Positions 1 through 64,000 of a stretch of 64,000 nt of DNA are shown piece by piece. Numbering within the stretch: the first letter of the stretch is position 1; every line of letters begins with the position of its first letter. A program made the translations under genes and the position numbers. The notes under the pieces were generated by a model. The model was not told the DNA's origin and did not search any database. It saw only the letters and a list, made by a program, of their open reading frames with translations. Where the stretch lies: positions 225,652 to 289,651 of IMG/VR virus record IMGVR_UViG_3300042558_003926, one strand, 5' to 3'.

Positions 1-235
1 CACCATATCCAGGAACCTTGTAAACCTTACCTGTTAAATCTGAGGTGATTAAATCCTTAATATCCTTAGTGTATCTAGTTAGGACATCAGTTTGAGGTTT
101 AAGCATTCCTCTAGACTTTGCTTCCACTGCTTTACGAACAGAAGTTCCCTTCATTAACTTATTAGTTTCCAGATAATTTACAGCAGATTGCTCGGCTTGT
201 TGAGTAAAAGCTTCAAAAAGATTAATATATTTCAT
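1..235 (-). CDS. CTS-leader protein, partial (runs off window start)
   Basis: Read manually: MKYINLFEAFTQQAEQSAVNYLETNKLMKG..., open to position 1; AATATATAG motif at 258-266 upstream. Confidence 0.75.
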   Translation of the reverse strand, partial: MKYINLFEAFTQQAEQSAVNYLETNKLMKGTSVRKAVEAKSRGMLKPQTDVLTRYTKDIKDLITSDLTGKVYKVPGYG

Positions 236-271
236 TTTGATTGGATTTATATTTACCCTATATATTCAACC

Positions 272-1366
272 CTAGATTTGTTTTAATGCGAATCCTAAAT
301 CCGAAAAATCCCTCATACCTGTTCTTTTCAATATACCATCCTTAATATCTGGATGATTTTTAAGGTACTGTAGGTCCAACGGATTTTTTTGGAAATGACT
401 ATCTGGCAAAGCCGTTGCAATAAATTCCTTAAATTTATCATCATCCTTACTAAATGCCATATAATGCGAAATTTGATAGTGATGGTCTATATATGAGCCA
501 GGACCCTTATCCATTATCATAGGAAGTACCTCTATATCGAAAGGAGAAGCGTAAAAGTAATCACACTGGAAAGCAACTATTTTTCTTTCCCTATCGAAAT
601 ATCCAGCTAGAGAATTTAATGCAGGTGATTCTGACATGGTTCTTCTTTCATGGTTTACCGATAAAATTCTAAGAGGTTCCGAAACCTCTATAGTAGGAAA
701 TGTCATTAGATCTTTGATTCCTCCCAGAGAGTATAGTAGCATTTCTCCGCCAACTTTTTCGGGGAGAAATTCCAATGACTCCAGATCATTCAACCGAATG
801 ATCACAAATTTACCCTTCACTGTACCAAAATTTATAGATGCTAGTATATCTGGATCAGATGTTTGAGGATCCTGTGAGAATGTTCCCGAAATATCCACTG
901 CTTGACTTACTCTATTCCATTTCCATTTAGATTTAGTCCCCTTGTTTATCTCGATAATCTGATTAGCCGTCAAAGGACCAGTATTTTCATTTGGCTCATT
1001 CCTTTTTATTTCTCCGGAAAATCTATCAAGTAGATTAAGAAGCATATCATACAGGGTGAAATCACTCTGGTATCTTTTAATAAATCCAGAGGTTGCCGCT
1101 TTATCTCTTATATAACCGGATTTCTGTAAAACGATTCCGTCTGGGTACATATAAGAAATTGATGGATTATTGGTTTTTAACATGATGGTAGAGTTCTTGG
1201 CTTGAAGTGGGGTTGTGACTTCTACAAATCCGATATCCTCTAAAGACTTCCATATTCCCATTTCTTTCCAGTTAGAAGGCCAATGTTCTTTTTCTATATC
1301 AGATAGATTTGAATTCTCGTAGATATAACCAGAATTAAACTCCTTGAACCCCTTTATATTTTTCAT
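272..1366 (-). CDS. CTS-leader protein with degenerate LRR-like segment
   Basis: Starts MKNIKGFKEF; LESLEFLPEKVGGEM resembles the LRR unit; N-terminal domain resembles the 50507 protein. Confidence 0.8.
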   Translation of the reverse strand: MKNIKGFKEFNSGYIYENSNLSDIEKEHWPSNWKEMGIWKSLEDIGFVEVTTPLQAKNSTIMLKTNNPSISYMYPDGIVLQKSGYIRDKAATSGFIKRYQSDFTLYDMLLNLLDRFSGEIKRNEPNENTGPLTANQIIEINKGTKSKWKWNRVSQAVDISGTFSQDPQTSDPDILASINFGTVKGKFVIIRLNDLESLEFLPEKVGGEMLLYSLGGIKDLMTFPTIEVSEPLRILSVNHERRTMSESPALNSLAGYFDRERKIVAFQCDYFYASPFDIEVLPMIMDKGPGSYIDHHYQISHYMAFSKDDDKFKEFIATALPDSHFQKNPLDLQYLKNHPDIKDGILKRTGMRDFSDLGFALKQI

Positions 1367-1467
1367 ATATAAAATTAATTTTTTGCAATTTATTAAATCA
1401 TTACGATGGATAAAAAATATTAATATATTTCATTCCAATTATATTTACCGTGTATCCATAAATTTTT

Positions 1468-1698
1468 CTATTCCTCAGCAGAAACCTCAAATTGGTAGGG
1501 TTCCCCGAGGATGGGCTCTGTCCCCTCGTAATATTCGATATACCAAAACACTGGATTATCCAAACTTGCTTCCTTGTAGTCGACGTAATATTTAGTTACG
1601 TCTTCAGCTGTTTTAGGAAGTCCGTAGTAATCAGCACACGATTTCCTTGCATCTATAGCCTCTTGTTCAGTTGTATATTTATATCCATCAATAAACAT
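1468..1698 (-). CDS. small phage protein downstream of fibre-like gene
   Basis: 76-aa ORF overlapping the stop of 1688..3385. Confidence 0.75.
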   Translation of the reverse strand: MFIDGYKYTTEQEAIDARKSCADYYGLPKTAEDVTKYYVDYKEASLDNPVFWYIEYYEGTEPILGEPYQFEVSAEE

Positions 1699-3385
1699 CC
1701 CAGTAAGTATTTATGTTTGATTCTATTCCTGTTCTATTTGCACTCTGATCAGAATCCCAATATATGTATTCAGCATATCTACCCGAAGTTGTGCCCGATC
1801 CGGTTCGGCCAAAGTAAATAAAATTAGCACCAGTTGCTGGAATTTGGGTGGCTGTCGTAGCCGAAGCGCTACCGTTAACATAAGCAGTTTTTAAATCACT
1901 TGAATTTTTTTCCGAAGTAATTATAAACGCACCTACATTAACATCGAACCCATGGCTTACCAGAGAACTCATGTCGCTCCTCAATCTTCCCGTTGTAGCT
2001 TGCCAATATAAAGGTTGCTGACCCTGTATGCCGCCAATAGTACTATTACCAATTGAACCGATATTAATAGTATTCGAAGTTCTATTGACAACACCTACCG
2101 ATAAATATCGTGTATTTGGACTTATCCCAGATGCTAATGAATAACTATCATTTACCCAAGTAGTGGTTATTTTACCTGTATTTGGGTCTGTTATAATTGA
2201 ACCACCTGAAACAATTTGAGCTTGATCTGCTGTTGCTGCTTGTGTTGAATTATTCGAGTTTGTACTTTGGTCATACCAGGTTGTTACAAAACCACCACCT
2301 GCTGAAGCTAACGTTTTTTGATATGCCCTAAGATCTGCTGTTTTACTTAATTGAAAGCCCCAAACATAAGCACCAGAAGTACCGTCCCCCGCATAGGCTA
2401 ACTCTCCATTCGCAGCTCTTAAATAAATTCTAAAACAATTTGAAGTAGAAGTTTGCCCAGCAGTAATTTTAACTGAAAATCTATACCACCCGTTAGATTC
2501 TGCTGATATTACGGGCGAATTCGTAAAATTGCTACCCGATATAGTTCCATCTATTAAATTTATGACGCAAGCTTGTGTAGTTCCGGGTAGGAGTGATTCA
2601 AATCTTACGCTTGTTCTTTCTCCTTGTTTTAGATATAGAGATAAATTATAATCCGCTCCAATTACAGCAGTAACTCCTCCAGTTTTGTTCAATATATGGG
2701 TTGCATCTGATGTACCTTCGATAAGTTTATCACCGGATAGGGTATTGTCTGGAGCTGTTATAACATTTAAATAGGGAGGAGTCCCAGTTACATTTAAAGA
2801 GGCATACGAGTAGGTGGACGTCTGACTTATATCTTCCGAATATGTTGTTATATTATAACCTATGAAATCGAGTAAACCTACCGTGTCCAGATCATTGGAA
2901 GAAAATCCTATATCTTGTTCAGCGTCATCCAACGATCTTCTTACCCTTATGGCACTTCCAGAGTAAGCTGTTCTGAGTTTACGCAACGAATAAGCTAATG
3001 CTGCATTTGGGTATAGATCAAGTAAAGGTGTAATTAGGGGGAAAGAAGTCCAATATCCATTATTATTTAAATATGTCTTTGCGGAAGATCCGTCCGAAAA
3101 AGATTGGCCAAATATACTGTTTGTTAGATCAACAAAAGATTGCTCCGTTAATGATCCGCTTCTCCAAAATCCAACTGATGCTCCCAATCCATCTGGTGTG
3201 GGTTGATTCCCCCCGGGAACTGATGCCGCTATAACATATCCTAGATCCTCATCCGGACCATTCCACCAGCTAACCCCAGTAGATCCAAACCCAGATGATG
3301 GGTATCCGACAGCCAGGTTACCAACCTGTTCGGTTCCTGCAATAGAAGCTCCTGTGTTATATGCGAATGGTCTTGCTGTTGGCAT
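1688..3385 (-). CDS. virion surface/fibre protein (LamG/ConA-like domain with inserted head-spike-fibre-like domain)
   Basis: Motifs AYSLRKLRTAYSGSAIRVRR and FVTTWYDQS flank a segment with NGWYRFSV and YAGDGTSGAYVWGFQL; Ser/Thr/Gly-rich; GAATATATAAAG directly before ATG. Confidence 0.7.
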   Translation of the reverse strand: MPTARPFAYNTGASIAGTEQVGNLAVGYPSSGFGSTGVSWWNGPDEDLGYVIAASVPGGNQPTPDGLGASVGFWRSGSLTEQSFVDLTNSIFGQSFSDGSSAKTYLNNNGYWTSFPLITPLLDLYPNAALAYSLRKLRTAYSGSAIRVRRSLDDAEQDIGFSSNDLDTVGLLDFIGYNITTYSEDISQTSTYSYASLNVTGTPPYLNVITAPDNTLSGDKLIEGTSDATHILNKTGGVTAVIGADYNLSLYLKQGERTSVRFESLLPGTTQACVINLIDGTISGSNFTNSPVISAESNGWYRFSVKITAGQTSTSNCFRIYLRAANGELAYAGDGTSGAYVWGFQLSKTADLRAYQKTLASAGGGFVTTWYDQSTNSNNSTQAATADQAQIVSGGSIITDPNTGKITTTWVNDSYSLASGISPNTRYLSVGVVNRTSNTINIGSIGNSTIGGIQGQQPLYWQATTGRLRSDMSSLVSHGFDVNVGAFIITSEKNSSDLKTAYVNGSASATTATQIPATGANFIYFGRTGSGTTSGRYAEYIYWDSDQSANRTGIESNINTYWDVY

Positions 3386-3435
3386 CTCTTTATATATTCT
3401 AAATAAATATATAGATCACAAATAGAATTAAAATA

Positions 3436-4005
3436 ATGGCATCGTCAATTAACCCTATATCGGTTACTCTCCATGAGTTGGGATCATATCTAGCAGATAA
3501 TGGAATAGAAGTAAATCTATGGGGCAGAGGAGCTGCTAAAACGGTAGATCATCTCTTACAGGAGATACGATCTGGGGAATGCGAATTAACAGAAACGGAA
3601 GATGGATTAATCCGAGTAATCCACGTGGTCTCTGCTAATATCTACTATGAGGACACATTCGGAATGTTTATTCTAAAAGAGGACAAACAGGTTTTCAAAG
3701 GAGGCAGAACAAAAACAAGATCTTTAAACACTTCTCTATCAGAAAAGATTGGACCGAATGAAATACCCCTGGAAGGGATCATCCGAGGAATAAAGGAAGA
3801 ATTAAACATAACGATATCACCAGACCAGATAAAAGAGGTTTCCAAATTTAATGAGTCTAGGGAATCGAATTCTTTTCCTGGTCTATCTACAATCTATATG
3901 GGAACTAGGTTTTCTTGCAGATTAAACAGGGATCAATATAAACCGAATGGCTATATAGAGGTTCAGAATGACAAGACCGTTTATTTTAAATGGGAGAAGG
4001 CTTAA
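3436..4005 (+). CDS. Nudix-fold hydrolase-like protein
   Basis: Degenerate Nudix box SEKIGPNEIPLEGIIRGIKEELNI; AATATATAG upstream. Confidence 0.6.
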   Translation: MASSINPISVTLHELGSYLADNGIEVNLWGRGAAKTVDHLLQEIRSGECELTETEDGLIRVIHVVSANIYYEDTFGMFILKEDKQVFKGGRTKTRSLNTSLSEKIGPNEIPLEGIIRGIKEELNITISPDQIKEVSKFNESRESNSFPGLSTIYMGTRFSCRLNRDQYKPNGYIEVQNDKTVYFKWEKA

Positions 4006-4007
4006 AT

Positions 4008-4210
4008 AAAAAAGGATCGGAGTAGCGAATTCCGATCCTTAGTAGTCGTAACTACTCCGGTCCTAAAATGGGGGATTAAACCCGCCGGATATCTTTATGA
4101 TAATTTATTCGAGGTATTAGCCCTACTGCCAATGGCACCCCGCTAAGAGTGCCATTGGAGGGAGATGATTCTGACACGAGGTCCGAATTTCTTAAATACC
4201 TTCTCTTTCG
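4008..4210 (-). ncRNA. candidate structured ncRNA ending in an intrinsic terminator
   Basis: No ORF; AATATATAG at 4212-4220; stems 4111-4118/4195-4203 and 4129-4138/4149-4158; terminator 4012-4040 plus U-tract. Confidence 0.45.
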
Positions 4211-4245
4211 TCTATATATTACAGTTGAGGATAAAAATATGTGAA

Positions 4246-5649
4246 TTATTTTAGTGAAATGCTAATATCCCCATAATCGATACTCGTATTCATTTTCTTC
4301 TTATGGTGAACCCAATATTTTTCGTGATTGGTGAATTGGGTTTGTTCCTTGAGCAAAGATAAATTTGTATGAAGAAATCCATTATAATATGGTGGAGTCA
4401 CTATCTTAGAGAGAATGTTAAATCGGAAATCAATAAATTCTTCTCTAATCGATGAAATATCTCCGGTATAAGACTTTATTGCTTGAGATTCATCAACACC
4501 TTTTAATATTTTTTCACGAATCTCCTCGCGATTACTATTATGATTAAATCCAGGTAGCGAAGCTATTAAGAATTTTTCATTATACTTGGTCCGTTTATCC
4601 AGATCCCCCAACATCTCTTGAGCTTTATCAAAGCTGTCAAAAAGATTTTTTCTGCGTAATTTTTCACAGTTTTTATTCCACAGAATTCTTGGAACCAGAG
4701 CAACTTCTTGGAGCAAATCATTAACATACAAATGGACTTTATATGTATTATCCGTTGTACCGTCCTCTTTTCTTAATTCTATCCTCAGATTATACCATTT
4801 CTTCAATTCAAACTTATAATCTGTGTAGACTGTTTGGGATCCGGAGGCTAATGGAAAGGCAACCCCTATCGAAAATGGACTTCTTTTCTCTTTATAGGAT
4901 TCTTTGTATCTATATTTATTGCCTTCCGTCTCGACAGGTATGATAGAGTAAGGGGCAACTGCTCCTATCGAGATAAAGTTATGAGGAGGATCAGTATAAA
5001 GCTTAGTACCCTTTTCATTTTCACCGTTTTCTCGTGAATACTGAAATCTCATTATCTCCGTACGTCTAGTTGTATTGGTTTTATAGATAGAATCTATCGA
5101 TCTGTAAAATGTTCTAGTTGGAAATCTATTTAATCTAAATGAACAGCTAATCGTATATTCGCTAGTCATCTTATTATCAGTAGAATCATATATCGGTTTC
5201 CAGTTATCCTCCGAAAGTTCATTTCTACCCAATATTTGTAAAGTTGGTTGATGACCAAATGCAAATAGATCATCAGGTAATCCCTTAAATTTTTTATTAG
5301 CACCATTAATGGTTGCCTGGTTTATTTCAGTAGAGGTAACAACAATCAGATCCGATGCGGATGTTTTTGGCTGATAAGTAAAAACTGTTCTCTTATCATC
5401 CTTAGTCCCTACAATCGATTGGACTTTAACTAGAGTTGGAGCATCCACAAACTTATAAGCATCCTTAGTGGTATTTTCAACCGACTTCATTAACTTATCC
5501 TTTAAGTCCGAGTATTTTTGAACCTCTTGTTCGCTCAATTCTTTCTCCCCCTTAGATTCTATCTTAGTTCTAAGTTTTTCATATTCAGGATAGAATCTTC
5601 TAATCTCGCTGGATAGCTCAAGAGCTTTCGATTTATTAACAGAACTCAT
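4246..5649 (-). CDS. hypothetical protein, possible LamG-like beta-sandwich segment
   Basis: 467-aa ORF; KFELKKWYNLRI...VHLYVND pattern. Confidence 0.75.
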   Translation of the reverse strand: MSSVNKSKALELSSEIRRFYPEYEKLRTKIESKGEKELSEQEVQKYSDLKDKLMKSVENTTKDAYKFVDAPTLVKVQSIVGTKDDKRTVFTYQPKTSASDLIVVTSTEINQATINGANKKFKGLPDDLFAFGHQPTLQILGRNELSEDNWKPIYDSTDNKMTSEYTISCSFRLNRFPTRTFYRSIDSIYKTNTTRRTEIMRFQYSRENGENEKGTKLYTDPPHNFISIGAVAPYSIIPVETEGNKYRYKESYKEKRSPFSIGVAFPLASGSQTVYTDYKFELKKWYNLRIELRKEDGTTDNTYKVHLYVNDLLQEVALVPRILWNKNCEKLRRKNLFDSFDKAQEMLGDLDKRTKYNEKFLIASLPGFNHNSNREEIREKILKGVDESQAIKSYTGDISSIREEFIDFRFNILSKIVTPPYYNGFLHTNLSLLKEQTQFTNHEKYWVHHKKKMNTSIDYGDISISLK

Positions 5650-5665
5650 TTATTAAAAATTTATT

Positions 5666-6118
5666 TTATGCTACTTTAGTAAGTGTTGCATCATAGTCTC
5701 CCTCGACTCCTTTAATCTCTCCGGTCCCACTAAAAGCTATACTTGATGCTTTTGTCTTAACCTTGGATGCAAGAGTGTTTAGAGTTGCATCGTCCAATTT
5801 AAATACCTTATCTGTGTTGTCCTTAACGTAGATGTCTCCGGTCTCCTTGCTTTTCCAAACCACTTCAACAGCTATAGGTCCTTCATACCAAGTTACAAGG
5901 AGTTTTTTAACTTTGACATTTACCTTATAATAAAGTTCTGTGTTGTTATAGATGAAAACTATTCTACCGGTCAAATCCTTTGGCTTACCAGTTTTGGGAT
6001 CCTTACCCCCGTGTGTTCTGGCAGAAACTATCTCTACCCCCTTCCACTCTACTGATTCTAAAATTGGTTGATTTAAAGATTCGTTTACGAAATCTTGATA
6101 TCCCTTAATGTTTTCCAT
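5666..6118 (-). CDS. CTS-leader protein
   Basis: MENIKGYQDFVNES; GGAATATATAC upstream. Confidence 0.8.
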   Translation of the reverse strand: MENIKGYQDFVNESLNQPILESVEWKGVEIVSARTHGGKDPKTGKPKDLTGRIVFIYNNTELYYKVNVKVKKLLVTWYEGPIAVEVVWKSKETGDIYVKDNTDKVFKLDDATLNTLASKVKTKASSIAFSGTGEIKGVEGDYDATLTKVA

Positions 6119-6182
6119 TGAACTCTATATCTCTTTCTGTATATATTCCAATGGAACGGATAAATTGGAAAGAGATCCGGAT

Positions 6183-6497
6183 CTAAACTAGATGCTTCAG
6201 AAGTTCATGCTTTCTAGATCTGTGTCTTCGCTGTGTCTCTGCCCACTCGACTCCGCCTTTATAGTAGATCTTACTTCCTCCTCTTTCGGCTCTTCTCTGT
6301 AGATCTATCTCCTTCTTCTTGGGATCTTGGATAAATGTAATTAGTCTTCTGGAAACCTTAAATAGTTTTGCGAGGTTTCTCTGACTCATGCCTCTCTCGG
6401 TCCAGTACAATACCATTTCTTTCTGGCATGGCAACAGCTTAACCCTTTTATCCAGAAAGGGTGAATCGAGCTTAAGTTTTTCAGTTTTGTATGGCAT
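6183..6497 (-). CDS. helix-turn-helix DNA-binding protein
   Basis: MSQRNLAKLFKVSRRLITFI HTH pattern; basic. Confidence 0.6.
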   Translation of the reverse strand: MPYKTEKLKLDSPFLDKRVKLLPCQKEMVLYWTERGMSQRNLAKLFKVSRRLITFIQDPKKKEIDLQRRAERGGSKIYYKGGVEWAETQRRHRSRKHELLKHLV

Positions 6498-6507
6498 CTT
6501 GCTTTAT

Positions 6508-6744
6508 TTAGACATCTTCTGAATTAGTTTTGCTTTCCTTGTCTTCCTGTTTTTGCTCTACGAATTCATACTCCATTGTTTCTGTTGGTCGATAGTACTC
6601 GCATCTTTCCTCCTCCCTCTTATAAGGGGCTTCGGAAAAATATGCTTCCATAAAAGAATCTTTTAAATACATGTGTCTGCTGCAGGTTTTCTTTAAAGGA
6701 CAATCCTTTCCCACGCAAAATGTAATATCAATGTCCATTCTCAA
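6508..6744 (-). CDS. small Cys-rich phage protein
   Basis: DITFCVGKDCPLKKTCSRH...CEYY. Confidence 0.7.
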   Translation of the reverse strand: MRMDIDITFCVGKDCPLKKTCSRHMYLKDSFMEAYFSEAPYKREEERCEYYRPTETMEYEFVEQKQEDKESKTNSEDV

Positions 6745-6867
6745 GTTCTTTTATTTGTTGTTATCTATCAATTTTCTCAATATTAATAATACATTCCGTG
6801 AATAAAAAATTGTGATTTATTTTTTCATCCCGTATATGGTGTCTATATTTGCTCAAAACTAAAAGAA

Positions 6868-7413
6868 ATGAAAAACCAAAAATCAGAATCAGAACAGGGT
6901 CTAAAAGCTTTCCCTGGACCACCGATGGGCATGGGTATGATCATACCAATTAAGATCAAACAGGCTTCAGAATTTCTAAGTAGAGGAAATGATAGGAGTC
7001 AGAAGCTAGGAAAAATCCTATCTGGAATATTCGAAGCAATGGTTAAAGGCGGCGAAACCTATTTCAATCTCTACGAGAATATTGGACGTTCCTATCCAAA
7101 AATGTCCAAATTCTGGAACGATGAGATTTTTCATAAGATGAACGGGAAGGAAGGACCTACTGAGATTGGTGACGTTAAGAAGAACACTGGCATCGACTTC
7201 GAGGTTCTTGTTTCTGGAATAGATCCAGAGGGATTCAATTATTTACAGGCAACTATCATGTTCGTGAAGAATGTACGGAATCATGCTCAGAAAGAATCGG
7301 AGGATGAGATCGAAAGATTTGAGATCTTCTATCCTATGATCTGGGGGGTGTACATCTCGGTATTTAATGACGAGTATCTGGACGAAATTCTAGATATAGT
7401 CGAGAGAGCATAG
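6868..7413 (+). CDS. hypothetical early protein
   Basis: Early-type promoter TTTTTTCATCCC...TATATTTG (6844). Confidence 0.75.
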   Translation: MKNQKSESEQGLKAFPGPPMGMGMIIPIKIKQASEFLSRGNDRSQKLGKILSGIFEAMVKGGETYFNLYENIGRSYPKMSKFWNDEIFHKMNGKEGPTEIGDVKKNTGIDFEVLVSGIDPEGFNYLQATIMFVKNVRNHAQKESEDEIERFEIFYPMIWGVYISVFNDEYLDEILDIVERA

Positions 7414-8094
7414 TTAGTTCCCGATCATCACGGGAATCGGTGTTCCCACTGGATAAGGAAATCCTTCCTTAGCTGCTGTTACTGAGGTCTGTCCGTTTTT
7501 GACAGGGATTGCAACACGAAGAGGAACTGCATCCTCATTCAAAGGCCCGTAAACTCTAGCCAGTACAATACCGGTTTCGGTTGTATCGAATATTACACCA
7601 GGCATGGCAAACATGTTGCTCTCGCTTGTTGCTGGATCTGACATATCAATTACAAATGCACGATTAACCGGTGACATCAACTCCCATTTCTTGCTATCAG
7701 GATTGAACTGTGGGATAACGGTTGTGGTGTCAAAGTACCAGAATAGAGACCAAACGGTGTTGTCAGTGCCATCTGGGGTTTGAAAATTGCTGGCAACATT
7801 AAAGTCTCCCCAGGTTCCACCACTACCGTACATGGCCAAGTTAGAGATAGAAGGTCCATTAAGTACAGGACAGATAGCGCACCCTTCACGATACTCAACG
7901 CCCTGAATTGTTATGGTCTTTCCAGTAGGAACTGCTGCAGAAGCTCCACAGAAAGCGAATTGACCTTCGTGAATTCTAAGAACCCCCGCTTCTTTCTCTT
8001 GTGCAACTTCGATTTGTGTCTCATGCTTCTTATCCGAGCATGATGTAAAAGCAAGAATTGCGGCTACCATTAATAGTATTTTTGTTCTTTTCAT
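7414..8094 (-). CDS. putative lipoprotein
   Basis: Signal peptide with lipobox-like LAFTSC; GGATATATAAG upstream. Confidence 0.7.
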   Translation of the reverse strand: MKRTKILLMVAAILAFTSCSDKKHETQIEVAQEKEAGVLRIHEGQFAFCGASAAVPTGKTITIQGVEYREGCAICPVLNGPSISNLAMYGSGGTWGDFNVASNFQTPDGTDNTVWSLFWYFDTTTVIPQFNPDSKKWELMSPVNRAFVIDMSDPATSESNMFAMPGVIFDTTETGIVLARVYGPLNEDAVPLRVAIPVKNGQTSVTAAKEGFPYPVGTPIPVMIGN

Positions 8095-8199
8095 TTTTGT
8101 TTATTTGTTATTTATAATTATTTCTCTGAACTTATATATCCACCGATTTCTGACAGCTATCAAAGAATATAGCCCGCTTCAACATCAAGTAACTTACCC

Positions 8200-8228
8200 C
8201 ACAAAAAAAGCAGACCGGAATCTGCTTT
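8200..8228 (-). terminator. intrinsic terminator
   Basis: AAAGCAGA-TTCCGG-TCTGCTTT followed by TTTTGTG on the minus strand, after 8249..8710. Confidence 0.7.
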
Positions 8229-8248
8229 CTAAATGCTTATGAGTTTAC

Positions 8249-8710
8249 TTATCCTATGTAAGTTTTGATGAATTCATCAACACCCATTAATTCTGTGTGA
8301 CCGTGATGGTCGATACAAAGCAATTTACCTTCAACTAGGTCAAATAAACGAGCTTCTTCGTAAACTTGGAAAGAATCACTACCGTTGTTCTCATTACCAA
8401 GTCTACCATCTTTAGCTATGTAGTAAGCATAATCCTCTGTGTTAGTGCTATTCGGCACCGCCTCAAATTCTCCATTCTCGTCATGAATTACATAACCCAT
8501 TCCTGTTACATCGACATCGAAGATTTTTAATTCGTCTTCAGTTCCAGGAAATTCGGCAGCAAGTCTGTCAATAGCACTTTGCAATTTCTCTTTCTGAACT
8601 TCGTCGATGATTCCTACTGCTGCATAAGCATCTCCCTGAAAGCAAGTAGCATATCTTCTACCGGATCTTTGTGTGGGACCGAAGTTCTCAAATAATCTAA
8701 GGTGTTTCAT
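8249..8710 (-). CDS. CTS-leader protein
   Basis: MKHLRLFENF; GAGATATATAAA upstream. Confidence 0.8.
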   Translation of the reverse strand: MKHLRLFENFGPTQRSGRRYATCFQGDAYAAVGIIDEVQKEKLQSAIDRLAAEFPGTEDELKIFDVDVTGMGYVIHDENGEFEAVPNSTNTEDYAYYIAKDGRLGNENNGSDSFQVYEEARLFDLVEGKLLCIDHHGHTELMGVDEFIKTYIG

Positions 8711-8772
8711 TTTAGTTTATTTTTTTTGGTTTATATATCTCCAAATATAAGGAAGAATTGCGGAAGAATCAT

Positions 8773-9447
8773 TTATATCATACCCTTAAATCCATGGTAA
8801 GCCCTTATCAATTCCAGTCTCTTTATTTCTTCCGGCCCCACCCACTCGAACTCTGGTTTGTAGAGTAGCATCTGATCCTCTAACGGGATCTCGCTCCAAA
8901 GTGACTCTACAGCCTCCTGATAGCTCATCTCATCTTCCATTTGGTAGAATATACTCCTGAGTGTATCCTCAGAAACCGGATTATTTACACATTTGAACAT
9001 CCCTCCGATTTTCTGAGGGGCACCTTCGAGAGAGGTGAGCTGGTTGTTGCTACAATTGAAATCGCTACCGATTTCCTGTGGTGCTCCCTCCAGTGAGGTA
9101 AGCTGGTTGTTGTTACAAAAGAAATCAAGGCCAACTCTCTTTGGTGATCCCACCAGCGAGGTGAGCTGATTGTCGTCACAATAGAAACCCTCAGCCTCCT
9201 GTGGTGCTCCCTCCAGTGAGGTGAGACGGTTGTCCTCGCATGAAAAATATGCTCTCACTACACCAAATCTAACTCCTTTAAAATCTGTCAGATCCTGTCC
9301 AGTGCAGCTAAAGCTCCCATCCACATCAACAAGTCCGGTATGAGGATTAATAGTCCATTTATCAGAGCACTCATCAAGCCACTCGATCTGCTCCGGGGTA
9401 AGCTCTACCGCACTCTCAAACATCTTATATGTCTTTAGATTCTTCAT
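8773..9447 (-). CDS. CTS-leader variable LRR protein (4 full repeats)
   Basis: MKNLKTYKMFES; xVGxxFxCxxNQLTSLxGAP units; conserved N- and C-caps ending GFKGMI. Confidence 0.9.
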   Translation of the reverse strand: MKNLKTYKMFESAVELTPEQIEWLDECSDKWTINPHTGLVDVDGSFSCTGQDLTDFKGVRFGVVRAYFSCEDNRLTSLEGAPQEAEGFYCDDNQLTSLVGSPKRVGLDFFCNNNQLTSLEGAPQEIGSDFNCSNNQLTSLEGAPQKIGGMFKCVNNPVSEDTLRSIFYQMEDEMSYQEAVESLWSEIPLEDQMLLYKPEFEWVGPEEIKRLELIRAYHGFKGMI

Positions 9448-9449
9448 TC

Positions 9450-10505
9450 CTATATCATACCCTTAAATCCTTGGTAAGCCTTTAACGCTTCCAGCTTCCT
9501 TCCCTCCTCTGGACTCACCCACTCGAACTCTGGTCTGTACAGCAGAGCCTGATCCTCTATAGGGATCTCATTCCAGAGTGATTCCATAGCCTGGATGTAA
9601 CTCTTCCCTTTCTCCATGGGGTATAATATTCTCCTGAGTGTCTCTTCAGAAACCGGATTGCTCTCGGAATAGAAAATCCCATTAATCTCCCGTGGTGCCC
9701 CATCCAGTGAGGTGAGCTGGTTGTTTTCGCAGAAGAAACCCCCTCTGACCCGCTGTGGTGCTCCCTCCAGTGAGGTGAGCTGGTTGTTCCTGCAAATGAA
9801 ATCCTCTCCAACCTCCTGTGGTGCTCCCTCTAGTGTGGTGAGCTGATTGTGGTCACAACTGAACCAAAATCCAACCTTCTGTGGTGCTCCCACCAGTGAG
9901 GTGAGCTGGTTGTTGCTACAATTGAAAGCCTGTCCAACACTCTGCGGTGCTCCCTCCAGAGAGGTGAGCTGGTTGTTGGTACACTTGAAACTCCCTCTGA
10001 CCCGCTGTGGTGCTCCCACCAGTGATGTGAGCCGGTTGTTCTCACAATAGAAATACCCAGCAATCTCCTGTGGTGCTCCCACCAGTGATGTGAGCCGGTT
10101 GTTCTGGCAATAGAAATACCCACCAACATCCTGTGGTGCTCCCTCCAGTGAGGTGAGCTGGTTGTTGCTACAATTGAAATCCTGCCCAACACTCTGTGGT
10201 GCTCCCACCAGTGAGGTGAGCTGGTTGTCGTGGCAATAGAAATCCCCTCCAACATCCTGTGGTGCTCCCTCCAGTGAGGTGAGCTGATTGTTCCGGCAAA
10301 TGAAATCCTCACTGACCACTCCAAACCTAACGTCTTTAAAATCTGTCAGATCCTGTTCAGAGCAATCGAAATCCCCATCCACATCAACCAGTCCGGTTTG
10401 TGGATTAATAGTCCATTCATCAGTGCACTTGTCCAACCACTCGATCTGCTCTGGTGTAAGCTCTACCGCACTCTCAAACATCTTATATGTCTTTAGATTC
10501 TTCAT
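9450..10505 (-). CDS. CTS-leader variable LRR protein (10 full repeats)
   Basis: 21-aa/63-nt periodicity; same caps. Confidence 0.9.
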   Translation of the reverse strand: MKNLKTYKMFESAVELTPEQIEWLDKCTDEWTINPQTGLVDVDGDFDCSEQDLTDFKDVRFGVVSEDFICRNNQLTSLEGAPQDVGGDFYCHDNQLTSLVGAPQSVGQDFNCSNNQLTSLEGAPQDVGGYFYCQNNRLTSLVGAPQEIAGYFYCENNRLTSLVGAPQRVRGSFKCTNNQLTSLEGAPQSVGQAFNCSNNQLTSLVGAPQKVGFWFSCDHNQLTTLEGAPQEVGEDFICRNNQLTSLEGAPQRVRGGFFCENNQLTSLDGAPREINGIFYSESNPVSEETLRRILYPMEKGKSYIQAMESLWNEIPIEDQALLYRPEFEWVSPEEGRKLEALKAYQGFKGMI

Positions 10506-10506
10506 T

Positions 10507-11193
10507 TTATATCATACCTTTAAATCCTTGGTAAGCTCTTAACGCTTCCAGCTTCCTTCTCTCCTCTGGACTCACCCACTCGAACTCTGGTCTGTACAAC
10601 AGAGTCTGATCTTCTAACGGAATCTTGCTCCAGAGTGATTCCACAGCCTGCATGTGACTCTCCCCTTTCTTCATGAGGGAGAATATTCTCTTGAGTGTTT
10701 CATTAGAAACTGGGTTGCCGTAGCAATAGAAAATCAATCTCACCCGCTGTGGTGCTCCCACTAGAGAAGTGAGCTGGTTGTTGTCACATCTAAAATCCCC
10801 TTCAACCTCCCGTGGTGCACCCTCCAGTGAGGTGAGCTGATTGTTGTTACAATAGAAATCCCATCCAACCTTCTGTGGTGCTCCCTCCAGTGTGGTGAGC
10901 TGGTTGTCACTACAACTGAAACCCCCACCAACCCGCTGTGGTGCTCCCTCCAGTGTGGTGAGCTGGTTGCCGTAGCAATAGAAATACCCACTGACCACTC
11001 CAAACCTAACGTCTTTAAAATCTGGCAGATCCATACGAGAGCAGCCAAAATCCCCATCCACATCAACCAGTCCGGTTTGTGGATTGAGTGTCCAGGTACC
11101 ATCAATGCACTCGTCAAGCCACTCGATCTGCTCTGGTGTAAGTTCTCCTACACTCTCAAACAGTTGGCGATATGTCTTTAGATTCTTCATCAT
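10507..11193 (-). CDS. CTS-leader variable LRR protein (4 full repeats)
   Basis: Paralog; start may be the second ATG at 11190. Confidence 0.9.
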   Translation of the reverse strand: MMKNLKTYRQLFESVGELTPEQIEWLDECIDGTWTLNPQTGLVDVDGDFGCSRMDLPDFKDVRFGVVSGYFYCYGNQLTTLEGAPQRVGGGFSCSDNQLTTLEGAPQKVGWDFYCNNNQLTSLEGAPREVEGDFRCDNNQLTSLVGAPQRVRLIFYCYGNPVSNETLKRIFSLMKKGESHMQAVESLWSKIPLEDQTLLYRPEFEWVSPEERRKLEALRAYQGFKGMI

Positions 11194-11197
11194 AATA

Positions 11198-12010
11198 CTA
11201 TATCATACCTTTAAATCCTTGGTAAGCTCTTAACGCTTCCAGTTTTCTTACCTCCTCTGGACTCACCCACTCGAACTCTGGTCTGTACAACAGAGCCTGA
11301 TCCTCTACTGGAATCTCGTTCCAGAGTGTCTCCACAGCCTGAATGTAACTCTCCCCTTTCTTCATGAGGGAGAATATGCTCTTAAGAGTCTCCACAGAAA
11401 CTGGGTTGTTCTCACAATAGAAATAATCCCGTCCGATCTCCAGTGTTGCTCCCTCCAATGAGGTGAGCTGGTTGTCCCCACAATAGAAATACCCATCCAC
11501 CTTCTGTGGTGCTCCCTCCAGTGTGGTGAGCTGATTGTTCTCACAATTGAACCTCCCTCCAACCCGCTGTGGTGCTCCCTTCAGTGAGGTGATCTGGTTG
11601 CCGTTACACTCGAAATACCCTCCAACCTTCTGTGGTGCTCCCTCCAGTGTGGTGAGCTGATTGTTGTTACAAAAGAAACCACTTCTGACCCGCTGTGGTG
11701 CTCCCACCAGTGAGGTGAGCTGGTTGTTGCTACAACTGAAATGCTCTCCAACCTCCTGTGGCGATCCCTCCAATGAGGTGAGCTGGTTGTTCCTACAATT
11801 GAAACTCCCACTCACCACTCCAAACTTAACGCCTTTAAAATCTGTCAGGTCCTGTCTAAAGCAATCGAAGTCTCCTTTCACATCAACCAGTCCTGTTCGT
11901 GGATTGATCTTCCAGGTACCATCAGTGAACTTGTCCAGCCACTCGATCTGCTCTGGTGTGAGCTCTTGTGTGTTCTCAAACATTTGGCGATATGTCTTTA
12001 GATTCTTCAT
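11198..12010 (-). CDS. CTS-leader variable LRR protein (6 full repeats)
   Basis: Paralog; TAA-ATG junction with upstream gene. Confidence 0.9.
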   Translation of the reverse strand: MKNLKTYRQMFENTQELTPEQIEWLDKFTDGTWKINPRTGLVDVKGDFDCFRQDLTDFKGVKFGVVSGSFNCRNNQLTSLEGSPQEVGEHFSCSNNQLTSLVGAPQRVRSGFFCNNNQLTTLEGAPQKVGGYFECNGNQITSLKGAPQRVGGRFNCENNQLTTLEGAPQKVDGYFYCGDNQLTSLEGATLEIGRDYFYCENNPVSVETLKSIFSLMKKGESYIQAVETLWNEIPVEDQALLYRPEFEWVSPEEVRKLEALRAYQGFKGMI

Positions 12011-12757
12011 TTATATCATACCTTTAAATCCTTGGTAAGCCTGGAGAGCTTCCAGCTTTCTTCTCTCCTCTGGACTCACCCACTCGAACTCTGGTCTGTA
12101 CAGCAGAGCCTGATCCCCTAATGGAATCTCACCCCAGAGAGACTCCACAGCCTGAAGATAGCTCTCACCCTTCGTCATGGTGGAGAAGATGCTCTTGAGT
12201 GTCCCTTTGGAAACTGGGTTGCCCTCACAATTGAAATGCCGTCCGATCTCCCGTGGTGCTCCCTCCAGTGAGGTGAGCTGGTTGTTACTACAATAGAAAT
12301 ACCTCCCAACCTTCTGTGGTGCTCCCTCCAGTGTGGTGAGCTGATTTCCCTCACAAATGAAATCACCCTCAACCTTCTGTGGTGCCCCCACCAGTGAGGT
12401 GAGCTGGTTGTTGTCACACCTGAAACGCTCTCCTACCTCCTGTGGTGCCCCCACCAGTGAGGTGAGCTGGTTGTTGTTACAATAGAAACCCTCACCAACC
12501 TTCTGTGGTGCTCCCTCCAGTGAGGTGAGCTGGTTGTAGTCACAACCGAAATCCTTACTCACCACTCCAAACCTAATCCCTTTGAAATCCGTCAGATCAT
12601 GTTCAGAGCAATCGAAGTCTCCTTTCACATCAACCAGTCCTGTTCGTGGATTGATCTTCCAGGTACCATCAATGCACTCGTCAAGCCACTCGATCTGCTC
12701 TGGTGTGAGCTCTCCCACACTCTCAAACAGTTGGCTATATGTCTTTAGATTCTTCAT
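12011..12757 (-). CDS. CTS-leader variable LRR protein (5 full repeats)
   Basis: Paralog; TAA-ATG junction. Confidence 0.9.
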   Translation of the reverse strand: MKNLKTYSQLFESVGELTPEQIEWLDECIDGTWKINPRTGLVDVKGDFDCSEHDLTDFKGIRFGVVSKDFGCDYNQLTSLEGAPQKVGEGFYCNNNQLTSLVGAPQEVGERFRCDNNQLTSLVGAPQKVEGDFICEGNQLTTLEGAPQKVGRYFYCSNNQLTSLEGAPREIGRHFNCEGNPVSKGTLKSIFSTMTKGESYLQAVESLWGEIPLGDQALLYRPEFEWVSPEERRKLEALQAYQGFKGMI

Positions 12758-13630
12758 TTATATCATGCCTTTAAATCCAGCGTAAGCCTTAATGACATCC
12801 AGCTTCTTACCAAACTCTGGACTCACCCACTCGAACTCTGGTCTGTATAACAGAGCCTGATCATCTAATGGAATCTCGTTCCAGAGTGTCTCCACAGCCT
12901 GCAGGTAGCTATTCCCTTCCTTCGTGAGGGAGAATATGCTCTTGAGTGTCTCTTCAGAAACGGGGTTTTTCTCACAATAGAAACCCCCTCCAACCTTTTG
13001 TGGTGCTCCCTCCAGAGAGGTAAGTTGGTTTCTATCGCAATTGAAACTTCCACCGACCTCCTGTGGTGCTCCCTCCAGTGAGGTGAGGTTGTTGCCCTCA
13101 CAAAGGAAACGCTCTCCTACCTCCTGTGGTGCCCCCTCCAGCGAGGTGAGCTGGTTGTTGTTACAACTGAAACCTCTTCCGACCCGCTGTGGTGCTCCCT
13201 CCAGTGAGGTGAGCTGGTTGTCGCTGCAATAGAAATCATGTCCAACCCGCTGAGGTGCTCCCTCTAGGGAGATGAGCTGGTTGTCCTCACAATTGAAATT
13301 CGCTCCGACTTCCTGAGGTGCTCCCACCAGCGAGGTGAGCTGGTTGTACCTACAATAGAAATCCTCTCCAACCTTCTGTGGTGCTCCCTCTAGGGAGATG
13401 AGCTGGTTGTTGCTGCAATAGAAATACCCACTGACCACTCCAAACCTAATCCCTTTGAAATCTGTCAGGTCCTGTTCAGAGCAATTGAAATCCCCATCCA
13501 CATCAACAAGTCCGGTTTGTGGATTGATCTTCCAGGTACCATCAGTGCACTTGTCCAACCACTCGATCTGCTCTGGTGTAAGCTCTCCCACACTCTCAAA
13601 CAGTTGGCGATACGTCTTCAGATTTTTCAT
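12758..13630 (-). CDS. CTS-leader variable LRR protein (7 full repeats), first gene of the array
   Basis: GATATATAG at 13635-13643 immediately upstream. Confidence 0.9.
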   Translation of the reverse strand: MKNLKTYRQLFESVGELTPEQIEWLDKCTDGTWKINPQTGLVDVDGDFNCSEQDLTDFKGIRFGVVSGYFYCSNNQLISLEGAPQKVGEDFYCRYNQLTSLVGAPQEVGANFNCEDNQLISLEGAPQRVGHDFYCSDNQLTSLEGAPQRVGRGFSCNNNQLTSLEGAPQEVGERFLCEGNNLTSLEGAPQEVGGSFNCDRNQLTSLEGAPQKVGGGFYCEKNPVSEETLKSIFSLTKEGNSYLQAVETLWNEIPLDDQALLYRPEFEWVSPEFGKKLDVIKAYAGFKGMI

Positions 13631-13660
13631 CCCACTATATATCTCTCAATATAAGGCATC

Positions 13661-13725
13661 ATCCCGGTCTAAAAAAAAATGTGTTGGGGGCTTTTGGGAC
13701 CAAATCCCCAGGAGGGGCCCGCCCA
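13661..13725. repeat. GC-rich element upstream of left LRR array, inverted-homologous to 47377-47456
   Basis: ATCCCGGTCTAAAA and CCAGGAGGGGCCCGCC approximate reverse complements of TTTTAGACCCGGGGGATG and GGCCGGCCCTCCTGG. Confidence 0.55.
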
Positions 13726-13838
13726 CCAAATAGATGTAGTATATGTTCCGTCTCCTATAGATAGAGGTAGTGATAGATAGAGTACAGTCACACACACTAA
13801 AGAGCATGAGCACACAATCGCATATAGACAAGGTAAAC

Positions 13839-14192
13839 ATGAAACCTAATCTACTACCTTATCCACACCATGTAGCAGCACCTAAGATAGAGACAGTAGA
13901 TCTATCAGCGTTCAATACACTACAGGCACACAAGGTGAGCAAGTCACTACAGAAGAGAGCAGAGGAGATAGCTAGTGCTGTGAAATCCCTACAAGAAGAC
14001 TATGCACTCAACCTACAGCTATACTCTGCAACCAGATCATTCGAGCCTGTACTAGGAGAGGTGTATCATCTATATGAGAAGGCAGATGGCACCCAGTTCC
14101 TAAGTCTCATATCTCCCAGAGAATGGAAGCAGAAGTACCTGTATTCTGGTGTGCTAAACTCCGATGGTACCTGGACCCGAGTAGATCTGTAG
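13839..14192 (+). CDS. DUF2452-like protein
   Basis: LLPYPHHVAAPKI...FEPVLGEVYHLY...FLSLISP.EW pattern recalled for this Bacteroidota-enriched family; start moved to MKPNLL. Confidence 0.65.
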   Translation: MKPNLLPYPHHVAAPKIETVDLSAFNTLQAHKVSKSLQKRAEEIASAVKSLQEDYALNLQLYSATRSFEPVLGEVYHLYEKADGTQFLSLISPREWKQKYLYSGVLNSDGTWTRVDL

Positions 14193-14199
14193 GAGATCC

Positions 14200-14745
14200 C
14201 AGAACTGATCCCAAACTAACCCCCAACAACATAGTATGTTAGTAAGATAGTATGCACAGCCATGTTCATCTGAGTGGGAAGCACGTGGAGGCACTCATAT
14301 AGGTACTCGTATGCGAAAACTTGGCCCTCCCGGCAGCCCCTCTCCAGGGCCGAGCAACCACCCAGGGTGCGAACAAGGGTGTTCTCGGATAGCCCCGTTA
14401 GCCCGGGTTAACCACCCCCGCTTAGCCCGGGTTAACCCAGCCTCCCACTAACCCGGGGTAATTCCTGGTAAGCAATGGTAAAAACTGGAATTTTAGCCCG
14501 GGTTAACTAGGTTAACTCGGCCCGCCCCGAATCCCTAGGATTTCTCGCCCCGATTCCAGCCTCAGACACCGCGGTTATCTCTTAGGTATCTCGCCTCGCC
14601 TCACTCTACCTCTCTCTATAGGATCAGGAGACGGAATCTACTCATGTCTACTCTATCTATAGGGAGAAGGATAAGGATAATACATAACTATTTGGGGCGG
14701 GTTTCCCACGGTGTTACCCCTCAGAAAACCCCCCGAAGAATTTGG
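14200..14745. repeat. GC-rich non-coding block with TTAGCCCGGGTTAAC repeats
   Basis: Copies at 14398, 14422 and 14493; inverted repeats to 13746-13766. Confidence 0.65.
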
Positions 14746-14759
14746 ATATATAGATCACT

Positions 14760-15554
14760 ATGAAACATGTTAAAATATTTGAAGAGTATATCCCAGGAGG
14801 CAGAGCCTCTGGCAAGAGCCTAAAGGATCTCGCCAAGATCCACGGTGTAGGAATCAAGAGCCTGGAGAAGCAGCTGAAGGTTGGCGTAGCCGTTGAGATG
14901 GAACACACCAACAGTGAGGCCAAGGCCGAGGAGATAGCTATGGATCACCTAGCAGAAAACCCACGGTATTACACTCGGCTTATCCGGAAGGGATTCGTGG
15001 ATGAACCAAAGGCTCTGAAGATCTATAAGGAACTCTATGAGGGAGACTGGTTTGATAATCTAAGTTACCACCCGGCAAACCAACCAGATGGACCTGATCC
15101 AACAAGGGAGATCGAATACACCCCGGCCCAACAGAAGTTTACCACTATGTCATTCCTAGGTGATAGCAGCATTGGCTTTACTCTGCTGCATGGCAAGGAC
15201 TCCGTGGGAGGTGGAGCTTGGGTGCTTAACATCGATGAGGTTCCGGATGACTATCAGCTGATCACTGTCTATGGAGATGATGAAGAGAATGAGACGGAGA
15301 TTGATGAGGACACTTGCATCAACTACGCTACTGATCTCTGGGATGCTAGAGATAGAGATGTTGAGAATGTAGGAGAAGGCATGGAAGGCTGGGAAGATGG
15401 TAAGTTGCTATGTAAGCTAGATGCTGAACTGGCAGAGGATTTGATTGGCACTATGGAGTTCGTGATGAGAAGAGGTAATTACGGTCCTGGTTCTAATATC
15501 AAGAAAAAAGTCTCTGGTGCTGTCTATGAGCTAAGCAAACTATTTGAGCTGTGA
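14760..15554 (+). CDS. CTS-leader protein with DUF5661-like domain
   Basis: MKHVKIFEEY; GVAVEMEHT...EIAMDHLAENPRYY; GATATATAG at 14745. Confidence 0.75.
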   Translation: MKHVKIFEEYIPGGRASGKSLKDLAKIHGVGIKSLEKQLKVGVAVEMEHTNSEAKAEEIAMDHLAENPRYYTRLIRKGFVDEPKALKIYKELYEGDWFDNLSYHPANQPDGPDPTREIEYTPAQQKFTTMSFLGDSSIGFTLLHGKDSVGGGAWVLNIDEVPDDYQLITVYGDDEENETEIDEDTCINYATDLWDARDRDVENVGEGMEGWEDGKLLCKLDAELAEDLIGTMEFVMRRGNYGPGSNIKKKVSGAVYELSKLFEL

Positions 15555-15644
15555 AAGATAGTATCTTCGTAACATACTCTGTGGTCGGGCGCAAAACCTG
15601 GCCATTATTTTTTTACCCCGAGTCTAAACGTTATATTTGAAAGT

Positions 15645-15740
15645 ATGAAGAATCCAAAAGATAAAAGCGATCTAGTGATAGCACTGATAATAGCTGGATG
15701 GTTCTTGGCAATAGGTGTTGTAGCTTATCTCTTTACTTAA
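15645..15740 (+). CDS. 31-aa membrane peptide
   Basis: MKNPKDKSDLVIALIIAGWFLAIGVVAYLFT directly behind an early promoter. Confidence 0.6.
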   Translation: MKNPKDKSDLVIALIIAGWFLAIGVVAYLFT

Positions 15741-15950
15741 GAGCCATCCCGGCTCTTGCCAATAGATCATGCTATCCCAAAGAATTATAAGACTGGGGCT
15801 AAAGGTTAGACCCCTTACCACACCTCACCCACGGTGTTACCCTCTTCAACCGCTAAACACAACACCGAACTTCATAAATAGAATTCCGATATATAAAGCA
15901 TGGGAATCAAAAGATTTAAGTGCTGCAAAGAGAGCAACAGATTTGCCTTT

Positions 15951-16115
15951 ATGAAACAAGGTAAATTTCTAGTCTTTAGTTTTTTAATCATATGGCTCGG
16001 TCTCTCACTACATTTAAACGAGATTAATCCTATTGAATGGCCGAACATCTATAAGCCATTCCTCTTTCTTTTTATCTGCCCGATGTTCGCGTATCTCTCT
16101 CAAGAAAAAGTTTAG
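15951..16115 (+). CDS. small membrane protein
   Basis: MKQGKFLVFSFLIIWLGL..., two hydrophobic stretches. Confidence 0.55.
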   Translation: MKQGKFLVFSFLIIWLGLSLHLNEINPIEWPNIYKPFLFLFICPMFAYLSQEKV

Positions 16116-16175
16116 TAATTATTTTTTTTCCTGGAACCGAATGGTTATCTTTGATTTAACCAAAAAAAGAACACC

Positions 16176-16571
16176 ATGAAAATTACCTTTGAAAAGAAAG
16201 AAGCAGAAGAGATCTTCTACAGCGCATTATGCAACGGCTTAGGCTACATTGGAGGCTACGGTCTAGTCCTCGACTTCGAAGACAAGGCATACGAAAAAGC
16301 AAAGAAAACACTTAAGAAGGCCACGCCTAACGAAACTATCTGTTATGAGGACGTGCTCATGCAGATCCTCAGAGAAGGAGGAGAGCTGGTTCTGATCGAC
16401 GAGGAATGCGACGGTGAATACACCAGCCGAATCAAAATGGAAGACGTCTATGAAAGACTTCCTCTTACACCCACACGATTCTTAATGGACATGATCAACG
16501 AACAGGACGACGCTGAGACAGCAGACTGTATTATCCAGACCGTGTTCTTTAAAGATATAGTGTTTGGTTAA
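16176..16571 (+). CDS. hypothetical early protein
   Basis: Early promoter; acidic 131 aa. Confidence 0.8.
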   Translation: MKITFEKKEAEEIFYSALCNGLGYIGGYGLVLDFEDKAYEKAKKTLKKATPNETICYEDVLMQILREGGELVLIDEECDGEYTSRIKMEDVYERLPLTPTRFLMDMINEQDDAETADCIIQTVFFKDIVFG

Positions 16572-16603
16572 TCCAATATATAATTTACACCAAATCAAAT
16601 TAT

Positions 16604-16765
16604 ATGAAGACCACTAAAGATAAAACAAAGGGTAAATGGACTCAGGAATCTTTTCAAGGTAAGAGTCAAAGAAACTACGAAACTTCCGCGACCATTATTC
16701 TTTGGTGCTCAATCCTTACAGCAGTAATTTCTATCTCCGCAATTTTTTTCAAAATTTTTTTCTAA
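16604..16765 (+). CDS. 53-aa membrane protein
   Basis: Read manually; basic N-terminus, C-terminal TM helix; AATATATAA upstream. Confidence 0.55.
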   Translation: MKTTKDKTKGKWTQESFQGKSQRNYETSATIILWCSILTAVISISAIFFKIFF

Positions 16766-16864
16766 AGGGGTTTACTTTTTCCATTTTTTTCCTTATAATT
16801 AGATAAAGAAAAAATTTTTTTCCTGGAACTGAATACTTAATTTAGAATTATCAAAACAAACAAA

Positions 16865-17512
16865 ATGAAAACAATTTGCATTTACGAATTTTCTGAATTG
16901 AATCCGGAGGCTAAAGAATTAGCAATCGAATCGGTTAGAGAAGAGATGGAATCGAACGAATGGCACGAGGCTTACAACTGGGCCGTTGATGACTGTGCTC
17001 TCTTCGAACCCAAGCATGAGGAAATGGTTAAGACCTGTGGGGACAACTACTATGAGGAGAACAGAACTTCCGACGGTAAGTATGGGCAGTTCGTTTTCAA
17101 GAACCGCAGGAAGATCAAGAGCTTCGATCCGGATCCGGGAGCAACCATTATCTTAGGAGAAGCCTTAGAGATAACCAACGATCGTATGTTCAAACTCTGG
17201 TTAGGAATCCCGGAGATATTCCACGAGAGTGTTGAATATCGCATAGGGGCTTCTATCCCTGAGGACTTCATCAGATGGTCTAAGTCCACCACCATAGAAT
17301 TTGAACACAATGAATTGAATGGGGAGATCATGGGAGACGTGTTGATAGGTATCTTGGAATTGGCCAAGGAAAAGTTCGACTCACACATTTCTGATATCCA
17401 TGACAGAATCCTTACCGGGATAGATGCTTACTTCGATGACGAGAACGTAGAATACAGAATAGAAGAAAGAGAATACGAGTTTCTAGAAGACGGATCTATC
17501 TGGAATAGCTAA
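16865..17512 (+). CDS. hypothetical early protein
   Basis: Early promoter; IYEFSELNPEAKELAIE start; acidic. Confidence 0.8.
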   Translation: MKTICIYEFSELNPEAKELAIESVREEMESNEWHEAYNWAVDDCALFEPKHEEMVKTCGDNYYEENRTSDGKYGQFVFKNRRKIKSFDPDPGATIILGEALEITNDRMFKLWLGIPEIFHESVEYRIGASIPEDFIRWSKSTTIEFEHNELNGEIMGDVLIGILELAKEKFDSHISDIHDRILTGIDAYFDDENVEYRIEEREYEFLEDGSIWNS

Positions 17513-17543
17513 TTAACAAGTAAACAATTAAAATCCAAATATC

Positions 17544-17708
17544 ATGAACAAAGCAAAGAAAAACACAAGCACTCGCTCTTTAGAGCAATTAGTAGCAGAC
17601 TTCCAAGCATCTGCAGGATCATTCCTAACATTTCACGGAACGCTAAACGGAAAAGAGCGAAGCTTATTTAAAGGTTGGTTAGCAGATATGCGTCAACCCG
17701 CGGTGTAA
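17544..17708 (+). CDS. 54-aa hypothetical protein
   Basis: Read manually (MNKAKKNTSTRSLEQLV...); A-rich leader. Confidence 0.55.
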   Translation: MNKAKKNTSTRSLEQLVADFQASAGSFLTFHGTLNGKERSLFKGWLADMRQPAV

Positions 17709-17753
17709 CCCAAGACCGTCCGATACGAAATCTTTTTCCACTAGAAATCTATA

Positions 17754-18002
17754 ATGATAGATACAGAAAAGAAAGATATGGCAGCTATTAGATTTGTATG
17801 CACCACAGATAACAAGGCCAAGCACTACGATATCAAGAATCGTGCTTATCTGGCCGGCGGTGCTATCCTCAGAGAGAAAATCAGAAAAGATACCAGTTCA
17901 GAATTCGAGGGTGAGATGGAGATCGTATCGGAAGGCGGAACACTATACCGAGAGGTTAAGGAATTAGGTCTAAGTAAGACTGAAATGATAATTACACAAT
18001 AG
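17754..18002 (+). CDS. hypothetical protein
   Basis: ORF in co-directional run. Confidence 0.7.
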   Translation: MIDTEKKDMAAIRFVCTTDNKAKHYDIKNRAYLAGGAILREKIRKDTSSEFEGEMEIVSEGGTLYREVKELGLSKTEMIITQ

Positions 18003-18014
18003 GAAAGGGAAATT

Positions 18015-18380
18015 ATGTTTGATGATGAAAGAAGCGATGATCACCCGTATTTCGGAGATGATATCCACAAGAAGATCAAGACAACCCAACAGAGAATGAG
18101 AGAAGCAGCGGTGAGAGAGTTTGTTGATGGTTGTTACGCGGCATACAGTGTGCTACACGTTAGAGGGGTAGAGGCCCTCGAGGATGGAGATCCAGACGCG
18201 ATCAAAATGGCTATCAATCGCATGATGGCTCTTTTCCTACACAGGGAAGAATATGAGAGATGCTCATTTGTTAAATGGTTTGTTGAGAAACATATTCCTG
18301 ACTTTGTGATAGAACCAGATTGGAAAGTGATTGAAGATATGGAAGAAGTAAAAAGTTTATCCAATGGCACTAAGAGTTAA
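18015..18380 (+). CDS. hypothetical protein with UVR-like motif
   Basis: FLHREEYERCSFVK resembles a UvrB/C-type helix pair. Confidence 0.65.
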   Translation: MFDDERSDDHPYFGDDIHKKIKTTQQRMREAAVREFVDGCYAAYSVLHVRGVEALEDGDPDAIKMAINRMMALFLHREEYERCSFVKWFVEKHIPDFVIEPDWKVIEDMEEVKSLSNGTKS

Positions 18381-18570
18381 TAAACCGACCGGAAGGGGTA
18401 ACACTCCAAGGTCTAGTCAAACCCTTCCTTGTAAACTTTGTGGAGAGAAGGTACGTAACGTAGATAGTAAAGCGGACGCGGTAACGTGCTTCCGCTGTGT
18501 TAGTAAGATGTGCGGTGGTGGTGGAATGATAGAACCTGAAAAACCAAAGATTAAAAAATCAGATAAATAG
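18364..18570 (+). CDS. zinc-ribbon protein
   Basis: CKLC...CFRC. Confidence 0.65.
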   Translation: MALRVNKPTGRGNTPRSSQTLPCKLCGEKVRNVDSKADAVTCFRCVSKMCGGGGMIEPEKPKIKKSDK

Positions 18571-18573
18571 TAT

Positions 18574-18762
18574 ATGGATCCTAGAACAGAAGAGCTACTT
18601 CAAGATTACCGAAAGATGGTGGAGAAGACCGCAAAAAGTCTATACCTCCAAACAATAGCAGTCCGAAGAGAGTTAGAGAACAGCAAAATTAATCCAGAGG
18701 ATAAACACGAAATATTGCTACATTGTGTGGGATTACTAATCTCCAAAGAAAATAAAAAATGA
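18574..18762 (+). CDS. hypothetical protein
   Basis: Coupled ORF. Confidence 0.65.
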   Translation: MDPRTEELLQDYRKMVEKTAKSLYLQTIAVRRELENSKINPEDKHEILLHCVGLLISKENKK

Positions 18763-18965
18763 GAATGAAACCATCAGACAGAGAACTTGAACAGGACGTC
18801 ATCTTTCAAGAAATCAAAAAAGACCACGAGAAACACGGAGACATTAACCTTCCAAGGGTTAAGGGAGAACTTGAAAAGAAATCCGTTCATTTGGTTAACT
18901 CAGTGTTAGAGTCAAGGAGAGATGCTTATCTAGCCTACGTTAAGAAGTCTAGTTCTAGAGTTTAG
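18759..18965 (+). CDS. hypothetical protein
   Basis: ATGA overlap with previous gene. Confidence 0.65.
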   Translation: MRMKPSDRELEQDVIFQEIKKDHEKHGDINLPRVKGELEKKSVHLVNSVLESRRDAYLAYVKKSSSRV

Positions 18966-19202
18966 AATTCTAGAAACTCCTTCAATACACCGTGAGAGAC
19001 TCTCCGAGGTGTAACACATTCTGCTCTGAATATTTTTCTTACGTTTCGAAAGAAATGAATTGCATCAACAATATATAGAGACATAGCCCAATTTCAAAAG
19101 ATAAAAGAGCGGACACGAATTTACGGTCCGCTTTTTTTATGGTTTATTTTTTTATCCCGTGTTAGTGGATTAATTTAGTTGAGTAAATCAAAAGGGTGTA
19201 TT

Positions 19203-19820
19203 ATGGAAAATCTAAGTTTAACAATGGATACTGGTATTTATAAGATACTAGGTCAGATCAAGAAAGCCTTGATCACCTCGCTAATGCTTGGCGGGATATT
19301 TATAGTTCTAATTGGCGTGTACGCTATATTCGTTTCACTACTCATGGCAGTAGGTGTTTCAGCAGAAGGAGCAGGTTACGTTGTGGGTATGATGCCATTC
19401 ATCAACGGTGCATTCCATGCAGATTTTGGTCATCTCTTCGGAAATCTCCTTATACTATTCATCTTTCTCCTGCCAGAGGTAAACCAGGGTTATGATCTGA
19501 AGAAGCTGTTCTGGACCTCAGCAATTCTATCCACTATTTACATACCAATATTCATTCTGGGTCTATCATGGCCGGTAATTGGATCCTCTGGAGTATTCTA
19601 CTTTTTAATGGGGAGATTCATATTTAGCAGAAAGTTAGTTGTGTCTAAGATATTTGCCTATGGATTCTTTTTCCTTATTATGATGGGTGATTTGGGTATG
19701 ATGGCCTCTGACGACGGTGTAGCTCATCTCTTCCATGTGATGTGTGCAGTAATTGGAATCGTAACAGTTACGAGACTAAGTAAAAGAATTCCAGAAGGGA
19801 TACATAAGTTAATAGCATAA
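19203..19820 (+). CDS. rhomboid-family intramembrane serine protease
   Basis: Multi-TM; HADFGHLFGN, GSSG and VAHLFH motifs; start moved to ATG. Confidence 0.7.
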   Translation: MENLSLTMDTGIYKILGQIKKALITSLMLGGIFIVLIGVYAIFVSLLMAVGVSAEGAGYVVGMMPFINGAFHADFGHLFGNLLILFIFLLPEVNQGYDLKKLFWTSAILSTIYIPIFILGLSWPVIGSSGVFYFLMGRFIFSRKLVVSKIFAYGFFFLIMMGDLGMMASDDGVAHLFHVMCAVIGIVTVTRLSKRIPEGIHKLIA

Positions 19821-19836
19821 AAATAATTTTTAGAAA

Positions 19837-20175
19837 ATGATATTCTACGGTATAGCGGATGCACATGGTATAGAGAGTTTCAAACCTCAGCAGTTTGATT
19901 CAGAGGTCGAGCAATTTAATGCTGATCCCAAAGAGCTGTCGATAATGGCATTGAGAGCAAATGCTAATAGACACAGACATGCTGTTGTTTATCAAGCAGA
20001 GGTTGAAAGTCATACGGCTAAAGAGATTCTGGATCTTCTTAAAGATGGAGATTATGTTGAAGCTTTGGTGAAACTAAAGGAGGAGGCAACATCTATAAGT
20101 CTTATGAGAAGTCCAGGAGCTGAGAAGAGCTGGAATCTAATTCCAAACTCAGATCTGGATCCGTACCGAGATTAA
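19837..20175 (+). CDS. hypothetical protein
   Basis: ORF track, co-directional. Confidence 0.75.
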   Translation: MIFYGIADAHGIESFKPQQFDSEVEQFNADPKELSIMALRANANRHRHAVVYQAEVESHTAKEILDLLKDGDYVEALVKLKEEATSISLMRSPGAEKSWNLIPNSDLDPYRD

Positions 20176-20193
20176 CGTTTTAAATAATAACAT

Positions 20194-20469
20194 ATGCCAG
20201 TCAAAGTAAAAGACGAGTACAGAACAAATCCACTAAGTGTGGAGCCAGGAGGACACGAGGTAACTGTAATCCACGAAGGAGGAAAGACCTTCATTTATGA
20301 TAAGGTTAAGAGACCGGGAGCTTATATCAAGGGTATCTCTAGTGTAACTCAAACCAAGAACGGACCAATCATCAAGATTAACATCGACGGTGAAGAGGTG
20401 TGGAACGTGAGACACGATGAAACAGAACCTTGGGATAGTCCAGCTATTAAGAATCTAGGAAAGAAGTAG
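20194..20469 (+). CDS. hypothetical protein
   Basis: ORF track. Confidence 0.75.
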   Translation: MPVKVKDEYRTNPLSVEPGGHEVTVIHEGGKTFIYDKVKRPGAYIKGISSVTQTKNGPIIKINIDGEEVWNVRHDETEPWDSPAIKNLGKK

Positions 20470-20473
20470 GACT

Positions 20474-20743
20474 ATGAAAAAGATTTTAAGAAAAATAGCA
20501 GAAGCGGGTAAGACGATATCATCTGGGAACTTCAAAGCCTCACAATTGTTAATAGCAGTACCGTTAGTTATTTTAGCAGCAGCTATCATACTATCGATTC
20601 CTCTATTACTAGTATGGGGATTACAGCTTTTAGGTTTCGATGAGGTTAGGGTTGGTTTTAGAAGTTGGTTTGGTGCAATCCTTATTATGCTATTTCTAGC
20701 TTATGCCTCAGTTATAAGAGTTAACGGAAATAAGAATCAGTAA
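20474..20743 (+). CDS. two-TM membrane protein
   Basis: Two hydrophobic helices. Confidence 0.7.
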   Translation: MKKILRKIAEAGKTISSGNFKASQLLIAVPLVILAAAIILSIPLLLVWGLQLLGFDEVRVGFRSWFGAILIMLFLAYASVIRVNGNKNQ

Positions 20744-20754
20744 ACTAAAGGAAG

Positions 20755-21027
20755 ATGAGAACTATAGAGTTATATAAAAACCAATCCCAGATGGTGGAAG
20801 GGTTAAAGCTTAGACAGAGTTTAAGCAACATCGTGGAGGATGCCGAGGTGATTGATCTGAAAGCTCTTGGGTATCTCATGCTTCAAAAGGAATGGACAGA
20901 GGAAGAAATTGAATCTGATCTTGGATCAGTAGCTATCGAAGCTCTCCTTGATGAGATTGAAAATGCTGACCACTCTAAGATAGTTACCGTTGTTAAGACT
21001 TTAAGAGATCAAGGGGCAATTATCTAA
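20755..21027 (+). CDS. hypothetical protein
   Basis: ORF track. Confidence 0.7.
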   Translation: MRTIELYKNQSQMVEGLKLRQSLSNIVEDAEVIDLKALGYLMLQKEWTEEEIESDLGSVAIEALLDEIENADHSKIVTVVKTLRDQGAII

Positions 21028-21198
21028 AAAATTGATTCACTTTCGAATATATAAGTTTCCACTCGGAATCTCAGATTCCGTCCATATACACCCAAAAAAG
21101 AAATCCTCCGGACGCCAAGCGACTGGAGGGTTTTTTATCAGAGATTATTTTTTTTCCCAGAACTGGTTAATTAAATTTACTTAACAAACAAACAAATT

Positions 21199-21729
21199 AT
21201 GGGATTAGATATCGTAGCTTACAGCAAATTAGAGCCACAAAGAGATGAAAGGGTAGAAGAGGTTATGCAATCTCTCTTCACTCCTCTTGGTGAAGAAGTT
21301 ATGGAGATTGGGGAAGCATCCGAAAGACTCCGATGTATGGACATGAAGGTTGGCAAATGGCATCGAACAGAGGAGACTAAGGAAACGCATTTCCGAGCGG
21401 GTTCATACTCTACTTACAATTATTTTCGAAATCTCTTATCGAGATGCTTCCATGGGGTTGATCCTAGTGTTATCTGGGAAGATGAGATGAGCTGGGAAGG
21501 TGCTCGTTTCGTCGAAATGATAAATGCTAGTGACTGCGACGGTGTTTATGGTCCGACTGATTCTGAAAAACTTTACAAAGACTTCGAAGAGGGAGAAGAG
21601 TTATTTCAGGAATTCCTCGCTGATAGATTCGAGGATGATGACGAGGGAGAATATTATCTCGACGTTTATCGTAACTTCAAAGAGGCATATGGATTAGCTG
21701 CTGAAGAGGGAGTACTAATCTTCTGTTAA
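21199..21729 (+). CDS. acidic hypothetical early protein
   Basis: MGLDIVAY start; early promoter. Confidence 0.8.
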   Translation: MGLDIVAYSKLEPQRDERVEEVMQSLFTPLGEEVMEIGEASERLRCMDMKVGKWHRTEETKETHFRAGSYSTYNYFRNLLSRCFHGVDPSVIWEDEMSWEGARFVEMINASDCDGVYGPTDSEKLYKDFEEGEELFQEFLADRFEDDDEGEYYLDVYRNFKEAYGLAAEEGVLIFC

Positions 21730-21766
21730 TTTTTTTGTCTCGGAGATTTAATCTAATTTTATACCA

Positions 21767-21979
21767 ATGAAGAATCAAAGTCATATCAACGATCTACTTA
21801 GAACTCAAAAGGTTCTAGCTTCTTGCAACAGTAAGGAGCACGTGGATGCTGCTATCCGATACTTCCGCTTATTTATTAAAAAATGGAAACACTTATTTAG
21901 TGTTGAGGTGGTGACGGATTTGGAGATGAATTTCACTATCGATGTTGCAAAGAAACTAAAACAAATACAATTGAAATGA
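21767..21979 (+). CDS. hypothetical protein
   Basis: ORF behind promoter-like T-tract. Confidence 0.7.
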   Translation: MKNQSHINDLLRTQKVLASCNSKEHVDAAIRYFRLFIKKWKHLFSVEVVTDLEMNFTIDVAKKLKQIQLK

Positions 21980-22278
21980 AAAACATAGTTTACATATTAG
22001 CTTTGTCTTCTATTCTTCTTGGATTGGCTTCATGTCAGATAAAGGAGGAAAAGATCATTAAAGAAGGTGATAAGGAATTTGTTGTTTTAGGTGGAGATAC
22101 TCTTGGAGTAGTTTACGAAAAACACACGGTGATATCATGTGAGAGAACAACCCCTAATAATATCCACGAGGAAATGAATCCATCATTCGACATAAAACTA
22201 GAGAATGGAAGTTCTTTTGAATCAAGAAAAACTTACGAGGTTGGTGATAGCATAATTTATACAATCTACACTAAATGA
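21976..22278 (+). CDS. putative lipoprotein
   Basis: Signal peptide with LASC lipobox. Confidence 0.65.
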   Translation: MKNIVYILALSSILLGLASCQIKEEKIIKEGDKEFVVLGGDTLGVVYEKHTVISCERTTPNNIHEEMNPSFDIKLENGSSFESRKTYEVGDSIIYTIYTK

Positions 22279-22550
22279 AGTTAATCACCATAATAAAAGA
22301 AACCGTAATCGGAGATAACCAAAACCAAGATAAGTTATTCTTTGAGTATTGTGACGAGTATTCAATAGAACACAAAATAATAAACGAAAACTTAGAAACC
22401 TCATCATATCCTGATATAGAGTTTAAATCAGGTCCAGTTGCTTTAAGTAATATGCTAAAGGAAAGATTTGGCTACACACAAGAAGAAATCAACGAGGAGT
22501 TTCCTCAAATAAAAGAAGCCTTAGAAGAAGATACAGCCAATCAAAACTAA
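22275..22550 (+). CDS. hypothetical protein
   Basis: ATGA-coupled; terminator at about 22608-22635. Confidence 0.7.
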   Translation: MKLITIIKETVIGDNQNQDKLFFEYCDEYSIEHKIINENLETSSYPDIEFKSGPVALSNMLKERFGYTQEEINEEFPQIKEALEEDTANQN

Positions 22551-22683
22551 GAAACCGGGTGCCTCTTCCCGCCATAAGAGGATTGTTTGTTTGTTTTGAT
22601 TATGGGAAAGGTCCAGTTTATCTGGACCTTTTTCTATTTGCGTGGATTTATTATTGCTAAGAGCTGCGGGGAAACACCGCGGG

Positions 22684-23517
22684 TTATTTCAACTGAGTAA
22701 GAACCCCTTGAATCTCCGACGGTGAAAGATCTAGTTCCTTATTGTGTAGTACTTTAGATAAACCACCAAAGATAGATTGTGCTAATGTTTTTCCTTTAAT
22801 TGCTGAATCAAATTGAGAACCAACAACAGAACTAGAAGGCATTGATGTTGAATCAGGAAGAGGAGTTGTAGGTATTGGACCTAAAGAACCACTTACTGCT
22901 TTAGCACCTTTAATTAGATCGTTTTCAAATTCTTTAGTTCTAGTAGTTCTGAAGTAATCAATAAATCCATATAGAGTTTTCGAATCCAATTTTCTAACAT
23001 TAACACCAACTCTATCTCCTTCTCCTGATTGCTGGTCGTTAGTGTTACCTTCTATTGTAGTAAATGTTCTTTTCTGCGGATCAACACCTAGGACTATACC
23101 AGTATGACCCAAACCTTTACCAGGTCTACTCATAATAAATATCTGTCCAGGTCTTACTAGGTTAGGATCCTTCCTTGCTTGGTCTATAGTAATCTTTGCA
23201 TCTGCTGGTGCTTTAGTCCAGTGATTCATAACTCCCGCGGTTTTTGGGAGAGGATTCGTTTGACCTAATTGTTTACTTAATTCGTTAAACACGTAGTAGA
23301 CAAAAGCCATACACCAAGGATAGCCTGCTCCTAATCCAGTAGATGCAAGATAAGCTGAAACCATTTGACCTCTGTTAGAACCTTTTGGTTCTTCTTTAAC
23401 ATTTCTGTTTATTGAAAGAATCTTTGCAAACTTGTCTCCATCACCACCTGGGTTTTTTAAAGAGAACTGAGCCTCGTTTACAAAATCGCAAAAGTTCTTT
23501 ATTCTTTTCTCTACCAT
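22684..23517 (-). CDS. CTS-leader CHAP-domain peptidoglycan hydrolase
   Basis: RIKNFCDFVNEA leader; YPWCMAFV, GHTGIV, TIEGNT catalytic motifs; GATATATAG upstream. Confidence 0.85.
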   Translation of the reverse strand: MVEKRIKNFCDFVNEAQFSLKNPGGDGDKFAKILSINRNVKEEPKGSNRGQMVSAYLASTGLGAGYPWCMAFVYYVFNELSKQLGQTNPLPKTAGVMNHWTKAPADAKITIDQARKDPNLVRPGQIFIMSRPGKGLGHTGIVLGVDPQKRTFTTIEGNTNDQQSGEGDRVGVNVRKLDSKTLYGFIDYFRTTRTKEFENDLIKGAKAVSGSLGPIPTTPLPDSTSMPSSSVVGSQFDSAIKGKTLAQSIFGGLSKVLHNKELDLSPSEIQGVLTQLK

Positions 23518-23599
23518 CTCTAGATTATTTAATTATTCTATATATCTAAAAAAACATTGCTTTTATTTTTTTAACACGATAAACATAGATATATTTGTA

Positions 23600-23727
23600 T
23601 CATAACAATCAGCCATTAAGGTATTAGAGTATAAAAGCTCTAAGAGAAACTGTGATTCTCTGCTTTGTTCTGCAATCACGGTGTTTTAATTGGTTAGAGA
23701 CTGGATCCGCAAGGGTCCAGTTTCGTT
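23600..23727 (+). ncRNA. candidate early sRNA
   Basis: TATATTTG at 23590, no ATG; stem 23649-23657/23674-23682 and GCAA-loop terminator 23700-23721, with G-U pairs favouring the + strand. Confidence 0.45.
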
Positions 23728-24576
23728 TTATGCAAGATTGTTAGTCCAAGACCCTACATTAAGAGAAGCCCAATCGCCACCTAATGTTTTTTTGAATTCT
23801 TTAATGTTATCAGCTAGAAGAGCAATACCAGCTTCTGCATTAACATAAGGATCTTTCCAGTTTGCTCCCATAGGTTTAACTACTCCACCGTAATTACTTT
23901 CGGGCCTCATAGCAAATAGACCTTTATATGTTCCTCCTCCTGCTAAAGGGTTTAAACCAGATTCAATCATAGCTACAGTTACTGCGAAATCGAATGGTAC
24001 ATTATACTTAGCACCGAATTTGGTAATAGCATCTTTAACTGCAGCGTTCTTAGGTTGATTGATTGCTTTAAGAGCCTGATTCTGTTTATCGAACCATTTC
24101 TCTTTCCACATGTTAAGGAAAAGTCCAGCAGCAGTCTTCTGATCACCGTTGTCTAATGCCTTAATTAGATCTGTTTTAACTTGAGGTCTATCGGAAGGTA
24201 TGTTACCTACTAGATTAGCATATTTAACACCGCTCTTAGTCTTAATCGTTTCTGGGTGCATCTCACCAGTTCCATTAAGAGCTTTGATTATACCCGTTGC
24301 CCCTGCAAGACCTTGTTGATGCTGCATGTATAAAGCAAAGTCATCGTTTCCGGATACCGGATTAAATACCGTTGGTTTATAATTTGGATCATTAGATCCT
24401 CCGGACACCGATTGATTAATTTGAGTATTAGCTGCATCAGCTGCCTGTGCCTCTGCCTTTTCCCTGTCTATAACTGCCTGAGCCTCTTTTTCAGCGGAAG
24501 CTAAAGCTGCTGCTATTAAACCAGCTCCTGCTGTTTCGTTGACGAATTCATCGTAAGATTTTACTCTATGGGTCAT
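23728..24576 (-). CDS. CTS-leader protein with C-terminal SLT lytic transglycosylase domain
   Basis: RVKSYDEFVNET; VAMIESGLNP...YKGLFAM...DPYVNAEAGIALL. Confidence 0.8.
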   Translation of the reverse strand: MTHRVKSYDEFVNETAGAGLIAAALASAEKEAQAVIDREKAEAQAADAANTQINQSVSGGSNDPNYKPTVFNPVSGNDDFALYMQHQQGLAGATGIIKALNGTGEMHPETIKTKSGVKYANLVGNIPSDRPQVKTDLIKALDNGDQKTAAGLFLNMWKEKWFDKQNQALKAINQPKNAAVKDAITKFGAKYNVPFDFAVTVAMIESGLNPLAGGGTYKGLFAMRPESNYGGVVKPMGANWKDPYVNAEAGIALLADNIKEFKKTLGGDWASLNVGSWTNNLA

Positions 24577-24584
24577 ATCCTATT

Positions 24585-25274
24585 TTATTTTATGAAGGTT
24601 ACAAATTTTTCTGTCAGGTTGCCTGATTTATGAAGTGCCTCTTCATATCCTCTTTTTGTCTTGTATTTAACAAGATCTGAGAAGTCTCCACCGTGGCCAA
24701 GACCACCACGACGGTGTATCTCGTAATGCACATTAGGAGTTTTTTCAAGCGGAACATAAACGCTAAGCTTATTACCTTTTAATTCCATCTTAATAGCACT
24801 TAACAAAGGTTTTGCGTATATCGTTTCAAGATAGGCATTTAGTTCAAGAGTTAGTACATTAAGAAGCTGATGTATCGTATCACCTTTACCTCCGAATTTA
24901 TGTTTAAGCAAAAATCCTGAGCCTGGCCCCTCGTATGTTATATTAAAGTAGTTTGGCTTTTTATCTATGAGAATCTTAGGTACAGTCTTGTTATTAATCT
25001 TATTTACTCCATTCCAGAATTTCTCTTTACCGAACCAAGTCCAGCAATCGTGGTCTTTACATGACATCTCATCATTACGTGACGTTGAAAATTCCGATGT
25101 TGTTGCTGCGGAAGAGGTTGACACCGTTGGTGAAGGCTCAGCTGTAGTTGGTGATGCTGTCTGTGCAGCTAATTCAGCCTTTCTAGCTTCTTCTTCAGCT
25201 TGTTTCATAGCAGCTTGTATAATGCTATTCTCGTTAAGAAATTGTGTAAAAGATTTAATAATGCTGCTGTTCAT
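24585..25274 (-). CDS. CTS-leader protein
   Basis: IIKSFTQFLNEN; Ala/Ser/Thr linker; GGATATATAC upstream. Confidence 0.8.
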   Translation of the reverse strand: MNSSIIKSFTQFLNENSIIQAAMKQAEEEARKAELAAQTASPTTAEPSPTVSTSSAATTSEFSTSRNDEMSCKDHDCWTWFGKEKFWNGVNKINNKTVPKILIDKKPNYFNITYEGPGSGFLLKHKFGGKGDTIHQLLNVLTLELNAYLETIYAKPLLSAIKMELKGNKLSVYVPLEKTPNVHYEIHRRGGLGHGGDFSDLVKYKTKRGYEEALHKSGNLTEKFVTFIK

Positions 25275-25378
25275 CGATACAATAATTTATACCGTATATA
25301 TCCTAAAATTATCCCGAATTATTTTTTTATCCGGGGCTAAGTTGTTATTTTAGCTAAGTAAACCAAAACAAACACCAT

Positions 25379-26389
25379 ATGGCACACAAAGAAGCACAGG
25401 GGCTACGCAAGCCCATGAGCGATGAGGCTAAGGCTAAAATCGCAGAAGCAGTAAGACTTGCTGCTCAAAAGAAAAGAGAGGAAATGGGACTACCACCAGT
25501 TGGTTCCCCGTCAGCTCCGGCTCCGGACTATATAGAGAAGCCGCTCGAGCTCGTACGAATGAGCAACCAGGAATTTCCGGATGATCTCTTCATTCCGATG
25601 AAAACCGGTAAAGCGGTTGACTTCCTATTCACCAACGAAGGTGGTATACCTAAAGCATGTAACTTCATGCTGATTGGAGATCCTGGAGTTGGTAAGTCCA
25701 CAGTTAGCTTGGACATTCTATCCGACCTTGCCCTTGCAGGATACAAGGTCTTGTTTATCTCCGCTGAGATGACCCGCATTGATCTATATGGATACGTTAA
25801 ACGTTTCCCTAAGTTCGGTGAGGTTGATATTCTCTTCATCGGCGAATATTGTGACTCAAATCCAAAAACTGTAATCGAGAAAAGTTTGGAGCCGGGTTAT
25901 GACGTTGTCCTAATCGACTCCTTTGCTGAGGTCCAAGAGGATATCAAAGAGTCGCTAAGGCTTACAACTTCAGGAGCAGAGAAATGGTTAATCGACGCTA
26001 TGGTCTCACACAACCTAGGCAACAACCTTTCCCGTAAGAACACAACATTCATCGCTATCCAACAGGTTACCAAAGGCGGTGTGTTTGTTGGCAGCAACAA
26101 GCTTAAGCACAATACCACAGGTATGATGGAGCTCCGCCTATGTGCCGACAGCAATTCCCCTTACATGGTCTTTGCTAAGAACCGTAGAGGTTCGGTTGGC
26201 AAGCGCATGTTCTACTCTCTATCAACAACTGGTGATGTTCACTATGACGTTAAGAGATTTAGCAATGACGAAAATGCTCGTGAAACTCTAGCTTCGGAAA
26301 GAGCTCAATTGGAGAACGAAGAAGGCTCTTTCGACGCATTATTCGGAATGGGCTTAGGAGAAGATAATGAGATCGGTGGGGATATTTAA
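25379..26389 (+). CDS. RadA/Sms-like RecA-superfamily ATPase
   Basis: Walker A GDPGVGKST, FISAEM, Walker B VLIDSF, KNRRG; early promoter. Confidence 0.8.
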   Translation: MAHKEAQGLRKPMSDEAKAKIAEAVRLAAQKKREEMGLPPVGSPSAPAPDYIEKPLELVRMSNQEFPDDLFIPMKTGKAVDFLFTNEGGIPKACNFMLIGDPGVGKSTVSLDILSDLALAGYKVLFISAEMTRIDLYGYVKRFPKFGEVDILFIGEYCDSNPKTVIEKSLEPGYDVVLIDSFAEVQEDIKESLRLTTSGAEKWLIDAMVSHNLGNNLSRKNTTFIAIQQVTKGGVFVGSNKLKHNTTGMMELRLCADSNSPYMVFAKNRRGSVGKRMFYSLSTTGDVHYDVKRFSNDENARETLASERAQLENEEGSFDALFGMGLGEDNEIGGDI

Positions 26390-26454
26390 TCCCCACTTTA
26401 TTTTTTTTCCTCGGGACTAGTTGTTATTTTAGCTGGTAATCAAAACAAACGCAA

Positions 26455-27549
26455 ATGAAAAAATTAGAAACAATCTCGCAGTCATTATTTGACGCGAAAG
26501 CAGCGGAAGCTGTAGCAAAGAACCCAATCAGAAAGGAGGTTCCTTTAAAAAACATCGAAATACTAAAAGACGACCAGATGCTGGTCGATGGTGTTAAGAT
26601 CAAAATGAACAGGGACGCTTTTAAGTCCATATGTAAAATAGTCGGTCTTCCGGTTGGCTTTGACAAAACCTTCTCCTCCGCATTTGGGGATAAAGCTCGT
26701 CAGGCTTTAGTTAATCGTCTGAAGACAGCGAAGCAGGCTAATGGTTCAACACACGTATCACTCGTGGTAAACCCGGATACACGTCAAATCATTTCAGTTC
26801 AGAAAGATCCACGTGACCTTATCAGCAACTCTTCTTTTCTTAAGACAACCACGGAGATTATAGACCGTTACAATTTGGACGTAAAGGATTTCTCAATCGG
26901 AGAAAATGGATCAGTCGTTATTAATACGGTGTCTCCTAAGAACGTCTGGGGCTTTGAAGGTCTAAAGGACGAGGATCATTTTGGAGGTGCAACCTTTATC
27001 AATAGTCCAGACGGCGGATTTAGAGTATCAAGCTTCCTTCACCGACTGGTATGCGCCAACGGTATGATAGGTACTGGCTTCGACGAAACACTCGCTTTAA
27101 ATCCTTCAGATCCACTCAGCTTCGAAAAGTTCTACAGCAGTCTTAATGAGTTGGCAATGGTTGGATTTAGACCTAAGGGATATGAAAACCGCATCCGTCT
27201 GGCAATGCACACCAGAGCATCACTCAACGAGTTAGAGACAGCGCACTCAGCAATTCGTTCTTTATCCGACGGTATCCACAGAGAGTTGGAAGCTTGGGTT
27301 CCTTACCATAGCACAATGGAAGCTTTTTATAAAGCTGGTATCGATGCGGTATTCCTTAACACCAACCAAAAGAAGTCATCCCGTACAGGAACGACGGTGT
27401 GGGATTTGGTTAACGGAATTACTCACTTTGCAACTCACGATAATGGATTTACGATATCGGACTATGATCGTCGTAGACTTCAGGTAGAAGCATCACGTAT
27501 CTTAACCAAAGATTTCGACATGATGAACATCGTGAAGAGTCCTTTCTAA
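26455..27549 (+). CDS. DUF932-like protein
   Basis: RLVCANG signature; TVWDLVNGIT. Confidence 0.65.
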   Translation: MKKLETISQSLFDAKAAEAVAKNPIRKEVPLKNIEILKDDQMLVDGVKIKMNRDAFKSICKIVGLPVGFDKTFSSAFGDKARQALVNRLKTAKQANGSTHVSLVVNPDTRQIISVQKDPRDLISNSSFLKTTTEIIDRYNLDVKDFSIGENGSVVINTVSPKNVWGFEGLKDEDHFGGATFINSPDGGFRVSSFLHRLVCANGMIGTGFDETLALNPSDPLSFEKFYSSLNELAMVGFRPKGYENRIRLAMHTRASLNELETAHSAIRSLSDGIHRELEAWVPYHSTMEAFYKAGIDAVFLNTNQKKSSRTGTTVWDLVNGITHFATHDNGFTISDYDRRRLQVEASRILTKDFDMMNIVKSPF

Positions 27550-27836
27550 TGCCTATAGAAAGACAAGATAATAAAGAGCTAAGAGAAACCCTCTTAGCTC
27601 TTTTTCGTAAGGTATACCCAAAGGGTAAACCAGAGAAGCAAAAACAAATGTGTGAGGATTTACCCGAGGAGAGAATAAAGTATTACGTAAAGCTTCTAGA
27701 AGATTCTAAGAAGGCCCAAAGATAGTATGATCGTAACATACTCTTGGACGCGGGCCTCGCACGTATAAATTCTCGATTTAATTTTTTTTCCTGAAACCAA
27801 ATCCTTATATTTAAGATAACCAATTAAAAAAAGAAC

Positions 27837-28265
27837 ATGGCAACAAGAAGCAGAATCGCAATTGAAACTCCGGCAGGAAAGGTAAGATCTATTTACTGCC
27901 ACTGGGATGGATATCCAGAACGCAACGGTAAAATCCTCTTTGAGCATTACTCAGATCCAGAAAAGCTAACTAAGCTAATTGAGCTTGGAGCTATCAGTAG
28001 CTTAGCTCCCGAGGTGAGCACGGATAAGCCACACACATTCGATTCACCTGCAAAAGGTGTGGTTGTAGCTTATAGAAGAGACCGGGGTGAAAAGGATGTT
28101 GACTTCGACTACCATCTAAACGCAGACCATTTCTTTGGAGGAGATATTCAAGAGTGGGGATACCTACTTACAAAAGAAGGAGTTTGGAAAGTTAAGTATT
28201 GCGAAGAGGAAATTCGGGATTTGGAAGATGTTCTTAAAGAAATAGAAGAGATGGAATTGGAATAG
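27837..28265 (+). CDS. conserved phage hypothetical protein
   Basis: MATRSRI...SIYCHWDGYP motif; early promoter. Confidence 0.8.
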   Translation: MATRSRIAIETPAGKVRSIYCHWDGYPERNGKILFEHYSDPEKLTKLIELGAISSLAPEVSTDKPHTFDSPAKGVVVAYRRDRGEKDVDFDYHLNADHFFGGDIQEWGYLLTKEGVWKVKYCEEEIRDLEDVLKEIEEMELE

Positions 28266-28451
28266 GTTAGGTTGGATTGGTTATAACGGAGTCCGGGCAT
28301 TTGCTCGGACTTTTTTGTTGTTAACAGGCGGATGCTAATGTCTCCACCCAAACACCGTGGAAGAGTTGGCCGGAGAAAAATATTTGGGATTATTTTTTTA
28401 TCCCAAACTAGATTCTTACTTTTATCTCATAACCAATTAAAACAAAAAGAT

Positions 28452-28886
28452 ATGGGCTTCTTCAGCTGGAACACATGCGATACCGGAGAGAGTATCGCAA
28501 ACGCTTACTCAACTCGACCAACATTCCCGGTCCACATGATTACTCCCGATGGAAGAGTATTTACCGAGGAGAATTATGAAGGGTACGGAGAGTTTGGAGG
28601 TAAGGATTTTCACGAACTTCTTGCAGAGTTAAATGGATTGGAATCTGATCGTGATGCGGGGATAGATCTAACATTTAAGAATAATCCAAGCGGGGACAAT
28701 ACTCCAGGTGTGATTTATCCAAAGCTCGTTGAATGTTTGGAGGATGATGTTGTTACACAATACAACAACTTACCTAATCCAGAATCATGCGAAGCTCAAG
28801 GATACTTCTACGGTGATGATGAAGAAGAGGAGGAAGATGAGTGGGAAGAAGAGGAGTGGGAAGAGGAAGAAGATGATGAAGAATAA
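28452..28886 (+). CDS. hypothetical protein with acidic tail
   Basis: MGFFSW start behind early promoter; poly-E/D C-terminus. Confidence 0.8.
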   Translation: MGFFSWNTCDTGESIANAYSTRPTFPVHMITPDGRVFTEENYEGYGEFGGKDFHELLAELNGLESDRDAGIDLTFKNNPSGDNTPGVIYPKLVECLEDDVVTQYNNLPNPESCEAQGYFYGDDEEEEEDEWEEEEWEEEEDDEE

Positions 28887-28971
28887 ACATTAACATGACT
28901 AGATAACAAGGGATGGACTTAGGTCTGTCCCTTTTTTGTTGTGCTCGGTTTCCGATCAATCTCCCTTGAAA

Positions 28972-28988
28972 CACCGTCGCCGACGGTG
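28972..28988. repeat. CACC-N9-GGTG palindrome
   Basis: CACCGTCG-C-CGACGGTG, perfect, after terminator. Confidence 0.8.
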
Positions 28989-29085
28989 GACGAATCCAGA
29001 TCGAATCCAGGAAAAAGTTTTCGATTTTATTTTTTTTCCTAACCCTATTTCTTATTTTTATATCTAACCAATTAAAATAATAAAT

Positions 29086-29277
29086 ATGACAAATCTAGAG
29101 TTAGAAAAAGAGCTAAGAGAAGAATGGAAAAAATGGCAGGCAAATGCCCATCCAGATGATCGCATGTCATTCATGGACTATGTTGATGAAGTGGGGATAT
29201 TCAAGAATCACCGAATAATTGTTAACAGAGATCGATATGGTGATGTTGAAGCGATCACATTTTATTCTTTAGGTTAA
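29086..29277 (+). CDS. hypothetical early protein
   Basis: Own early promoter. Confidence 0.75.
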   Translation: MTNLELEKELREEWKKWQANAHPDDRMSFMDYVDEVGIFKNHRIIVNRDRYGDVEAITFYSLG

Positions 29278-29281
29278 TTAA

Positions 29282-29317
29282 AAAAAGCCCGGGTTAATTT
29301 TTTATCCCGGGCTTTTT
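29282..29317. promoter_or_regulatory. promoter-embedded inverted repeat
   Basis: AAAAAGCCCGGG-TTAATTTTTTAT-CCCGGGCTTTTT, 12-bp arms, 12-nt spacer. Confidence 0.75.
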
Positions 29318-29355
29318 GTGTTATTTTTACTTCATAACCAATTAAAACAGAACAA

Positions 29356-29679
29356 ATGGAAAATGAAAAAAAATTATTCGTTGCCCAGGGATACGTACTA
29401 GGCAACTTATGGGGAGGAGGCCTAGGTGCCTACCCTACCATCACCATCTCAGGAGAATCAGAAGAGATTGTACTTGAGCAAGCAGAGAAAGAACTAAAGA
29501 CAGGAGGATTAGACCGAGGTATGGGATTCGAAAGCCTTACAGGAGCTTTGCTCAATATTGAAAGAATCATTCATATAGAGATCGACGGTATGCCTTTCAC
29601 CAACCGAACAACAACTCAGAAAACCATTGGGAACTTGGATGAAATGGATATTGAATTTCTAAAAGATCTGATCCCATGA
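29356..29679 (+). CDS. hypothetical early protein
   Basis: Early promoter. Confidence 0.75.
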   Translation: MENEKKLFVAQGYVLGNLWGGGLGAYPTITISGESEEIVLEQAEKELKTGGLDRGMGFESLTGALLNIERIIHIEIDGMPFTNRTTTQKTIGNLDEMDIEFLKDLIP

Positions 29680-29987
29680 GAGTTTATCACGCAACAGCAG
29701 TATCCAATGTTGAGTCTATCAGAGAGAAAGGACTCCTGAAAGTTTGGGAAGGTGTTTACCTAACAGATTCCGAGGAGTCTGCACAGAGATGGATAGGATT
29801 CAGATTGAAAGCAATGGGACATGATAAGATGGCAATCATCGAGGCCGAGGTGAATCCACGCAGCCTGATCGAGGGCACAGATCACTCTCCTATCATGGAA
29901 CTCATCTTCGGTGTGGGCAAGAGCTTGCTCAGTCCTAAAGCGATTCCAGTATCCAAGATTAAAAACATAAAGATTGTTTCTATTTAA
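29676..29987 (+). CDS. ADP-ribosyltransferase/Tpt1-fold small protein
   Basis: VYHAT...SIREKGL...GVYLT. Confidence 0.55.
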   Translation: MRVYHATAVSNVESIREKGLLKVWEGVYLTDSEESAQRWIGFRLKAMGHDKMAIIEAEVNPRSLIEGTDHSPIMELIFGVGKSLLSPKAIPVSKIKNIKIVSI

Positions 29988-29997
29988 ATTCAAGGTC

Positions 29998-30258
29998 ATG
30001 ACTAATAAAAAAGTTCTAGAAAGATATCCCACTGCAATAGCTGTAGAATACAAAACCAAATTTGATGTTGGGTTTGTTGGGAAAGGTGTGAAATTCTACA
30101 TCATCCAGGAGAGCAAGGATTCTGAGTATGCTTTGGGATTTGCCCACTCAGAGAGAGGTGCATGGCAAATGGCAGAATCGTGGTTAGGGAATGATATGTC
30201 GATGTTCAAAGATTACAAAGGGTATCCGATTGAAGATGCCAAATTAGAAATGGAATAG
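29998..30258 (+). CDS. hypothetical protein
   Basis: Start moved to MTNKK. Confidence 0.65.
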   Translation: MTNKKVLERYPTAIAVEYKTKFDVGFVGKGVKFYIIQESKDSEYALGFAHSERGAWQMAESWLGNDMSMFKDYKGYPIEDAKLEME

Positions 30259-30327
30259 CCTCTGGTTTATTTTTTTATCCCAGTCTGGATTATTACTTTT
30301 ATCTCATAACCAATTAAAACAAAGAGT

Positions 30328-30672
30328 ATGCCTTTGAATTTTGATCTAAGAAAAATCAGTCATCACAAAAGACTGTACAGAAAGAATCCGAACGGAACTT
30401 TCAAACTCAACCAAATTGCTGAAACGATTATCCTATCCACAATGAGCGTGGGTATGCGTTCGATTACAGAAAAGAACTGGGAGAAGTTCTACAACCGTTT
30501 ACATCTACTGGAGACGATCCACGGTAGCTTCTTCTATTCCCGAAAGAGAGGCAAGATGGTTCAGAGATACATTACCAAGGATGAGGTGAAGAGAATGATT
30601 GGGCTGGAAGTGAATGCCTCTGAGCTAACATCAAAACAATTCTTAAAAAGATTTGAAAAACATCAGTTCTGA
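30328..30672 (+). CDS. hypothetical early protein
   Basis: Early promoter; terminator at about 30688-30725. Confidence 0.8.
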   Translation: MPLNFDLRKISHHKRLYRKNPNGTFKLNQIAETIILSTMSVGMRSITEKNWEKFYNRLHLLETIHGSFFYSRKRGKMVQRYITKDEVKRMIGLEVNASELTSKQFLKRFEKHQF

Positions 30673-30858
30673 TCCTGCTTTAGGAACTGATGAAAAGGTC
30701 TCGGTTAATCCGGGACCTTTTTTGTGTGTGCTGAATTCGCAGCAGCTGGTAACACCGTCGGCAGTGCTGAGGAAACTTTAACGAAATTACAGCGTAAATA
30801 TTTTTTTATACCTGTGCTAAATGCTTATATTTGATCAAACATAAAAATAAAAAGAAGC

Positions 30859-31260
30859 ATGAATCAAGTTAAAGTATTCGAGTTCTTTCAAGAAGGGGAA
30901 GGAGGAACACCAGTATCCAATTTGTCTAGTACATCCTATTGGGCAGAGTTTGATGAGAACGACGGAAAAACAGCAGATGACTGGGCCAACGATCCAGGAT
31001 TTCAAAATCTAGAGAAGAATCTGGGTATTAGTCCAGATTATCTTTTAGCTCTCAATAGCGAGGGTGATGATGTTGAAAAATTCAAAGGTGTGATTGCCAA
31101 TTCATTACCAGAGAAAACTGTTAAGAGCACTCAGGAATATGTGACCAGTTGGGAGTACTACACAGATTTAGGTATTGCAGTTGCCTGTGGTAATGGAGGT
31201 GCACCAGATTGGTTTTTCGTATTGAAGACTCCAGAAGTAGAATTAGTAGAGGCTATCTAA
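30859..31260 (+). CDS. hypothetical early protein
   Basis: TATATTTG at 30826; terminator after. Confidence 0.8.
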   Translation: MNQVKVFEFFQEGEGGTPVSNLSSTSYWAEFDENDGKTADDWANDPGFQNLEKNLGISPDYLLALNSEGDDVEKFKGVIANSLPEKTVKSTQEYVTSWEYYTDLGIAVACGNGGAPDWFFVLKTPEVELVEAI

Positions 31261-31470
31261 AACTATTTCACAAAAAATCCTCAGACTATCTGGGGATTTT
31301 TTGTGGCCAAATGGTTCGTCATCTTCTTTCTCTTTGAGTAACACCGTCGACGGTATACACACATTCACGTTTAACTTATTTGCTAAAAGATTAAACAAAA
31401 ATAATCCGGGTTTATTTTTTATCCTGGGTTAGAATGGTTAAATTAGCTATAACCAATTAATAACAAAACA

Positions 31471-31914
31471 ATGCTAACCTTAAAAGTAGGAGACAATCTC
31501 CACATCTCAGGAAACCAAGTTATCAGCTATGATACTGTAGTTGCAGAGATATCAGGCAACAGTCTTATAGAGTTAGGTAAATACTCTAGAACAACAACCA
31601 AGCACATCCATAAGATCACAGATCTATTTGGACTCAACCTCATCAGATCCAACAAGAGGAGAGATGACTTCCACTGGTATGAATATGGTGTCAAAACAAA
31701 ATTTGACTCAGCCCTCGGTGTCAAGGCAACCGAACAGATAGCTGAAATAGTTAGGGAGGGGGCCTCGATAGAGAATGCAATCTACCTTGTTGATCTCACT
31801 AAGCTTCGTAAGAAGGACAGAGAGGAGTTAGAGTATTTGTTATCCAAGAAAGGAATCTCAGATGAGAAGATAGCAGCTCTAAAGTCATGGTACTCCATTC
31901 GAAATATGCTGTAG
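31471..31914 (+). CDS. hypothetical early protein
   Basis: ISYDTVVA...YSRTTTKHI motif typical of small phage proteins. Confidence 0.75.
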   Translation: MLTLKVGDNLHISGNQVISYDTVVAEISGNSLIELGKYSRTTTKHIHKITDLFGLNLIRSNKRRDDFHWYEYGVKTKFDSALGVKATEQIAEIVREGASIENAIYLVDLTKLRKKDREELEYLLSKKGISDEKIAALKSWYSIRNML

Positions 31915-31974
31915 GTAATTTTTTTATCCCGGGCTAAATTCTTATATTTAAGTTAACCAATTAAAACGAATCTT

Positions 31975-32187
31975 ATGGAAGATGTAATCATCGACAAGCT
32001 AACTAAGATGAAGAGAGACAAGAAGTACGCTGCTCTATCACTTCATCCACCATTCGGGTCTAAAGTTATCCAAAGAGAAAATAACAGGCTATTTATCAAC
32101 GAGGGAAGGGACGGTAAGTTCGAAGGGGTTTCCGAGGAGTTATACGATGAGTTGGTTGGCAAATTTGATTCACGATATAGAAGATAG
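31975..32187 (+). CDS. hypothetical early protein
   Basis: Early promoter. Confidence 0.75.
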   Translation: MEDVIIDKLTKMKRDKKYAALSLHPPFGSKVIQRENNRLFINEGRDGKFEGVSEELYDELVGKFDSRYRR

Positions 32188-32191
32188 AAAC

Positions 32192-32440
32192 ATGGAAAAA
32201 GATTTAGTTTTTAGAGCAATCGTTACTGGGCCTAAGGAATACCTTCCTGAGGGTACACTTATAGAGAACTTTGTAATCTCACCTTATGATGTTGATGAGG
32301 TGAGAGAGGACGGAGAGACCGAGGATGATGCTATTGCATATCTGAAGGAAGAGTACATAGCCGAGTGGGAACAACGGTGGTGCAAGGTGCAGCTGTTTAC
32401 CGAAGAAGAGTATCAACAAATCAAAAACCAAATACCATGA
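32192..32440 (+). CDS. acidic hypothetical protein
   Basis: Start moved to MEKDL. Confidence 0.7.
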   Translation: MEKDLVFRAIVTGPKEYLPEGTLIENFVISPYDVDEVREDGETEDDAIAYLKEEYIAEWEQRWCKVQLFTEEEYQQIKNQIP

Positions 32441-32664
32441 CAAGAAAAATTGACATTAGAATCTGTGGGAGAAAGATTGAGGGTTATCCAACGGTGAGCC
32501 GAACGATCACGTTTGACACGATAGAAGAACTTATCAGGAAGGCAGACAATGCTATAGAAGAAACATGCTTCGGTAAGGTGGATTGCTATGTAGATAACTT
32601 CAGGGATATTTTGAATTCGGAAGAAGTTAAAATTTTAGAAGCTGATTATTTTATTGTGGATTAA
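32437..32664 (+). CDS. hypothetical protein
   Basis: ATGA-coupled MTRKID. Confidence 0.7.
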   Translation: MTRKIDIRICGRKIEGYPTVSRTITFDTIEELIRKADNAIEETCFGKVDCYVDNFRDILNSEEVKILEADYFIVD

Positions 32665-32721
32665 TTTTTTTTCCTGGATAGTGATTCTTATATTTAAGAT
32701 AACCAATTAAAACAAAGAACA

Positions 32722-32886
32722 TGAATTCAGACGATGAAAAAGAAAGAGAGGAGTTCTTCAAAGCTCTGTCAGAGCATATCTCCCGAGTAGAAAGAGAGGT
32801 TGCAAAAATGCTATTCCTCGCACACAACCCACACGTTCAGGTTTTAGAGAGCAAAAATTATGAATTGATTGTTTGTCTAAACTAAG
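32722..32886 (+). CDS. 54-aa hypothetical protein
   Basis: Read manually behind an early promoter. Confidence 0.6.
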
Positions 32887-32891
32887 AAGCC

Positions 32892-33161
32892 ATGGAAGAA
32901 AAGATTCAAACCATCTTAGAAAGATTTGACTTCCAGAAGGTGAGAGATTATATGATCCTCACCAACTGGACTTGGGTCAATCAACACGGACAATCAGTTC
33001 CCTCGGTGGATGAGATAAGATCAACTGCGTCTAGATTATTAAGAGCTGTTGCTTCTGATGAGAAGGAATACTCAAGCACTGGAACTGGTGGATTAGTTGC
33101 TCACAAATTCCCTTGGGGATTAGATCTTCATTTCGCTTTGGAAAGAAGATCATCCTACTGA
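32892..33161 (+). CDS. hypothetical protein
   Basis: FDFQKVRDYMILTNWTW motif. Confidence 0.75.
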   Translation: MEEKIQTILERFDFQKVRDYMILTNWTWVNQHGQSVPSVDEIRSTASRLLRAVASDEKEYSSTGTGGLVAHKFPWGLDLHFALERRSSY

Positions 33162-33218
33162 TCCCATACATAGTATGGTGGTAAGATACTCTCGCTCGCG
33201 CACATAAAAACCAAAAAA

Positions 33219-33545
33219 ATGAAAACAGTTTCAAGAGAAGAAGCAGCAAAGACGAGTCCTGACTATGCAGAGATCATGAGAAAGGAATCGCACCATGACC
33301 ACGAAATCATCGAGGATGAGCAAGGTACATGGAGATGGAAGTCTCAGCCAACGGTGAAGACGATTCTAGATCGAATCAACTTCAATGATGTATGGATGTT
33401 ATTTCATCACATGGGCTTAGGTAAGAATGATGAGAGTGTCAGAAAGCTTTATCGTGATATGGGTTATTCATTGAGCGGGTACTGGGAGATATTCTACTGG
33501 GAGATGAACAACGAGGATGCGGATCAATACCGTCCCGAGGTGTAA
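33219..33545 (+). CDS. hypothetical protein
   Basis: ORF followed by terminator. Confidence 0.75.
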   Translation: MKTVSREEAAKTSPDYAEIMRKESHHDHEIIEDEQGTWRWKSQPTVKTILDRINFNDVWMLFHHMGLGKNDESVRKLYRDMGYSLSGYWEIFYWEMNNEDADQYRPEV

Positions 33546-33624
33546 CCTCCATAGAGCAACAACAAAAAAGTCTCAGAATTTCTGAGACTTTTTTTGTGAG
33601 TTATGGATTCGTGCATGGAGGAAA

Positions 33625-33641
33625 TACCGTTGGCGACGGTG
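33625..33641. repeat. CACC-N9-GGTG palindrome variant
   Basis: TACCGTTG-G-CGACGGTG between convergent units. Confidence 0.7.
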
Positions 33642-33661
33642 TAATCTACTAGACGATCGGA

Positions 33662-34063
33662 TTAATCATATGTCATTATTCGAGGAACACAGATGTCAGT
33701 GGATGTTATTTCAACTCCAGGAATAGCTTTACCAAATAAATTAGACTTAGCAGATGATGATGCTTTGTATTTACCTGAGAAATATAATTTGTTATTGTAA
33801 CCCATTTTGAATTTAGGAAATAGGCTAGCTTCCCATCTTCCGTCAGGATAGAAATCTACGGTAAAAGTTTTGTAGGCGGAGAAAGATGTGCTCATAGTAT
33901 TCTTTATTTCGACCTCCCAGTGATTTGCAATCGGATTCTTATTCCAAGGACCACCGTGAGGTGTTGCAGTTTTAGCACCGATCTTTTTAAGGAATTCTGG
34001 CATTTTGGGTAATGCTGCTGCTTCATTAATTTCTTCTCCGTAAGATTTGATGTTGTTTAGCAT
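33662..34063 (-). CDS. CTS-leader protein, antisense island in early region
   Basis: NIKSYGEEINEA; GATATATAC upstream. Confidence 0.8.
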   Translation of the reverse strand: MLNNIKSYGEEINEAAALPKMPEFLKKIGAKTATPHGGPWNKNPIANHWEVEIKNTMSTSFSAYKTFTVDFYPDGRWEASLFPKFKMGYNNKLYFSGKYKASSSAKSNLFGKAIPGVEITSTDICVPRIMTYD

Positions 34064-34210
34064 GATTTATTCTTTATTTGATGTATATATCTGCTTTCAG
34101 TCGTCAAGCTGTAGACAGTTGATTACACCTCGGAAACTTTTTTATCCCGGTTAATCTTTTTTATCCTGTAGTAGTTATGTATATTAGCTACATTAACCAA
34201 TTTAGATGTT

Positions 34211-34525
34211 ATGGGATTTGTAAAGATAACTTGTATAACGGAAAATCCGGTATATTATACTAACAAGAGGAGATCGAACGTAGCACTCGTTTCAGTATTT
34301 GATAAGAACAATCCGCTGGGAACTCTAAAGAAAATCGGTGGAAATCACCCTTTCATGTTTATTGATCTCAAGGAGTATTTGGAAGATTTACATGAAATTT
34401 CAGAGGAGTTCAATATTGAGGATTGGGAGTTTCAACTTGATTATTCTAATACCGAAAGCGATAGCTATTTAGTTGCAAAGGAAGAAGAGATTAGTGAGGA
34501 GGAATACACAAATCTCATCAGGTAG
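34211..34525 (+). CDS. hypothetical early protein
   Basis: Early-promoter variant. Confidence 0.7.
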   Translation: MGFVKITCITENPVYYTNKRRSNVALVSVFDKNNPLGTLKKIGGNHPFMFIDLKEYLEDLHEISEEFNIEDWEFQLDYSNTESDSYLVAKEEEISEEEYTNLIR

Positions 34526-34610
34526 AAAGTGAGATAATTTTATCCCGGTTAATTTTTTTATCCTAGGTCTAATTGTTATATTTGTATCATAACCAATTAA
34601 AGCAATCCTC

Positions 34611-34766
34611 ATGTACTCATTGAACTGTGATTATTATACCCGAGAGTTTTCTACTGTTGATGAACTCATCTCTGATATCATGTCCTCTGGCATGGATCCC
34701 AACTATGAAATAACTTTCAACGGTGTTTCCACTGGAGAACTCGCCGCTGACTTACTCCAATACTAA
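34611..34766 (+). CDS. 51-aa acidic protein
   Basis: Read manually behind an early promoter. Confidence 0.65.
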   Translation: MYSLNCDYYTREFSTVDELISDIMSSGMDPNYEITFNGVSTGELAADLLQY

Positions 34767-34768
34767 CC

Positions 34769-34882
34769 ATGGAAAAGATTGAGGTTACCATACAGGAAAT
34801 CCAGATGGTCACAAGGCCTAATGTGTACAAGAATCGGAAGAAATACACCCGTAAAAAAAAGCATAAAAAAGACCCGGAATAA
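34769..34882 (+). CDS. 37-aa basic peptide with ArfA-like motif
   Basis: MEKIEVTIQEIQMVTRPNVYKNRKKYTRKKKHKKDPE. Confidence 0.55.
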   Translation: MEKIEVTIQEIQMVTRPNVYKNRKKYTRKKKHKKDPE

Positions 34883-34940
34883 TTTTTTTATCCCGGGTTA
34901 GAACCTTACTTTTACTTTATAACCAATTAAAAAATATCCT

Positions 34941-35192
34941 ATGTCAGCTTCATTAGTTACAATCACACACGAGGTTCTTAAGGAAAGACTTCGCAGAGGA
35001 ACAGTTCGTTTCTACTTCAGAAAAACAGACGGATCCCTTCGCATCGCAATGGGAACATTGGACCTCACAAGAGTTCCTACATCAGGTCAGCCTAAGGGTG
35101 GCAACGCACCACAAGGGGTAACCACTTTCTTCGACCTGGAGAAGAACGCTTGGAGATCGGTTTCCCACACTCAGCAAATTTGGATTGATTAA
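34941..35192 (+). CDS. WYL_2/DUF2693-like SH3 beta-barrel protein
   Basis: VRFYFRKTDGSLRIAMGTL...FFDLEKNAWRS. Confidence 0.75.
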   Translation: MSASLVTITHEVLKERLRRGTVRFYFRKTDGSLRIAMGTLDLTRVPTSGQPKGGNAPQGVTTFFDLEKNAWRSVSHTQQIWID

Positions 35193-35216
35193 GTCTAACC
35201 ACAAAAACACAAAGTC

Positions 35217-35453
35217 ATGTACATAGTAATCACGACACACCCCGACGGGGATTCATACATGGTAACGGCAGACCAAGGGAAAGCAAAGGCTCATTTCGAT
35301 TCCGAGGTGGAACGATCCAGCGATTCAGTATTCTCAGATTCACAATGTCCGATATACCTGGCCGAGGTGAAAGACGGAGAGCGATTCGGATTTGGCGGTT
35401 GGGGAGAAATACATGGGTGCGAGATCCTCGAAGAGCATTATCCAGAGGATTAA
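35217..35453 (+). CDS. hypothetical protein
   Basis: ORF track. Confidence 0.7.
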   Translation: MYIVITTHPDGDSYMVTADQGKAKAHFDSEVERSSDSVFSDSQCPIYLAEVKDGERFGFGGWGEIHGCEILEEHYPED

Positions 35454-35510
35454 TTTTTTATCCCGAACTAAGTTCTTATATTTGATTCACAAACCAATTA
35501 AATTCACGAT

Positions 35511-35798
35511 ATGAACAAAAATCGAGATCCAAAGACTGGACGTTTTATTTCCTCAAAAGGAACAGGTCCACAAGCATCTTCAATGACAGTAGGTCAGAAG
35601 ATTCACAAAGTCCTTACAGCAGGCATCAAGGTGTTTGGCAAAAAGGACATCTCAGGAACACCAACCACAATGGCTCAAGGATCCTCGGTGATTCTAGAGA
35701 AGACATCCGAGATTGGTCCAACAGGAACAGCCGTTGTTCGAGTTAAGAAAGAAAACTCAACCCGCACGTTCTACACAGTAGAAGAGAACATTTCATAA
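35511..35798 (+). CDS. hypothetical early protein
   Basis: RDPKTGRFIS motif; early promoter and terminator. Confidence 0.75.
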   Translation: MNKNRDPKTGRFISSKGTGPQASSMTVGQKIHKVLTAGIKVFGKKDISGTPTTMAQGSSVILEKTSEIGPTGTAVVRVKKENSTRTFYTVEENIS

Positions 35799-35883
35799 AT
35801 CTCCTCAACTCCATATATAGAAAAGAGAGACCTTCGGGTCTCTTTTTTTGTGCAGCTGGATTTGCAGCTGTTGCAGCTGGAAA

Positions 35884-35900
35884 CACCGTCGCCAACGGTG
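35884..35900. repeat. CACC-N9-GGTG palindrome
   Basis: CACCGTCG-C-CAACGGTG. Confidence 0.8.
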
Positions 35901-35999
35901 GACGAATCCAGATCGATTCCGGCCAAAAAGTTTTAGATTTTATTTTTTTCCCCAGCCTTAAATTCTTATATTTGTATCATAACCAATCAAAAAACAACC

Positions 36000-36362
36000 A
36001 TGAAATTAAAAAGATTTAGCTTAGACATTGCATTTGACGGACCTTGCAATGACACTGGAAAATTCCTAACCTATCTTCAAGAGGTATGCGAGGTATTCAA
36101 TCTGCAAATTGTTGGTCTTATTCCAGTTGGTCCGGGAGGAGCTTGGCCAGAGGTTACCTTCCGAGGTACTGAAGAGGATCTCACCAAATTTTCAATTGCA
36201 TTTCATGATGATCCAGAATTGGGTCGGGAAATGATTGATGATTATCTTGAAGAAGATGATGAGCAGGCATTTTCAGTTTTTGTCGATGAGAGATATACGA
36301 CCAAGGGTAATCGTCAATTCATCAATGAGGATGGGACATTATCATTCAAGGAATGGGAATAG
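36000..36362 (+). CDS. acidic hypothetical early protein
   Basis: Early promoter and terminator. Confidence 0.8.
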   Translation: MKLKRFSLDIAFDGPCNDTGKFLTYLQEVCEVFNLQIVGLIPVGPGGAWPEVTFRGTEEDLTKFSIAFHDDPELGREMIDDYLEEDDEQAFSVFVDERYTTKGNRQFINEDGTLSFKEWE

Positions 36363-36439
36363 ATCAAATCACAAATTATTAAAAGGATCTTCGGATCCTT
36401 TTTTTGTGGGCATAAGTTTGCAGCTTATCTACCTTGAAA

Positions 36440-36456
36440 CACCGTCGCCAACGGTG
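36440..36456. repeat. CACC-N9-GGTG palindrome
   Basis: CACCGTCGCCAACGGTG. Confidence 0.8.
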
Positions 36457-36555
36457 GACGGATACAGACCGATCGGATTTAATCCTTATGGTTTTATTTT
36501 TTTATCCTATTCCAAATTCTTATATTTATACTATAACCAATTAAAAGAATACCAA

Positions 36556-37092
36556 ATGAAAAATTTATCGTTAGAAGGACTAACACCAGAGCAAATAAAA
36601 TTGCTAGAATCTGTAGCTGATGGATTTAGAGTAGCAAAAAAAGAAGAACCGGTAGTGGTAGAATCACCGAAGGACGAACCACCTAAATTCTATAGGATAA
36701 TTAGTATGAAATCCTGGCTGGAAGAGGAAGATGATTATGGTTACACTACAGAGATAGATTTTATAGCTAAGGTAAGATCCAACGACCCGGATAGTTTAGA
36801 ACGTGTCTTATATGATGATTACTTTCCACTCTTAAAAAAACATGTTGACAAAAATAAAGAAAAAGAAGGATTTGATTTGATTAGGCTAATAAGCGAATAT
36901 GATTTTTTTGAAGATGCTAATTATTCTAAAGATGGATTTAGTAGGGGAATAGGTTTTACAATATACGTCGACGAAATTACAGAGGAAGAATATAATGATT
37001 CCGATAAATGGAAAGATGCTGATGTGGAGTGTATACCAGCGAAATTCAATATCGTATCTAGCGGGTTTACTAAAATACTCAAAGAATACTAG
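36556..37092 (+). CDS. acidic hypothetical early protein
   Basis: Start moved to MKNLSLEG behind the early promoter. Confidence 0.8.
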   Translation: MKNLSLEGLTPEQIKLLESVADGFRVAKKEEPVVVESPKDEPPKFYRIISMKSWLEEEDDYGYTTEIDFIAKVRSNDPDSLERVLYDDYFPLLKKHVDKNKEKEGFDLIRLISEYDFFEDANYSKDGFSRGIGFTIYVDEITEEEYNDSDKWKDADVECIPAKFNIVSSGFTKILKEY

Positions 37093-37193
37093 AAGACGAG
37101 GATTAAAAAATAAACAATTACACTAAAGGGGCTTATGCTCCTTTTTTTGTGTCCATAGGTTTAGTATAGGTTTGCATCCTTTGCAGCTGGAAA

Positions 37194-37210
37194 CACCGTC
37201 GCCAACGGTG
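37194..37210. repeat. CACC-N9-GGTG palindrome
   Basis: CACCGTCGCCAACGGTG. Confidence 0.8.
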
Positions 37211-37306
37211 GATGGATACAGACCGATTGGATTTAATCCTTATGATTTTATTTTTTATCCTATTTGGAATACTTATATTTATGCTATAACCAATTAAAAT
37301 TTAACT

Positions 37307-37612
37307 ATGGAAAGAAAAAAAATAATCACTAGCAAAGATATCAAATTTGAGGCTGGGTCCAATGAGAACTCTTATCATTTGAGACACCGGGCAAAACCGA
37401 ATATTAAGATTAAAATACAAGGTATAAAAAGCGGGTCTACTAAGATACTATTGAAGCCACATTGGCATTTTGCTAATCTTTCGGAGGCTGAACGTATTCA
37501 GTGTGATATATTTGATCTTATTCGTAAAGAATTTCTGGAATTAGATTCCACCAAAGAAAAGATAGCTGAGATCATTAATAAAAGATGTTCTAAATATGAC
37601 GACATAAAGTAA
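37307..37612 (+). CDS. hypothetical early protein
   Basis: Early promoter. Confidence 0.75.
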   Translation: MERKKIITSKDIKFEAGSNENSYHLRHRAKPNIKIKIQGIKSGSTKILLKPHWHFANLSEAERIQCDIFDLIRKEFLELDSTKEKIAEIINKRCSKYDDIK

Positions 37613-37629
37613 CCAATAAAGACTCGAAG

Positions 37630-37917
37630 ATGAAGGCATTTAAAATAGTACTAAATCACCTGCAGGTAGATTATTGGGATCAACTAGAAGTAGTGGTCGT
37701 CATACTTATCGTTGGGGCTAAAAACAAAACCTCTGCGAAAGAGATTGTCTCGAAAAAATATAAGATAGTTAACAATCTAGCTAAGAGCGAAACGGGTTCT
37801 TTTCAAATTATGAGCTCTAATATTATAAACGAATGTACTGCTAAATCTGAATTTATAGAGGAAGTGTATTCAAGCGGAGATCCAGTCCTAAATAAATTAC
37901 CTAATAGATCTTATTAA
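37630..37917 (+). CDS. hypothetical protein
   Basis: ORF track. Confidence 0.65.
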   Translation: MKAFKIVLNHLQVDYWDQLEVVVVILIVGAKNKTSAKEIVSKKYKIVNNLAKSETGSFQIMSSNIINECTAKSEFIEEVYSSGDPVLNKLPNRSY

Positions 37918-38053
37918 TTTCAAAAATCATTTTTTCTTTAAATAGAATCTTGTGCATTTGCATTTAAAAAAAATTCCAAATCTGTCCCGGGTTAATTTTT
38001 TATCCTGGGCCTAATTGTGTACTTTTATACTATAACCAATTAAAAACAAACCA

Positions 38054-38353
38054 ATGAAAAAACTATTGATTGTCTATCGACTATTTGACCCAACTTACGG
38101 TCCACAGGGAAATGCTAAAACATTAGCTGTTCGATTGAATGAGGACAACACTCTATCCTATTCATACTACGGTGGTTGGCAACCTAGCGGAATGGGATTT
38201 GCAATTTCAAACATGCAACTCAAACGTTCATTACCTTTGGGAGCCAGAAATTTCAAAACGGTCGAAGACCTACATCAGGAAATCGTTTCAATCCTGGCAA
38301 CCGGGGTAGGTTCAAGGAAAATCAGCACGTTTGAAATCCTGAACGACCTATAA
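38054..38353 (+). CDS. hypothetical early protein
   Basis: Early promoter with inverted repeat. Confidence 0.75.
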   Translation: MKKLLIVYRLFDPTYGPQGNAKTLAVRLNEDNTLSYSYYGGWQPSGMGFAISNMQLKRSLPLGARNFKTVEDLHQEIVSILATGVGSRKISTFEILNDL

Positions 38354-38437
38354 AAAACATTTGGAATTTGGCCCAGGTTAATTTTTTATCCTGGGCCTAA
38401 TTGTGTACTTTTATATTAACCAATTAAAAGAAACCAA

Positions 38438-38623
38438 ATGAGAAATTGTCAAAGATGCGGAAAGGAAGCTAACCCTACCATTATGTCCATGTTTAATACC
38501 CAAATGATATGTATGGGTTGCAAGGATGAAGAGAAGAAGAATCCGAGGTATGACGAAGCGGTAAGGAGAGAAGCTGAAGAGGTAAAAAAAGGAAATTATA
38601 ATTTTGAAGGAATAGGGTTATAA
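38438..38623 (+). CDS. small zinc-finger protein
   Basis: CQRC...SMFNTQMICMGC. Confidence 0.7.
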   Translation: MRNCQRCGKEANPTIMSMFNTQMICMGCKDEEKKNPRYDEAVRREAEEVKKGNYNFEGIGL

Positions 38624-38681
38624 TATTTTTTTATCCCAACTCTAATCGTTACTTTTATCTTACAACCAATTAAAAAACAAA

Positions 38682-38840
38682 ATGAAAACAAGAACAACAA
38701 TACATTGGACATTATACATTATACTAGTCATTACAATACTAAGCTTTATGGTTACACCTAAAGCTTGGATGGTTGTTCTGGCAATAGGCATTGTACTTTA
38801 TGTAAGACATGCACTAAATACAAAAACTGAGGGGGATTAG
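38682..38840 (+). CDS. 52-aa membrane protein
   Basis: Read manually behind an early promoter. Confidence 0.6.
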   Translation: MKTRTTIHWTLYIILVITILSFMVTPKAWMVVLAIGIVLYVRHALNTKTEGD

Positions 38841-38926
38841 ATTTTAGGTTGGTTGGTTATAAATGAAAAGGGCCTCGTACACACGAGGTCTTTTTTGTTG
38901 GGCAAACGCTAAGCTCTCCTCCGACA

Positions 38927-38943
38927 CACCGTCGCCAACGGTG
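38927..38943. repeat. CACC-N9-GGTG palindrome
   Basis: CACCGTCGCCAACGGTG. Confidence 0.8.
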
Positions 38944-39022
38944 TTGTGGATGTGAAGTAAAAATTAGATGTGAAGTAGATATATAAGTTCAATACACGAC
39001 AAAACAAAAAAAAACAAAAATT

Positions 39023-39607
39023 ATGAGTAGAAACATTATTGATTTTGATAATTTCTCTTCAAGCGATTATGAAGCGGGATATTCAGAAGAAGGTCTTAGC
39101 ATCGAAGAAGCATTGGACTTCGTAAATGGTGCGGAACTGGAAGAACTATTAGCTATCAATCTTGACGAGGCAGAGGGAGCAGCACCAGGGGAAGGTATAG
39201 CTTCTGTTATAGCTGGAGGATCACAAGGCATGGCGAAGATTGTACAACAAGGTCTAGAAAAAGCAGGAGTTATCGGTAAAGATAAAAAACCTATGAAATT
39301 GAATCCAAAGGAAGCTTTCGGTAAAGTTACCAGCGGTATTTTGAATCAGGTAGCAGATCCAACTAAGGCAGCTTTATTACTTAGAAACTATTATTCACGC
39401 TTTCTAAACATGAATAAGGTTCCTTGTAATATGATTAACATCGACAGCAAGAAAGAAATGAAGTTTGCTGACTATCAGAAAATGATGCAGGATAAAGCAA
39501 TTAAATCTAAAGGTGGTGTAAAACCAGGAGCACCGGGAGCTAAACCAGGAGCACCGGGAGCTAAACCAGGAGCACCAGCTGCAGGAGCAAAACCTGAAGG
39601 TAAGTAA
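39023..39607 (+). CDS. CTS-like-leader protein with GAKPGAP-repeat tail
   Basis: NIIDFDNF...INLDEAEG; GATATATAAG upstream. Confidence 0.8.
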   Translation: MSRNIIDFDNFSSSDYEAGYSEEGLSIEEALDFVNGAELEELLAINLDEAEGAAPGEGIASVIAGGSQGMAKIVQQGLEKAGVIGKDKKPMKLNPKEAFGKVTSGILNQVADPTKAALLLRNYYSRFLNMNKVPCNMINIDSKKEMKFADYQKMMQDKAIKSKGGVKPGAPGAKPGAPGAKPGAPAAGAKPEGK

Positions 39608-39816
39608 TAAACAACCAAACCTAAATATGAAAAGACTCTTCGGAGTCTTTTTTTGTGGGATCTGGATTGCCTCCTATAAACACCCCGGAACATAGTATGG
39701 TGGTAACATACTCCGCACGCACGTCCGTAATTAACATTAGACTGCTAATAATTTTTTTATTCGTGCTAAAGGACTTATATTTGCTATGTTTAACACTTTA
39801 ACTAAAGATAAACAAA

Positions 39817-40101
39817 ATGAATAGAGAAACTAGATTTGAATCCGGATTAATCGTTTACAAGGGAGACTGGGCTGGTTCACAATGGACTATCACAGGCAAC
39901 ATGAAGCGATCATTCACCATTAAGGAGTTTGAATCAGCTCATGACTTCGAGGACTTCATTAAAGAAAGGATCGATTGCCGAGGTATAGAGTTTGATAGTG
40001 AGTTCTGTCAATTCTTTGCCTACACCAAGACTCCTGAAAGAGCAATCAGGTTTGCCCGGGATATAGAGGCTTACTTCGCTAAGGTCCGAAGACTTCTATA
40101 A
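39817..40101 (+). CDS. hypothetical early protein
   Basis: TATATTTG at 39776. Confidence 0.75.
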   Translation: MNRETRFESGLIVYKGDWAGSQWTITGNMKRSFTIKEFESAHDFEDFIKERIDCRGIEFDSEFCQFFAYTKTPERAIRFARDIEAYFAKVRRLL

Positions 40102-40224
40102 ACAACGGTGAATCCAACTGGCAATCTAGCCCGACAAAATCGGGCTGGAATTTTTTGTGGTTTATTTTTTTTCCTGGACCCTAATGATTACTTTAGCTTT
40201 ATAACCAATTAAAACCAAATAATT

Positions 40225-40563
40225 ATGTTCAATCAACTTTGTGTATGGCCAGGAGTTATCGTAGGATCTACTCCACAAGAACAAGAAGAGTTAGTAAAGT
40301 TCATGAAGAACGAAATGGGAGTTAGAGTTAAGTATCATACCGAGGTGCAAACTCTGCCTGATCTGAACCCATCGGGAAATCCTATTCCAGAGACCGGAGG
40401 TCGTAATGATCTTTTCTTCTTCGTCCACGATGAGGATGTTTCAAAGTTTGCAGTTCCAAGACTTCACTTAGGCATCCGATGGTGGGAGGATGTGATTGTG
40501 TACAACGACAACTCACACCTATACACTCAAGAGTTCATTCAAGCCAATCCTCCCAAATGGTAG
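40225..40563 (+). CDS. hypothetical early protein
   Basis: Early promoter and terminator. Confidence 0.8.
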   Translation: MFNQLCVWPGVIVGSTPQEQEELVKFMKNEMGVRVKYHTEVQTLPDLNPSGNPIPETGGRNDLFFFVHDEDVSKFAVPRLHLGIRWWEDVIVYNDNSHLYTQEFIQANPPKW

Positions 40564-40644
40564 GATCTGGTCTCTGAATAATCTAAATCCTCAGTTTCCC
40601 CGCTGAGGATTTTTTGTGTGCGCTGAATTCGCAGCAGCTGGTAA

Positions 40645-40661
40645 CACCGTTGCCAACGGTG
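40645..40661. repeat. CACC-N9-GGTG palindrome
   Basis: CACCGTTG-C-CAACGGTG, perfect. Confidence 0.8.
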
Positions 40662-40761
40662 GATGGGCGGAGAGCTGGAGGGAACTTATTTTCCCCTGAA
40701 TCGGATTTTCCCCGTAATAGGATGTTACTTTTGAATTATACTTATACATAAAAAGAATTAA

Positions 40762-41178
40762 ATGACAACGGTATTCTTCTTACTCACAATCCTCTTCCTT
40801 CTATACGAGGTGTATGGGATAATCAACACTCGAAGCTTATACGAGTTTAAAAAGTCAGTTGCTGATAAGTCAAAGTTTAATTCCGAGGAGGATAGATCTG
40901 CAGGTTGTCTTTATCTATTCATTATACTACCATACTTCTTCTGGGGTGTCCTCGGTGTTGCCCTTAGCGATCAATGGATTTCTTTCGTTATACTCTTTGC
41001 AATCGGAATCGTTACTTCAATAATTTCTAATGGGCTTAAAAGAATAGGTCACCCCGACGGTGTGGTCAAGATGCTCTGGCTAAAGATAGATGCTTTAGCT
41101 TCTGCAATCATGTTGGTTGATATCTTCATGGTTCACTTCAGAGGCGATGTGTACACTTCAATTCTGGTTTTGTTTTAG
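40762..41178 (+). CDS. four-TM membrane protein
   Basis: Four hydrophobic helices. Confidence 0.75.
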   Translation: MTTVFFLLTILFLLYEVYGIINTRSLYEFKKSVADKSKFNSEEDRSAGCLYLFIILPYFFWGVLGVALSDQWISFVILFAIGIVTSIISNGLKRIGHPDGVVKMLWLKIDALASAIMLVDIFMVHFRGDVYTSILVLF

Positions 41179-41358
41179 GTTTGGTTTTTTAAATTGGTAA
41201 ATCTGGGTCAGCATACGTCCCAGATTTTTTTGTGGGAAAAGCTTGGATGTCCATGCAGAACACCGTTGGTAAACTTTTTTCAATTTTATCCCGGGTTAAT
41301 TTTTTTTCCCGGTTAAGATCCCTTACTTTTATATCATAACCAATTAAAACAAAACAAA

Positions 41359-41502
41359 ATGAAAACAGCAGGAAAAATCGCAACAGTTACTTTGCAAGTT
41401 TGGTCAGCAGCATTAGCTTTAACTTTAGTAGTAGCAATCGTATTTGCAATCGTTCAGGTTGTGACAGGCAACTACCACGGTACTGCATCTAGAGAATTCT
41501 AA
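41359..41502 (+). CDS. 47-aa membrane peptide
   Basis: Read manually behind an early promoter. Confidence 0.65.
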   Translation: MKTAGKIATVTLQVWSAALALTLVVAIVFAIVQVVTGNYHGTASREF

Positions 41503-41576
41503 AGCAAAAACATTTTCTTGAATCAATCTGAGAGCCTGGTCCACACCAGGCTTTTTTGTGTCCATAGGTTTCCCAT

Positions 41577-41620
41577 AGGTTTTCAGAGGTTTTCAGAGGT
41601 TTTCAGAGGTTTTCAGATGT
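41577..41620. repeat. 10-nt tandem repeat (GGTTTTCAGA)x4
   Basis: Seen between a terminator and a palindrome. Confidence 0.8.
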
Positions 41621-41632
41621 TACAGCTGGATT

Positions 41633-41649
41633 CACCGTCGGCAACGGTG
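41633..41649. repeat. CACC-N9-GGTG palindrome
   Basis: CACCGTCG-G-CAACGGTG. Confidence 0.8.
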
Positions 41650-41656
41650 TTACCAG

Positions 41657-41920
41657 TTATAGCATAGGATTCGATGTTGCAGAATCAGGAACTCTGATGA
41701 TGATTGAATCTCCAAATCGGTCAACACCAAATCCAGTTGGAGATAGATTTCTGTAATAATCTAGGTAATAATCTGTACGATCAAAGCCCTCGGTGTTCTC
41801 ACTCTCTCTTACGCAATTAGGAACTATACGTCCATTCTTTTTCTTAGTACCAATCTGCTTGTATCCTTTCCAACAAGGATTGGCTTTTTCTTTTAGAAAA
41901 TCTGAATAAGTTAGAATCAT
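41657..41920 (-). CDS. CTS-leader protein, antisense island
   Basis: MILTYSDFLKE; NPCWKGYKQIGTKKKNGRIVPNCV motif; AATATATAG upstream. Confidence 0.8.
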   Translation of the reverse strand: MILTYSDFLKEKANPCWKGYKQIGTKKKNGRIVPNCVRESENTEGFDRTDYYLDYYRNLSPTGFGVDRFGDSIIIRVPDSATSNPML

Positions 41921-42020
41921 GCTCTATATATTTACCCCGGCCGAAAATAATCACGGGTTAATTTTTTTTCCCGGGCTAGATGGATTATATTTACTTCATA
42001 ACCAATTAAAACAAAAAACC

Positions 42021-42197
42021 ATGAAAACATTAGCTTTCAGAATCAATCTAGTTATTGCAACACTTTGCATGTTAGTATCAGCAGCAGGTTTCTTTGGAGC
42101 AATCCTAACCGGTCATCTGTTTCAAGGAGTCTTTTTTGGATTTCTCACGGTGATTGCCATAGGCATACTTAAACTCACTATAGAAGAATCCGCATAA
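42021..42197 (+). CDS. two-TM membrane protein
   Basis: Start moved to MKTLAF behind the early promoter. Confidence 0.7.
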   Translation: MKTLAFRINLVIATLCMLVSAAGFFGAILTGHLFQGVFFGFLTVIAIGILKLTIEESA

Positions 42198-42319
42198 AAA
42201 ATTAGGTTAGGTTGGTTAAGTGAGTAAGAAGTCCCGGAGCAATCTGGGACTTTTTTGTGGTGTGTGGATATGCAGCATCCGATCAGATCTGCACATTCAC
42301 CTCGGTCAACGGTGAAAGG

Positions 42320-42532
42320 ATGTTGAATCTTGTAGAGTTATATACAATAAAAAGAGAAGCTATGAGAAAGAAAGGATTAAAACTCAGAAACTCATGGGGC
42401 AGAGGTTTGCAATGGGACAAACTTCACATTTACCTCAGAGTTGGCCCGTTGGTACTATTCCAACTAGACACTGACTGGTCAAACCGCCGGTTTACATTAG
42501 CTGTACTGAACTTTAAGATCACTAATAAGTAG
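42320..42532 (+). CDS. basic hypothetical protein
   Basis: ORF followed by terminator; start uncertain. Confidence 0.5.
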   Translation: MLNLVELYTIKREAMRKKGLKLRNSWGRGLQWDKLHIYLRVGPLVLFQLDTDWSNRRFTLAVLNFKITNK

Positions 42533-42628
42533 AGATATGGTTTAGTAAGAGAAAGCTCCTTATGGAGCTTTTTTTGTCCGAGGTGTTTCCCATTTAAAAT
42601 GATATATATAAAAAAATAAAAAACTCAC

Positions 42629-42910
42629 ATGAACGCGAACATTCTTGAATTTGATGATTTCTCTAATGAATCGATTATGCCTAGACCTGATGGAAGAAAA
42701 GTACCTGCACCACACTTTCCGCTAACACCCGAGGAGAAAGTGGTGATAGATGATTTTAAGGCAGAAGTTGAAAGAGCTCTTGTACAGGAGATTGTTAGGC
42801 CAAACTTTGGAGCCAACAAATACAGTTCTAGACCTAAGACACTAAAAGAGCTGATTGAAGATTTACAATCAGTAATAACAGATTTTGCTCCGAAAGCTAA
42901 ATCAAGATAA
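42629..42910 (+). CDS. CTS-like-leader protein
   Basis: NILEFDDFSNES; GATATATA upstream. Confidence 0.75.
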   Translation: MNANILEFDDFSNESIMPRPDGRKVPAPHFPLTPEEKVVIDDFKAEVERALVQEIVRPNFGANKYSSRPKTLKELIEDLQSVITDFAPKAKSR

Positions 42911-43020
42911 TCACATTGCAGCACATGCATTACACCGAGGGCTAGAAAAAATCTAGTCCTTTATTTTTTTTCCTGGACATGAATACTTATATTTACTTAT
43001 AACCAATTAAACAAATCATT

Positions 43021-43119
43021 ATGTCAAAGCAAACAAAAAAGGGAAAGAAATCAATTAAATCTGCAAACATTCAGGCTCAGGAATGGGATAACGATTCTTG
43101 GGCAACTCAGAGAGGATAA
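43021..43119 (+). CDS. 32-aa peptide
   Basis: Read manually behind the last early promoter; terminator follows. Confidence 0.5.
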   Translation: MSKQTKKGKKSIKSANIQAQEWDNDSWATQRG

Positions 43120-43379
43120 GTTTGGAGTCAGATCCCAAGCAGGCGAAGAACCGGGGTAGTGCCCGGTTTTTTTTGTGGACCAGGTTTTCCTATGGGAAGA
43201 ATAGATTCAACACCGCTGGCCGAGGTGAATTGAGGGAGGCATCCAAGGGTCCCAAAAGGACCCCAGATGGGATCCAGATAGGACCAGGAGAGCTCATGAG
43301 ATTCACCCCGGCCAATTCATCCACGGTGAAAAAGAAGATAGCTATGGGAATCCAGGAAATCTTCTTCTTTCACATCCCG

Positions 43380-43720
43380 GGGTGTTACTCATAAGCAAGC
43401 ATAAAAACTTTAAGCTTGCTTCTTGTCTTCTTAGATGTACCCGCGGTGAAACTCTTATAGTTCTGCGAAAAGCTATGCTTTCTGCTTTCTCTAAAAAAAG
43501 GCCCCCTTGCCCATATGGTGGAGGGGGGTAAAATTAGGGTCCTCTCTATAGGGTACTAGGCCCCCTCGTATACAGGGCCTTTTTAGGGGGTGGGGAAGGC
43601 TAAGGGGAAGGGTCCCTTATTTAGGGGTCCCCAGAAAGAGTCTAATTAGGGGTCCCTCAGCAGGGTCCATTTGAGGGGGCCTCGTATACAGGGAGAAGCA
43701 GCCCGTGCAAAACGCTGAGG
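43380..43720. repeat. GC/G-rich non-coding block
   Basis: TTAGGG(G) units, CCTCGTATACAGGG direct repeat (43564, 43680), G-quadruplex-type run 43586-43612. Confidence 0.6.
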
Positions 43721-43784
43721 ACCGAGTTCTATTAAATGAGCTTCCATGACAACAAGCTCCATCCAGTCAACCGATATATAGCAC

Positions 43785-44414
43785 ATGAAACACATAAAAG
43801 GATTTGGATTGTTTGAAGCAGTTATCATGCCATCCAAGATAGAAGATGATGCTCCTGTGAATTCTTTTGAATCAGCGGTAGAGTTCGGTCGGAGAAATGG
43901 ATTTGAAGTTGTTGACTATGACGAGTTCTATAACTCTCTAGGAGAAGCAGATAAGAGAACTGCACCACCAAGAAGAGGCACGCCTTTCTTTGCTCTCTTC
44001 CATCCCATCAGAAAAATCCCTATGTTTGTTCTTGCTGATCCGAATGCTACAAGGATCATTCCCAACTTCAAAGAGATCATGCTAGATATCATCGGTCATG
44101 AGATGGTACACTCGGAGCAATTAAGAAGAAGAGGAGGTATAGAATTTGCTCTTCCAGATCCTTTAGATAAAAAAGCTTACTTCTCCAACAAGGAGGAGAT
44201 CATGGCATTCTCGTTCACTATCGCCAATGATCTAGCTAAAACACAAAGCAATCCAGAGGAGGCCATGAAAGAATTGGATAGGGTAACTCCATTCTCGCCA
44301 AGAGGTCCACAGTATAAGATGGTCTGGGATTCTATTAGAAGAAACTGTGACGAAAAGACAATCAGAAAATACCGTAAGTACATCTACATGTATTTGACCA
44401 AAATGCTGAACTAG
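43785..44414 (+). CDS. CTS-leader protein with zincin-like HExxH motif
   Basis: MKHIKGFGLFEA; IGHEMVHSEQ...KEEIMAFS. Confidence 0.7.
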   Translation: MKHIKGFGLFEAVIMPSKIEDDAPVNSFESAVEFGRRNGFEVVDYDEFYNSLGEADKRTAPPRRGTPFFALFHPIRKIPMFVLADPNATRIIPNFKEIMLDIIGHEMVHSEQLRRRGGIEFALPDPLDKKAYFSNKEEIMAFSFTIANDLAKTQSNPEEAMKELDRVTPFSPRGPQYKMVWDSIRRNCDEKTIRKYRKYIYMYLTKMLN

Positions 44415-44438
44415 AGAAGAAAGAAAATATATACATTC

Positions 44439-45992
44439 ATGGAAAGGATAAAACTATTTGAAGCATTCGAGGGAAGATCTCCAGAGATTAGATCTTATCT
44501 GAATATGTTCGGTTCTCTAAGCGAGAACATAGCAGCTGCAAAGTCATTCATGCAGAGGGAGTACGCAAAGAAAAAGAAAATAGATCCCAAGGATCTAACT
44601 CCGGAAGAAAGAGAGCAGGCTTTAGATAATAGAGGCTACAAGGAGATACTGAAGCTCATTGGGGACAAGCACGGATACGCATCTGCATTTGTCAAGTTTC
44701 ACTTTGAGCAGGGTGTGCCTATTAATCTTCCGGGTAGAGCAGATGGGGATGGAGAGATTAGAGATCTCGCCTCTCTATTCAATCTGATGATCACCAAGAA
44801 ACACGTGGTGTCCAGAATACCTATGAATATCGATCAGTATGCTGCATCCGATGAGATAAACGGGGTTAGTGGATTTGAGGCTCTAACTGATGCTATCAGA
44901 ACCATAGAGAGAGCCGATGGTGCTAAATGGTTTACGGATAGACTACCTAAGAAATCAAGAGATGGCTTCAGAAGCATGTCCCCCGAGGACAAGAACAGGG
45001 TGATCAATGCAGCTTATGCTCTAGAGGATCTCGGAAAGGAGGTCACCGAGAGATTGCTTTCCAAGATTAAAGCCATGGATTCTTGGACTATAGATCAGGT
45101 GATGGATTACACCAACAACTACCTCTCTGGATACAGTAATCTTGAGATGAAGAAGAAAATGGACGAGATAGCAGAGCTAGAACCAGGTGCTGGTGTACTC
45201 TACTTTGATGACAAGTATCTAGCTATTACGGTTAGAACAGATAAGGCTCAAAGAGCTCTTTGCTCCATAGCTAACTGGTGCATTAACCGTGGATCCTTTA
45301 ACAACTATGCAGGAGAAGGAAGCCGAGGAAAGGGAATCCAGGTCAACATCTTCGATTACACCAAAGATCCCACAGATCCATATTTCCTAACAGGCACAAC
45401 AATCAGCAATGACGGTAGAGTTACTGACTCTCACGACATCAACGACAGAAGCATCAAAAAAGGTACAGAACCAGGAGTTCATTTTAAAGGTCTAGGTTAT
45501 CCTCAGGACATGGTGGATGATCTAGTAAAAGGTATTCCCATAGAGATAGCAACCAAGAAGATTCTAGATTCTTTAGGTACAGCCAATGCACTGGAGATGA
45601 TTAAGAACCTTATCCAATTAAGAAAGGGATTGATCGCTGGAAGAGTGTCTGATGACATCTGGGGAAAAGCACTTCAGATCTCTTCGGATATAATCAAGGA
45701 AGATTCAGATATAAAGGTAAGCACTATAATACAGCGTTTCAAAGAAAGCGGTATTGTAACCGAGAATGGTCTCGTGGTCTTTAAAGCTCTGGCTGGTGAC
45801 GCCTACACAAGAGAGGATGCTAAAGCCATTATCGAGATGAGCGAGAGAAACTTTAACAATATGGTGTACCTTTTAGAGCTTTATGATGAAGGACTCATAT
45901 CTAATAAAAGTAGTGACATCAATCAAGATGCCATTAGAGAAACCATTAAAAACAAAGACGAAGTGCTAGCTAAGCTGAAAGAGGAGCTATAG
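44439..45992 (+). CDS. large CTS-leader protein
   Basis: MERIKLFEAF; internal ALCSIANWCI motif seen in large-phage proteins. Confidence 0.8.
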   Translation: MERIKLFEAFEGRSPEIRSYLNMFGSLSENIAAAKSFMQREYAKKKKIDPKDLTPEEREQALDNRGYKEILKLIGDKHGYASAFVKFHFEQGVPINLPGRADGDGEIRDLASLFNLMITKKHVVSRIPMNIDQYAASDEINGVSGFEALTDAIRTIERADGAKWFTDRLPKKSRDGFRSMSPEDKNRVINAAYALEDLGKEVTERLLSKIKAMDSWTIDQVMDYTNNYLSGYSNLEMKKKMDEIAELEPGAGVLYFDDKYLAITVRTDKAQRALCSIANWCINRGSFNNYAGEGSRGKGIQVNIFDYTKDPTDPYFLTGTTISNDGRVTDSHDINDRSIKKGTEPGVHFKGLGYPQDMVDDLVKGIPIEIATKKILDSLGTANALEMIKNLIQLRKGLIAGRVSDDIWGKALQISSDIIKEDSDIKVSTIIQRFKESGIVTENGLVVFKALAGDAYTREDAKAIIEMSERNFNNMVYLLELYDEGLISNKSSDINQDAIRETIKNKDEVLAKLKEEL

Positions 45993-46042
45993 AATCTCAG
46001 AAACTTTTCGTCGTTTGAGTGTATAAAGGTTAAACCCTGTTC

Positions 46043-46249
46043 ATGACAAAGTCCCGTATTAGATTTCATAGATTCTTCACCTTCATGTTGATGTTAATCA
46101 TGCTCATCATCCTGGTAGACACACTGCCTCAGATGATCATGTATGGCATCGCAGGTTGGCAACTAGGGGCCTGGGGCAATCTTCTGTATGCTCGGCTAAT
46201 GGAGATAACAGTGGATCCCTATGATGAGTCTAAGGGAGTGGATGAGTAG
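46043..46249 (+). CDS. small membrane protein
   Basis: Hydrophobic N-terminal half. Confidence 0.65.
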   Translation: MTKSRIRFHRFFTFMLMLIMLIILVDTLPQMIMYGIAGWQLGAWGNLLYARLMEITVDPYDESKGVDE

Positions 46250-46300
46250 GATCGGATTATGTTCCGTCTCTCGTGATACATAAGATAAAATAGATAAGCT

Positions 46301-46504
46301 ATGACAGATTCAAATTCAAATCCAGGTAATCCTTTCTCTTTCATGGTGACTTTGCTTTTTGCTTTGATCGCTTATGTCAGCATCATGTTAATGTCTTCTT
46401 GTAAGTCTTCCAAGACACACTGTGATGCCTATGGAGATCTTAAGAGACAGCATGATGCGTATCACGGTAAAGAAGTGACTGTGGTTAAAGAAGTAACCAA
46501 ATAG
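46301..46504 (+). CDS. small lipoprotein-like protein
   Basis: TM helix then SSCKSSKTHCDAY. Confidence 0.65.
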   Translation: MTDSNSNPGNPFSFMVTLLFALIAYVSIMLMSSCKSSKTHCDAYGDLKRQHDAYHGKEVTVVKEVTK

Positions 46505-46506
46505 GC

Positions 46507-46731
46507 ATGGGAGATCACAGACACACCACTACCCAATGCACCTCAGTGCCTGTGAGCACCCCGCATGGAGACGGAGAGCTACAGGCTCTTTACATATCTG
46601 AGCTTGGCTTCCTGATGGCCAAGGTCTACTTCAAAGAGACTGGGGTCTGGACCACATGGAATCTCGGACCTCATGACATTCGTAAATCACCACTCTCTAA
46701 GGCTATCCACGATCAGGAGTGGGTTTTATAA
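46507..46731 (+). CDS. hypothetical protein
   Basis: ORF track. Confidence 0.65.
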   Translation: MGDHRHTTTQCTSVPVSTPHGDGELQALYISELGFLMAKVYFKETGVWTTWNLGPHDIRKSPLSKAIHDQEWVL

Positions 46732-46740
46732 TACACCTCT

Positions 46741-46872
46741 ATGCTACGTAAACTCTGGAGAACTATAGACAGAAAAGTGATGGATACATCTGACTACACC
46801 TTAGCTATGCTTTTGATAGGTTTGGTTATAGGTACATTTGCTGCTCTCTGTCTACTAACTCTTCTACCATAA
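46741..46872 (+). CDS. 43-aa membrane peptide
   Basis: Read manually; C-terminal TM helix. Confidence 0.45.
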   Translation: MLRKLWRTIDRKVMDTSDYTLAMLLIGLVIGTFAALCLLTLLP

Positions 46873-46885
46873 CAATATATAGTTT

Positions 46886-47278
46886 ATGAAACATCTTAGA
46901 AGATTTAATGAGAGCGCAAACACAAACCTAGAGGAGATTACTCCAGGTAGATTTGTGTATCACTTGTCTGCACCAGTATACAGAGACCAGATAGAAAGAA
47001 TCGGGTTACTTCCTAAAAGAGGGGAACAGTGGTTAACCAATACTCCAATTGAGGGAGAAGCTATATTTGCAACTGATAGTGATAACGAGGAAGATTGGTA
47101 CGATTCCTCTTATGATGACGATGTTTATGAGATAGACACGGATAAAATTAGTAATAAGTGGTACGTGGATCCTAATTTCCAAGTTCAAGACTACTCCAAA
47201 CACATAGTTACCTTTGATAAAATACCTTCATCTGCAATCTCTCTAATACATAGAGGAACTGGGGATTCTAAATACTAG
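46886..47278 (+). CDS. CTS-leader ADP-ribosyltransferase-fold protein
   Basis: MKHLRRFNES; FVYHLS...IERIGLLP...AIFAT. Confidence 0.6.
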   Translation: MKHLRRFNESANTNLEEITPGRFVYHLSAPVYRDQIERIGLLPKRGEQWLTNTPIEGEAIFATDSDNEEDWYDSSYDDDVYEIDTDKISNKWYVDPNFQVQDYSKHIVTFDKIPSSAISLIHRGTGDSKY

Positions 47279-47287
47279 ACTATACCC

Positions 47288-47350
47288 ACTTTGCATATTT
47301 AGACGGTTTCACTTTGCATATTTAGACCGTTTTGCTACTCACTTTTAGAC
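47288..47350. repeat. 22-nt direct repeats, iteron-like
   Basis: CACTTTGCATATTTAGAC(G/C)GTTT x2 plus a partial third copy. Confidence 0.65.
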
Positions 47351-47554
47351 TCATATAACATAGACATATCCCTGGAGGCCGGCCCTCCTGGAGCACCCAC
47401 CCCAAATTTTGGCCCCCGGCCAAATCTGGAACCCCCAGTTTTAGACCCGGGGGATGCAGGTCCTTTCTATGGGGGACCCAAACCGCGTTTTCACGCACGC
47501 GAAAGGACGGAGAGTACGGGGATGATGGCGGGATATATAGACGAGGATATGCCT

Positions 47555-48298
47555 ATGAAGAATCTAAAGACCTATAAGATGTTTGAGAGTGTGGGTGAGC
47601 TTACACCGGAGCAGATCGAGTGGCTTGATGAGTGCACTGATGGTACCTGGACACTCAATCCACAAACAGGACTGGTTGATGTGAAGAGGGATTTCTATTG
47701 TACTGGAGAGAACCTGACAGATTTCAAAGGAGTTAGGTTTGGGGTGGTCGAAGGAGATTTCAATTGCCATAACAATCAGCTCACCACACTGGAGGGAGCA
47801 CCTCATGAGGTTGGTGGAAATTTCGATTGCGACAACAATCAGCTCACCACACTGGAGGGAGCACCGCGGAAGGTTGGAGATATTTTCGGTTGTAGAGGAA
47901 ACCAGCTCACCTCACTGGTGGGAGCACCTCATGAGGTTGGTAGTGATTTCTATTGCCATAACAATCAGCTCACCACACTGGAGGGAGCACCACAACGGGT
48001 TGGAAGGAATTTCAGATGTGACAACAACCAGCTCACTTCTCTAGTGGGAGCACCACAGGATGTTGAAGGGGATTTCTATTGTGGGGACAACCCAGTTTCT
48101 GAAGAGACACTCGATAACATATTCTACCGCATGACGGAAGGAGAGAGTTATATCAAGGCTGTAGAGTCTCTCTGGAGCAAGATTCCGTTAGAAGATCAGG
48201 TGCTGCTATACAGACCTGAGTTTGAGTGGGTAAGTCCAGAGGAGAGAAGAAAGCTGGAAGCGTTAAAGGCTTACCATGGATTTAAAGGTATGATATAA
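47555..48298 (+). CDS. CTS-leader variable LRR protein (5 full repeats)
   Basis: Start moved to MKNLKTY; GATATATAG at 47532; caps nearly identical to the left array. Confidence 0.9.
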   Translation: MKNLKTYKMFESVGELTPEQIEWLDECTDGTWTLNPQTGLVDVKRDFYCTGENLTDFKGVRFGVVEGDFNCHNNQLTTLEGAPHEVGGNFDCDNNQLTTLEGAPRKVGDIFGCRGNQLTSLVGAPHEVGSDFYCHNNQLTTLEGAPQRVGRNFRCDNNQLTSLVGAPQDVEGDFYCGDNPVSEETLDNIFYRMTEGESYIKAVESLWSKIPLEDQVLLYRPEFEWVSPEERRKLEALKAYHGFKGMI

Positions 48299-49045
48299 AT
48301 GAAGAATCTAAAGACCTATAAGATGTTTGAGAGTGTGGGTGAGCTTACACCGGAACAGATGAACTTTATGAACATGTGTGCACCGGAGGGAAATTGGCAA
48401 TTTAATCCAGAGACTGGAGAGGTTGACGTGGATGGAAATTTTGGCTGCTCTCGTATGGATCTGCCAGATTTTAAAGGGATACGATTCGGTGAGGTCACAG
48501 GAGATTTCCTATGCAGAACGAATAGACTCACTTCGTTAGAAGGAGCACCCCGTGAAGTTGGTGGTGAATTTGATTGCAGGGATAATCAGATCACTTCACT
48601 AGAGGGAGCACCACAGAAAGTGGGCACCGATTTTGACTGCGGAAGAAATCAGCTCACTTCACTGGTAGGAGCACCACAGGAGATAGCTGGAACTTTCGGC
48701 TGCGAGGAGAACAATCTAGAAAACCTAATTGGAGCACCTAGAAGAGTTGGTGAAGACTTCTGGTGCAGACGAAATCAACTCACCTCACTGGAGGGTGTTC
48801 CAGAGAGAATTGGAGACACACTCTATTCTGGTAAGAATCCAGTTTCTGAGGACGCATTCTTAAGCATCTATGATATGATGAACAAAGGCGAATCTTACAT
48901 AGGAGCTGTTGAAGCTGTTTGGCCGGAACTTGGTGGCGAAGACAAGATGCTCCTATATCGTCCCGAATTCTCTTGGGTTAGTGGAGATGAGCTTAAAGGA
49001 ATCAAGGCAATGCTTGCCTACAAGGGGATTAAATTTATGCTGTGA
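48299..49045 (+). CDS. CTS-leader variable LRR protein (5 repeats, more diverged)
   Basis: TAA-ATG junction; ends YKGIKFML. Confidence 0.9.
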   Translation: MKNLKTYKMFESVGELTPEQMNFMNMCAPEGNWQFNPETGEVDVDGNFGCSRMDLPDFKGIRFGEVTGDFLCRTNRLTSLEGAPREVGGEFDCRDNQITSLEGAPQKVGTDFDCGRNQLTSLVGAPQEIAGTFGCEENNLENLIGAPRRVGEDFWCRRNQLTSLEGVPERIGDTLYSGKNPVSEDAFLSIYDMMNKGESYIGAVEAVWPELGGEDKMLLYRPEFSWVSGDELKGIKAMLAYKGIKFML

Positions 49046-49073
49046 TCCCAGTCAAAACAAATAATTTCAGAGA

Positions 49074-49787
49074 ATGAAAAAAATATCCGAGTTAATTACC
49101 ATAGTTATTCCGTGCAAAAACGAGGAGAAGTACATAGGCAAAACTCTAAGCAGCATCTCGGGCCAATTAGGGGTTGATGGGATTAGAGTAATTGTAGCAG
49201 ATGCCAATTCAACGGACCGAACTAGAGAGATCATAGGGGAATGTCAGAAGAAGCTAAACAAGCTTAACATAGAAATCATAGAGGGAGGTCCGGTTTCTGT
49301 TGGTAGAAATAGAGGAGCATCTCTGGTAGAAACCCCGTATGTACTATTCATAGATGCTGATACCGAATTGATAGAGCACGACATTATTAGCCAAGCTGCT
49401 TTCTTTACAGCCAGCTACCATCTCATAACATGCAAAACAGTAAGCTCCTCAACATCCATAAAATCTAAGGTGATTTTTCGAGCATTCAATTTTATGAGAG
49501 CCTGTCTAATGGTTAAGCCTTTCTGCACAGGCGTGTTCTTTTTGACCAGCATGGACAGATTTGTTCACCTGGGAGGATTTGATGAAACAGTAACAAATAG
49601 CGAGGATTACTTGCTAAGCAAAAAATATAGGGGATTTGAATTCCTAATCATGAACAGAAGAGTCACTCAGGATGACCGCAGATTTAAAAATATGGGATAT
49701 TTCAAATTTCTAAAAATGCTCTGTCTCAACTATCTGAATAGAAACGATCTGAACCATTTTCGTAAAAACATAAACTATTGGCAATGA
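49074..49787 (+). CDS. glycosyltransferase family 2
   Basis: IVIPCKNEEKYI, VADANSTDRT, RNRGA, LFIDAD, EDY. Confidence 0.9.
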   Translation: MKKISELITIVIPCKNEEKYIGKTLSSISGQLGVDGIRVIVADANSTDRTREIIGECQKKLNKLNIEIIEGGPVSVGRNRGASLVETPYVLFIDADTELIEHDIISQAAFFTASYHLITCKTVSSSTSIKSKVIFRAFNFMRACLMVKPFCTGVFFLTSMDRFVHLGGFDETVTNSEDYLLSKKYRGFEFLIMNRRVTQDDRRFKNMGYFKFLKMLCLNYLNRNDLNHFRKNINYWQ

Positions 49788-50476
49788 AAAAAGTAGAAGC
49801 TTTATTTATATCGGATGTTCACCTTGGATCAAAGGGCAGCAATTCCGAAAAGTTATTATCCATATTAAAAGAACACGATCCGGAATATCTCTTTATTGTT
49901 GGTGATTTTATCGATGGCTGGTTGCTGAAGAAGAGACATTACTGGACACAAGACTTCACCAACGTTATTCGTAAAATATTGTCATATAGTAAAAATGGAA
50001 CCAAAGTGGTTTATGTGACAGGAAATCATGACGAATTTCTACGAAGTTATACCCCGCTAACATTCTCTGAGAACATTCAGATAGTCGACGAATACACCTG
50101 GAACAACTACTACATAGTTCACGGAGATCAATTTGACGGAATTGTGAAGATGAAATGGCTGGGCATGCTAGGATCTTGGGGTTATGAGTTTGCAATTTGG
50201 ATAGATCGGATTCTGAAAAAATTCGGTAACAAAAAATCTCTAAGCAAATTTCTTAAGAAGAACGTTAAGGATGCCATCAAATTCATTACCAATTTCGAAA
50301 AACAAGCAGCTTATCAGGCAAGGATAAGAGGATGCGAGGGTGTAATATGTGGACACATCCACACACCATGCGATTCTAAAATAGGTGATATTCGATATTT
50401 GAACTGTGGAGATTGGATAGAGAACAACAGCTATATTGTGTTCAAGAATGGTAAATTCGCCATTAAATTCTATTGA
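49784..50476 (+). CDS. PlcP/LpxH-like metallophosphoesterase
   Basis: FISDVHLG, VGDFIDGW, GNHDEFLR, HGD, CGHIH, NCGDWIE; start moved to ATG. Confidence 0.8.
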   Translation: MKKVEALFISDVHLGSKGSNSEKLLSILKEHDPEYLFIVGDFIDGWLLKKRHYWTQDFTNVIRKILSYSKNGTKVVYVTGNHDEFLRSYTPLTFSENIQIVDEYTWNNYYIVHGDQFDGIVKMKWLGMLGSWGYEFAIWIDRILKKFGNKKSLSKFLKKNVKDAIKFITNFEKQAAYQARIRGCEGVICGHIHTPCDSKIGDIRYLNCGDWIENNSYIVFKNGKFAIKFY

Positions 50477-50506
50477 TGTCAGCAATATATAGAATATCGA
50501 ATAAAT

Positions 50507-51142
50507 ATGAAGAATCTAAAAACATATCAGCAACTTTTCGAATCCGCCAAGGATGATCTAGGATACGGACTCGATGACGTAAGAAAACTTACACTATACA
50601 AGGCTTTACTTGCTTTGGGGTGGGAAGACATCTCTACCGATAGAGGCGAGAATGATCTGACTATTAAGCTTAAACACCCAAAACATGGGGATTATAAGTA
50701 TCTGACGGTTCAGGCTAACGGCCAAGTCAGAACATACTACAGGGGAAACTACTACCCGTGGATCACTTATAAAATGAGACCAAAGGTCAAGAGAGAGTAT
50801 GGAGATCGTTATAAAAATGCTGCAGACTGGAACGATTCCCTTCTTTACCTTTTAAACTGGACTTACAAGACAATGGGAATGGGCCTTAATCTTAAAGGAG
50901 TAGGGAAAAAGATTGGCGGTTGGAAAAGTGGTTCCGAGTATTCTATTCCCGACGATATTCTGATCGATCTTCTGGAGCATATGTTCAGAGAGGGAGACCC
51001 TGAGATATTTCTTTCTGTTTACTCCAACTCTGACGATGACGTAAGAGAGAAATTAGTCAAAAGACTGAATATTGACGACGACAGGATAAATAAGATCATG
51101 AATGCCAAGATCAATGTCGGGTCAGCTATGAAATTTACATAA
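50507..51142 (+). CDS. CTS-leader protein
   Basis: MKNLKTYQQLFES; AATATATAG upstream. Confidence 0.8.
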   Translation: MKNLKTYQQLFESAKDDLGYGLDDVRKLTLYKALLALGWEDISTDRGENDLTIKLKHPKHGDYKYLTVQANGQVRTYYRGNYYPWITYKMRPKVKREYGDRYKNAADWNDSLLYLLNWTYKTMGMGLNLKGVGKKIGGWKSGSEYSIPDDILIDLLEHMFREGDPEIFLSVYSNSDDDVREKLVKRLNIDDDRINKIMNAKINVGSAMKFT

Positions 51143-51144
51143 AT

Positions 51145-51765
51145 ATGAAACACCTTAATAACTGGAAACTATTCGAATCTGAAGAGGAACAAGGGCAAGG
51201 ACAAGAACCGGAAATCGGATCTAAAAATAGGTACCAAGGATTCTGTCTAACCGCTTCCTGGTCATATGATCGTAGTGACGCAGCCACTCTAATGGTTGCA
51301 GCTAGCTGTCTAACTCTTCAGGAATTCTTTAATCATGTTTGGACAGAATTTAGCGGAGACGAGGACGAGTACGAGGACTTATCCGATATTCAGGATATTA
51401 GCGATTTAATAGATCATATTGCTGATTCCATGGAGATTTATCCGGATTGGGAATTATGGTGTGGTTTGGAGCCTAAACGACAGGAAAGCGATATGGATTC
51501 TTCATCTTTAGCCAATCCAATAATATCAGCCAACATACTAAATTCAATGTTCAGTAATGTTCAGGAAATCATGGGCAGCAATAGCAAGAGCACCAAAGAC
51601 GACGAGAATATGGCTATAGCTAGATCCATAGAGAACTCACCAGAGCTTATATCAATGTACATTAACTACCCTAAATTTGATGAGATTAAAAAATTCATCA
51701 ATTTGGATAATAAAAAAATAGATCTGCTCATCAACTACTATCAGAATATAAAGGGAATGATCTAA
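51145..51765 (+). CDS. acidic CTS-leader protein ending KGMI
   Basis: MKHLNNWKLFES; C-terminus YYQNIKGMI resembles the LRR proteins. Confidence 0.8.
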   Translation: MKHLNNWKLFESEEEQGQGQEPEIGSKNRYQGFCLTASWSYDRSDAATLMVAASCLTLQEFFNHVWTEFSGDEDEYEDLSDIQDISDLIDHIADSMEIYPDWELWCGLEPKRQESDMDSSSLANPIISANILNSMFSNVQEIMGSNSKSTKDDENMAIARSIENSPELISMYINYPKFDEIKKFINLDNKKIDLLINYYQNIKGMI

Positions 51766-52277
51766 TGAAGCATCTAAAGCCATACGACGTATTTTCTGAT
51801 TTATCCCACATAGACGAGGCTATATCATGGTCTGATGTTAAATCAGCATATAAAAGAGCTAAACATGTGGCTATGAATGTTATTAGAGCTTTTAAACACG
51901 AGGGCAAAGAAACTGCTGATATGATGAGGGTTTTTAATTATCAGCTAAGAAAGAAATTAAATCTAGAAACTAGAAGAGATGCTCCGAGTCCAGAAGAAAT
52001 TACTAGCGCTCTCGAACAGCTAAAGGATATTCCAAAACTTGCTCCTTATGCGGTTATTCTACTTACATCCCCAATTCCATTTTCATCTACCATGTACACT
52101 GGAGCTGCTATCTACCTCAAGAAAGTGACCAGGGGATATCTTAACTTACTACCTGATTCGTTCTCTGATGTGTTTAAAGGAATAGAAGACAGCGAGGTTG
52201 AGATAGAAAGGGATAGAAAGGAAATTGAATTCAAAGAGGATCCGCAAGATCCAGCAAAGTGGATAGATGTTAAATAG
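51765..52277 (+). CDS. CTS-leader protein
   Basis: MKHLKPYDVF...IDEA. Confidence 0.75.
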   Translation: MKHLKPYDVFSDLSHIDEAISWSDVKSAYKRAKHVAMNVIRAFKHEGKETADMMRVFNYQLRKKLNLETRRDAPSPEEITSALEQLKDIPKLAPYAVILLTSPIPFSSTMYTGAAIYLKKVTRGYLNLLPDSFSDVFKGIEDSEVEIERDRKEIEFKEDPQDPAKWIDVK

Positions 52278-52279
52278 TT

Positions 52280-52591
52280 CTATCTGAACTTACCTGGATA
52301 AATCATTCTCCATTCGTGCCCAGCAGGTACATCACTTACTTTAACGCCAAAGATCTTTTTTTCCGGACATGGAGATTTTCCATCTATTAGAAATCCGTTA
52401 TTACAAGCCCATGTTTCAATATTTCTTGTATAGTGCTGACCGGGGGAATATGGAAAATTTACACCAGAGTTATTTTCTATGGAAGTTATTCTCCCTCCCA
52501 GAACGATAAGATTGATCTTTCTTCCAGATCTTGATGTCAGCTCAATCTCCCTTTCCTGGGAGAAGTTCTCGTATAATTCTATGTTTTCCAT
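52280..52591 (-). CDS. CTS-leader protein
   Basis: MENIELYENF; GATATATAG at 52598-52606. Confidence 0.75.
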   Translation of the reverse strand: MENIELYENFSQEREIELTSRSGRKINLIVLGGRITSIENNSGVNFPYSPGQHYTRNIETWACNNGFLIDGKSPCPEKKIFGVKVSDVPAGHEWRMIYPGKFR

Positions 52592-52631
52592 GATACTCTA
52601 TATATCCAAAATTTTAGATATATAAGGGAGA

Positions 52632-53528
52632 ATGAAAAACCTGGTCACATATAGGGTATTTGAAAACGAAGCAGAGCCGATCCGGAAGGTGTTTAATAGG
52701 GAACAGCTTTCTTGGTTAGATAAGTGTACGGAGGGATCTTGGAAGTATAATCCGGCAACGGGAAAAATAGACGTTAATGGATCTTTCGATTGTTCTAATC
52801 AAGGATTAACTGATTTTAAAGGTATCGAATTTGGAGACGTTAAGGAACAATTCAGATGCAATGGAAATAAACTGACCTCCTTAGATGGTTCTCCGGAAAG
52901 AGTAAAAGACTTCGTTTGCAGTAAAAACTTATTAAAGAATCTTATAGGTGGACCAAAAGAGGTTAATACCTATCACGCGGGTGGAAATGAATTAGTTAGT
53001 ATGGAAGGATCTCCCGCTAGAGTAAACGGTCCTATGTCGGTAAGAGACAACCTGCTGGAATCTTTAGTCGGTTCACCCGAATATATCGGAGGAGATTTTA
53101 GTTGTCCTGATAACAGACTAGAGACAATGGTGGGTGCACCTAGAAAAATAGAAGGGGATTTTAACTGTGCTGATAACTATCTAAAAGATTTAACTGGAAT
53201 CCCAAATGAAATTGGAGGGAGCATTAGCCTATACGGTAACAATATATCATCTCTCAAGGGAATAGATGATCTGGTATCACTTGGATACTTAAGGTACCAT
53301 TCATCGTGGTTTTCAGAAAATCCGTTGTCCAAAGATACCGCTGTTCTCATAGTGGATGAGATGAGCGAGAAAGATCTTGAATATGGTGAAGTTTTAAGAA
53401 AAGTATGGGAAGATATACCCGATGAGGACAAGGTTCTTCTTTATAAAGATCTACCCGGATTAACCGACGAAGAAGCTAAAGCTTATAGAGCTCTAGCAGG
53501 ATTTCTTGGTATGAGACACCTACTATGA
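52632..53528 (+). CDS. divergent CTS-leader LRR protein (about 7 repeats)
   Basis: MKNLVTYRVFEN; same N-cap and 20-21-aa units; GATATATAA at 52617. Confidence 0.85.
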   Translation: MKNLVTYRVFENEAEPIRKVFNREQLSWLDKCTEGSWKYNPATGKIDVNGSFDCSNQGLTDFKGIEFGDVKEQFRCNGNKLTSLDGSPERVKDFVCSKNLLKNLIGGPKEVNTYHAGGNELVSMEGSPARVNGPMSVRDNLLESLVGSPEYIGGDFSCPDNRLETMVGAPRKIEGDFNCADNYLKDLTGIPNEIGGSISLYGNNISSLKGIDDLVSLGYLRYHSSWFSENPLSKDTAVLIVDEMSEKDLEYGEVLRKVWEDIPDEDKVLLYKDLPGLTDEEAKAYRALAGFLGMRHLL

Positions 53529-53652
53529 TTCGCAATTAATCCTATGAGCAAGAATCCATCTTGCTATCTTGAAATCTTTAGCCCTATTTATAATAAGACC
53601 GTGTTGATAACATATCTCTTTAAGCAGAGGCATCATTATCGAAATTTTCTGT

Positions 53653-54111
53653 TTACCTAATTCCATTTTTCTTTCTAATTTTCTCTAATGTGCTATCCAG
53701 AGAATGGTTGATCCTAGACAGGACCTCATTCTTGAAAGCGTTTCTTCTAATTGCCATCTCCCTAATGAACTTCTCCGACATATAATGTTCTAGAGCCATG
53801 CTAATGTGAACATCATACCCAAAAACGGAATTGATGATCTTAACATTTCTGCTCTCTAGAAAGATGAATATCTTTTTATCAGGCGATGATATGTAGCACT
53901 CCTGAGTAGTAATATCATAATATAATTTACTCTCTCTATCGTGAAGTATCTCTAAAAATATCTGCAGTGCGGTATCCTCTGATTTAGATAGCTTCTGTGG
54001 TCTTTTTAACTTCCTATTATTTGAGCCAGATCTTACTATTCTTCCCCATCTTGTAAAGATAATTCTTCTGAGTCTTCTTAATCCAGATCTGAATTTCTCG
54101 CTCCAAGCCAT
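53653..54111 (-). CDS. basic hypothetical protein
   Basis: ORF downstream of sigma gene. Confidence 0.7.
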   Translation of the reverse strand: MAWSEKFRSGLRRLRRIIFTRWGRIVRSGSNNRKLKRPQKLSKSEDTALQIFLEILHDRESKLYYDITTQECYISSPDKKIFIFLESRNVKIINSVFGYDVHISMALEHYMSEKFIREMAIRRNAFKNEVLSRINHSLDSTLEKIRKKNGIR

Positions 54112-54136
54112 TGTTTATGTTTTAAAAGTTAACAAA

Positions 54137-55039
54137 TTACATCACATCGTAAATACGAATTCCAACCCTTCTAGCATAAGCCCACATTTTTCTAAGAGAC
54201 TTATTGTATTTCTGTCTAATGCTCTCCGGAGTTCTTTCTAATCGGATAGCGATTTCTCCGAAGCTTTCCTCAAAACAGTAGATATTGTCATCTGAGATGC
54301 CGTGTTTTTTAAATACTATATCTCTTTCTGTCTCGGTTAGAGCTTTAGATAGGATTTTGATGATCTTCTTAAAATCCCCTCCTTTTAATCCTTCATCACT
54401 GTGGTCTACCCCCGAATCAAGAATATCTATTAAGGATCCAGAGTCTGAGTCTGACGTGAGAGGATTTGTCAGGGATGCTAATTTATGATCGGCCTGAGTT
54501 GATAGTAATAGGGATTCTTTCTTGGTACTTGCGTATTTTTCATTCTTGGAAACTAGTTCTTCGAAAGACTCGTCAAAAGTAGCTTCCCTACCCTCTCTCA
54601 TAGAAATCTCATTGCCGGTTTTCATCATATCCCGGAGTATAGCACCTTGGTTAATAGGAACTCTGATAGTTCTAGAATTATCGTTTAGATAATTAATCAT
54701 TTCTTTTCTAATGTACCATACGGCAAACGATATAAATTTGAATCCTCTCGTTGGATCAAATTTTTCCGCGGCCTCTATTAGTCCCATGTTTCCAGCTGCA
54801 ACAACGTCAGCGAAATCTTCAGGGTTGCTAGCGTACATCTTAGCAACAGAGACCACGAATCTAAGATTGGCCGTAACTAGCTCGTTTCTGGCGTCTTCAT
54901 CGCCACTAGCTGCTAGTCTAGCCAACTCAACTTCTCTTTCAGGAGAGATGAGCTTTGTTTTCTCCAGATCCCCCAAATAAGACCCAGCTGCCTTAGTCAT
55001 TCTGGGAGTTAACTTGTCGGAGATTTTAAACTGTCTCAT
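54137..55039 (-). CDS. sigma-70 family RNA polymerase sigma factor lacking region 1.1
   Basis: YLGDLEKTKLISPEREVELA, NLRFVVSVAKMY, GLIEAAEKFDPTRGFKFISFAVWYIR, region 4 ESIRQ; TAACTTTG upstream. Confidence 0.9.
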   Translation of the reverse strand: MRQFKISDKLTPRMTKAAGSYLGDLEKTKLISPEREVELARLAASGDEDARNELVTANLRFVVSVAKMYASNPEDFADVVAAGNMGLIEAAEKFDPTRGFKFISFAVWYIRKEMINYLNDNSRTIRVPINQGAILRDMMKTGNEISMREGREATFDESFEELVSKNEKYASTKKESLLLSTQADHKLASLTNPLTSDSDSGSLIDILDSGVDHSDEGLKGGDFKKIIKILSKALTETERDIVFKKHGISDDNIYCFEESFGEIAIRLERTPESIRQKYNKSLRKMWAYARRVGIRIYDVM

Positions 55040-55258
55040 GGTCTTTTATTTTTTTTACTCGATGTTAATAACTTCACAAAGTTATGCCATCTAAACGGAA
55101 CAAAAAAATTTTATATAAAAAAATTGTATTGAACCTCATATTATATATTTATTTTTTAATAATTTATGCGGATGTGTGTATCGATATATAGAAGGAAGCA
55201 TTAGAGTGACGAAAAGGAATCATTTTAAGCTCGTATAGGAACTTAAGATCATTAAACA

Positions 55259-55843
55259 ATGAAACACATCAGAACATTCGAATCGCTCTCCTACGGCAAA
55301 GAAAAAGGCCAAATAAGTGAGGGCTTGGGATATCATCTAGATAGGAATTTACCGCTAATGGAAAGTGTCTATCGTATAGAGTCAGAAGCTTGGCTGGATC
55401 TAGTAAACGAAGCTAGGATTCTATGGGAAAGAGGAGACATAGAACTGGAGGAGGATGATTTATTTCTGATAGGAACAGATGCAGGAAGAACCGGCATCTA
55501 TGAGGGAGAGGAAGTATTATTAGATGTTCCTTTTTATCTATGGGATGATATCGACGAAGCAGAGTACAGAGGTAGAAAGGTTGATCTAAATAAACCATTT
55601 AGAACTCCAGGAGGTCCTAGAAAATTTGCAGTTTACACCAAGAATGAATCAGGAAACATTGTAAAGGTTGGGTTTGGCCAGCCAGGAATGAGAGTAAATA
55701 ATGACGATCCAGCTAAAGCAAGATCATTCAGAAAGAGAATGAGATGTGATAATCCCGGACCTAGATGGAAAGCTAAATGGTGGTCTTGTAATGTTGCGAG
55801 ATATAGAAAACTATTAGGTATTAAATCTAGCAGACCGTGGTAA
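55259..55843 (+). CDS. CTS-leader protein with DUF6321-like C-terminal domain
   Basis: MKHIRTFES; KKFAVY...KVGFG...RSFRKRMRC...WWSC. Confidence 0.75.
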   Translation: MKHIRTFESLSYGKEKGQISEGLGYHLDRNLPLMESVYRIESEAWLDLVNEARILWERGDIELEEDDLFLIGTDAGRTGIYEGEEVLLDVPFYLWDDIDEAEYRGRKVDLNKPFRTPGGPRKFAVYTKNESGNIVKVGFGQPGMRVNNDDPAKARSFRKRMRCDNPGPRWKAKWWSCNVARYRKLLGIKSSRPW

Positions 55844-56121
55844 AGAATGCAGCATACAATGAAACGGTAATTTCTACCGGTCAGATTGAAAAGGTTATAA
55901 GAAAATTTTCACAGGACACTGATTCGGAAGAATTTAAGTGGCATTGGGACGAGGAAGATAGAATAATACACAGGGTCCATGAAACGGACTGGCTAATACA
56001 GTTGGATAACAAGTTACCTCAGAAAATAGAGAACAGGATCAAAATATCTAAGGGTGAATGGCACAGATTAATAAAAGGATCTGGTGATCTAGAGCTAGTA
56101 GTAGAAAAGATATATAAATAA
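55837..56121 (+). CDS. cupin-like small phage protein
   Basis: KWHWDEEDRII...WLIQLDNKLP...EWHRLIKG. Confidence 0.6.
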   Translation: MVKNAAYNETVISTGQIEKVIRKFSQDTDSEEFKWHWDEEDRIIHRVHETDWLIQLDNKLPQKIENRIKISKGEWHRLIKGSGDLELVVEKIYK

Positions 56122-56133
56122 AAAAATCAAAAA

Positions 56134-56343
56134 ATGGAAAACCTTAAAGAGTATAACGATTTTCTTTTTGAAAAAAGAGGGGTAAGCCCAGTTATTTACA
56201 ATGATTTAGAATTCTTCTTTAGCAGCGTGAAATATCCTGCTTACGAGGAGGCTAAAAAATTCATAGCTAAATCTCATGATGGTTGGGATCTTTCTAAAGA
56301 GGATTATGAAGAGGCTAAGAAAATGTTCAGAAAAGGAAATTAA
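56134..56343 (+). CDS. CTS-leader small protein
   Basis: MENLKEYNDFLFE; GATATATAAA upstream. Confidence 0.75.
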   Translation: MENLKEYNDFLFEKRGVSPVIYNDLEFFFSSVKYPAYEEAKKFIAKSHDGWDLSKEDYEEAKKMFRKGN

Positions 56344-56927
56344 TGAAACACGTTAGACTGTACGAGAATTTCGACCTGGATGCTTTTATGAAAGATCCTG
56401 AGTCTTATTTTCATGATGACAGCTCACCCGAGATAGTAGAGGGGGACTACGTTAACTCATATAGAGGGGTTGGTCAGGTTTTATCTATAGATAATGATTT
56501 TATTAGGGTACAGCTTATAGATGGACCAAAATCAATAGTTAAAGTTCCAAGAGAATTGGTAACCAAGATAGCAAAAGCCGATGCTATGCAAATAGCACAA
56601 TTACTAACAAACACAAGAAAAGATCTGGAGGAGATATCTTCGGATCTACAGGATTATCTAGATACAATGATTTCTACGGATGATGATGAAACCAAAGAGA
56701 TTATATCAGGGGATATAGAATCATCAGTAAACTACTTAGAAAGCATTTTAATAGATGTGATAGGATTACAGAAGAAAGACTCATATGCAACTTCATATCC
56801 TCAATATTCTCATCTGGTATCTATAATTGCTACTTTTGCTCATCTTATTCTGGAAACCACCGAAGATGACGAAATTCAAAAAAGGGTGGATACCATACTA
56901 GATAAGTTTTACGAAATTTCAAATTGA
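56343..56927 (+). CDS. acidic CTS-leader protein
   Basis: MKHVRLYENF. Confidence 0.75.
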   Translation: MKHVRLYENFDLDAFMKDPESYFHDDSSPEIVEGDYVNSYRGVGQVLSIDNDFIRVQLIDGPKSIVKVPRELVTKIAKADAMQIAQLLTNTRKDLEEISSDLQDYLDTMISTDDDETKEIISGDIESSVNYLESILIDVIGLQKKDSYATSYPQYSHLVSIIATFAHLILETTEDDEIQKRVDTILDKFYEISN

Positions 56928-56970
56928 TTGGAATAAATCACCAAAGTCATACTAAAACAAATAAAAAGTT

Positions 56971-57600
56971 ATGGCTAATGGTGTTTATAAAATAACGGAA
57001 GATTTCGAAAAGGCTCTTTGCGATTATACAGGAGCACCTTATGCAGTTACTGTAGACAATCAATCCAACGCTTTATTCTTAGCTATGATGTTTGAAGGGG
57101 TCAAAGGAAAGTCGATAACAATTCCATCCAGAACTTATCCATCAGTTCCCTGCGAGATCATACACGCTGGGGGTAAGGTAAAATTCAAAGAGGTAAGAGG
57201 TAAAACAATAAAGGGAGCATATCAGCTAGAGCCAACCAATATCTGGGACTCTGCTCTAAGATTTACCGCTGATATGTATATTCCACGTACTCACATGTGT
57301 CTATCTTTCACTGGGCCATATAAGCACTTTAAGTTAAGTAAGGGTGGAGCAATTCTAACCGATAATTTAGAGGCTTATCATTGGTTTAAGAGAGCTCGAT
57401 ATAGCGGAAGAAGAGAATGCTCTTATCACGACGACCACTTTGATATGTTAGGATGGAACTTCTATATGATGCCGGAATTATCAGCTAGAGGTCTCCTGAT
57501 GATGAATCAGTTTTATAACATGGATGGGACTAAGAAGAACATGGAAGATTTAGAGCTTCCTTATCCGGATTTAAGTAAATATGAAATTTATAAATCATAA
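56971..57600 (+). CDS. short DegT/DnrJ/EryC1/StrS aminotransferase
   Basis: PSRTYPSVP, WDSA, LSFTGPYKHFKLSKGGAILTD, GWNFYM. Confidence 0.8.
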   Translation: MANGVYKITEDFEKALCDYTGAPYAVTVDNQSNALFLAMMFEGVKGKSITIPSRTYPSVPCEIIHAGGKVKFKEVRGKTIKGAYQLEPTNIWDSALRFTADMYIPRTHMCLSFTGPYKHFKLSKGGAILTDNLEAYHWFKRARYSGRRECSYHDDHFDMLGWNFYMMPELSARGLLMMNQFYNMDGTKKNMEDLELPYPDLSKYEIYKS

Positions 57601-57603
57601 AAT

Positions 57604-58941
57604 ATGGATCCATTTCTTTGGATAGACAATCAGAGATCGGCTCAGAGCAAATTTATCGAAGAGCCATTTAATGGGGTTATTAGAAAATTCGATCTCATCA
57701 TAGAGATAGGAACATTTACTGGGGTTTTCACTAAATGGTTATCCCAAAATGTAAAAGACGGGTCTTTAATATTTTCCTATGATAATAATCCTTCCTATAG
57801 AATAGTGGAGGATCTAAGCAATGTTAGATTCAGAGTATGTGATTTCTTTAATCTAGAAACATTAAGCGAGATAAAGAGTCTAATACAGACTTCGGGAAGG
57901 ACCTTAATTCTATGCGATGGTGGAGACAAAGAAACCGAATTCAAGATACTCTCTAGGTTTATGAAAGATGGTGACGTTATCATGCTACACGATTACGAGC
58001 ACGATCCCCTAGAATATCACGCAATTTCGGAATCAATAGGGTGGCTTACCAACTCTGAGTCTTTTTTTAGAAATCTCGAAAGATATCTACCAGAACTAAA
58101 TTTAATCCCTTATAAGTATGAAGAATTTAAGGACGTTCTATGGGGAAGCTTTACAAAGAAATCAAATGAAATAATAGCTCTCTCGATAACGACTTCAAGG
58201 AGATTACCACTTTTTAAAACAACCATAGAAACTCTATCTAGGAATTGTAAGGATAAACATCTGATAAAATATTTTTTGCACTTTGATGACTCTTCTTCTA
58301 ATGAGGATCGAGATGAAATGGAATCGATTATAAGAAAAAAATTCCCGTTAGCTAGAATCTATAATTTTAGATTTGGAGCAGATACAATATCGGACAAGAA
58401 GAGACACAGAGAGATTATGGGCAAATGGAAATCCGAAGTAGAAGATATGTGCGATTTTGTTTTTCATACGGAGGACGATTGGAGATTCGATAAAGAATTC
58501 TATTTGTCCGAAATCATATCTTTTATTAAAAGGAAAGAAGATGTGGCTTATGTTGGGGTTTCCCAGGAGATCAGAGATTTTCCGGAAGACATGAAACCTA
58601 AAACCGATGGCATTTTTTGGGAATGGTATTTTGATAAGGAGAAAGAAATTCTGAGTAATCTTTTCTTGGACTCTAAAATTATGGCAAAATCGGGAGACCC
58701 CGGTTTTTGGTGTTACTATATAAATTGGCCTTATTTCGGGTTCAGACCCGGAGTATGGGACACGAAGAGATTATCTGAATTTGATTGGTCGAGGATATAC
58801 ACTGATAACGATTCTCATTTCGAATTGGATTTCGCCAAGGGGCTATCAGAAAAGTATGTTTCGTATAGCATGATGGATAGTGTTTGTGAACACATAGGAA
58901 CCGAGGAATCTGCTTATGATATAAATAACTCGTCAAGATGA
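57604..58941 (+). CDS. SAM methyltransferase-glycosyltransferase fusion
   Basis: N-terminal IIEIGTFTG...LCDGG...HDY; C-terminal LSITTSRR...VFHTEDDW. Confidence 0.65.
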   Translation: MDPFLWIDNQRSAQSKFIEEPFNGVIRKFDLIIEIGTFTGVFTKWLSQNVKDGSLIFSYDNNPSYRIVEDLSNVRFRVCDFFNLETLSEIKSLIQTSGRTLILCDGGDKETEFKILSRFMKDGDVIMLHDYEHDPLEYHAISESIGWLTNSESFFRNLERYLPELNLIPYKYEEFKDVLWGSFTKKSNEIIALSITTSRRLPLFKTTIETLSRNCKDKHLIKYFLHFDDSSSNEDRDEMESIIRKKFPLARIYNFRFGADTISDKKRHREIMGKWKSEVEDMCDFVFHTEDDWRFDKEFYLSEIISFIKRKEDVAYVGVSQEIRDFPEDMKPKTDGIFWEWYFDKEKEILSNLFLDSKIMAKSGDPGFWCYYINWPYFGFRPGVWDTKRLSEFDWSRIYTDNDSHFELDFAKGLSEKYVSYSMMDSVCEHIGTEESAYDINNSSR

Positions 58942-59522
58942 TTAATATAGCTTTAATAGGTAACGGTGGACATGCCAGAGAGGTTGAGTTCCAAATGGGT
59001 ATTAAAATAACCAAATTCGTAGACGATAGTTTCTATGTCCCCGGGGATAGCTATTTAATGCCTCTTTCTAAATTCAACCCTCTCCACTGGGAGATTATGG
59101 TGGCAGTAGGCGATTCGAAAGATAGGGAGAGCATAATAAAAAAACTACCAAAAGAAACACAATACTTTTCATTTGTCCATCCCACTGTTATAGCATCGGA
59201 TGATTTTCAAGTTGGACAAGGATCTTTCATTGGCGCTTATAGCATCATTACAACTAATGTGAAAATAGGAGATCATTGTATTTTAAACCGAGGATGCCAC
59301 ATAGGACACGATTCAATCATAGGAGATTATTTCTCTGCCATGCCCGGATCAATAGTTTCGGGAGATGTTAAAATAGGAGATCGTGTATACTTGGGAACAA
59401 ATTCGTCAATAAGGGAAAAGGTATCCATATGTGACGATGTTACCATAGGATTAAATAGTGGCGTATACAAATCAATCTCTGCTCCTGGTAAATACACCTC
59501 GATAAATCAATTAGATCTATAA
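58938..59522 (+). CDS. NeuD/PglD-like sugar acetyltransferase
   Basis: IGNGGHAREV, VAVGD, hexapeptide repeats, HIGHD. Confidence 0.85.
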   Translation: MINIALIGNGGHAREVEFQMGIKITKFVDDSFYVPGDSYLMPLSKFNPLHWEIMVAVGDSKDRESIIKKLPKETQYFSFVHPTVIASDDFQVGQGSFIGAYSIITTNVKIGDHCILNRGCHIGHDSIIGDYFSAMPGSIVSGDVKIGDRVYLGTNSSIREKVSICDDVTIGLNSGVYKSISAPGKYTSINQLDL

Positions 59523-61220
59523 ATGGAAATAAGTATAATAGTCACAGCATATAAATTCGAAAAATATATTAGTCAGTGTATCGAATCTATAATTTCACAG
59601 AATATAGAAGTAGATCACGAAATAATAATCAGGGACGACCATTCGGAGGATAATACTAATTCTATTCTTAGGGAAAAATTCTCACATATAGAGAACCTTA
59701 AAATAGTGGAGAGCGAATCCAATATTGGCGCTTTTGAAAATCTGAAATTGCTAATATCGATGGCTAAGGGAAAATATATTGCTCATATAGATGGAGACGA
59801 TTATTTTACCAATCCTGGACATATCATGATGAAGTATAATTTCCTTGCGGGAAATCGGGACTTCTCTATGATCTCATCCGGATATAAAACCATGGACGAG
59901 AACGGGAACTTTTCCGTTCACCATCACCCATTAAAAGATGTCGTTACTCAGGAGGATATGATCGAAAACAATTGGGTAACTTTCGGGAGAATGTGGAGAC
60001 GTGAATCTTCAGAGACATCAGAATGGCTTTCTAAAATACCCTATCTTGATTGGGCTTTCAATTATTCTATAGCTAAACATGGTAACATAAAATGTGAATA
60101 TGATGAAGGTGGCGTATATAGGATATCCAACGACGGTATGTTTTCTAAAAAATCAAGATCTGATAAAAGGATAAACTATCTGTCGATATCTAAGGCTCTT
60201 TCCAATATGTACCGTCTAGAAAACAAGGTGCTAACCATCACTGATTGTTTTGTTAGAAACCAGCAGATAGAAGAAAAATTAAAGGATTCCATAATAAGGG
60301 CTAAGACTTTAAATAACGATATCCTTCTAGCTTCAAACACTACGGTCTCTAAGGATGTTATGGATCTTTGTAACTTCTTTATCTATGACAAAAGAAACCA
60401 GCTATTTGAGAAAGAATATCCAAATATAGATTACGTTGATTTCTATATCAGCACCGGAGATTTTGTTATTCATAACGTGACCAAGGGAATGCAAAGACAC
60501 GGACTTTCCGTTCTGATTAATCTTTATAATTCTGTAGCGTATGCTAAAACACTAGGGTATAAATATTTTCAGAGAATAGAGTGCGATGATATATTCGGTC
60601 CTCTTTCGCTTAAAAAGATAAAAGACATTCAGGAAGAATGTATAGCTCTAAATAAAAAAGGGGTTTTCTACGTAAATGATTCTGAGGCCAATATCTCCTT
60701 TCATTATTTTTTATGTGAAATTGATTACTTTTTAAATTCAGTAAAACAGATATCAAAAGAAGAGGACTACGAGAAATACGTGAATGTAAGAATGCCTTAC
60801 CCAAAATTCATGATAGCGGAAGAATTTATTTACGAGAACATTATAGATAATTCGGCCGAGCTTCAATTAAAGGACGGCGGAAGAATGAATGAGGATTTTC
60901 CGGATACTGAATGGAATACAGAAACCTCGGACAGTAATATGGATTCCGAGTTCAGAGGATGTATAACCGGAATCTACGCATCATCCAGAGGAGATATAGT
61001 TTGTACTTATAATTACTCCACTGCTAATATAAATAGAAGGATCGAGGTTCTTAAAGAAAACGGGGAGATAGATATTATATACCATAAATTAGAAGGTCGT
61101 GGCGGATGGATGTACAACCAGTTCGATTCTGTTCATAAAATATCTGTCTATAGCGAAGAAACAGGTAACCTTCTATATTCTCAGAAAAAAGAGGATTCTA
61201 AAAGCTATATAGATTTTTAA
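59523..61220 (+). CDS. glycosyltransferase family 2 with C-terminal extra domain
   Basis: IIVTAYKFEKYI, IIRDDHS, IAHIDGDDY; second region with QRHG...IECDD. Confidence 0.8.
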   Translation: MEISIIVTAYKFEKYISQCIESIISQNIEVDHEIIIRDDHSEDNTNSILREKFSHIENLKIVESESNIGAFENLKLLISMAKGKYIAHIDGDDYFTNPGHIMMKYNFLAGNRDFSMISSGYKTMDENGNFSVHHHPLKDVVTQEDMIENNWVTFGRMWRRESSETSEWLSKIPYLDWAFNYSIAKHGNIKCEYDEGGVYRISNDGMFSKKSRSDKRINYLSISKALSNMYRLENKVLTITDCFVRNQQIEEKLKDSIIRAKTLNNDILLASNTTVSKDVMDLCNFFIYDKRNQLFEKEYPNIDYVDFYISTGDFVIHNVTKGMQRHGLSVLINLYNSVAYAKTLGYKYFQRIECDDIFGPLSLKKIKDIQEECIALNKKGVFYVNDSEANISFHYFLCEIDYFLNSVKQISKEEDYEKYVNVRMPYPKFMIAEEFIYENIIDNSAELQLKDGGRMNEDFPDTEWNTETSDSNMDSEFRGCITGIYASSRGDIVCTYNYSTANINRRIEVLKENGEIDIIYHKLEGRGGWMYNQFDSVHKISVYSEETGNLLYSQKKEDSKSYIDF

Positions 61221-61225
61221 TAAGG

Positions 61226-61462
61226 ATGAATAAATTTTTCACAGCACTCTACGAAAAGGAGGGAAAAATAATAGTCGATATATCAGTTAAATCCGATTTC
61301 CAAAAAATATCAGAGATTGAATCTTTTATAGAAAAAAGAGAGATTATCAAATATGAGAGAAATCAGATGGGAGATATTATAACAATCCTAGTGTATTTCG
61401 ATAAATCGGGCCAAAAAGAATCGCAATCCTTTCTAAATAATCTGTACCAATTTATAGACTAA
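61226..61462 (+). CDS. hypothetical protein
   Basis: ORF track. Confidence 0.65.
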   Translation: MNKFFTALYEKEGKIIVDISVKSDFQKISEIESFIEKREIIKYERNQMGDIITILVYFDKSGQKESQSFLNNLYQFID

Positions 61463-61481
61463 TTTTTGTGATATATAAAGC

Positions 61482-62315
61482 ATGTTACAGATTAAATACG
61501 GACCAGAGATAGAGGATACTAGAAGATTCTTGGAGATATTATCCGAGCACAAAAAGGTAACCTTTATAACAACTTCTAGCAGAAGCCCATATGTTGAAAA
61601 ATTTGGGGAAAGTCCTAAATCTTCCCAGCTAGCCAGAAATCTAGCAGAGAATCTAGAGAGAAGAGGGGTTAAGGTAAACATCATAGATGCGACCAAATTA
61701 GAGATTAAAAACTGTCTAGGTTGTGTTAGCGAGGTCCATGGTAATAACTGTGGAGCAAAAGAATCAAATCTTAAAGACAAGGAAAAGAATCCTAATGGTA
61801 AGCTTAGATGCTGGGCAAGCCACGATTTCAAGGACGATGAACTTTGGAAGATATCTAAATCTATCTATGAAAGTCAGGCTGTTATTTTCTTTGGTTCCCA
61901 AAGATGGGGGAGCGTGAATGCAATGTATCAGAAGGTCATAGAAAGATTGGATTGGATCGAAAACATGCACACTTCCCTAGGAGAAGAGAACAGCGTAAAA
62001 GATATACAGGCGGGTCTGGTAATCATAGGACAAAACTGGAAAGTAGAAGAAAGCCTAGTTACTCAGAAAAAAGTACTTGAATTCTATGGGTTTAAAACTC
62101 CGGATTCCTTATTTATAGGATGGCAATATACCAGAGACTCAAATGACGAGACTCAGGAATCCTACAGAAATGCGGTAGATACATTCGAGCAAGCGTGGAA
62201 TATTAAATTGTTTAATTGGGAAAAACCAAAAGGAACAGAGCTCAGCATAGAAAAGTCTAATGAATCCCATTTCGTAACATTTAAGGACTTTCTCCATGAA
62301 ATAAAAAATCTATAA
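61482..62315 (+). CDS. flavodoxin-like FMN reductase / iron-sulfur flavoprotein-like protein
   Basis: ITTSSR...SKSSQLA, CLGC...C...C, IFFGSQRWGSV; GATATATAAG upstream. Confidence 0.7.
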   Translation: MLQIKYGPEIEDTRRFLEILSEHKKVTFITTSSRSPYVEKFGESPKSSQLARNLAENLERRGVKVNIIDATKLEIKNCLGCVSEVHGNNCGAKESNLKDKEKNPNGKLRCWASHDFKDDELWKISKSIYESQAVIFFGSQRWGSVNAMYQKVIERLDWIENMHTSLGEENSVKDIQAGLVIIGQNWKVEESLVTQKKVLEFYGFKTPDSLFIGWQYTRDSNDETQESYRNAVDTFEQAWNIKLFNWEKPKGTELSIEKSNESHFVTFKDFLHEIKNL

Positions 62316-62327
62316 ACATAAAAAAAA

Positions 62328-62355
62328 CCGAATCCCTAAAGATTCGGTTTTTAGT
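62328..62355. terminator. bidirectional terminator
   Basis: AAAAAACCGAATC-CCTAAA-GATTCGGTTTTT between convergent genes. Confidence 0.75.
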
Positions 62356-62371
62356 TTTATCTAATTCTTGA

Positions 62372-63775
62372 TTAAGCCATCTCGTATCCGAATTCGTCAG
62401 AATTGAAATCGAAATCCATGCTCCAATCTAAATCTTCAAATATGATATCTTCACCGAAGAAATCAGCGTATTCTTCAGACTCCCAGAAAGACTTACCTAC
62501 GTTGTACAAGTAATTAAATCCATCGCTAACTGCTTTAGAAGCCGAATTGTAAGCAGATGATACCGCATCTCCTGCACTCTTTAATAAAGATGCACCTGCT
62601 GCTAGTGCAGTTTTTGTTGCACTTACTGTAGCGTCCCATCCAGCTTTGATTGTTCTAGCAAAAGCCTGAGCACCATTCTTAACGTTTTTACCGATCCAGT
62701 CTAGTCCTCTTTTAACAAAAGCAGCTCCGTCTTTTGCAGCTTCTACTATACCTTTTACTGCGGAAGAAAAAACGGATTTAATACCTCTCCATGCTGCAAC
62801 AACTGCTCCAGTTAAAACATAAGCAGTAGTTTTTGCAGCAGCTTTAATACCGTCCAAAAATGCTGTGCATGCCTGAACTGAAGCCTTCATAACTTTTCCT
62901 GCTGATTCGGAAAACTTTGTCCATGCAGCATTAGACCATGCAGCAACTTTTTTATAAGCTGCTTTAGCCCCTTTAGCTGCCCAGTCCGTTACTGTAGCTA
63001 ATCCCTGAGCTACTGCCCCTACTGCAGTCATTGCTCCTTTAGCTACCCAAGCACCTGCCGATACAACACCAGATATAATTGCGTTAGCTGTCTCTGCTGC
63101 TAATACGAATACTCCAGTAACAGTGTAGATAAGAGCCTTTCCTACTGCGCTAGCTGCATTTTTCATCCATTCCCAGTTTGCTTTAAGAAGTCCCTTACCA
63201 TCAAGTGTTTTAACAGTTTGAGCTGCATCTTTTTTAGGATAGCAAATAACGTAAGTTTTATCGCCGTTTTTAGTAACTACTACTCTATCAAATACCAATA
63301 GCAATTTAGGATCTATTCCAGCTGCCTTAGCTTGTGCTGTCGTTTTTACGATAAACTTTTGTACGATGATCTGATCTTGTTTCTTAACGTCGGTTACATT
63401 ACCTTTTAGTGCCATCATCTTTCTTAAAGTCTGTACCCCGACTTTACCGTCGATCGTTAATTTATTTGCTTTTTGAAATTCTTTAACCTTAGCTTCAGTT
63501 GCAGGTCCAAAGATACCATCAGCCGGGTTAATACCTAAATACTTCTGTATCTCTACTACTCTTGCTCCTTTTTCACCCTTTAATATCGGCTTATAAGTAT
63601 TTATTTCACCTGCCTCGTTTGTTGCTCCAGCAGTTGCGAAAATCTCTGCAATCTCTTTCTTATTAGCTGTAGGGTTAGCAGGATTAAAAATTGAATTATC
63701 TTCGGCTTCATTTATAAAACCATAAGATTCATAAAGAGAATTGAATTCCCCGAATGACATTAATCTATTTTCCAT
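62372..63775 (-). CDS. CTS-leader peptidoglycan-binding protein with long Ala-rich amphipathic region
   Basis: RLMSFGEF...FINEAE; LKGEKGARVVEIQ...DGIFGPATEAKVKEFQ...DGKVG; tape-measure-like C-terminal half. Confidence 0.8.
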   Translation of the reverse strand: MENRLMSFGEFNSLYESYGFINEAEDNSIFNPANPTANKKEIAEIFATAGATNEAGEINTYKPILKGEKGARVVEIQKYLGINPADGIFGPATEAKVKEFQKANKLTIDGKVGVQTLRKMMALKGNVTDVKKQDQIIVQKFIVKTTAQAKAAGIDPKLLLVFDRVVVTKNGDKTYVICYPKKDAAQTVKTLDGKGLLKANWEWMKNAASAVGKALIYTVTGVFVLAAETANAIISGVVSAGAWVAKGAMTAVGAVAQGLATVTDWAAKGAKAAYKKVAAWSNAAWTKFSESAGKVMKASVQACTAFLDGIKAAAKTTAYVLTGAVVAAWRGIKSVFSSAVKGIVEAAKDGAAFVKRGLDWIGKNVKNGAQAFARTIKAGWDATVSATKTALAAGASLLKSAGDAVSSAYNSASKAVSDGFNYLYNVGKSFWESEEYADFFGEDIIFEDLDWSMDFDFNSDEFGYEMA

Positions 63776-63819
63776 TCTTTTACTTTTTTTTAGTTTTTAT
63801 TATATATCTACTCAAAAAT

Positions 63820-64000
63820 CTAATTTTTTGAATATCTGTAATTTCCAGGATTTACCTGAAAGAAATTTTTAACACCATACAGGGAGCTTACCGTTTTCAA
63901 AGATGGAACTCCCGAAAGCTTAGGATTATCCCAGGTCCAGATTCTAAGAGTATCCTTGCTTGGCTTAAGGTGGAATAAATTTTTACCTTTTATCTCAATC
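63820..64000 (-). CDS. 3' end of a gene entering from beyond the window
   Basis: Open frame IEIKGKNLFHLKPSK...RYSKN*. Confidence 0.5.
   Translation of the reverse strand, partial: IEIKGKNLFHLKPSKDTLRIWTWDNPKLSGVPSLKTVSSLYGVKNFFQVNPGNYRYSKN

What the first reader, a model, noticed from the sequence alone, without database searches (positions are those of the whole stretch)
28960..43230. Dispersed 17-bp CACC-N9-GGTG palindrome at terminator-promoter junctions
Seen: CACCGTYG-S-CRACGGTG at 28972, 33625, 35884, 36440, 37194, 38927, 40645 and 41633. Degenerate copies with the same spacing at 42298 and 43211, a collapsed copy at 31343, and half-sites at e.g. 22675, 28353, 30753, 41260. Often preceded by GCAGCTGG(A/T)AA. 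Full copies sit downstream of a terminator and upstream of the next unit, outside coding sequence. Fixed spacing despite arm divergence suggests a dimeric protein site rather than an RNA hairpin. Inference: an operator or insulator, a genome-organising (parS-like) site, or a cassette recombination site comparable to the PeSL cassettes of T4-type phage RB49.
Basis: partly seen in the sequence, partly recalled or inferred. Interest (0 to 1): 0.78.

Follow-up and report, generated by a model that had tools for sequence, protein, structure and literature searches.

The report
Conserved palindrome behind megaphage terminators
A 17-base palindrome sits about 37 bases after almost every transcription terminator in the accessory-gene region of an uncultured 290-kb lake phage and its relatives, and it is most likely the docking site of an unidentified dimeric DNA-binding protein that marks the boundaries of the small gene cassettes there.

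Summary
There are 7 exact copies and one 1-mismatch copy of CACCGTYGSCRACGGTG, all at window 28972-41649. None occurs elsewhere in the 289,651-bp genome, and shuffles expect zero.

The same site, in general form CACCGYYG-N-CRRCGGTG, is clustered in the same syntenic slot of six other lineages of 319-435 kb lake phages whose proteins are only about 55-66% identical. Two lineages carry changed arms (AACCG...CGGTT and GAACG...CGTTC).

The site is tied to the preceding intrinsic terminator. The T-run-to-site distance has a median of 37 nt, and the stop-codon-to-site distance is 93.5 nt (CV 0.13). The distance to the next start codon varies much more (CV 0.52). Two copies face the 3' end of a convergent gene. 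Promoter-only junctions lack the site.

The inner positions do not covary, and the G and C beside the centre are invariant. That favours two-fold recognition of duplex DNA over an RNA hairpin.

My best reading is a boundary (roadblock or insulator) site inside PeSL-like terminator-promoter cassettes. The binding protein was not identified. Rearrangement junctions in relatives fall mostly in the promoter cassette and the terminator tail, and only sometimes in the palindrome. ParB, integrases, resolvases and REP transposases are absent. The proposed HTH protein at 6183 is not conserved.

The parts
27800..43230 (+). Hyperplastic region: about 40 small genes, nearly all on the + strand, in short units. 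It holds every copy of the palindrome (X) and about 21 copies of a private promoter cassette (P).
28972..28988 (.). X, full copy CACCGTCGCCGACGGTG. It lies 34-35 nt after the T-run of terminator 28908-28933.
33625..33641 (.). X with one mismatch (TACCGTTGGCGACGGTG). It lies 29-30 nt after bidirectional terminator 33567-33595 and is followed 21 nt later by the 3' end of minus-strand gene 33662-34063.
35884..35900 (.). X, full copy, 34-35 nt after terminator 35824-35849. Left flank type A, right flank type 1.
36440..36456 (.). X, full copy, 34-35 nt after terminator 36382-36405. Left flank type B, right flank type 2.
37194..37210 (.). X, full copy, 45-46 nt after terminator 37125-37148. Left flank type A, right flank type 2.
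38927..38943 (.). X, full copy, 30-31 nt after terminator 38871-38896. It is followed by a different, non-P upstream region of gene 39023-39607.
40645..40661 (.). X, perfect palindrome CACCGTTGCCAACGGTG, 29-30 nt after terminator 40585-40615. Its T-run, spacer and left arm are 96% identical to those of the copy at 30753.
41633..41649 (.). X, full copy, 75-76 nt after terminator 41531-41557, with 4.5 copies of AGGTTTTCAG between them. It is followed 8 nt later by the 3' end of minus-strand ORF 41657-41920.
42298..42314 (.). Degenerate X (CACCTCGGTCAACGGTG) with a variant left arm and an intact right arm, 42 nt after terminator 42229-42256.
43211..43227 (.). Degenerate X (CACCGCTGGCCGAGGTG), 37 nt after terminator 43149-43174. 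The same variant right arm recurs in relatives.
31342..31354 (.). Collapsed X (CACCGTCGACGGT) with the centre deleted, 41 nt after terminator 31275-31302.
30753..30769 (.). Left arm only (CACCGTCG, then unrelated sequence), 30 nt after terminator 30694-30723. Homology with the 40645 copy ends at the centre of X.
28353..28360 (.). Left arm only (CACCGTGG), 37 nt after terminator 28290-28316.
41261..41268 (.). Left arm only (CACCGTTG), 29 nt after terminator 41199-41231.
36494..36555 (+). Example of the P promoter cassette. It reads T-rich tract, TTATATTTA box, TAACCAATTAAAA, then ATG 14 nt later with no Shine-Dalgarno sequence. About 21 copies lie between 27817 and 43000, and 13 of them have no X.
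43490..43700 (.). Conserved non-coding element at the right edge of the X cluster. It is present at the same place in five other lineages. Whether it belongs to the same system is unknown.

Best explanation
X is a recognition site on double-stranded DNA for a sequence-specific protein that binds as a symmetric dimer. The protein is probably encoded by the phage, because the arms of the site changed together in whole lineages. X is a fixed part of the 3' boundary of the small transcription units in the accessory (probably early) region: stop codon, hairpin terminator, T-run ending in GTG, about 30-45 bp of free sequence, then X. Inferred: the bound protein acts as a boundary element. It would block RNA polymerase that reads through or slides past the terminator, in either direction, so that each strongly expressed cassette is insulated from its neighbour. 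It may also allow the whole region to be silenced later in infection. This would work like the 'stoperators' of mycobacteriophage L5, but with a symmetric site coupled to a terminator. Shown: the sequence, copy number, confinement, conservation, terminator linkage and lack of base-pair covariation. Inferred: protein binding, the dimer, and the roadblock function. As a by-product, the identical 17-21 bp patches serve as crossover points, together with the terminator tail and the promoter cassette, when cassettes are shuffled by homologous recombination.
For: Non-random and confined. Conserved in seven lineages whose flanking DUF932-like protein is 53-66% identical, while the flanks of X are not conserved. 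Lineage-wide symmetric arm changes (CAC/GTG, AAC/GTT, GAA/TTC). No covariation of inner pairs, invariant G8/C10, free centre and both orientations relative to the terminator. Terminator linkage: T-run to X median 37 nt (IQR 35-45), stop to X 93.5 nt (CV 0.13), X to next ATG 119 nt (CV 0.52), n=42. In this genome 15 of 17 terminators in the region carry X or a remnant of it at +27 to +76, and none of 65 terminator-like sites elsewhere does. Two copies lie between convergent genes, so no downstream promoter is needed. 13 of 21 P promoters have no X. X is not a host repeat, since there are only single hits in bacterial genomes. Precedent for dispersed intergenic sites that stop elongation: PMC9283540.
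Against: No binding protein was identified. Pfam found no HTH, RHH or similar family among 70 small proteins conserved in three lineages, and no HTH_3 anywhere in the genome. No transcript data could be used. In lineage G006 about half the sites have unlike arms (AACCG...CGTTC) plus a conserved one-sided CCC/CCGC flank, which is odd for a homodimer. T-proximal half sites persist at the correct offset, which hints at polarity or at breakage in the centre. Dense arrays without terminators exist (5 sites in about 560 bp in G006, 3 in 150 bp in G001), and a pure terminator back-up does not need these. The spacing to the downstream T-rich promoter element is also limited (27-42 nt in several cassettes), so an upstream-activator role is not excluded.
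Confidence: 0.4

Rival explanations
1. X is an upstream operator or activator site for the next promoter. The protein bound at about -80 to -100 switches the downstream cassette on or off.
For: In 5-7 of the 12 copies in the window a P or P-like promoter follows, and X lies about 39-42 nt before its T-rich tract. Similar arrangements occur in relatives at 27-43 nt. In one relative an inserted cassette carries its own X at its 5' end.
Against: 13 of 21 P promoters have no X. Two copies face the 3' end of a convergent gene, and 43211 precedes 550 bp without genes. The X-to-P distance ranges from 30 to 107 nt across lineages, whereas the T-run-to-X distance is tight.
Confidence: 0.2
2. X is the target of a phage-encoded sequence-specific nuclease or nickase. 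Cuts at X seed recombination and make this region hyperplastic. It would be a cassette-shuffling device without an integrase.
For: Palindromic targets suit homodimeric nucleases. Left-arm-only copies exist in which homology between paralogous junctions stops at the centre of X: 30753 vs 40645, and the G002 terminator pair 302742-302772 vs 305985-306008. A collapsed copy lacks the centre. All four combinations of two left and two right flank types occur around X. X is confined to the region whose gene content differs most between relatives. A GIY-YIG homing endonuclease gene sits inside one junction in G001.
Against: Most rearrangement junctions lie in the P cassette or at the T-run/GTG tail, not in X. 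In G001 vs G009, 4 of 69 homology ends lie within 60 nt of X against 3.1 expected. There is no tyrosine or serine recombinase and no Y1 transposase. The only conserved restriction-fold protein (TnsA-like) sits in the replication module and may be a junction resolvase. Identical 17-bp patches attract crossovers by homology alone.
Confidence: 0.15
3. X works as an RNA hairpin in read-through or convergent transcripts. It could be a processing site, a stabiliser, a binding site for an RNA-binding protein, or a weak second terminator.
For: The 17-mer folds as a 6-7 bp stem (-6.7 to -9.2 kcal/mol). The outer pairs change in a compensatory way between lineages (C-G to A-T at positions 1/17, C-G to A-T at 3/15). 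The minus-strand gene at 33662-34063 would carry X in its 3' UTR.
Against: Inner pairs do not covary (pair 7-11 is Watson-Crick in 8 of 42). G8 and C10 are conserved symmetrically although they would lie in the loop. X lies beyond a canonical terminator, so most transcripts lack it. Both orientations occur. There is no consistent T-run after X. In G006 two stem pairs are broken in about half the sites. There is no Rfam match.
Confidence: 0.1
4. X sites form a centromere-like or genome-organising array, or belong to a replication origin.
For: 8-17 palindromes cluster in about 5% of the genome, as parS or matS sites do. Dense arrays occur in non-coding DNA in two relatives. A conserved non-coding element closes the cluster in six lineages. 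A RecA/KaiC-like ATPase gene lies just upstream.
Against: There is no ParB_N protein, and no integrase that would suggest a temperate or plasmid-prophage lifestyle. The strict offset from terminators is not a property of centromere or origin repeats. GC skew shows no switch at the cluster.
Confidence: 0.1

Closest known systems
Stoperators of cluster A mycobacteriophages (L5 gp71 sites)
   Same: There are many copies of one short protein-binding site dispersed in short intergenic spaces of a phage genome, away from promoters. They are thought to stop elongating RNA polymerase (PMC9283540).
   Different: Stoperators are 13-bp asymmetric sites bound by a monomer. They depend on orientation, are spread over the whole genome of a temperate phage, and are not tied to terminators. 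X is a 17-bp palindrome found in either orientation, confined to about 5% of a probably lytic 290-kb genome, and fixed about 37 nt after an intrinsic terminator.
PeSL cassettes of T4-type phages (RB49/phi1, PST/T4, nt-1/KVP40)
   Same: Both are composite terminator-plus-early-promoter junctions, repeated between small accessory genes of hyperplastic regions, with indels and swaps between relatives at or near them (PMC4122927; here).
   Different: PeSLs consist of a stem-loop, a sigma70-like promoter and a Shine-Dalgarno sequence. They have no extra sequence-conserved palindrome. Here the promoter is a different, Bacteroidota-like type without a Shine-Dalgarno sequence. X is an additional element whose exact sequence is kept across lineages in which the rest of the junction is not.
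17-bp two-fold symmetric operators of lambdoid repressors/Cro
   Same: The length is 17 bp with an odd central base pair, 8-bp arms and a variable centre base (established knowledge, not tested here).
   Different: Lambdoid operators lie in tandem and overlap promoters. X is single, lies outside promoters, and no Cro/CI-type HTH (HTH_3) is detectable in the genome.
Dispersed centromere/operator palindromes: parS, RK2 KorB OB sites, N15 sopC-like sites
   Same: Several copies of a 13-17 bp palindrome are scattered or clustered over kilobases, and some act on promoters at a distance (my own knowledge).
   Different: Those sites need a ParB-family protein, and none is found here. They have no fixed relation to terminators.
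REP/BIME extragenic palindromes of bacteria
   Same: Both are short extragenic palindromes at the 3' ends of transcription units and between convergent genes.
   Different: REPs are transcribed, are imperfect and longer, carry a 5' GTAG, are spread genome-wide, and are linked to RAYT (Y1) transposases. No Y1_Tnp was found here. X lies beyond the terminator.
Conserved inverted repeats (CIRs) bound by the repressor of Streptomyces phage phiC31
   Same: As far as I recall, these are about 17-bp inverted repeats at many intergenic places of the early region. This is recalled from memory; the papers could not be retrieved, so it is a lead only.
   Different: phiC31 is a temperate phage of Actinobacteria with an unrelated sequence. 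A relation to terminators was not verified.

Membership tests
PeSL-type terminator/promoter cassette | Stem-loop terminator immediately upstream of a conserved early promoter, repeated between small genes of a hyperplastic region | tested here: met
   17 terminators and about 21 P cassettes lie in 15 kb. The gene content of the region is mostly not shared with relatives.
PeSL-type terminator/promoter cassette | Indels and replacements between relatives have their junctions in the cassettes | tested here: met
   Junctions 36563|37992, 34167|34538, 34162|28390 and 36558|30308 lie in P. Junction 29039|35878 lies in X plus its right flank. Extra cassettes are inserted right after the T-run/GTG tail. 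This holds for the junction as a whole, not for X specifically.
PeSL-type terminator/promoter cassette | Near-consensus sigma70 promoter plus Shine-Dalgarno sequence, with no further conserved element | tested here: not met
   The sigma70 scan found fewer sites than in shuffles (30 vs 44.6). P has a TTATATTTR box and no Shine-Dalgarno sequence. X is an extra element.
Stoperator-like elongation block | Many copies of a repressor site in short intergenic spaces outside promoters | tested here: met
Stoperator-like elongation block | Asymmetric site with orientation correlated with the direction of transcription | tested here: not met
   The site is palindromic. The C/T asymmetry at position 7 occurs in both orientations (15 vs 10).
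Stoperator-like elongation block | A cognate repressor binds the site and stops elongation | not testable with these tools
   No binder was identified. The one RNA run was too thin.
ParB-parS / KorB-OB centromere or silencing system | A ParB-family protein encoded by the replicon | tested here: not met
   PF02195 gave no match in the 289,651-bp genome, while the controls were positive.
Site-specific recombination site (integron attC, invertase or resolvase site) | A cognate tyrosine or serine recombinase | tested here: not met
   PF00589 and PF00239 gave no match.
Site-specific recombination site (integron attC, invertase or resolvase site) | Crossover confined to the site | tested here: inconclusive
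   There is a four-gamete pattern around X, and two paralogous pairs end at its centre. However, most junctions lie elsewhere.
REP element with RAYT | A Y1 (IS200/IS605-like) transposase and genome-wide extragenic spread | tested here: not met
   PF01797 gave no match. The sites are confined to one 14-kb region.
Structured RNA element / intrinsic terminator | Base pairs kept by compensatory change, and a U-run after the stem for a terminator | tested here: not met
   Pair 7-11 is Watson-Crick in 8 of 42 and pair 6-12 in 26 of 42. There is no consistent T-run after X. Rfam gave no match.
Homing-endonuclease target | Endonuclease gene inserted at or beside its target, with the target absent or altered in genomes that carry the gene | tested here: inconclusive
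   One GIY-YIG gene in G001 is inserted between the terminator tail and X and is absent in G009. The homologue in this genome lies at genome 155261-155932, away from any X.

The most novel reading that the evidence does not exclude
X is the cut or nick site of a phage-encoded, sequence-specific homodimeric nuclease, and its specificity co-evolves with the site. Programmed breaks just behind terminators would turn the accessory region into a dedicated cassette-shuffling locus. Functionally this would be an integron-like gene-exchange system that runs on homologous recombination and has no integrase.
Probability: 0.12. Interest if true: 0.9.

Novelty: new variant of a known kind. Interest (0 to 1): 0.6.

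Why it matters
Huge phages from environmental metagenomes have hundreds of genes but almost no known regulatory logic. This is a concrete and testable cis-element. Its exact sequence is held across at least seven lineages, its position is fixed relative to terminators, and it is restricted to the region where accessory genes are gained and lost. If it is a boundary or roadblock site, it would be the first terminator-coupled, symmetric counterpart of stoperators, and a ready-made insulator part for Bacteroidota-type hosts. If instead it is a recombination trigger, it would explain mechanistically why hyperplastic regions are hyperplastic. In either case the site can be used as bait to fish out an unannotated DNA-binding protein family from uncultured phages.

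Tried and rejected
1. Megablast and tblastn against 50,697 GenBank phage records gave no close relative. The best match was an uncultured 484-kb phage at 35% identity for the neighbouring ATPase.

2. Rfam and tRNA scans of the window found nothing.

3. Transcript mapping failed. One metatranscriptome held 6% of the words, only four short low-depth contigs lay on the stretch, and no ends could be read. The apparent 'joints' in DNA runs come from in-genome repeats of the P cassette.

4. ParB_N, Phage_integrase, Resolvase, Y1_Tnp and HTH_3 are all absent from the genome.

6. A Pfam scan of 40 proteins from the region found only WYL_2, a superinfection-exclusion family and a weak OAD_gamma hit. 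A scan of 70 small proteins conserved in three lineages found no sequence-specific DNA-binding family. It found only an Hc1 histone-like protein, a TnsA-like nuclease and sigma factors.

7. PDB sequence searches of four conserved proteins of the region gave nothing. ESM Atlas showed only that the upstream 364-aa neighbour is DUF932-like.

8. The breakpoint statistic for G001 vs G009 showed no enrichment at X and a weak one at the terminator tail.

9. A scan of 185,579 bacterial and archaeal genomes found only single hits, mostly in high-GC bacteria, so X is not a host repeat or a multi-copy host operator.

10. A promoter hidden in the terminator-to-X spacer was considered. TAnnTTTG-like boxes occur in only a few spacers, so the idea was dropped.

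11. A sigma-54 or ECF promoter reading of X was considered and dropped, because the partner elements are missing at the required spacing.

Full report
**What the window is.** The window is the last 64 kb of a 289,651-bp IMG/VR virus record, rated complete by CheckV and with about 37% G+C. The record recurs in many lake-water metagenomes. It has no close relative among 50,697 deposited phage genomes. The genome encodes three sigma-70-like proteins, a gp32-like single-strand-binding protein, clamp-loader-like ATPases, ribonucleotide reductase, an Hc1 histone-like protein and a GIY-YIG/NUMOD3 endonuclease. I found no integrase, resolvase or ParB. It therefore looks like a lytic 'huge phage' that uses host RNA polymerase with its own sigma factors.

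- CACCG-N7-CGGTG occurs 7 times against 0.00 expected.
- An eighth copy, at 33625, has one mismatch.
- In the whole genome, copies with up to 1 mismatch lie only between window 28972 and 41649.

**Anatomy of the region.** Window 27.8-43.2 kb holds about 40 small genes, nearly all on the + strand and almost all without recognisable families. Two kinds of junction separate them.
- One is a private promoter cassette, P, present in about 21 copies. It reads: a T-rich tract often flanked by a covarying inverted repeat, a TTAYATTTR box, TAACCAATTAAAA, and ATG about 14 nt later with no Shine-Dalgarno sequence. From my own knowledge, the box resembles the TAnnTTTG -7 element of Bacteroidota promoters, and the missing Shine-Dalgarno sequence fits such a host.
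- The other is a canonical hairpin terminator whose T-run is nearly always followed by GTG (13 of 16 here, against 13 of 65 elsewhere).

X occurs only behind terminators. Of 17 terminators in the region:
- 8 carry a full X;
- 2 carry a degenerate X;
- 1 carries a collapsed X;
- 4 carry a terminator-proximal half site at the same offset (+27 to +41);
- 2 carry nothing.

None of 65 terminator-like sites outside the region has X. Thirteen of the 21 P promoters have no X.

**Relatives.** An exact-pattern scan of IMG/VR and a search with the neighbouring DUF932-like protein found six further lineages of 319-435 kb (G001, G002 with near-identical G003-G005, G006, G007, G008, G009).
- G000 shares 256 of 371 ORFs with G002 at a mean 61% identity, and 210 with G001 at 57%.
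- In every lineage the sites (about 4-5 in the partly examined G007 and G008, 8-19 in the others, at up to 2 mismatches) are clustered in the same slot, just downstream of a RecA/KaiC-like ATPase gene and the DUF932-like gene.
- The genes between the sites are mostly different and the shared ones are in a different order.
- The flanks of X are not conserved, but X is: CACCGYYG-N-CRRCGGTG.
- Two lineages carry other arms. G007 has AACCGYTG-N-CAACGGTT. G006 has (G/A)A(A/C)CGYTG-T-CAACGTTC.
- A scan of one genome for each of 185,579 prokaryote species found only single hits, mostly in high-GC bacteria. X is therefore not a host repeat.

**DNA or RNA?** As RNA the 17-mer can form a 6-7 bp stem. 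Several findings argue against a hairpin as the selected feature.
- Among 42 sites defined only by their outer five bases, pair 7-11 is Watson-Crick in 8, G·U-type in 10 and mismatched in 24.
- Pair 6-12 is Watson-Crick in 26 of the 42.
- G8 and C10, which could not pair around a one-base loop, are invariant in 41.
- The centre can be any base.
- The C/T difference between the arms occurs in both orientations relative to the terminator (15 vs 10).
- The site lies beyond a good terminator and is not followed by a T-run.

Symmetric conservation, independent Y/R wobble in each arm and lineage-wide change of both arms are what a two-fold symmetric protein on duplex DNA would produce. One caveat applies: about half of the G006 sites have unlike arms and a one-sided CCC/CCGC flank.

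**To which neighbour does X belong?** The figures below cover 42 sites from seven lineages (G000 values hand-corrected for spurious ORFs).

| Distance | Median | IQR | CV |
|---|---|---|---|
| Upstream stop codon to X | 93.5 nt | 87-101 | 0.13 |
| T-run to X | 37 nt | 35-45 | 0.24 |
| X to next start codon | 119 nt | 94-148 | 0.52 |

The copies at 33625 and 41633 are followed at 21 and 8 nt by the 3' end of a minus-strand gene. The first of those genes has a homologue in G002. X is thus part of the 3' boundary of a unit, not a standard promoter operator. That is the basis for the roadblock or insulator reading, by analogy with stoperators (PMC9283540).

**Recombination.**
- G001 vs G009 (about 80% nucleotide identity). 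Homology ends are not enriched at X (4 of 69 within 60 nt, 3.1 expected) and only weakly at the terminator tail (7 vs 3.2). One clean case shows two extra cassettes in G001 whose borders are the duplicated terminator tail TTTTTTTGTGGG and the spacer before X. One of these cassettes is a GIY-YIG endonuclease gene.
- Fifteen metagenome contigs that carry the G000-type site. They show shuffled cassette orders. Four junctions lie in P (36563|37992, 34167|34538, 34162|28390, 36558|30308). One lies in X plus its right flank (29039|35878). One extra cassette is inserted exactly after a terminator tail and brings its own X.
- Within G000. Two left-flank types and two right-flank types occur in all four combinations around X (35884, 37194, 28972, 36440). 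Two paralogous pairs lose homology at the centre of X: 30753 vs 40645, and the G002 terminator pair 302742-302772 vs 305985-306008.

The junctions as a whole therefore behave like the PeSL cassettes of T4-type phages (PMC4122927), and X is one of several crossover patches. Homology alone can explain this. It does not explain why the exact sequence is kept across lineages. A nuclease target remains a live, more novel alternative.

**The binder.** I could not identify it.
- The proposed HTH protein (6183-6497) is absent from G001 and G002, which share the same site.
- Pfam sees no HTH, RHH or similar family in 70 small proteins conserved in three lineages, nor in the proteins of the region.
- HTH_3 is absent genome-wide.
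- Three small genes of the region are conserved and are each followed by a terminator and X in three lineages. They are homologues of 27837-28265, 34941-35192 (WYL_2) and 35511-35798. They have no informative matches.

**Verdict.** The feature is real, strongly non-random and conserved across a clade, and I found no description of it in the literature searches run here.
- The claim 'sequence-specific protein site on duplex DNA' is well supported by inference; I put it at about 0.7.
- The specific function, a boundary or roadblock behind terminators, is the best of several readings at about 0.4.
- By design it is closest to stoperators embedded in PeSL-like cassettes, but it fails defining features of both. 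I therefore class it as a new variant of a known kind.

Noticed in passing
window 43120-43780 (core 43490-43700): A stretch of about 650 bp has no ORF. Its 200-nt core is conserved at the right edge of the X cluster in G002, G001, G009, G008 and G006. It holds GGGG(A/T)CCC palindromes, two CCTCGTATA repeats and a CCCCCT...AGGGGGG hairpin. RNAalifold found 38 pairs but only one compensatory change, and Rfam gave no match. It could be an origin, a protein-binding array or an RNA.
   Followed up: partly
window 27817-43000 (about 21 copies, e.g. 36494-36555): This is a private promoter cassette. A T-rich tract TTAATTTTTTTAT is flanked by an inverted repeat whose stems covary (TTTGGGA/TCCCAAA, GGCCCAGG/CCTGGGCC, CCCGGG/CCCGGG). 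It is followed by TTAYATTTR, then TAACCAATTAAAA, then ATG without a Shine-Dalgarno sequence. It is conserved in G001, G002 and G006. The box resembles the Bacteroidota -7 element, which hints at the host.
   Followed up: partly
window 28290-43174 (terminators); whole genome: The T-run of intrinsic terminators is followed by GTG in 13 of 16 cases in this region and in 13 of 65 elsewhere, far above the 1 in 64 expected. Cassette insertions in relatives start exactly after this tail.
   Followed up: partly
L129 (G001 132549-133454): A free-standing GIY-YIG homing-endonuclease-like gene is inserted between a terminator tail and the X spacer, with the terminator duplicated. It is absent from the close relative G009. 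The homologue in this genome (GIY-YIG plus NUMOD3) lies at genome 155261-155932, outside the window.
   Followed up: partly
window 32372, 32489, 33349, 34718, 40103, 41055: The right-arm octamer CAACGGTG/CGACGGTG alone occurs 6 times on the + strand inside the region, 5 of them inside coding sequence and in different frames. About 1 is expected from the rest of the genome. No left-arm-only copy lies in coding sequence.
   Followed up: no
window 35851-35881, 41562-41621; L154/L155 (G006): Short tandem repeats fill the terminator-to-X spacer or follow X. Examples are TGCAGCTGG x3, AGGTTTTCAG x4.5 and CCATAGGTTTC x2. In G006 there are TGTTGCTGTC x3, GCAGCAACTTC x3 and GGAAGCATCT x2. A GGATAC/GATGT-type motif recurs just downstream of X in several lineages.
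   Followed up: no
window 22610-22731: Outside the main cluster, a terminator-like hairpin is followed at about +40 by AAACACCGCGG (a left arm), and 34 nt further on by CCGACGGTG (a right arm) inside the end of the minus-strand CHAP-domain gene. It may be a split or decayed copy.
   Followed up: no
window 8773-13630 and 47522-49045: This is a family of at least 7 paralogous genes with leucine-rich repeats (LRR_4). They are arranged in tandem on the minus strand, and two more lie on the plus strand.
   Followed up: no
window 38438-38623: A 61-aa CxxC...CxxC zinc-ribbon protein lies in the region and is 66% identical in G002. By eye it resembles the small TraR/DksA-type zinc fingers that phages use to act on RNA polymerase. 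This was not tested.
   Followed up: no
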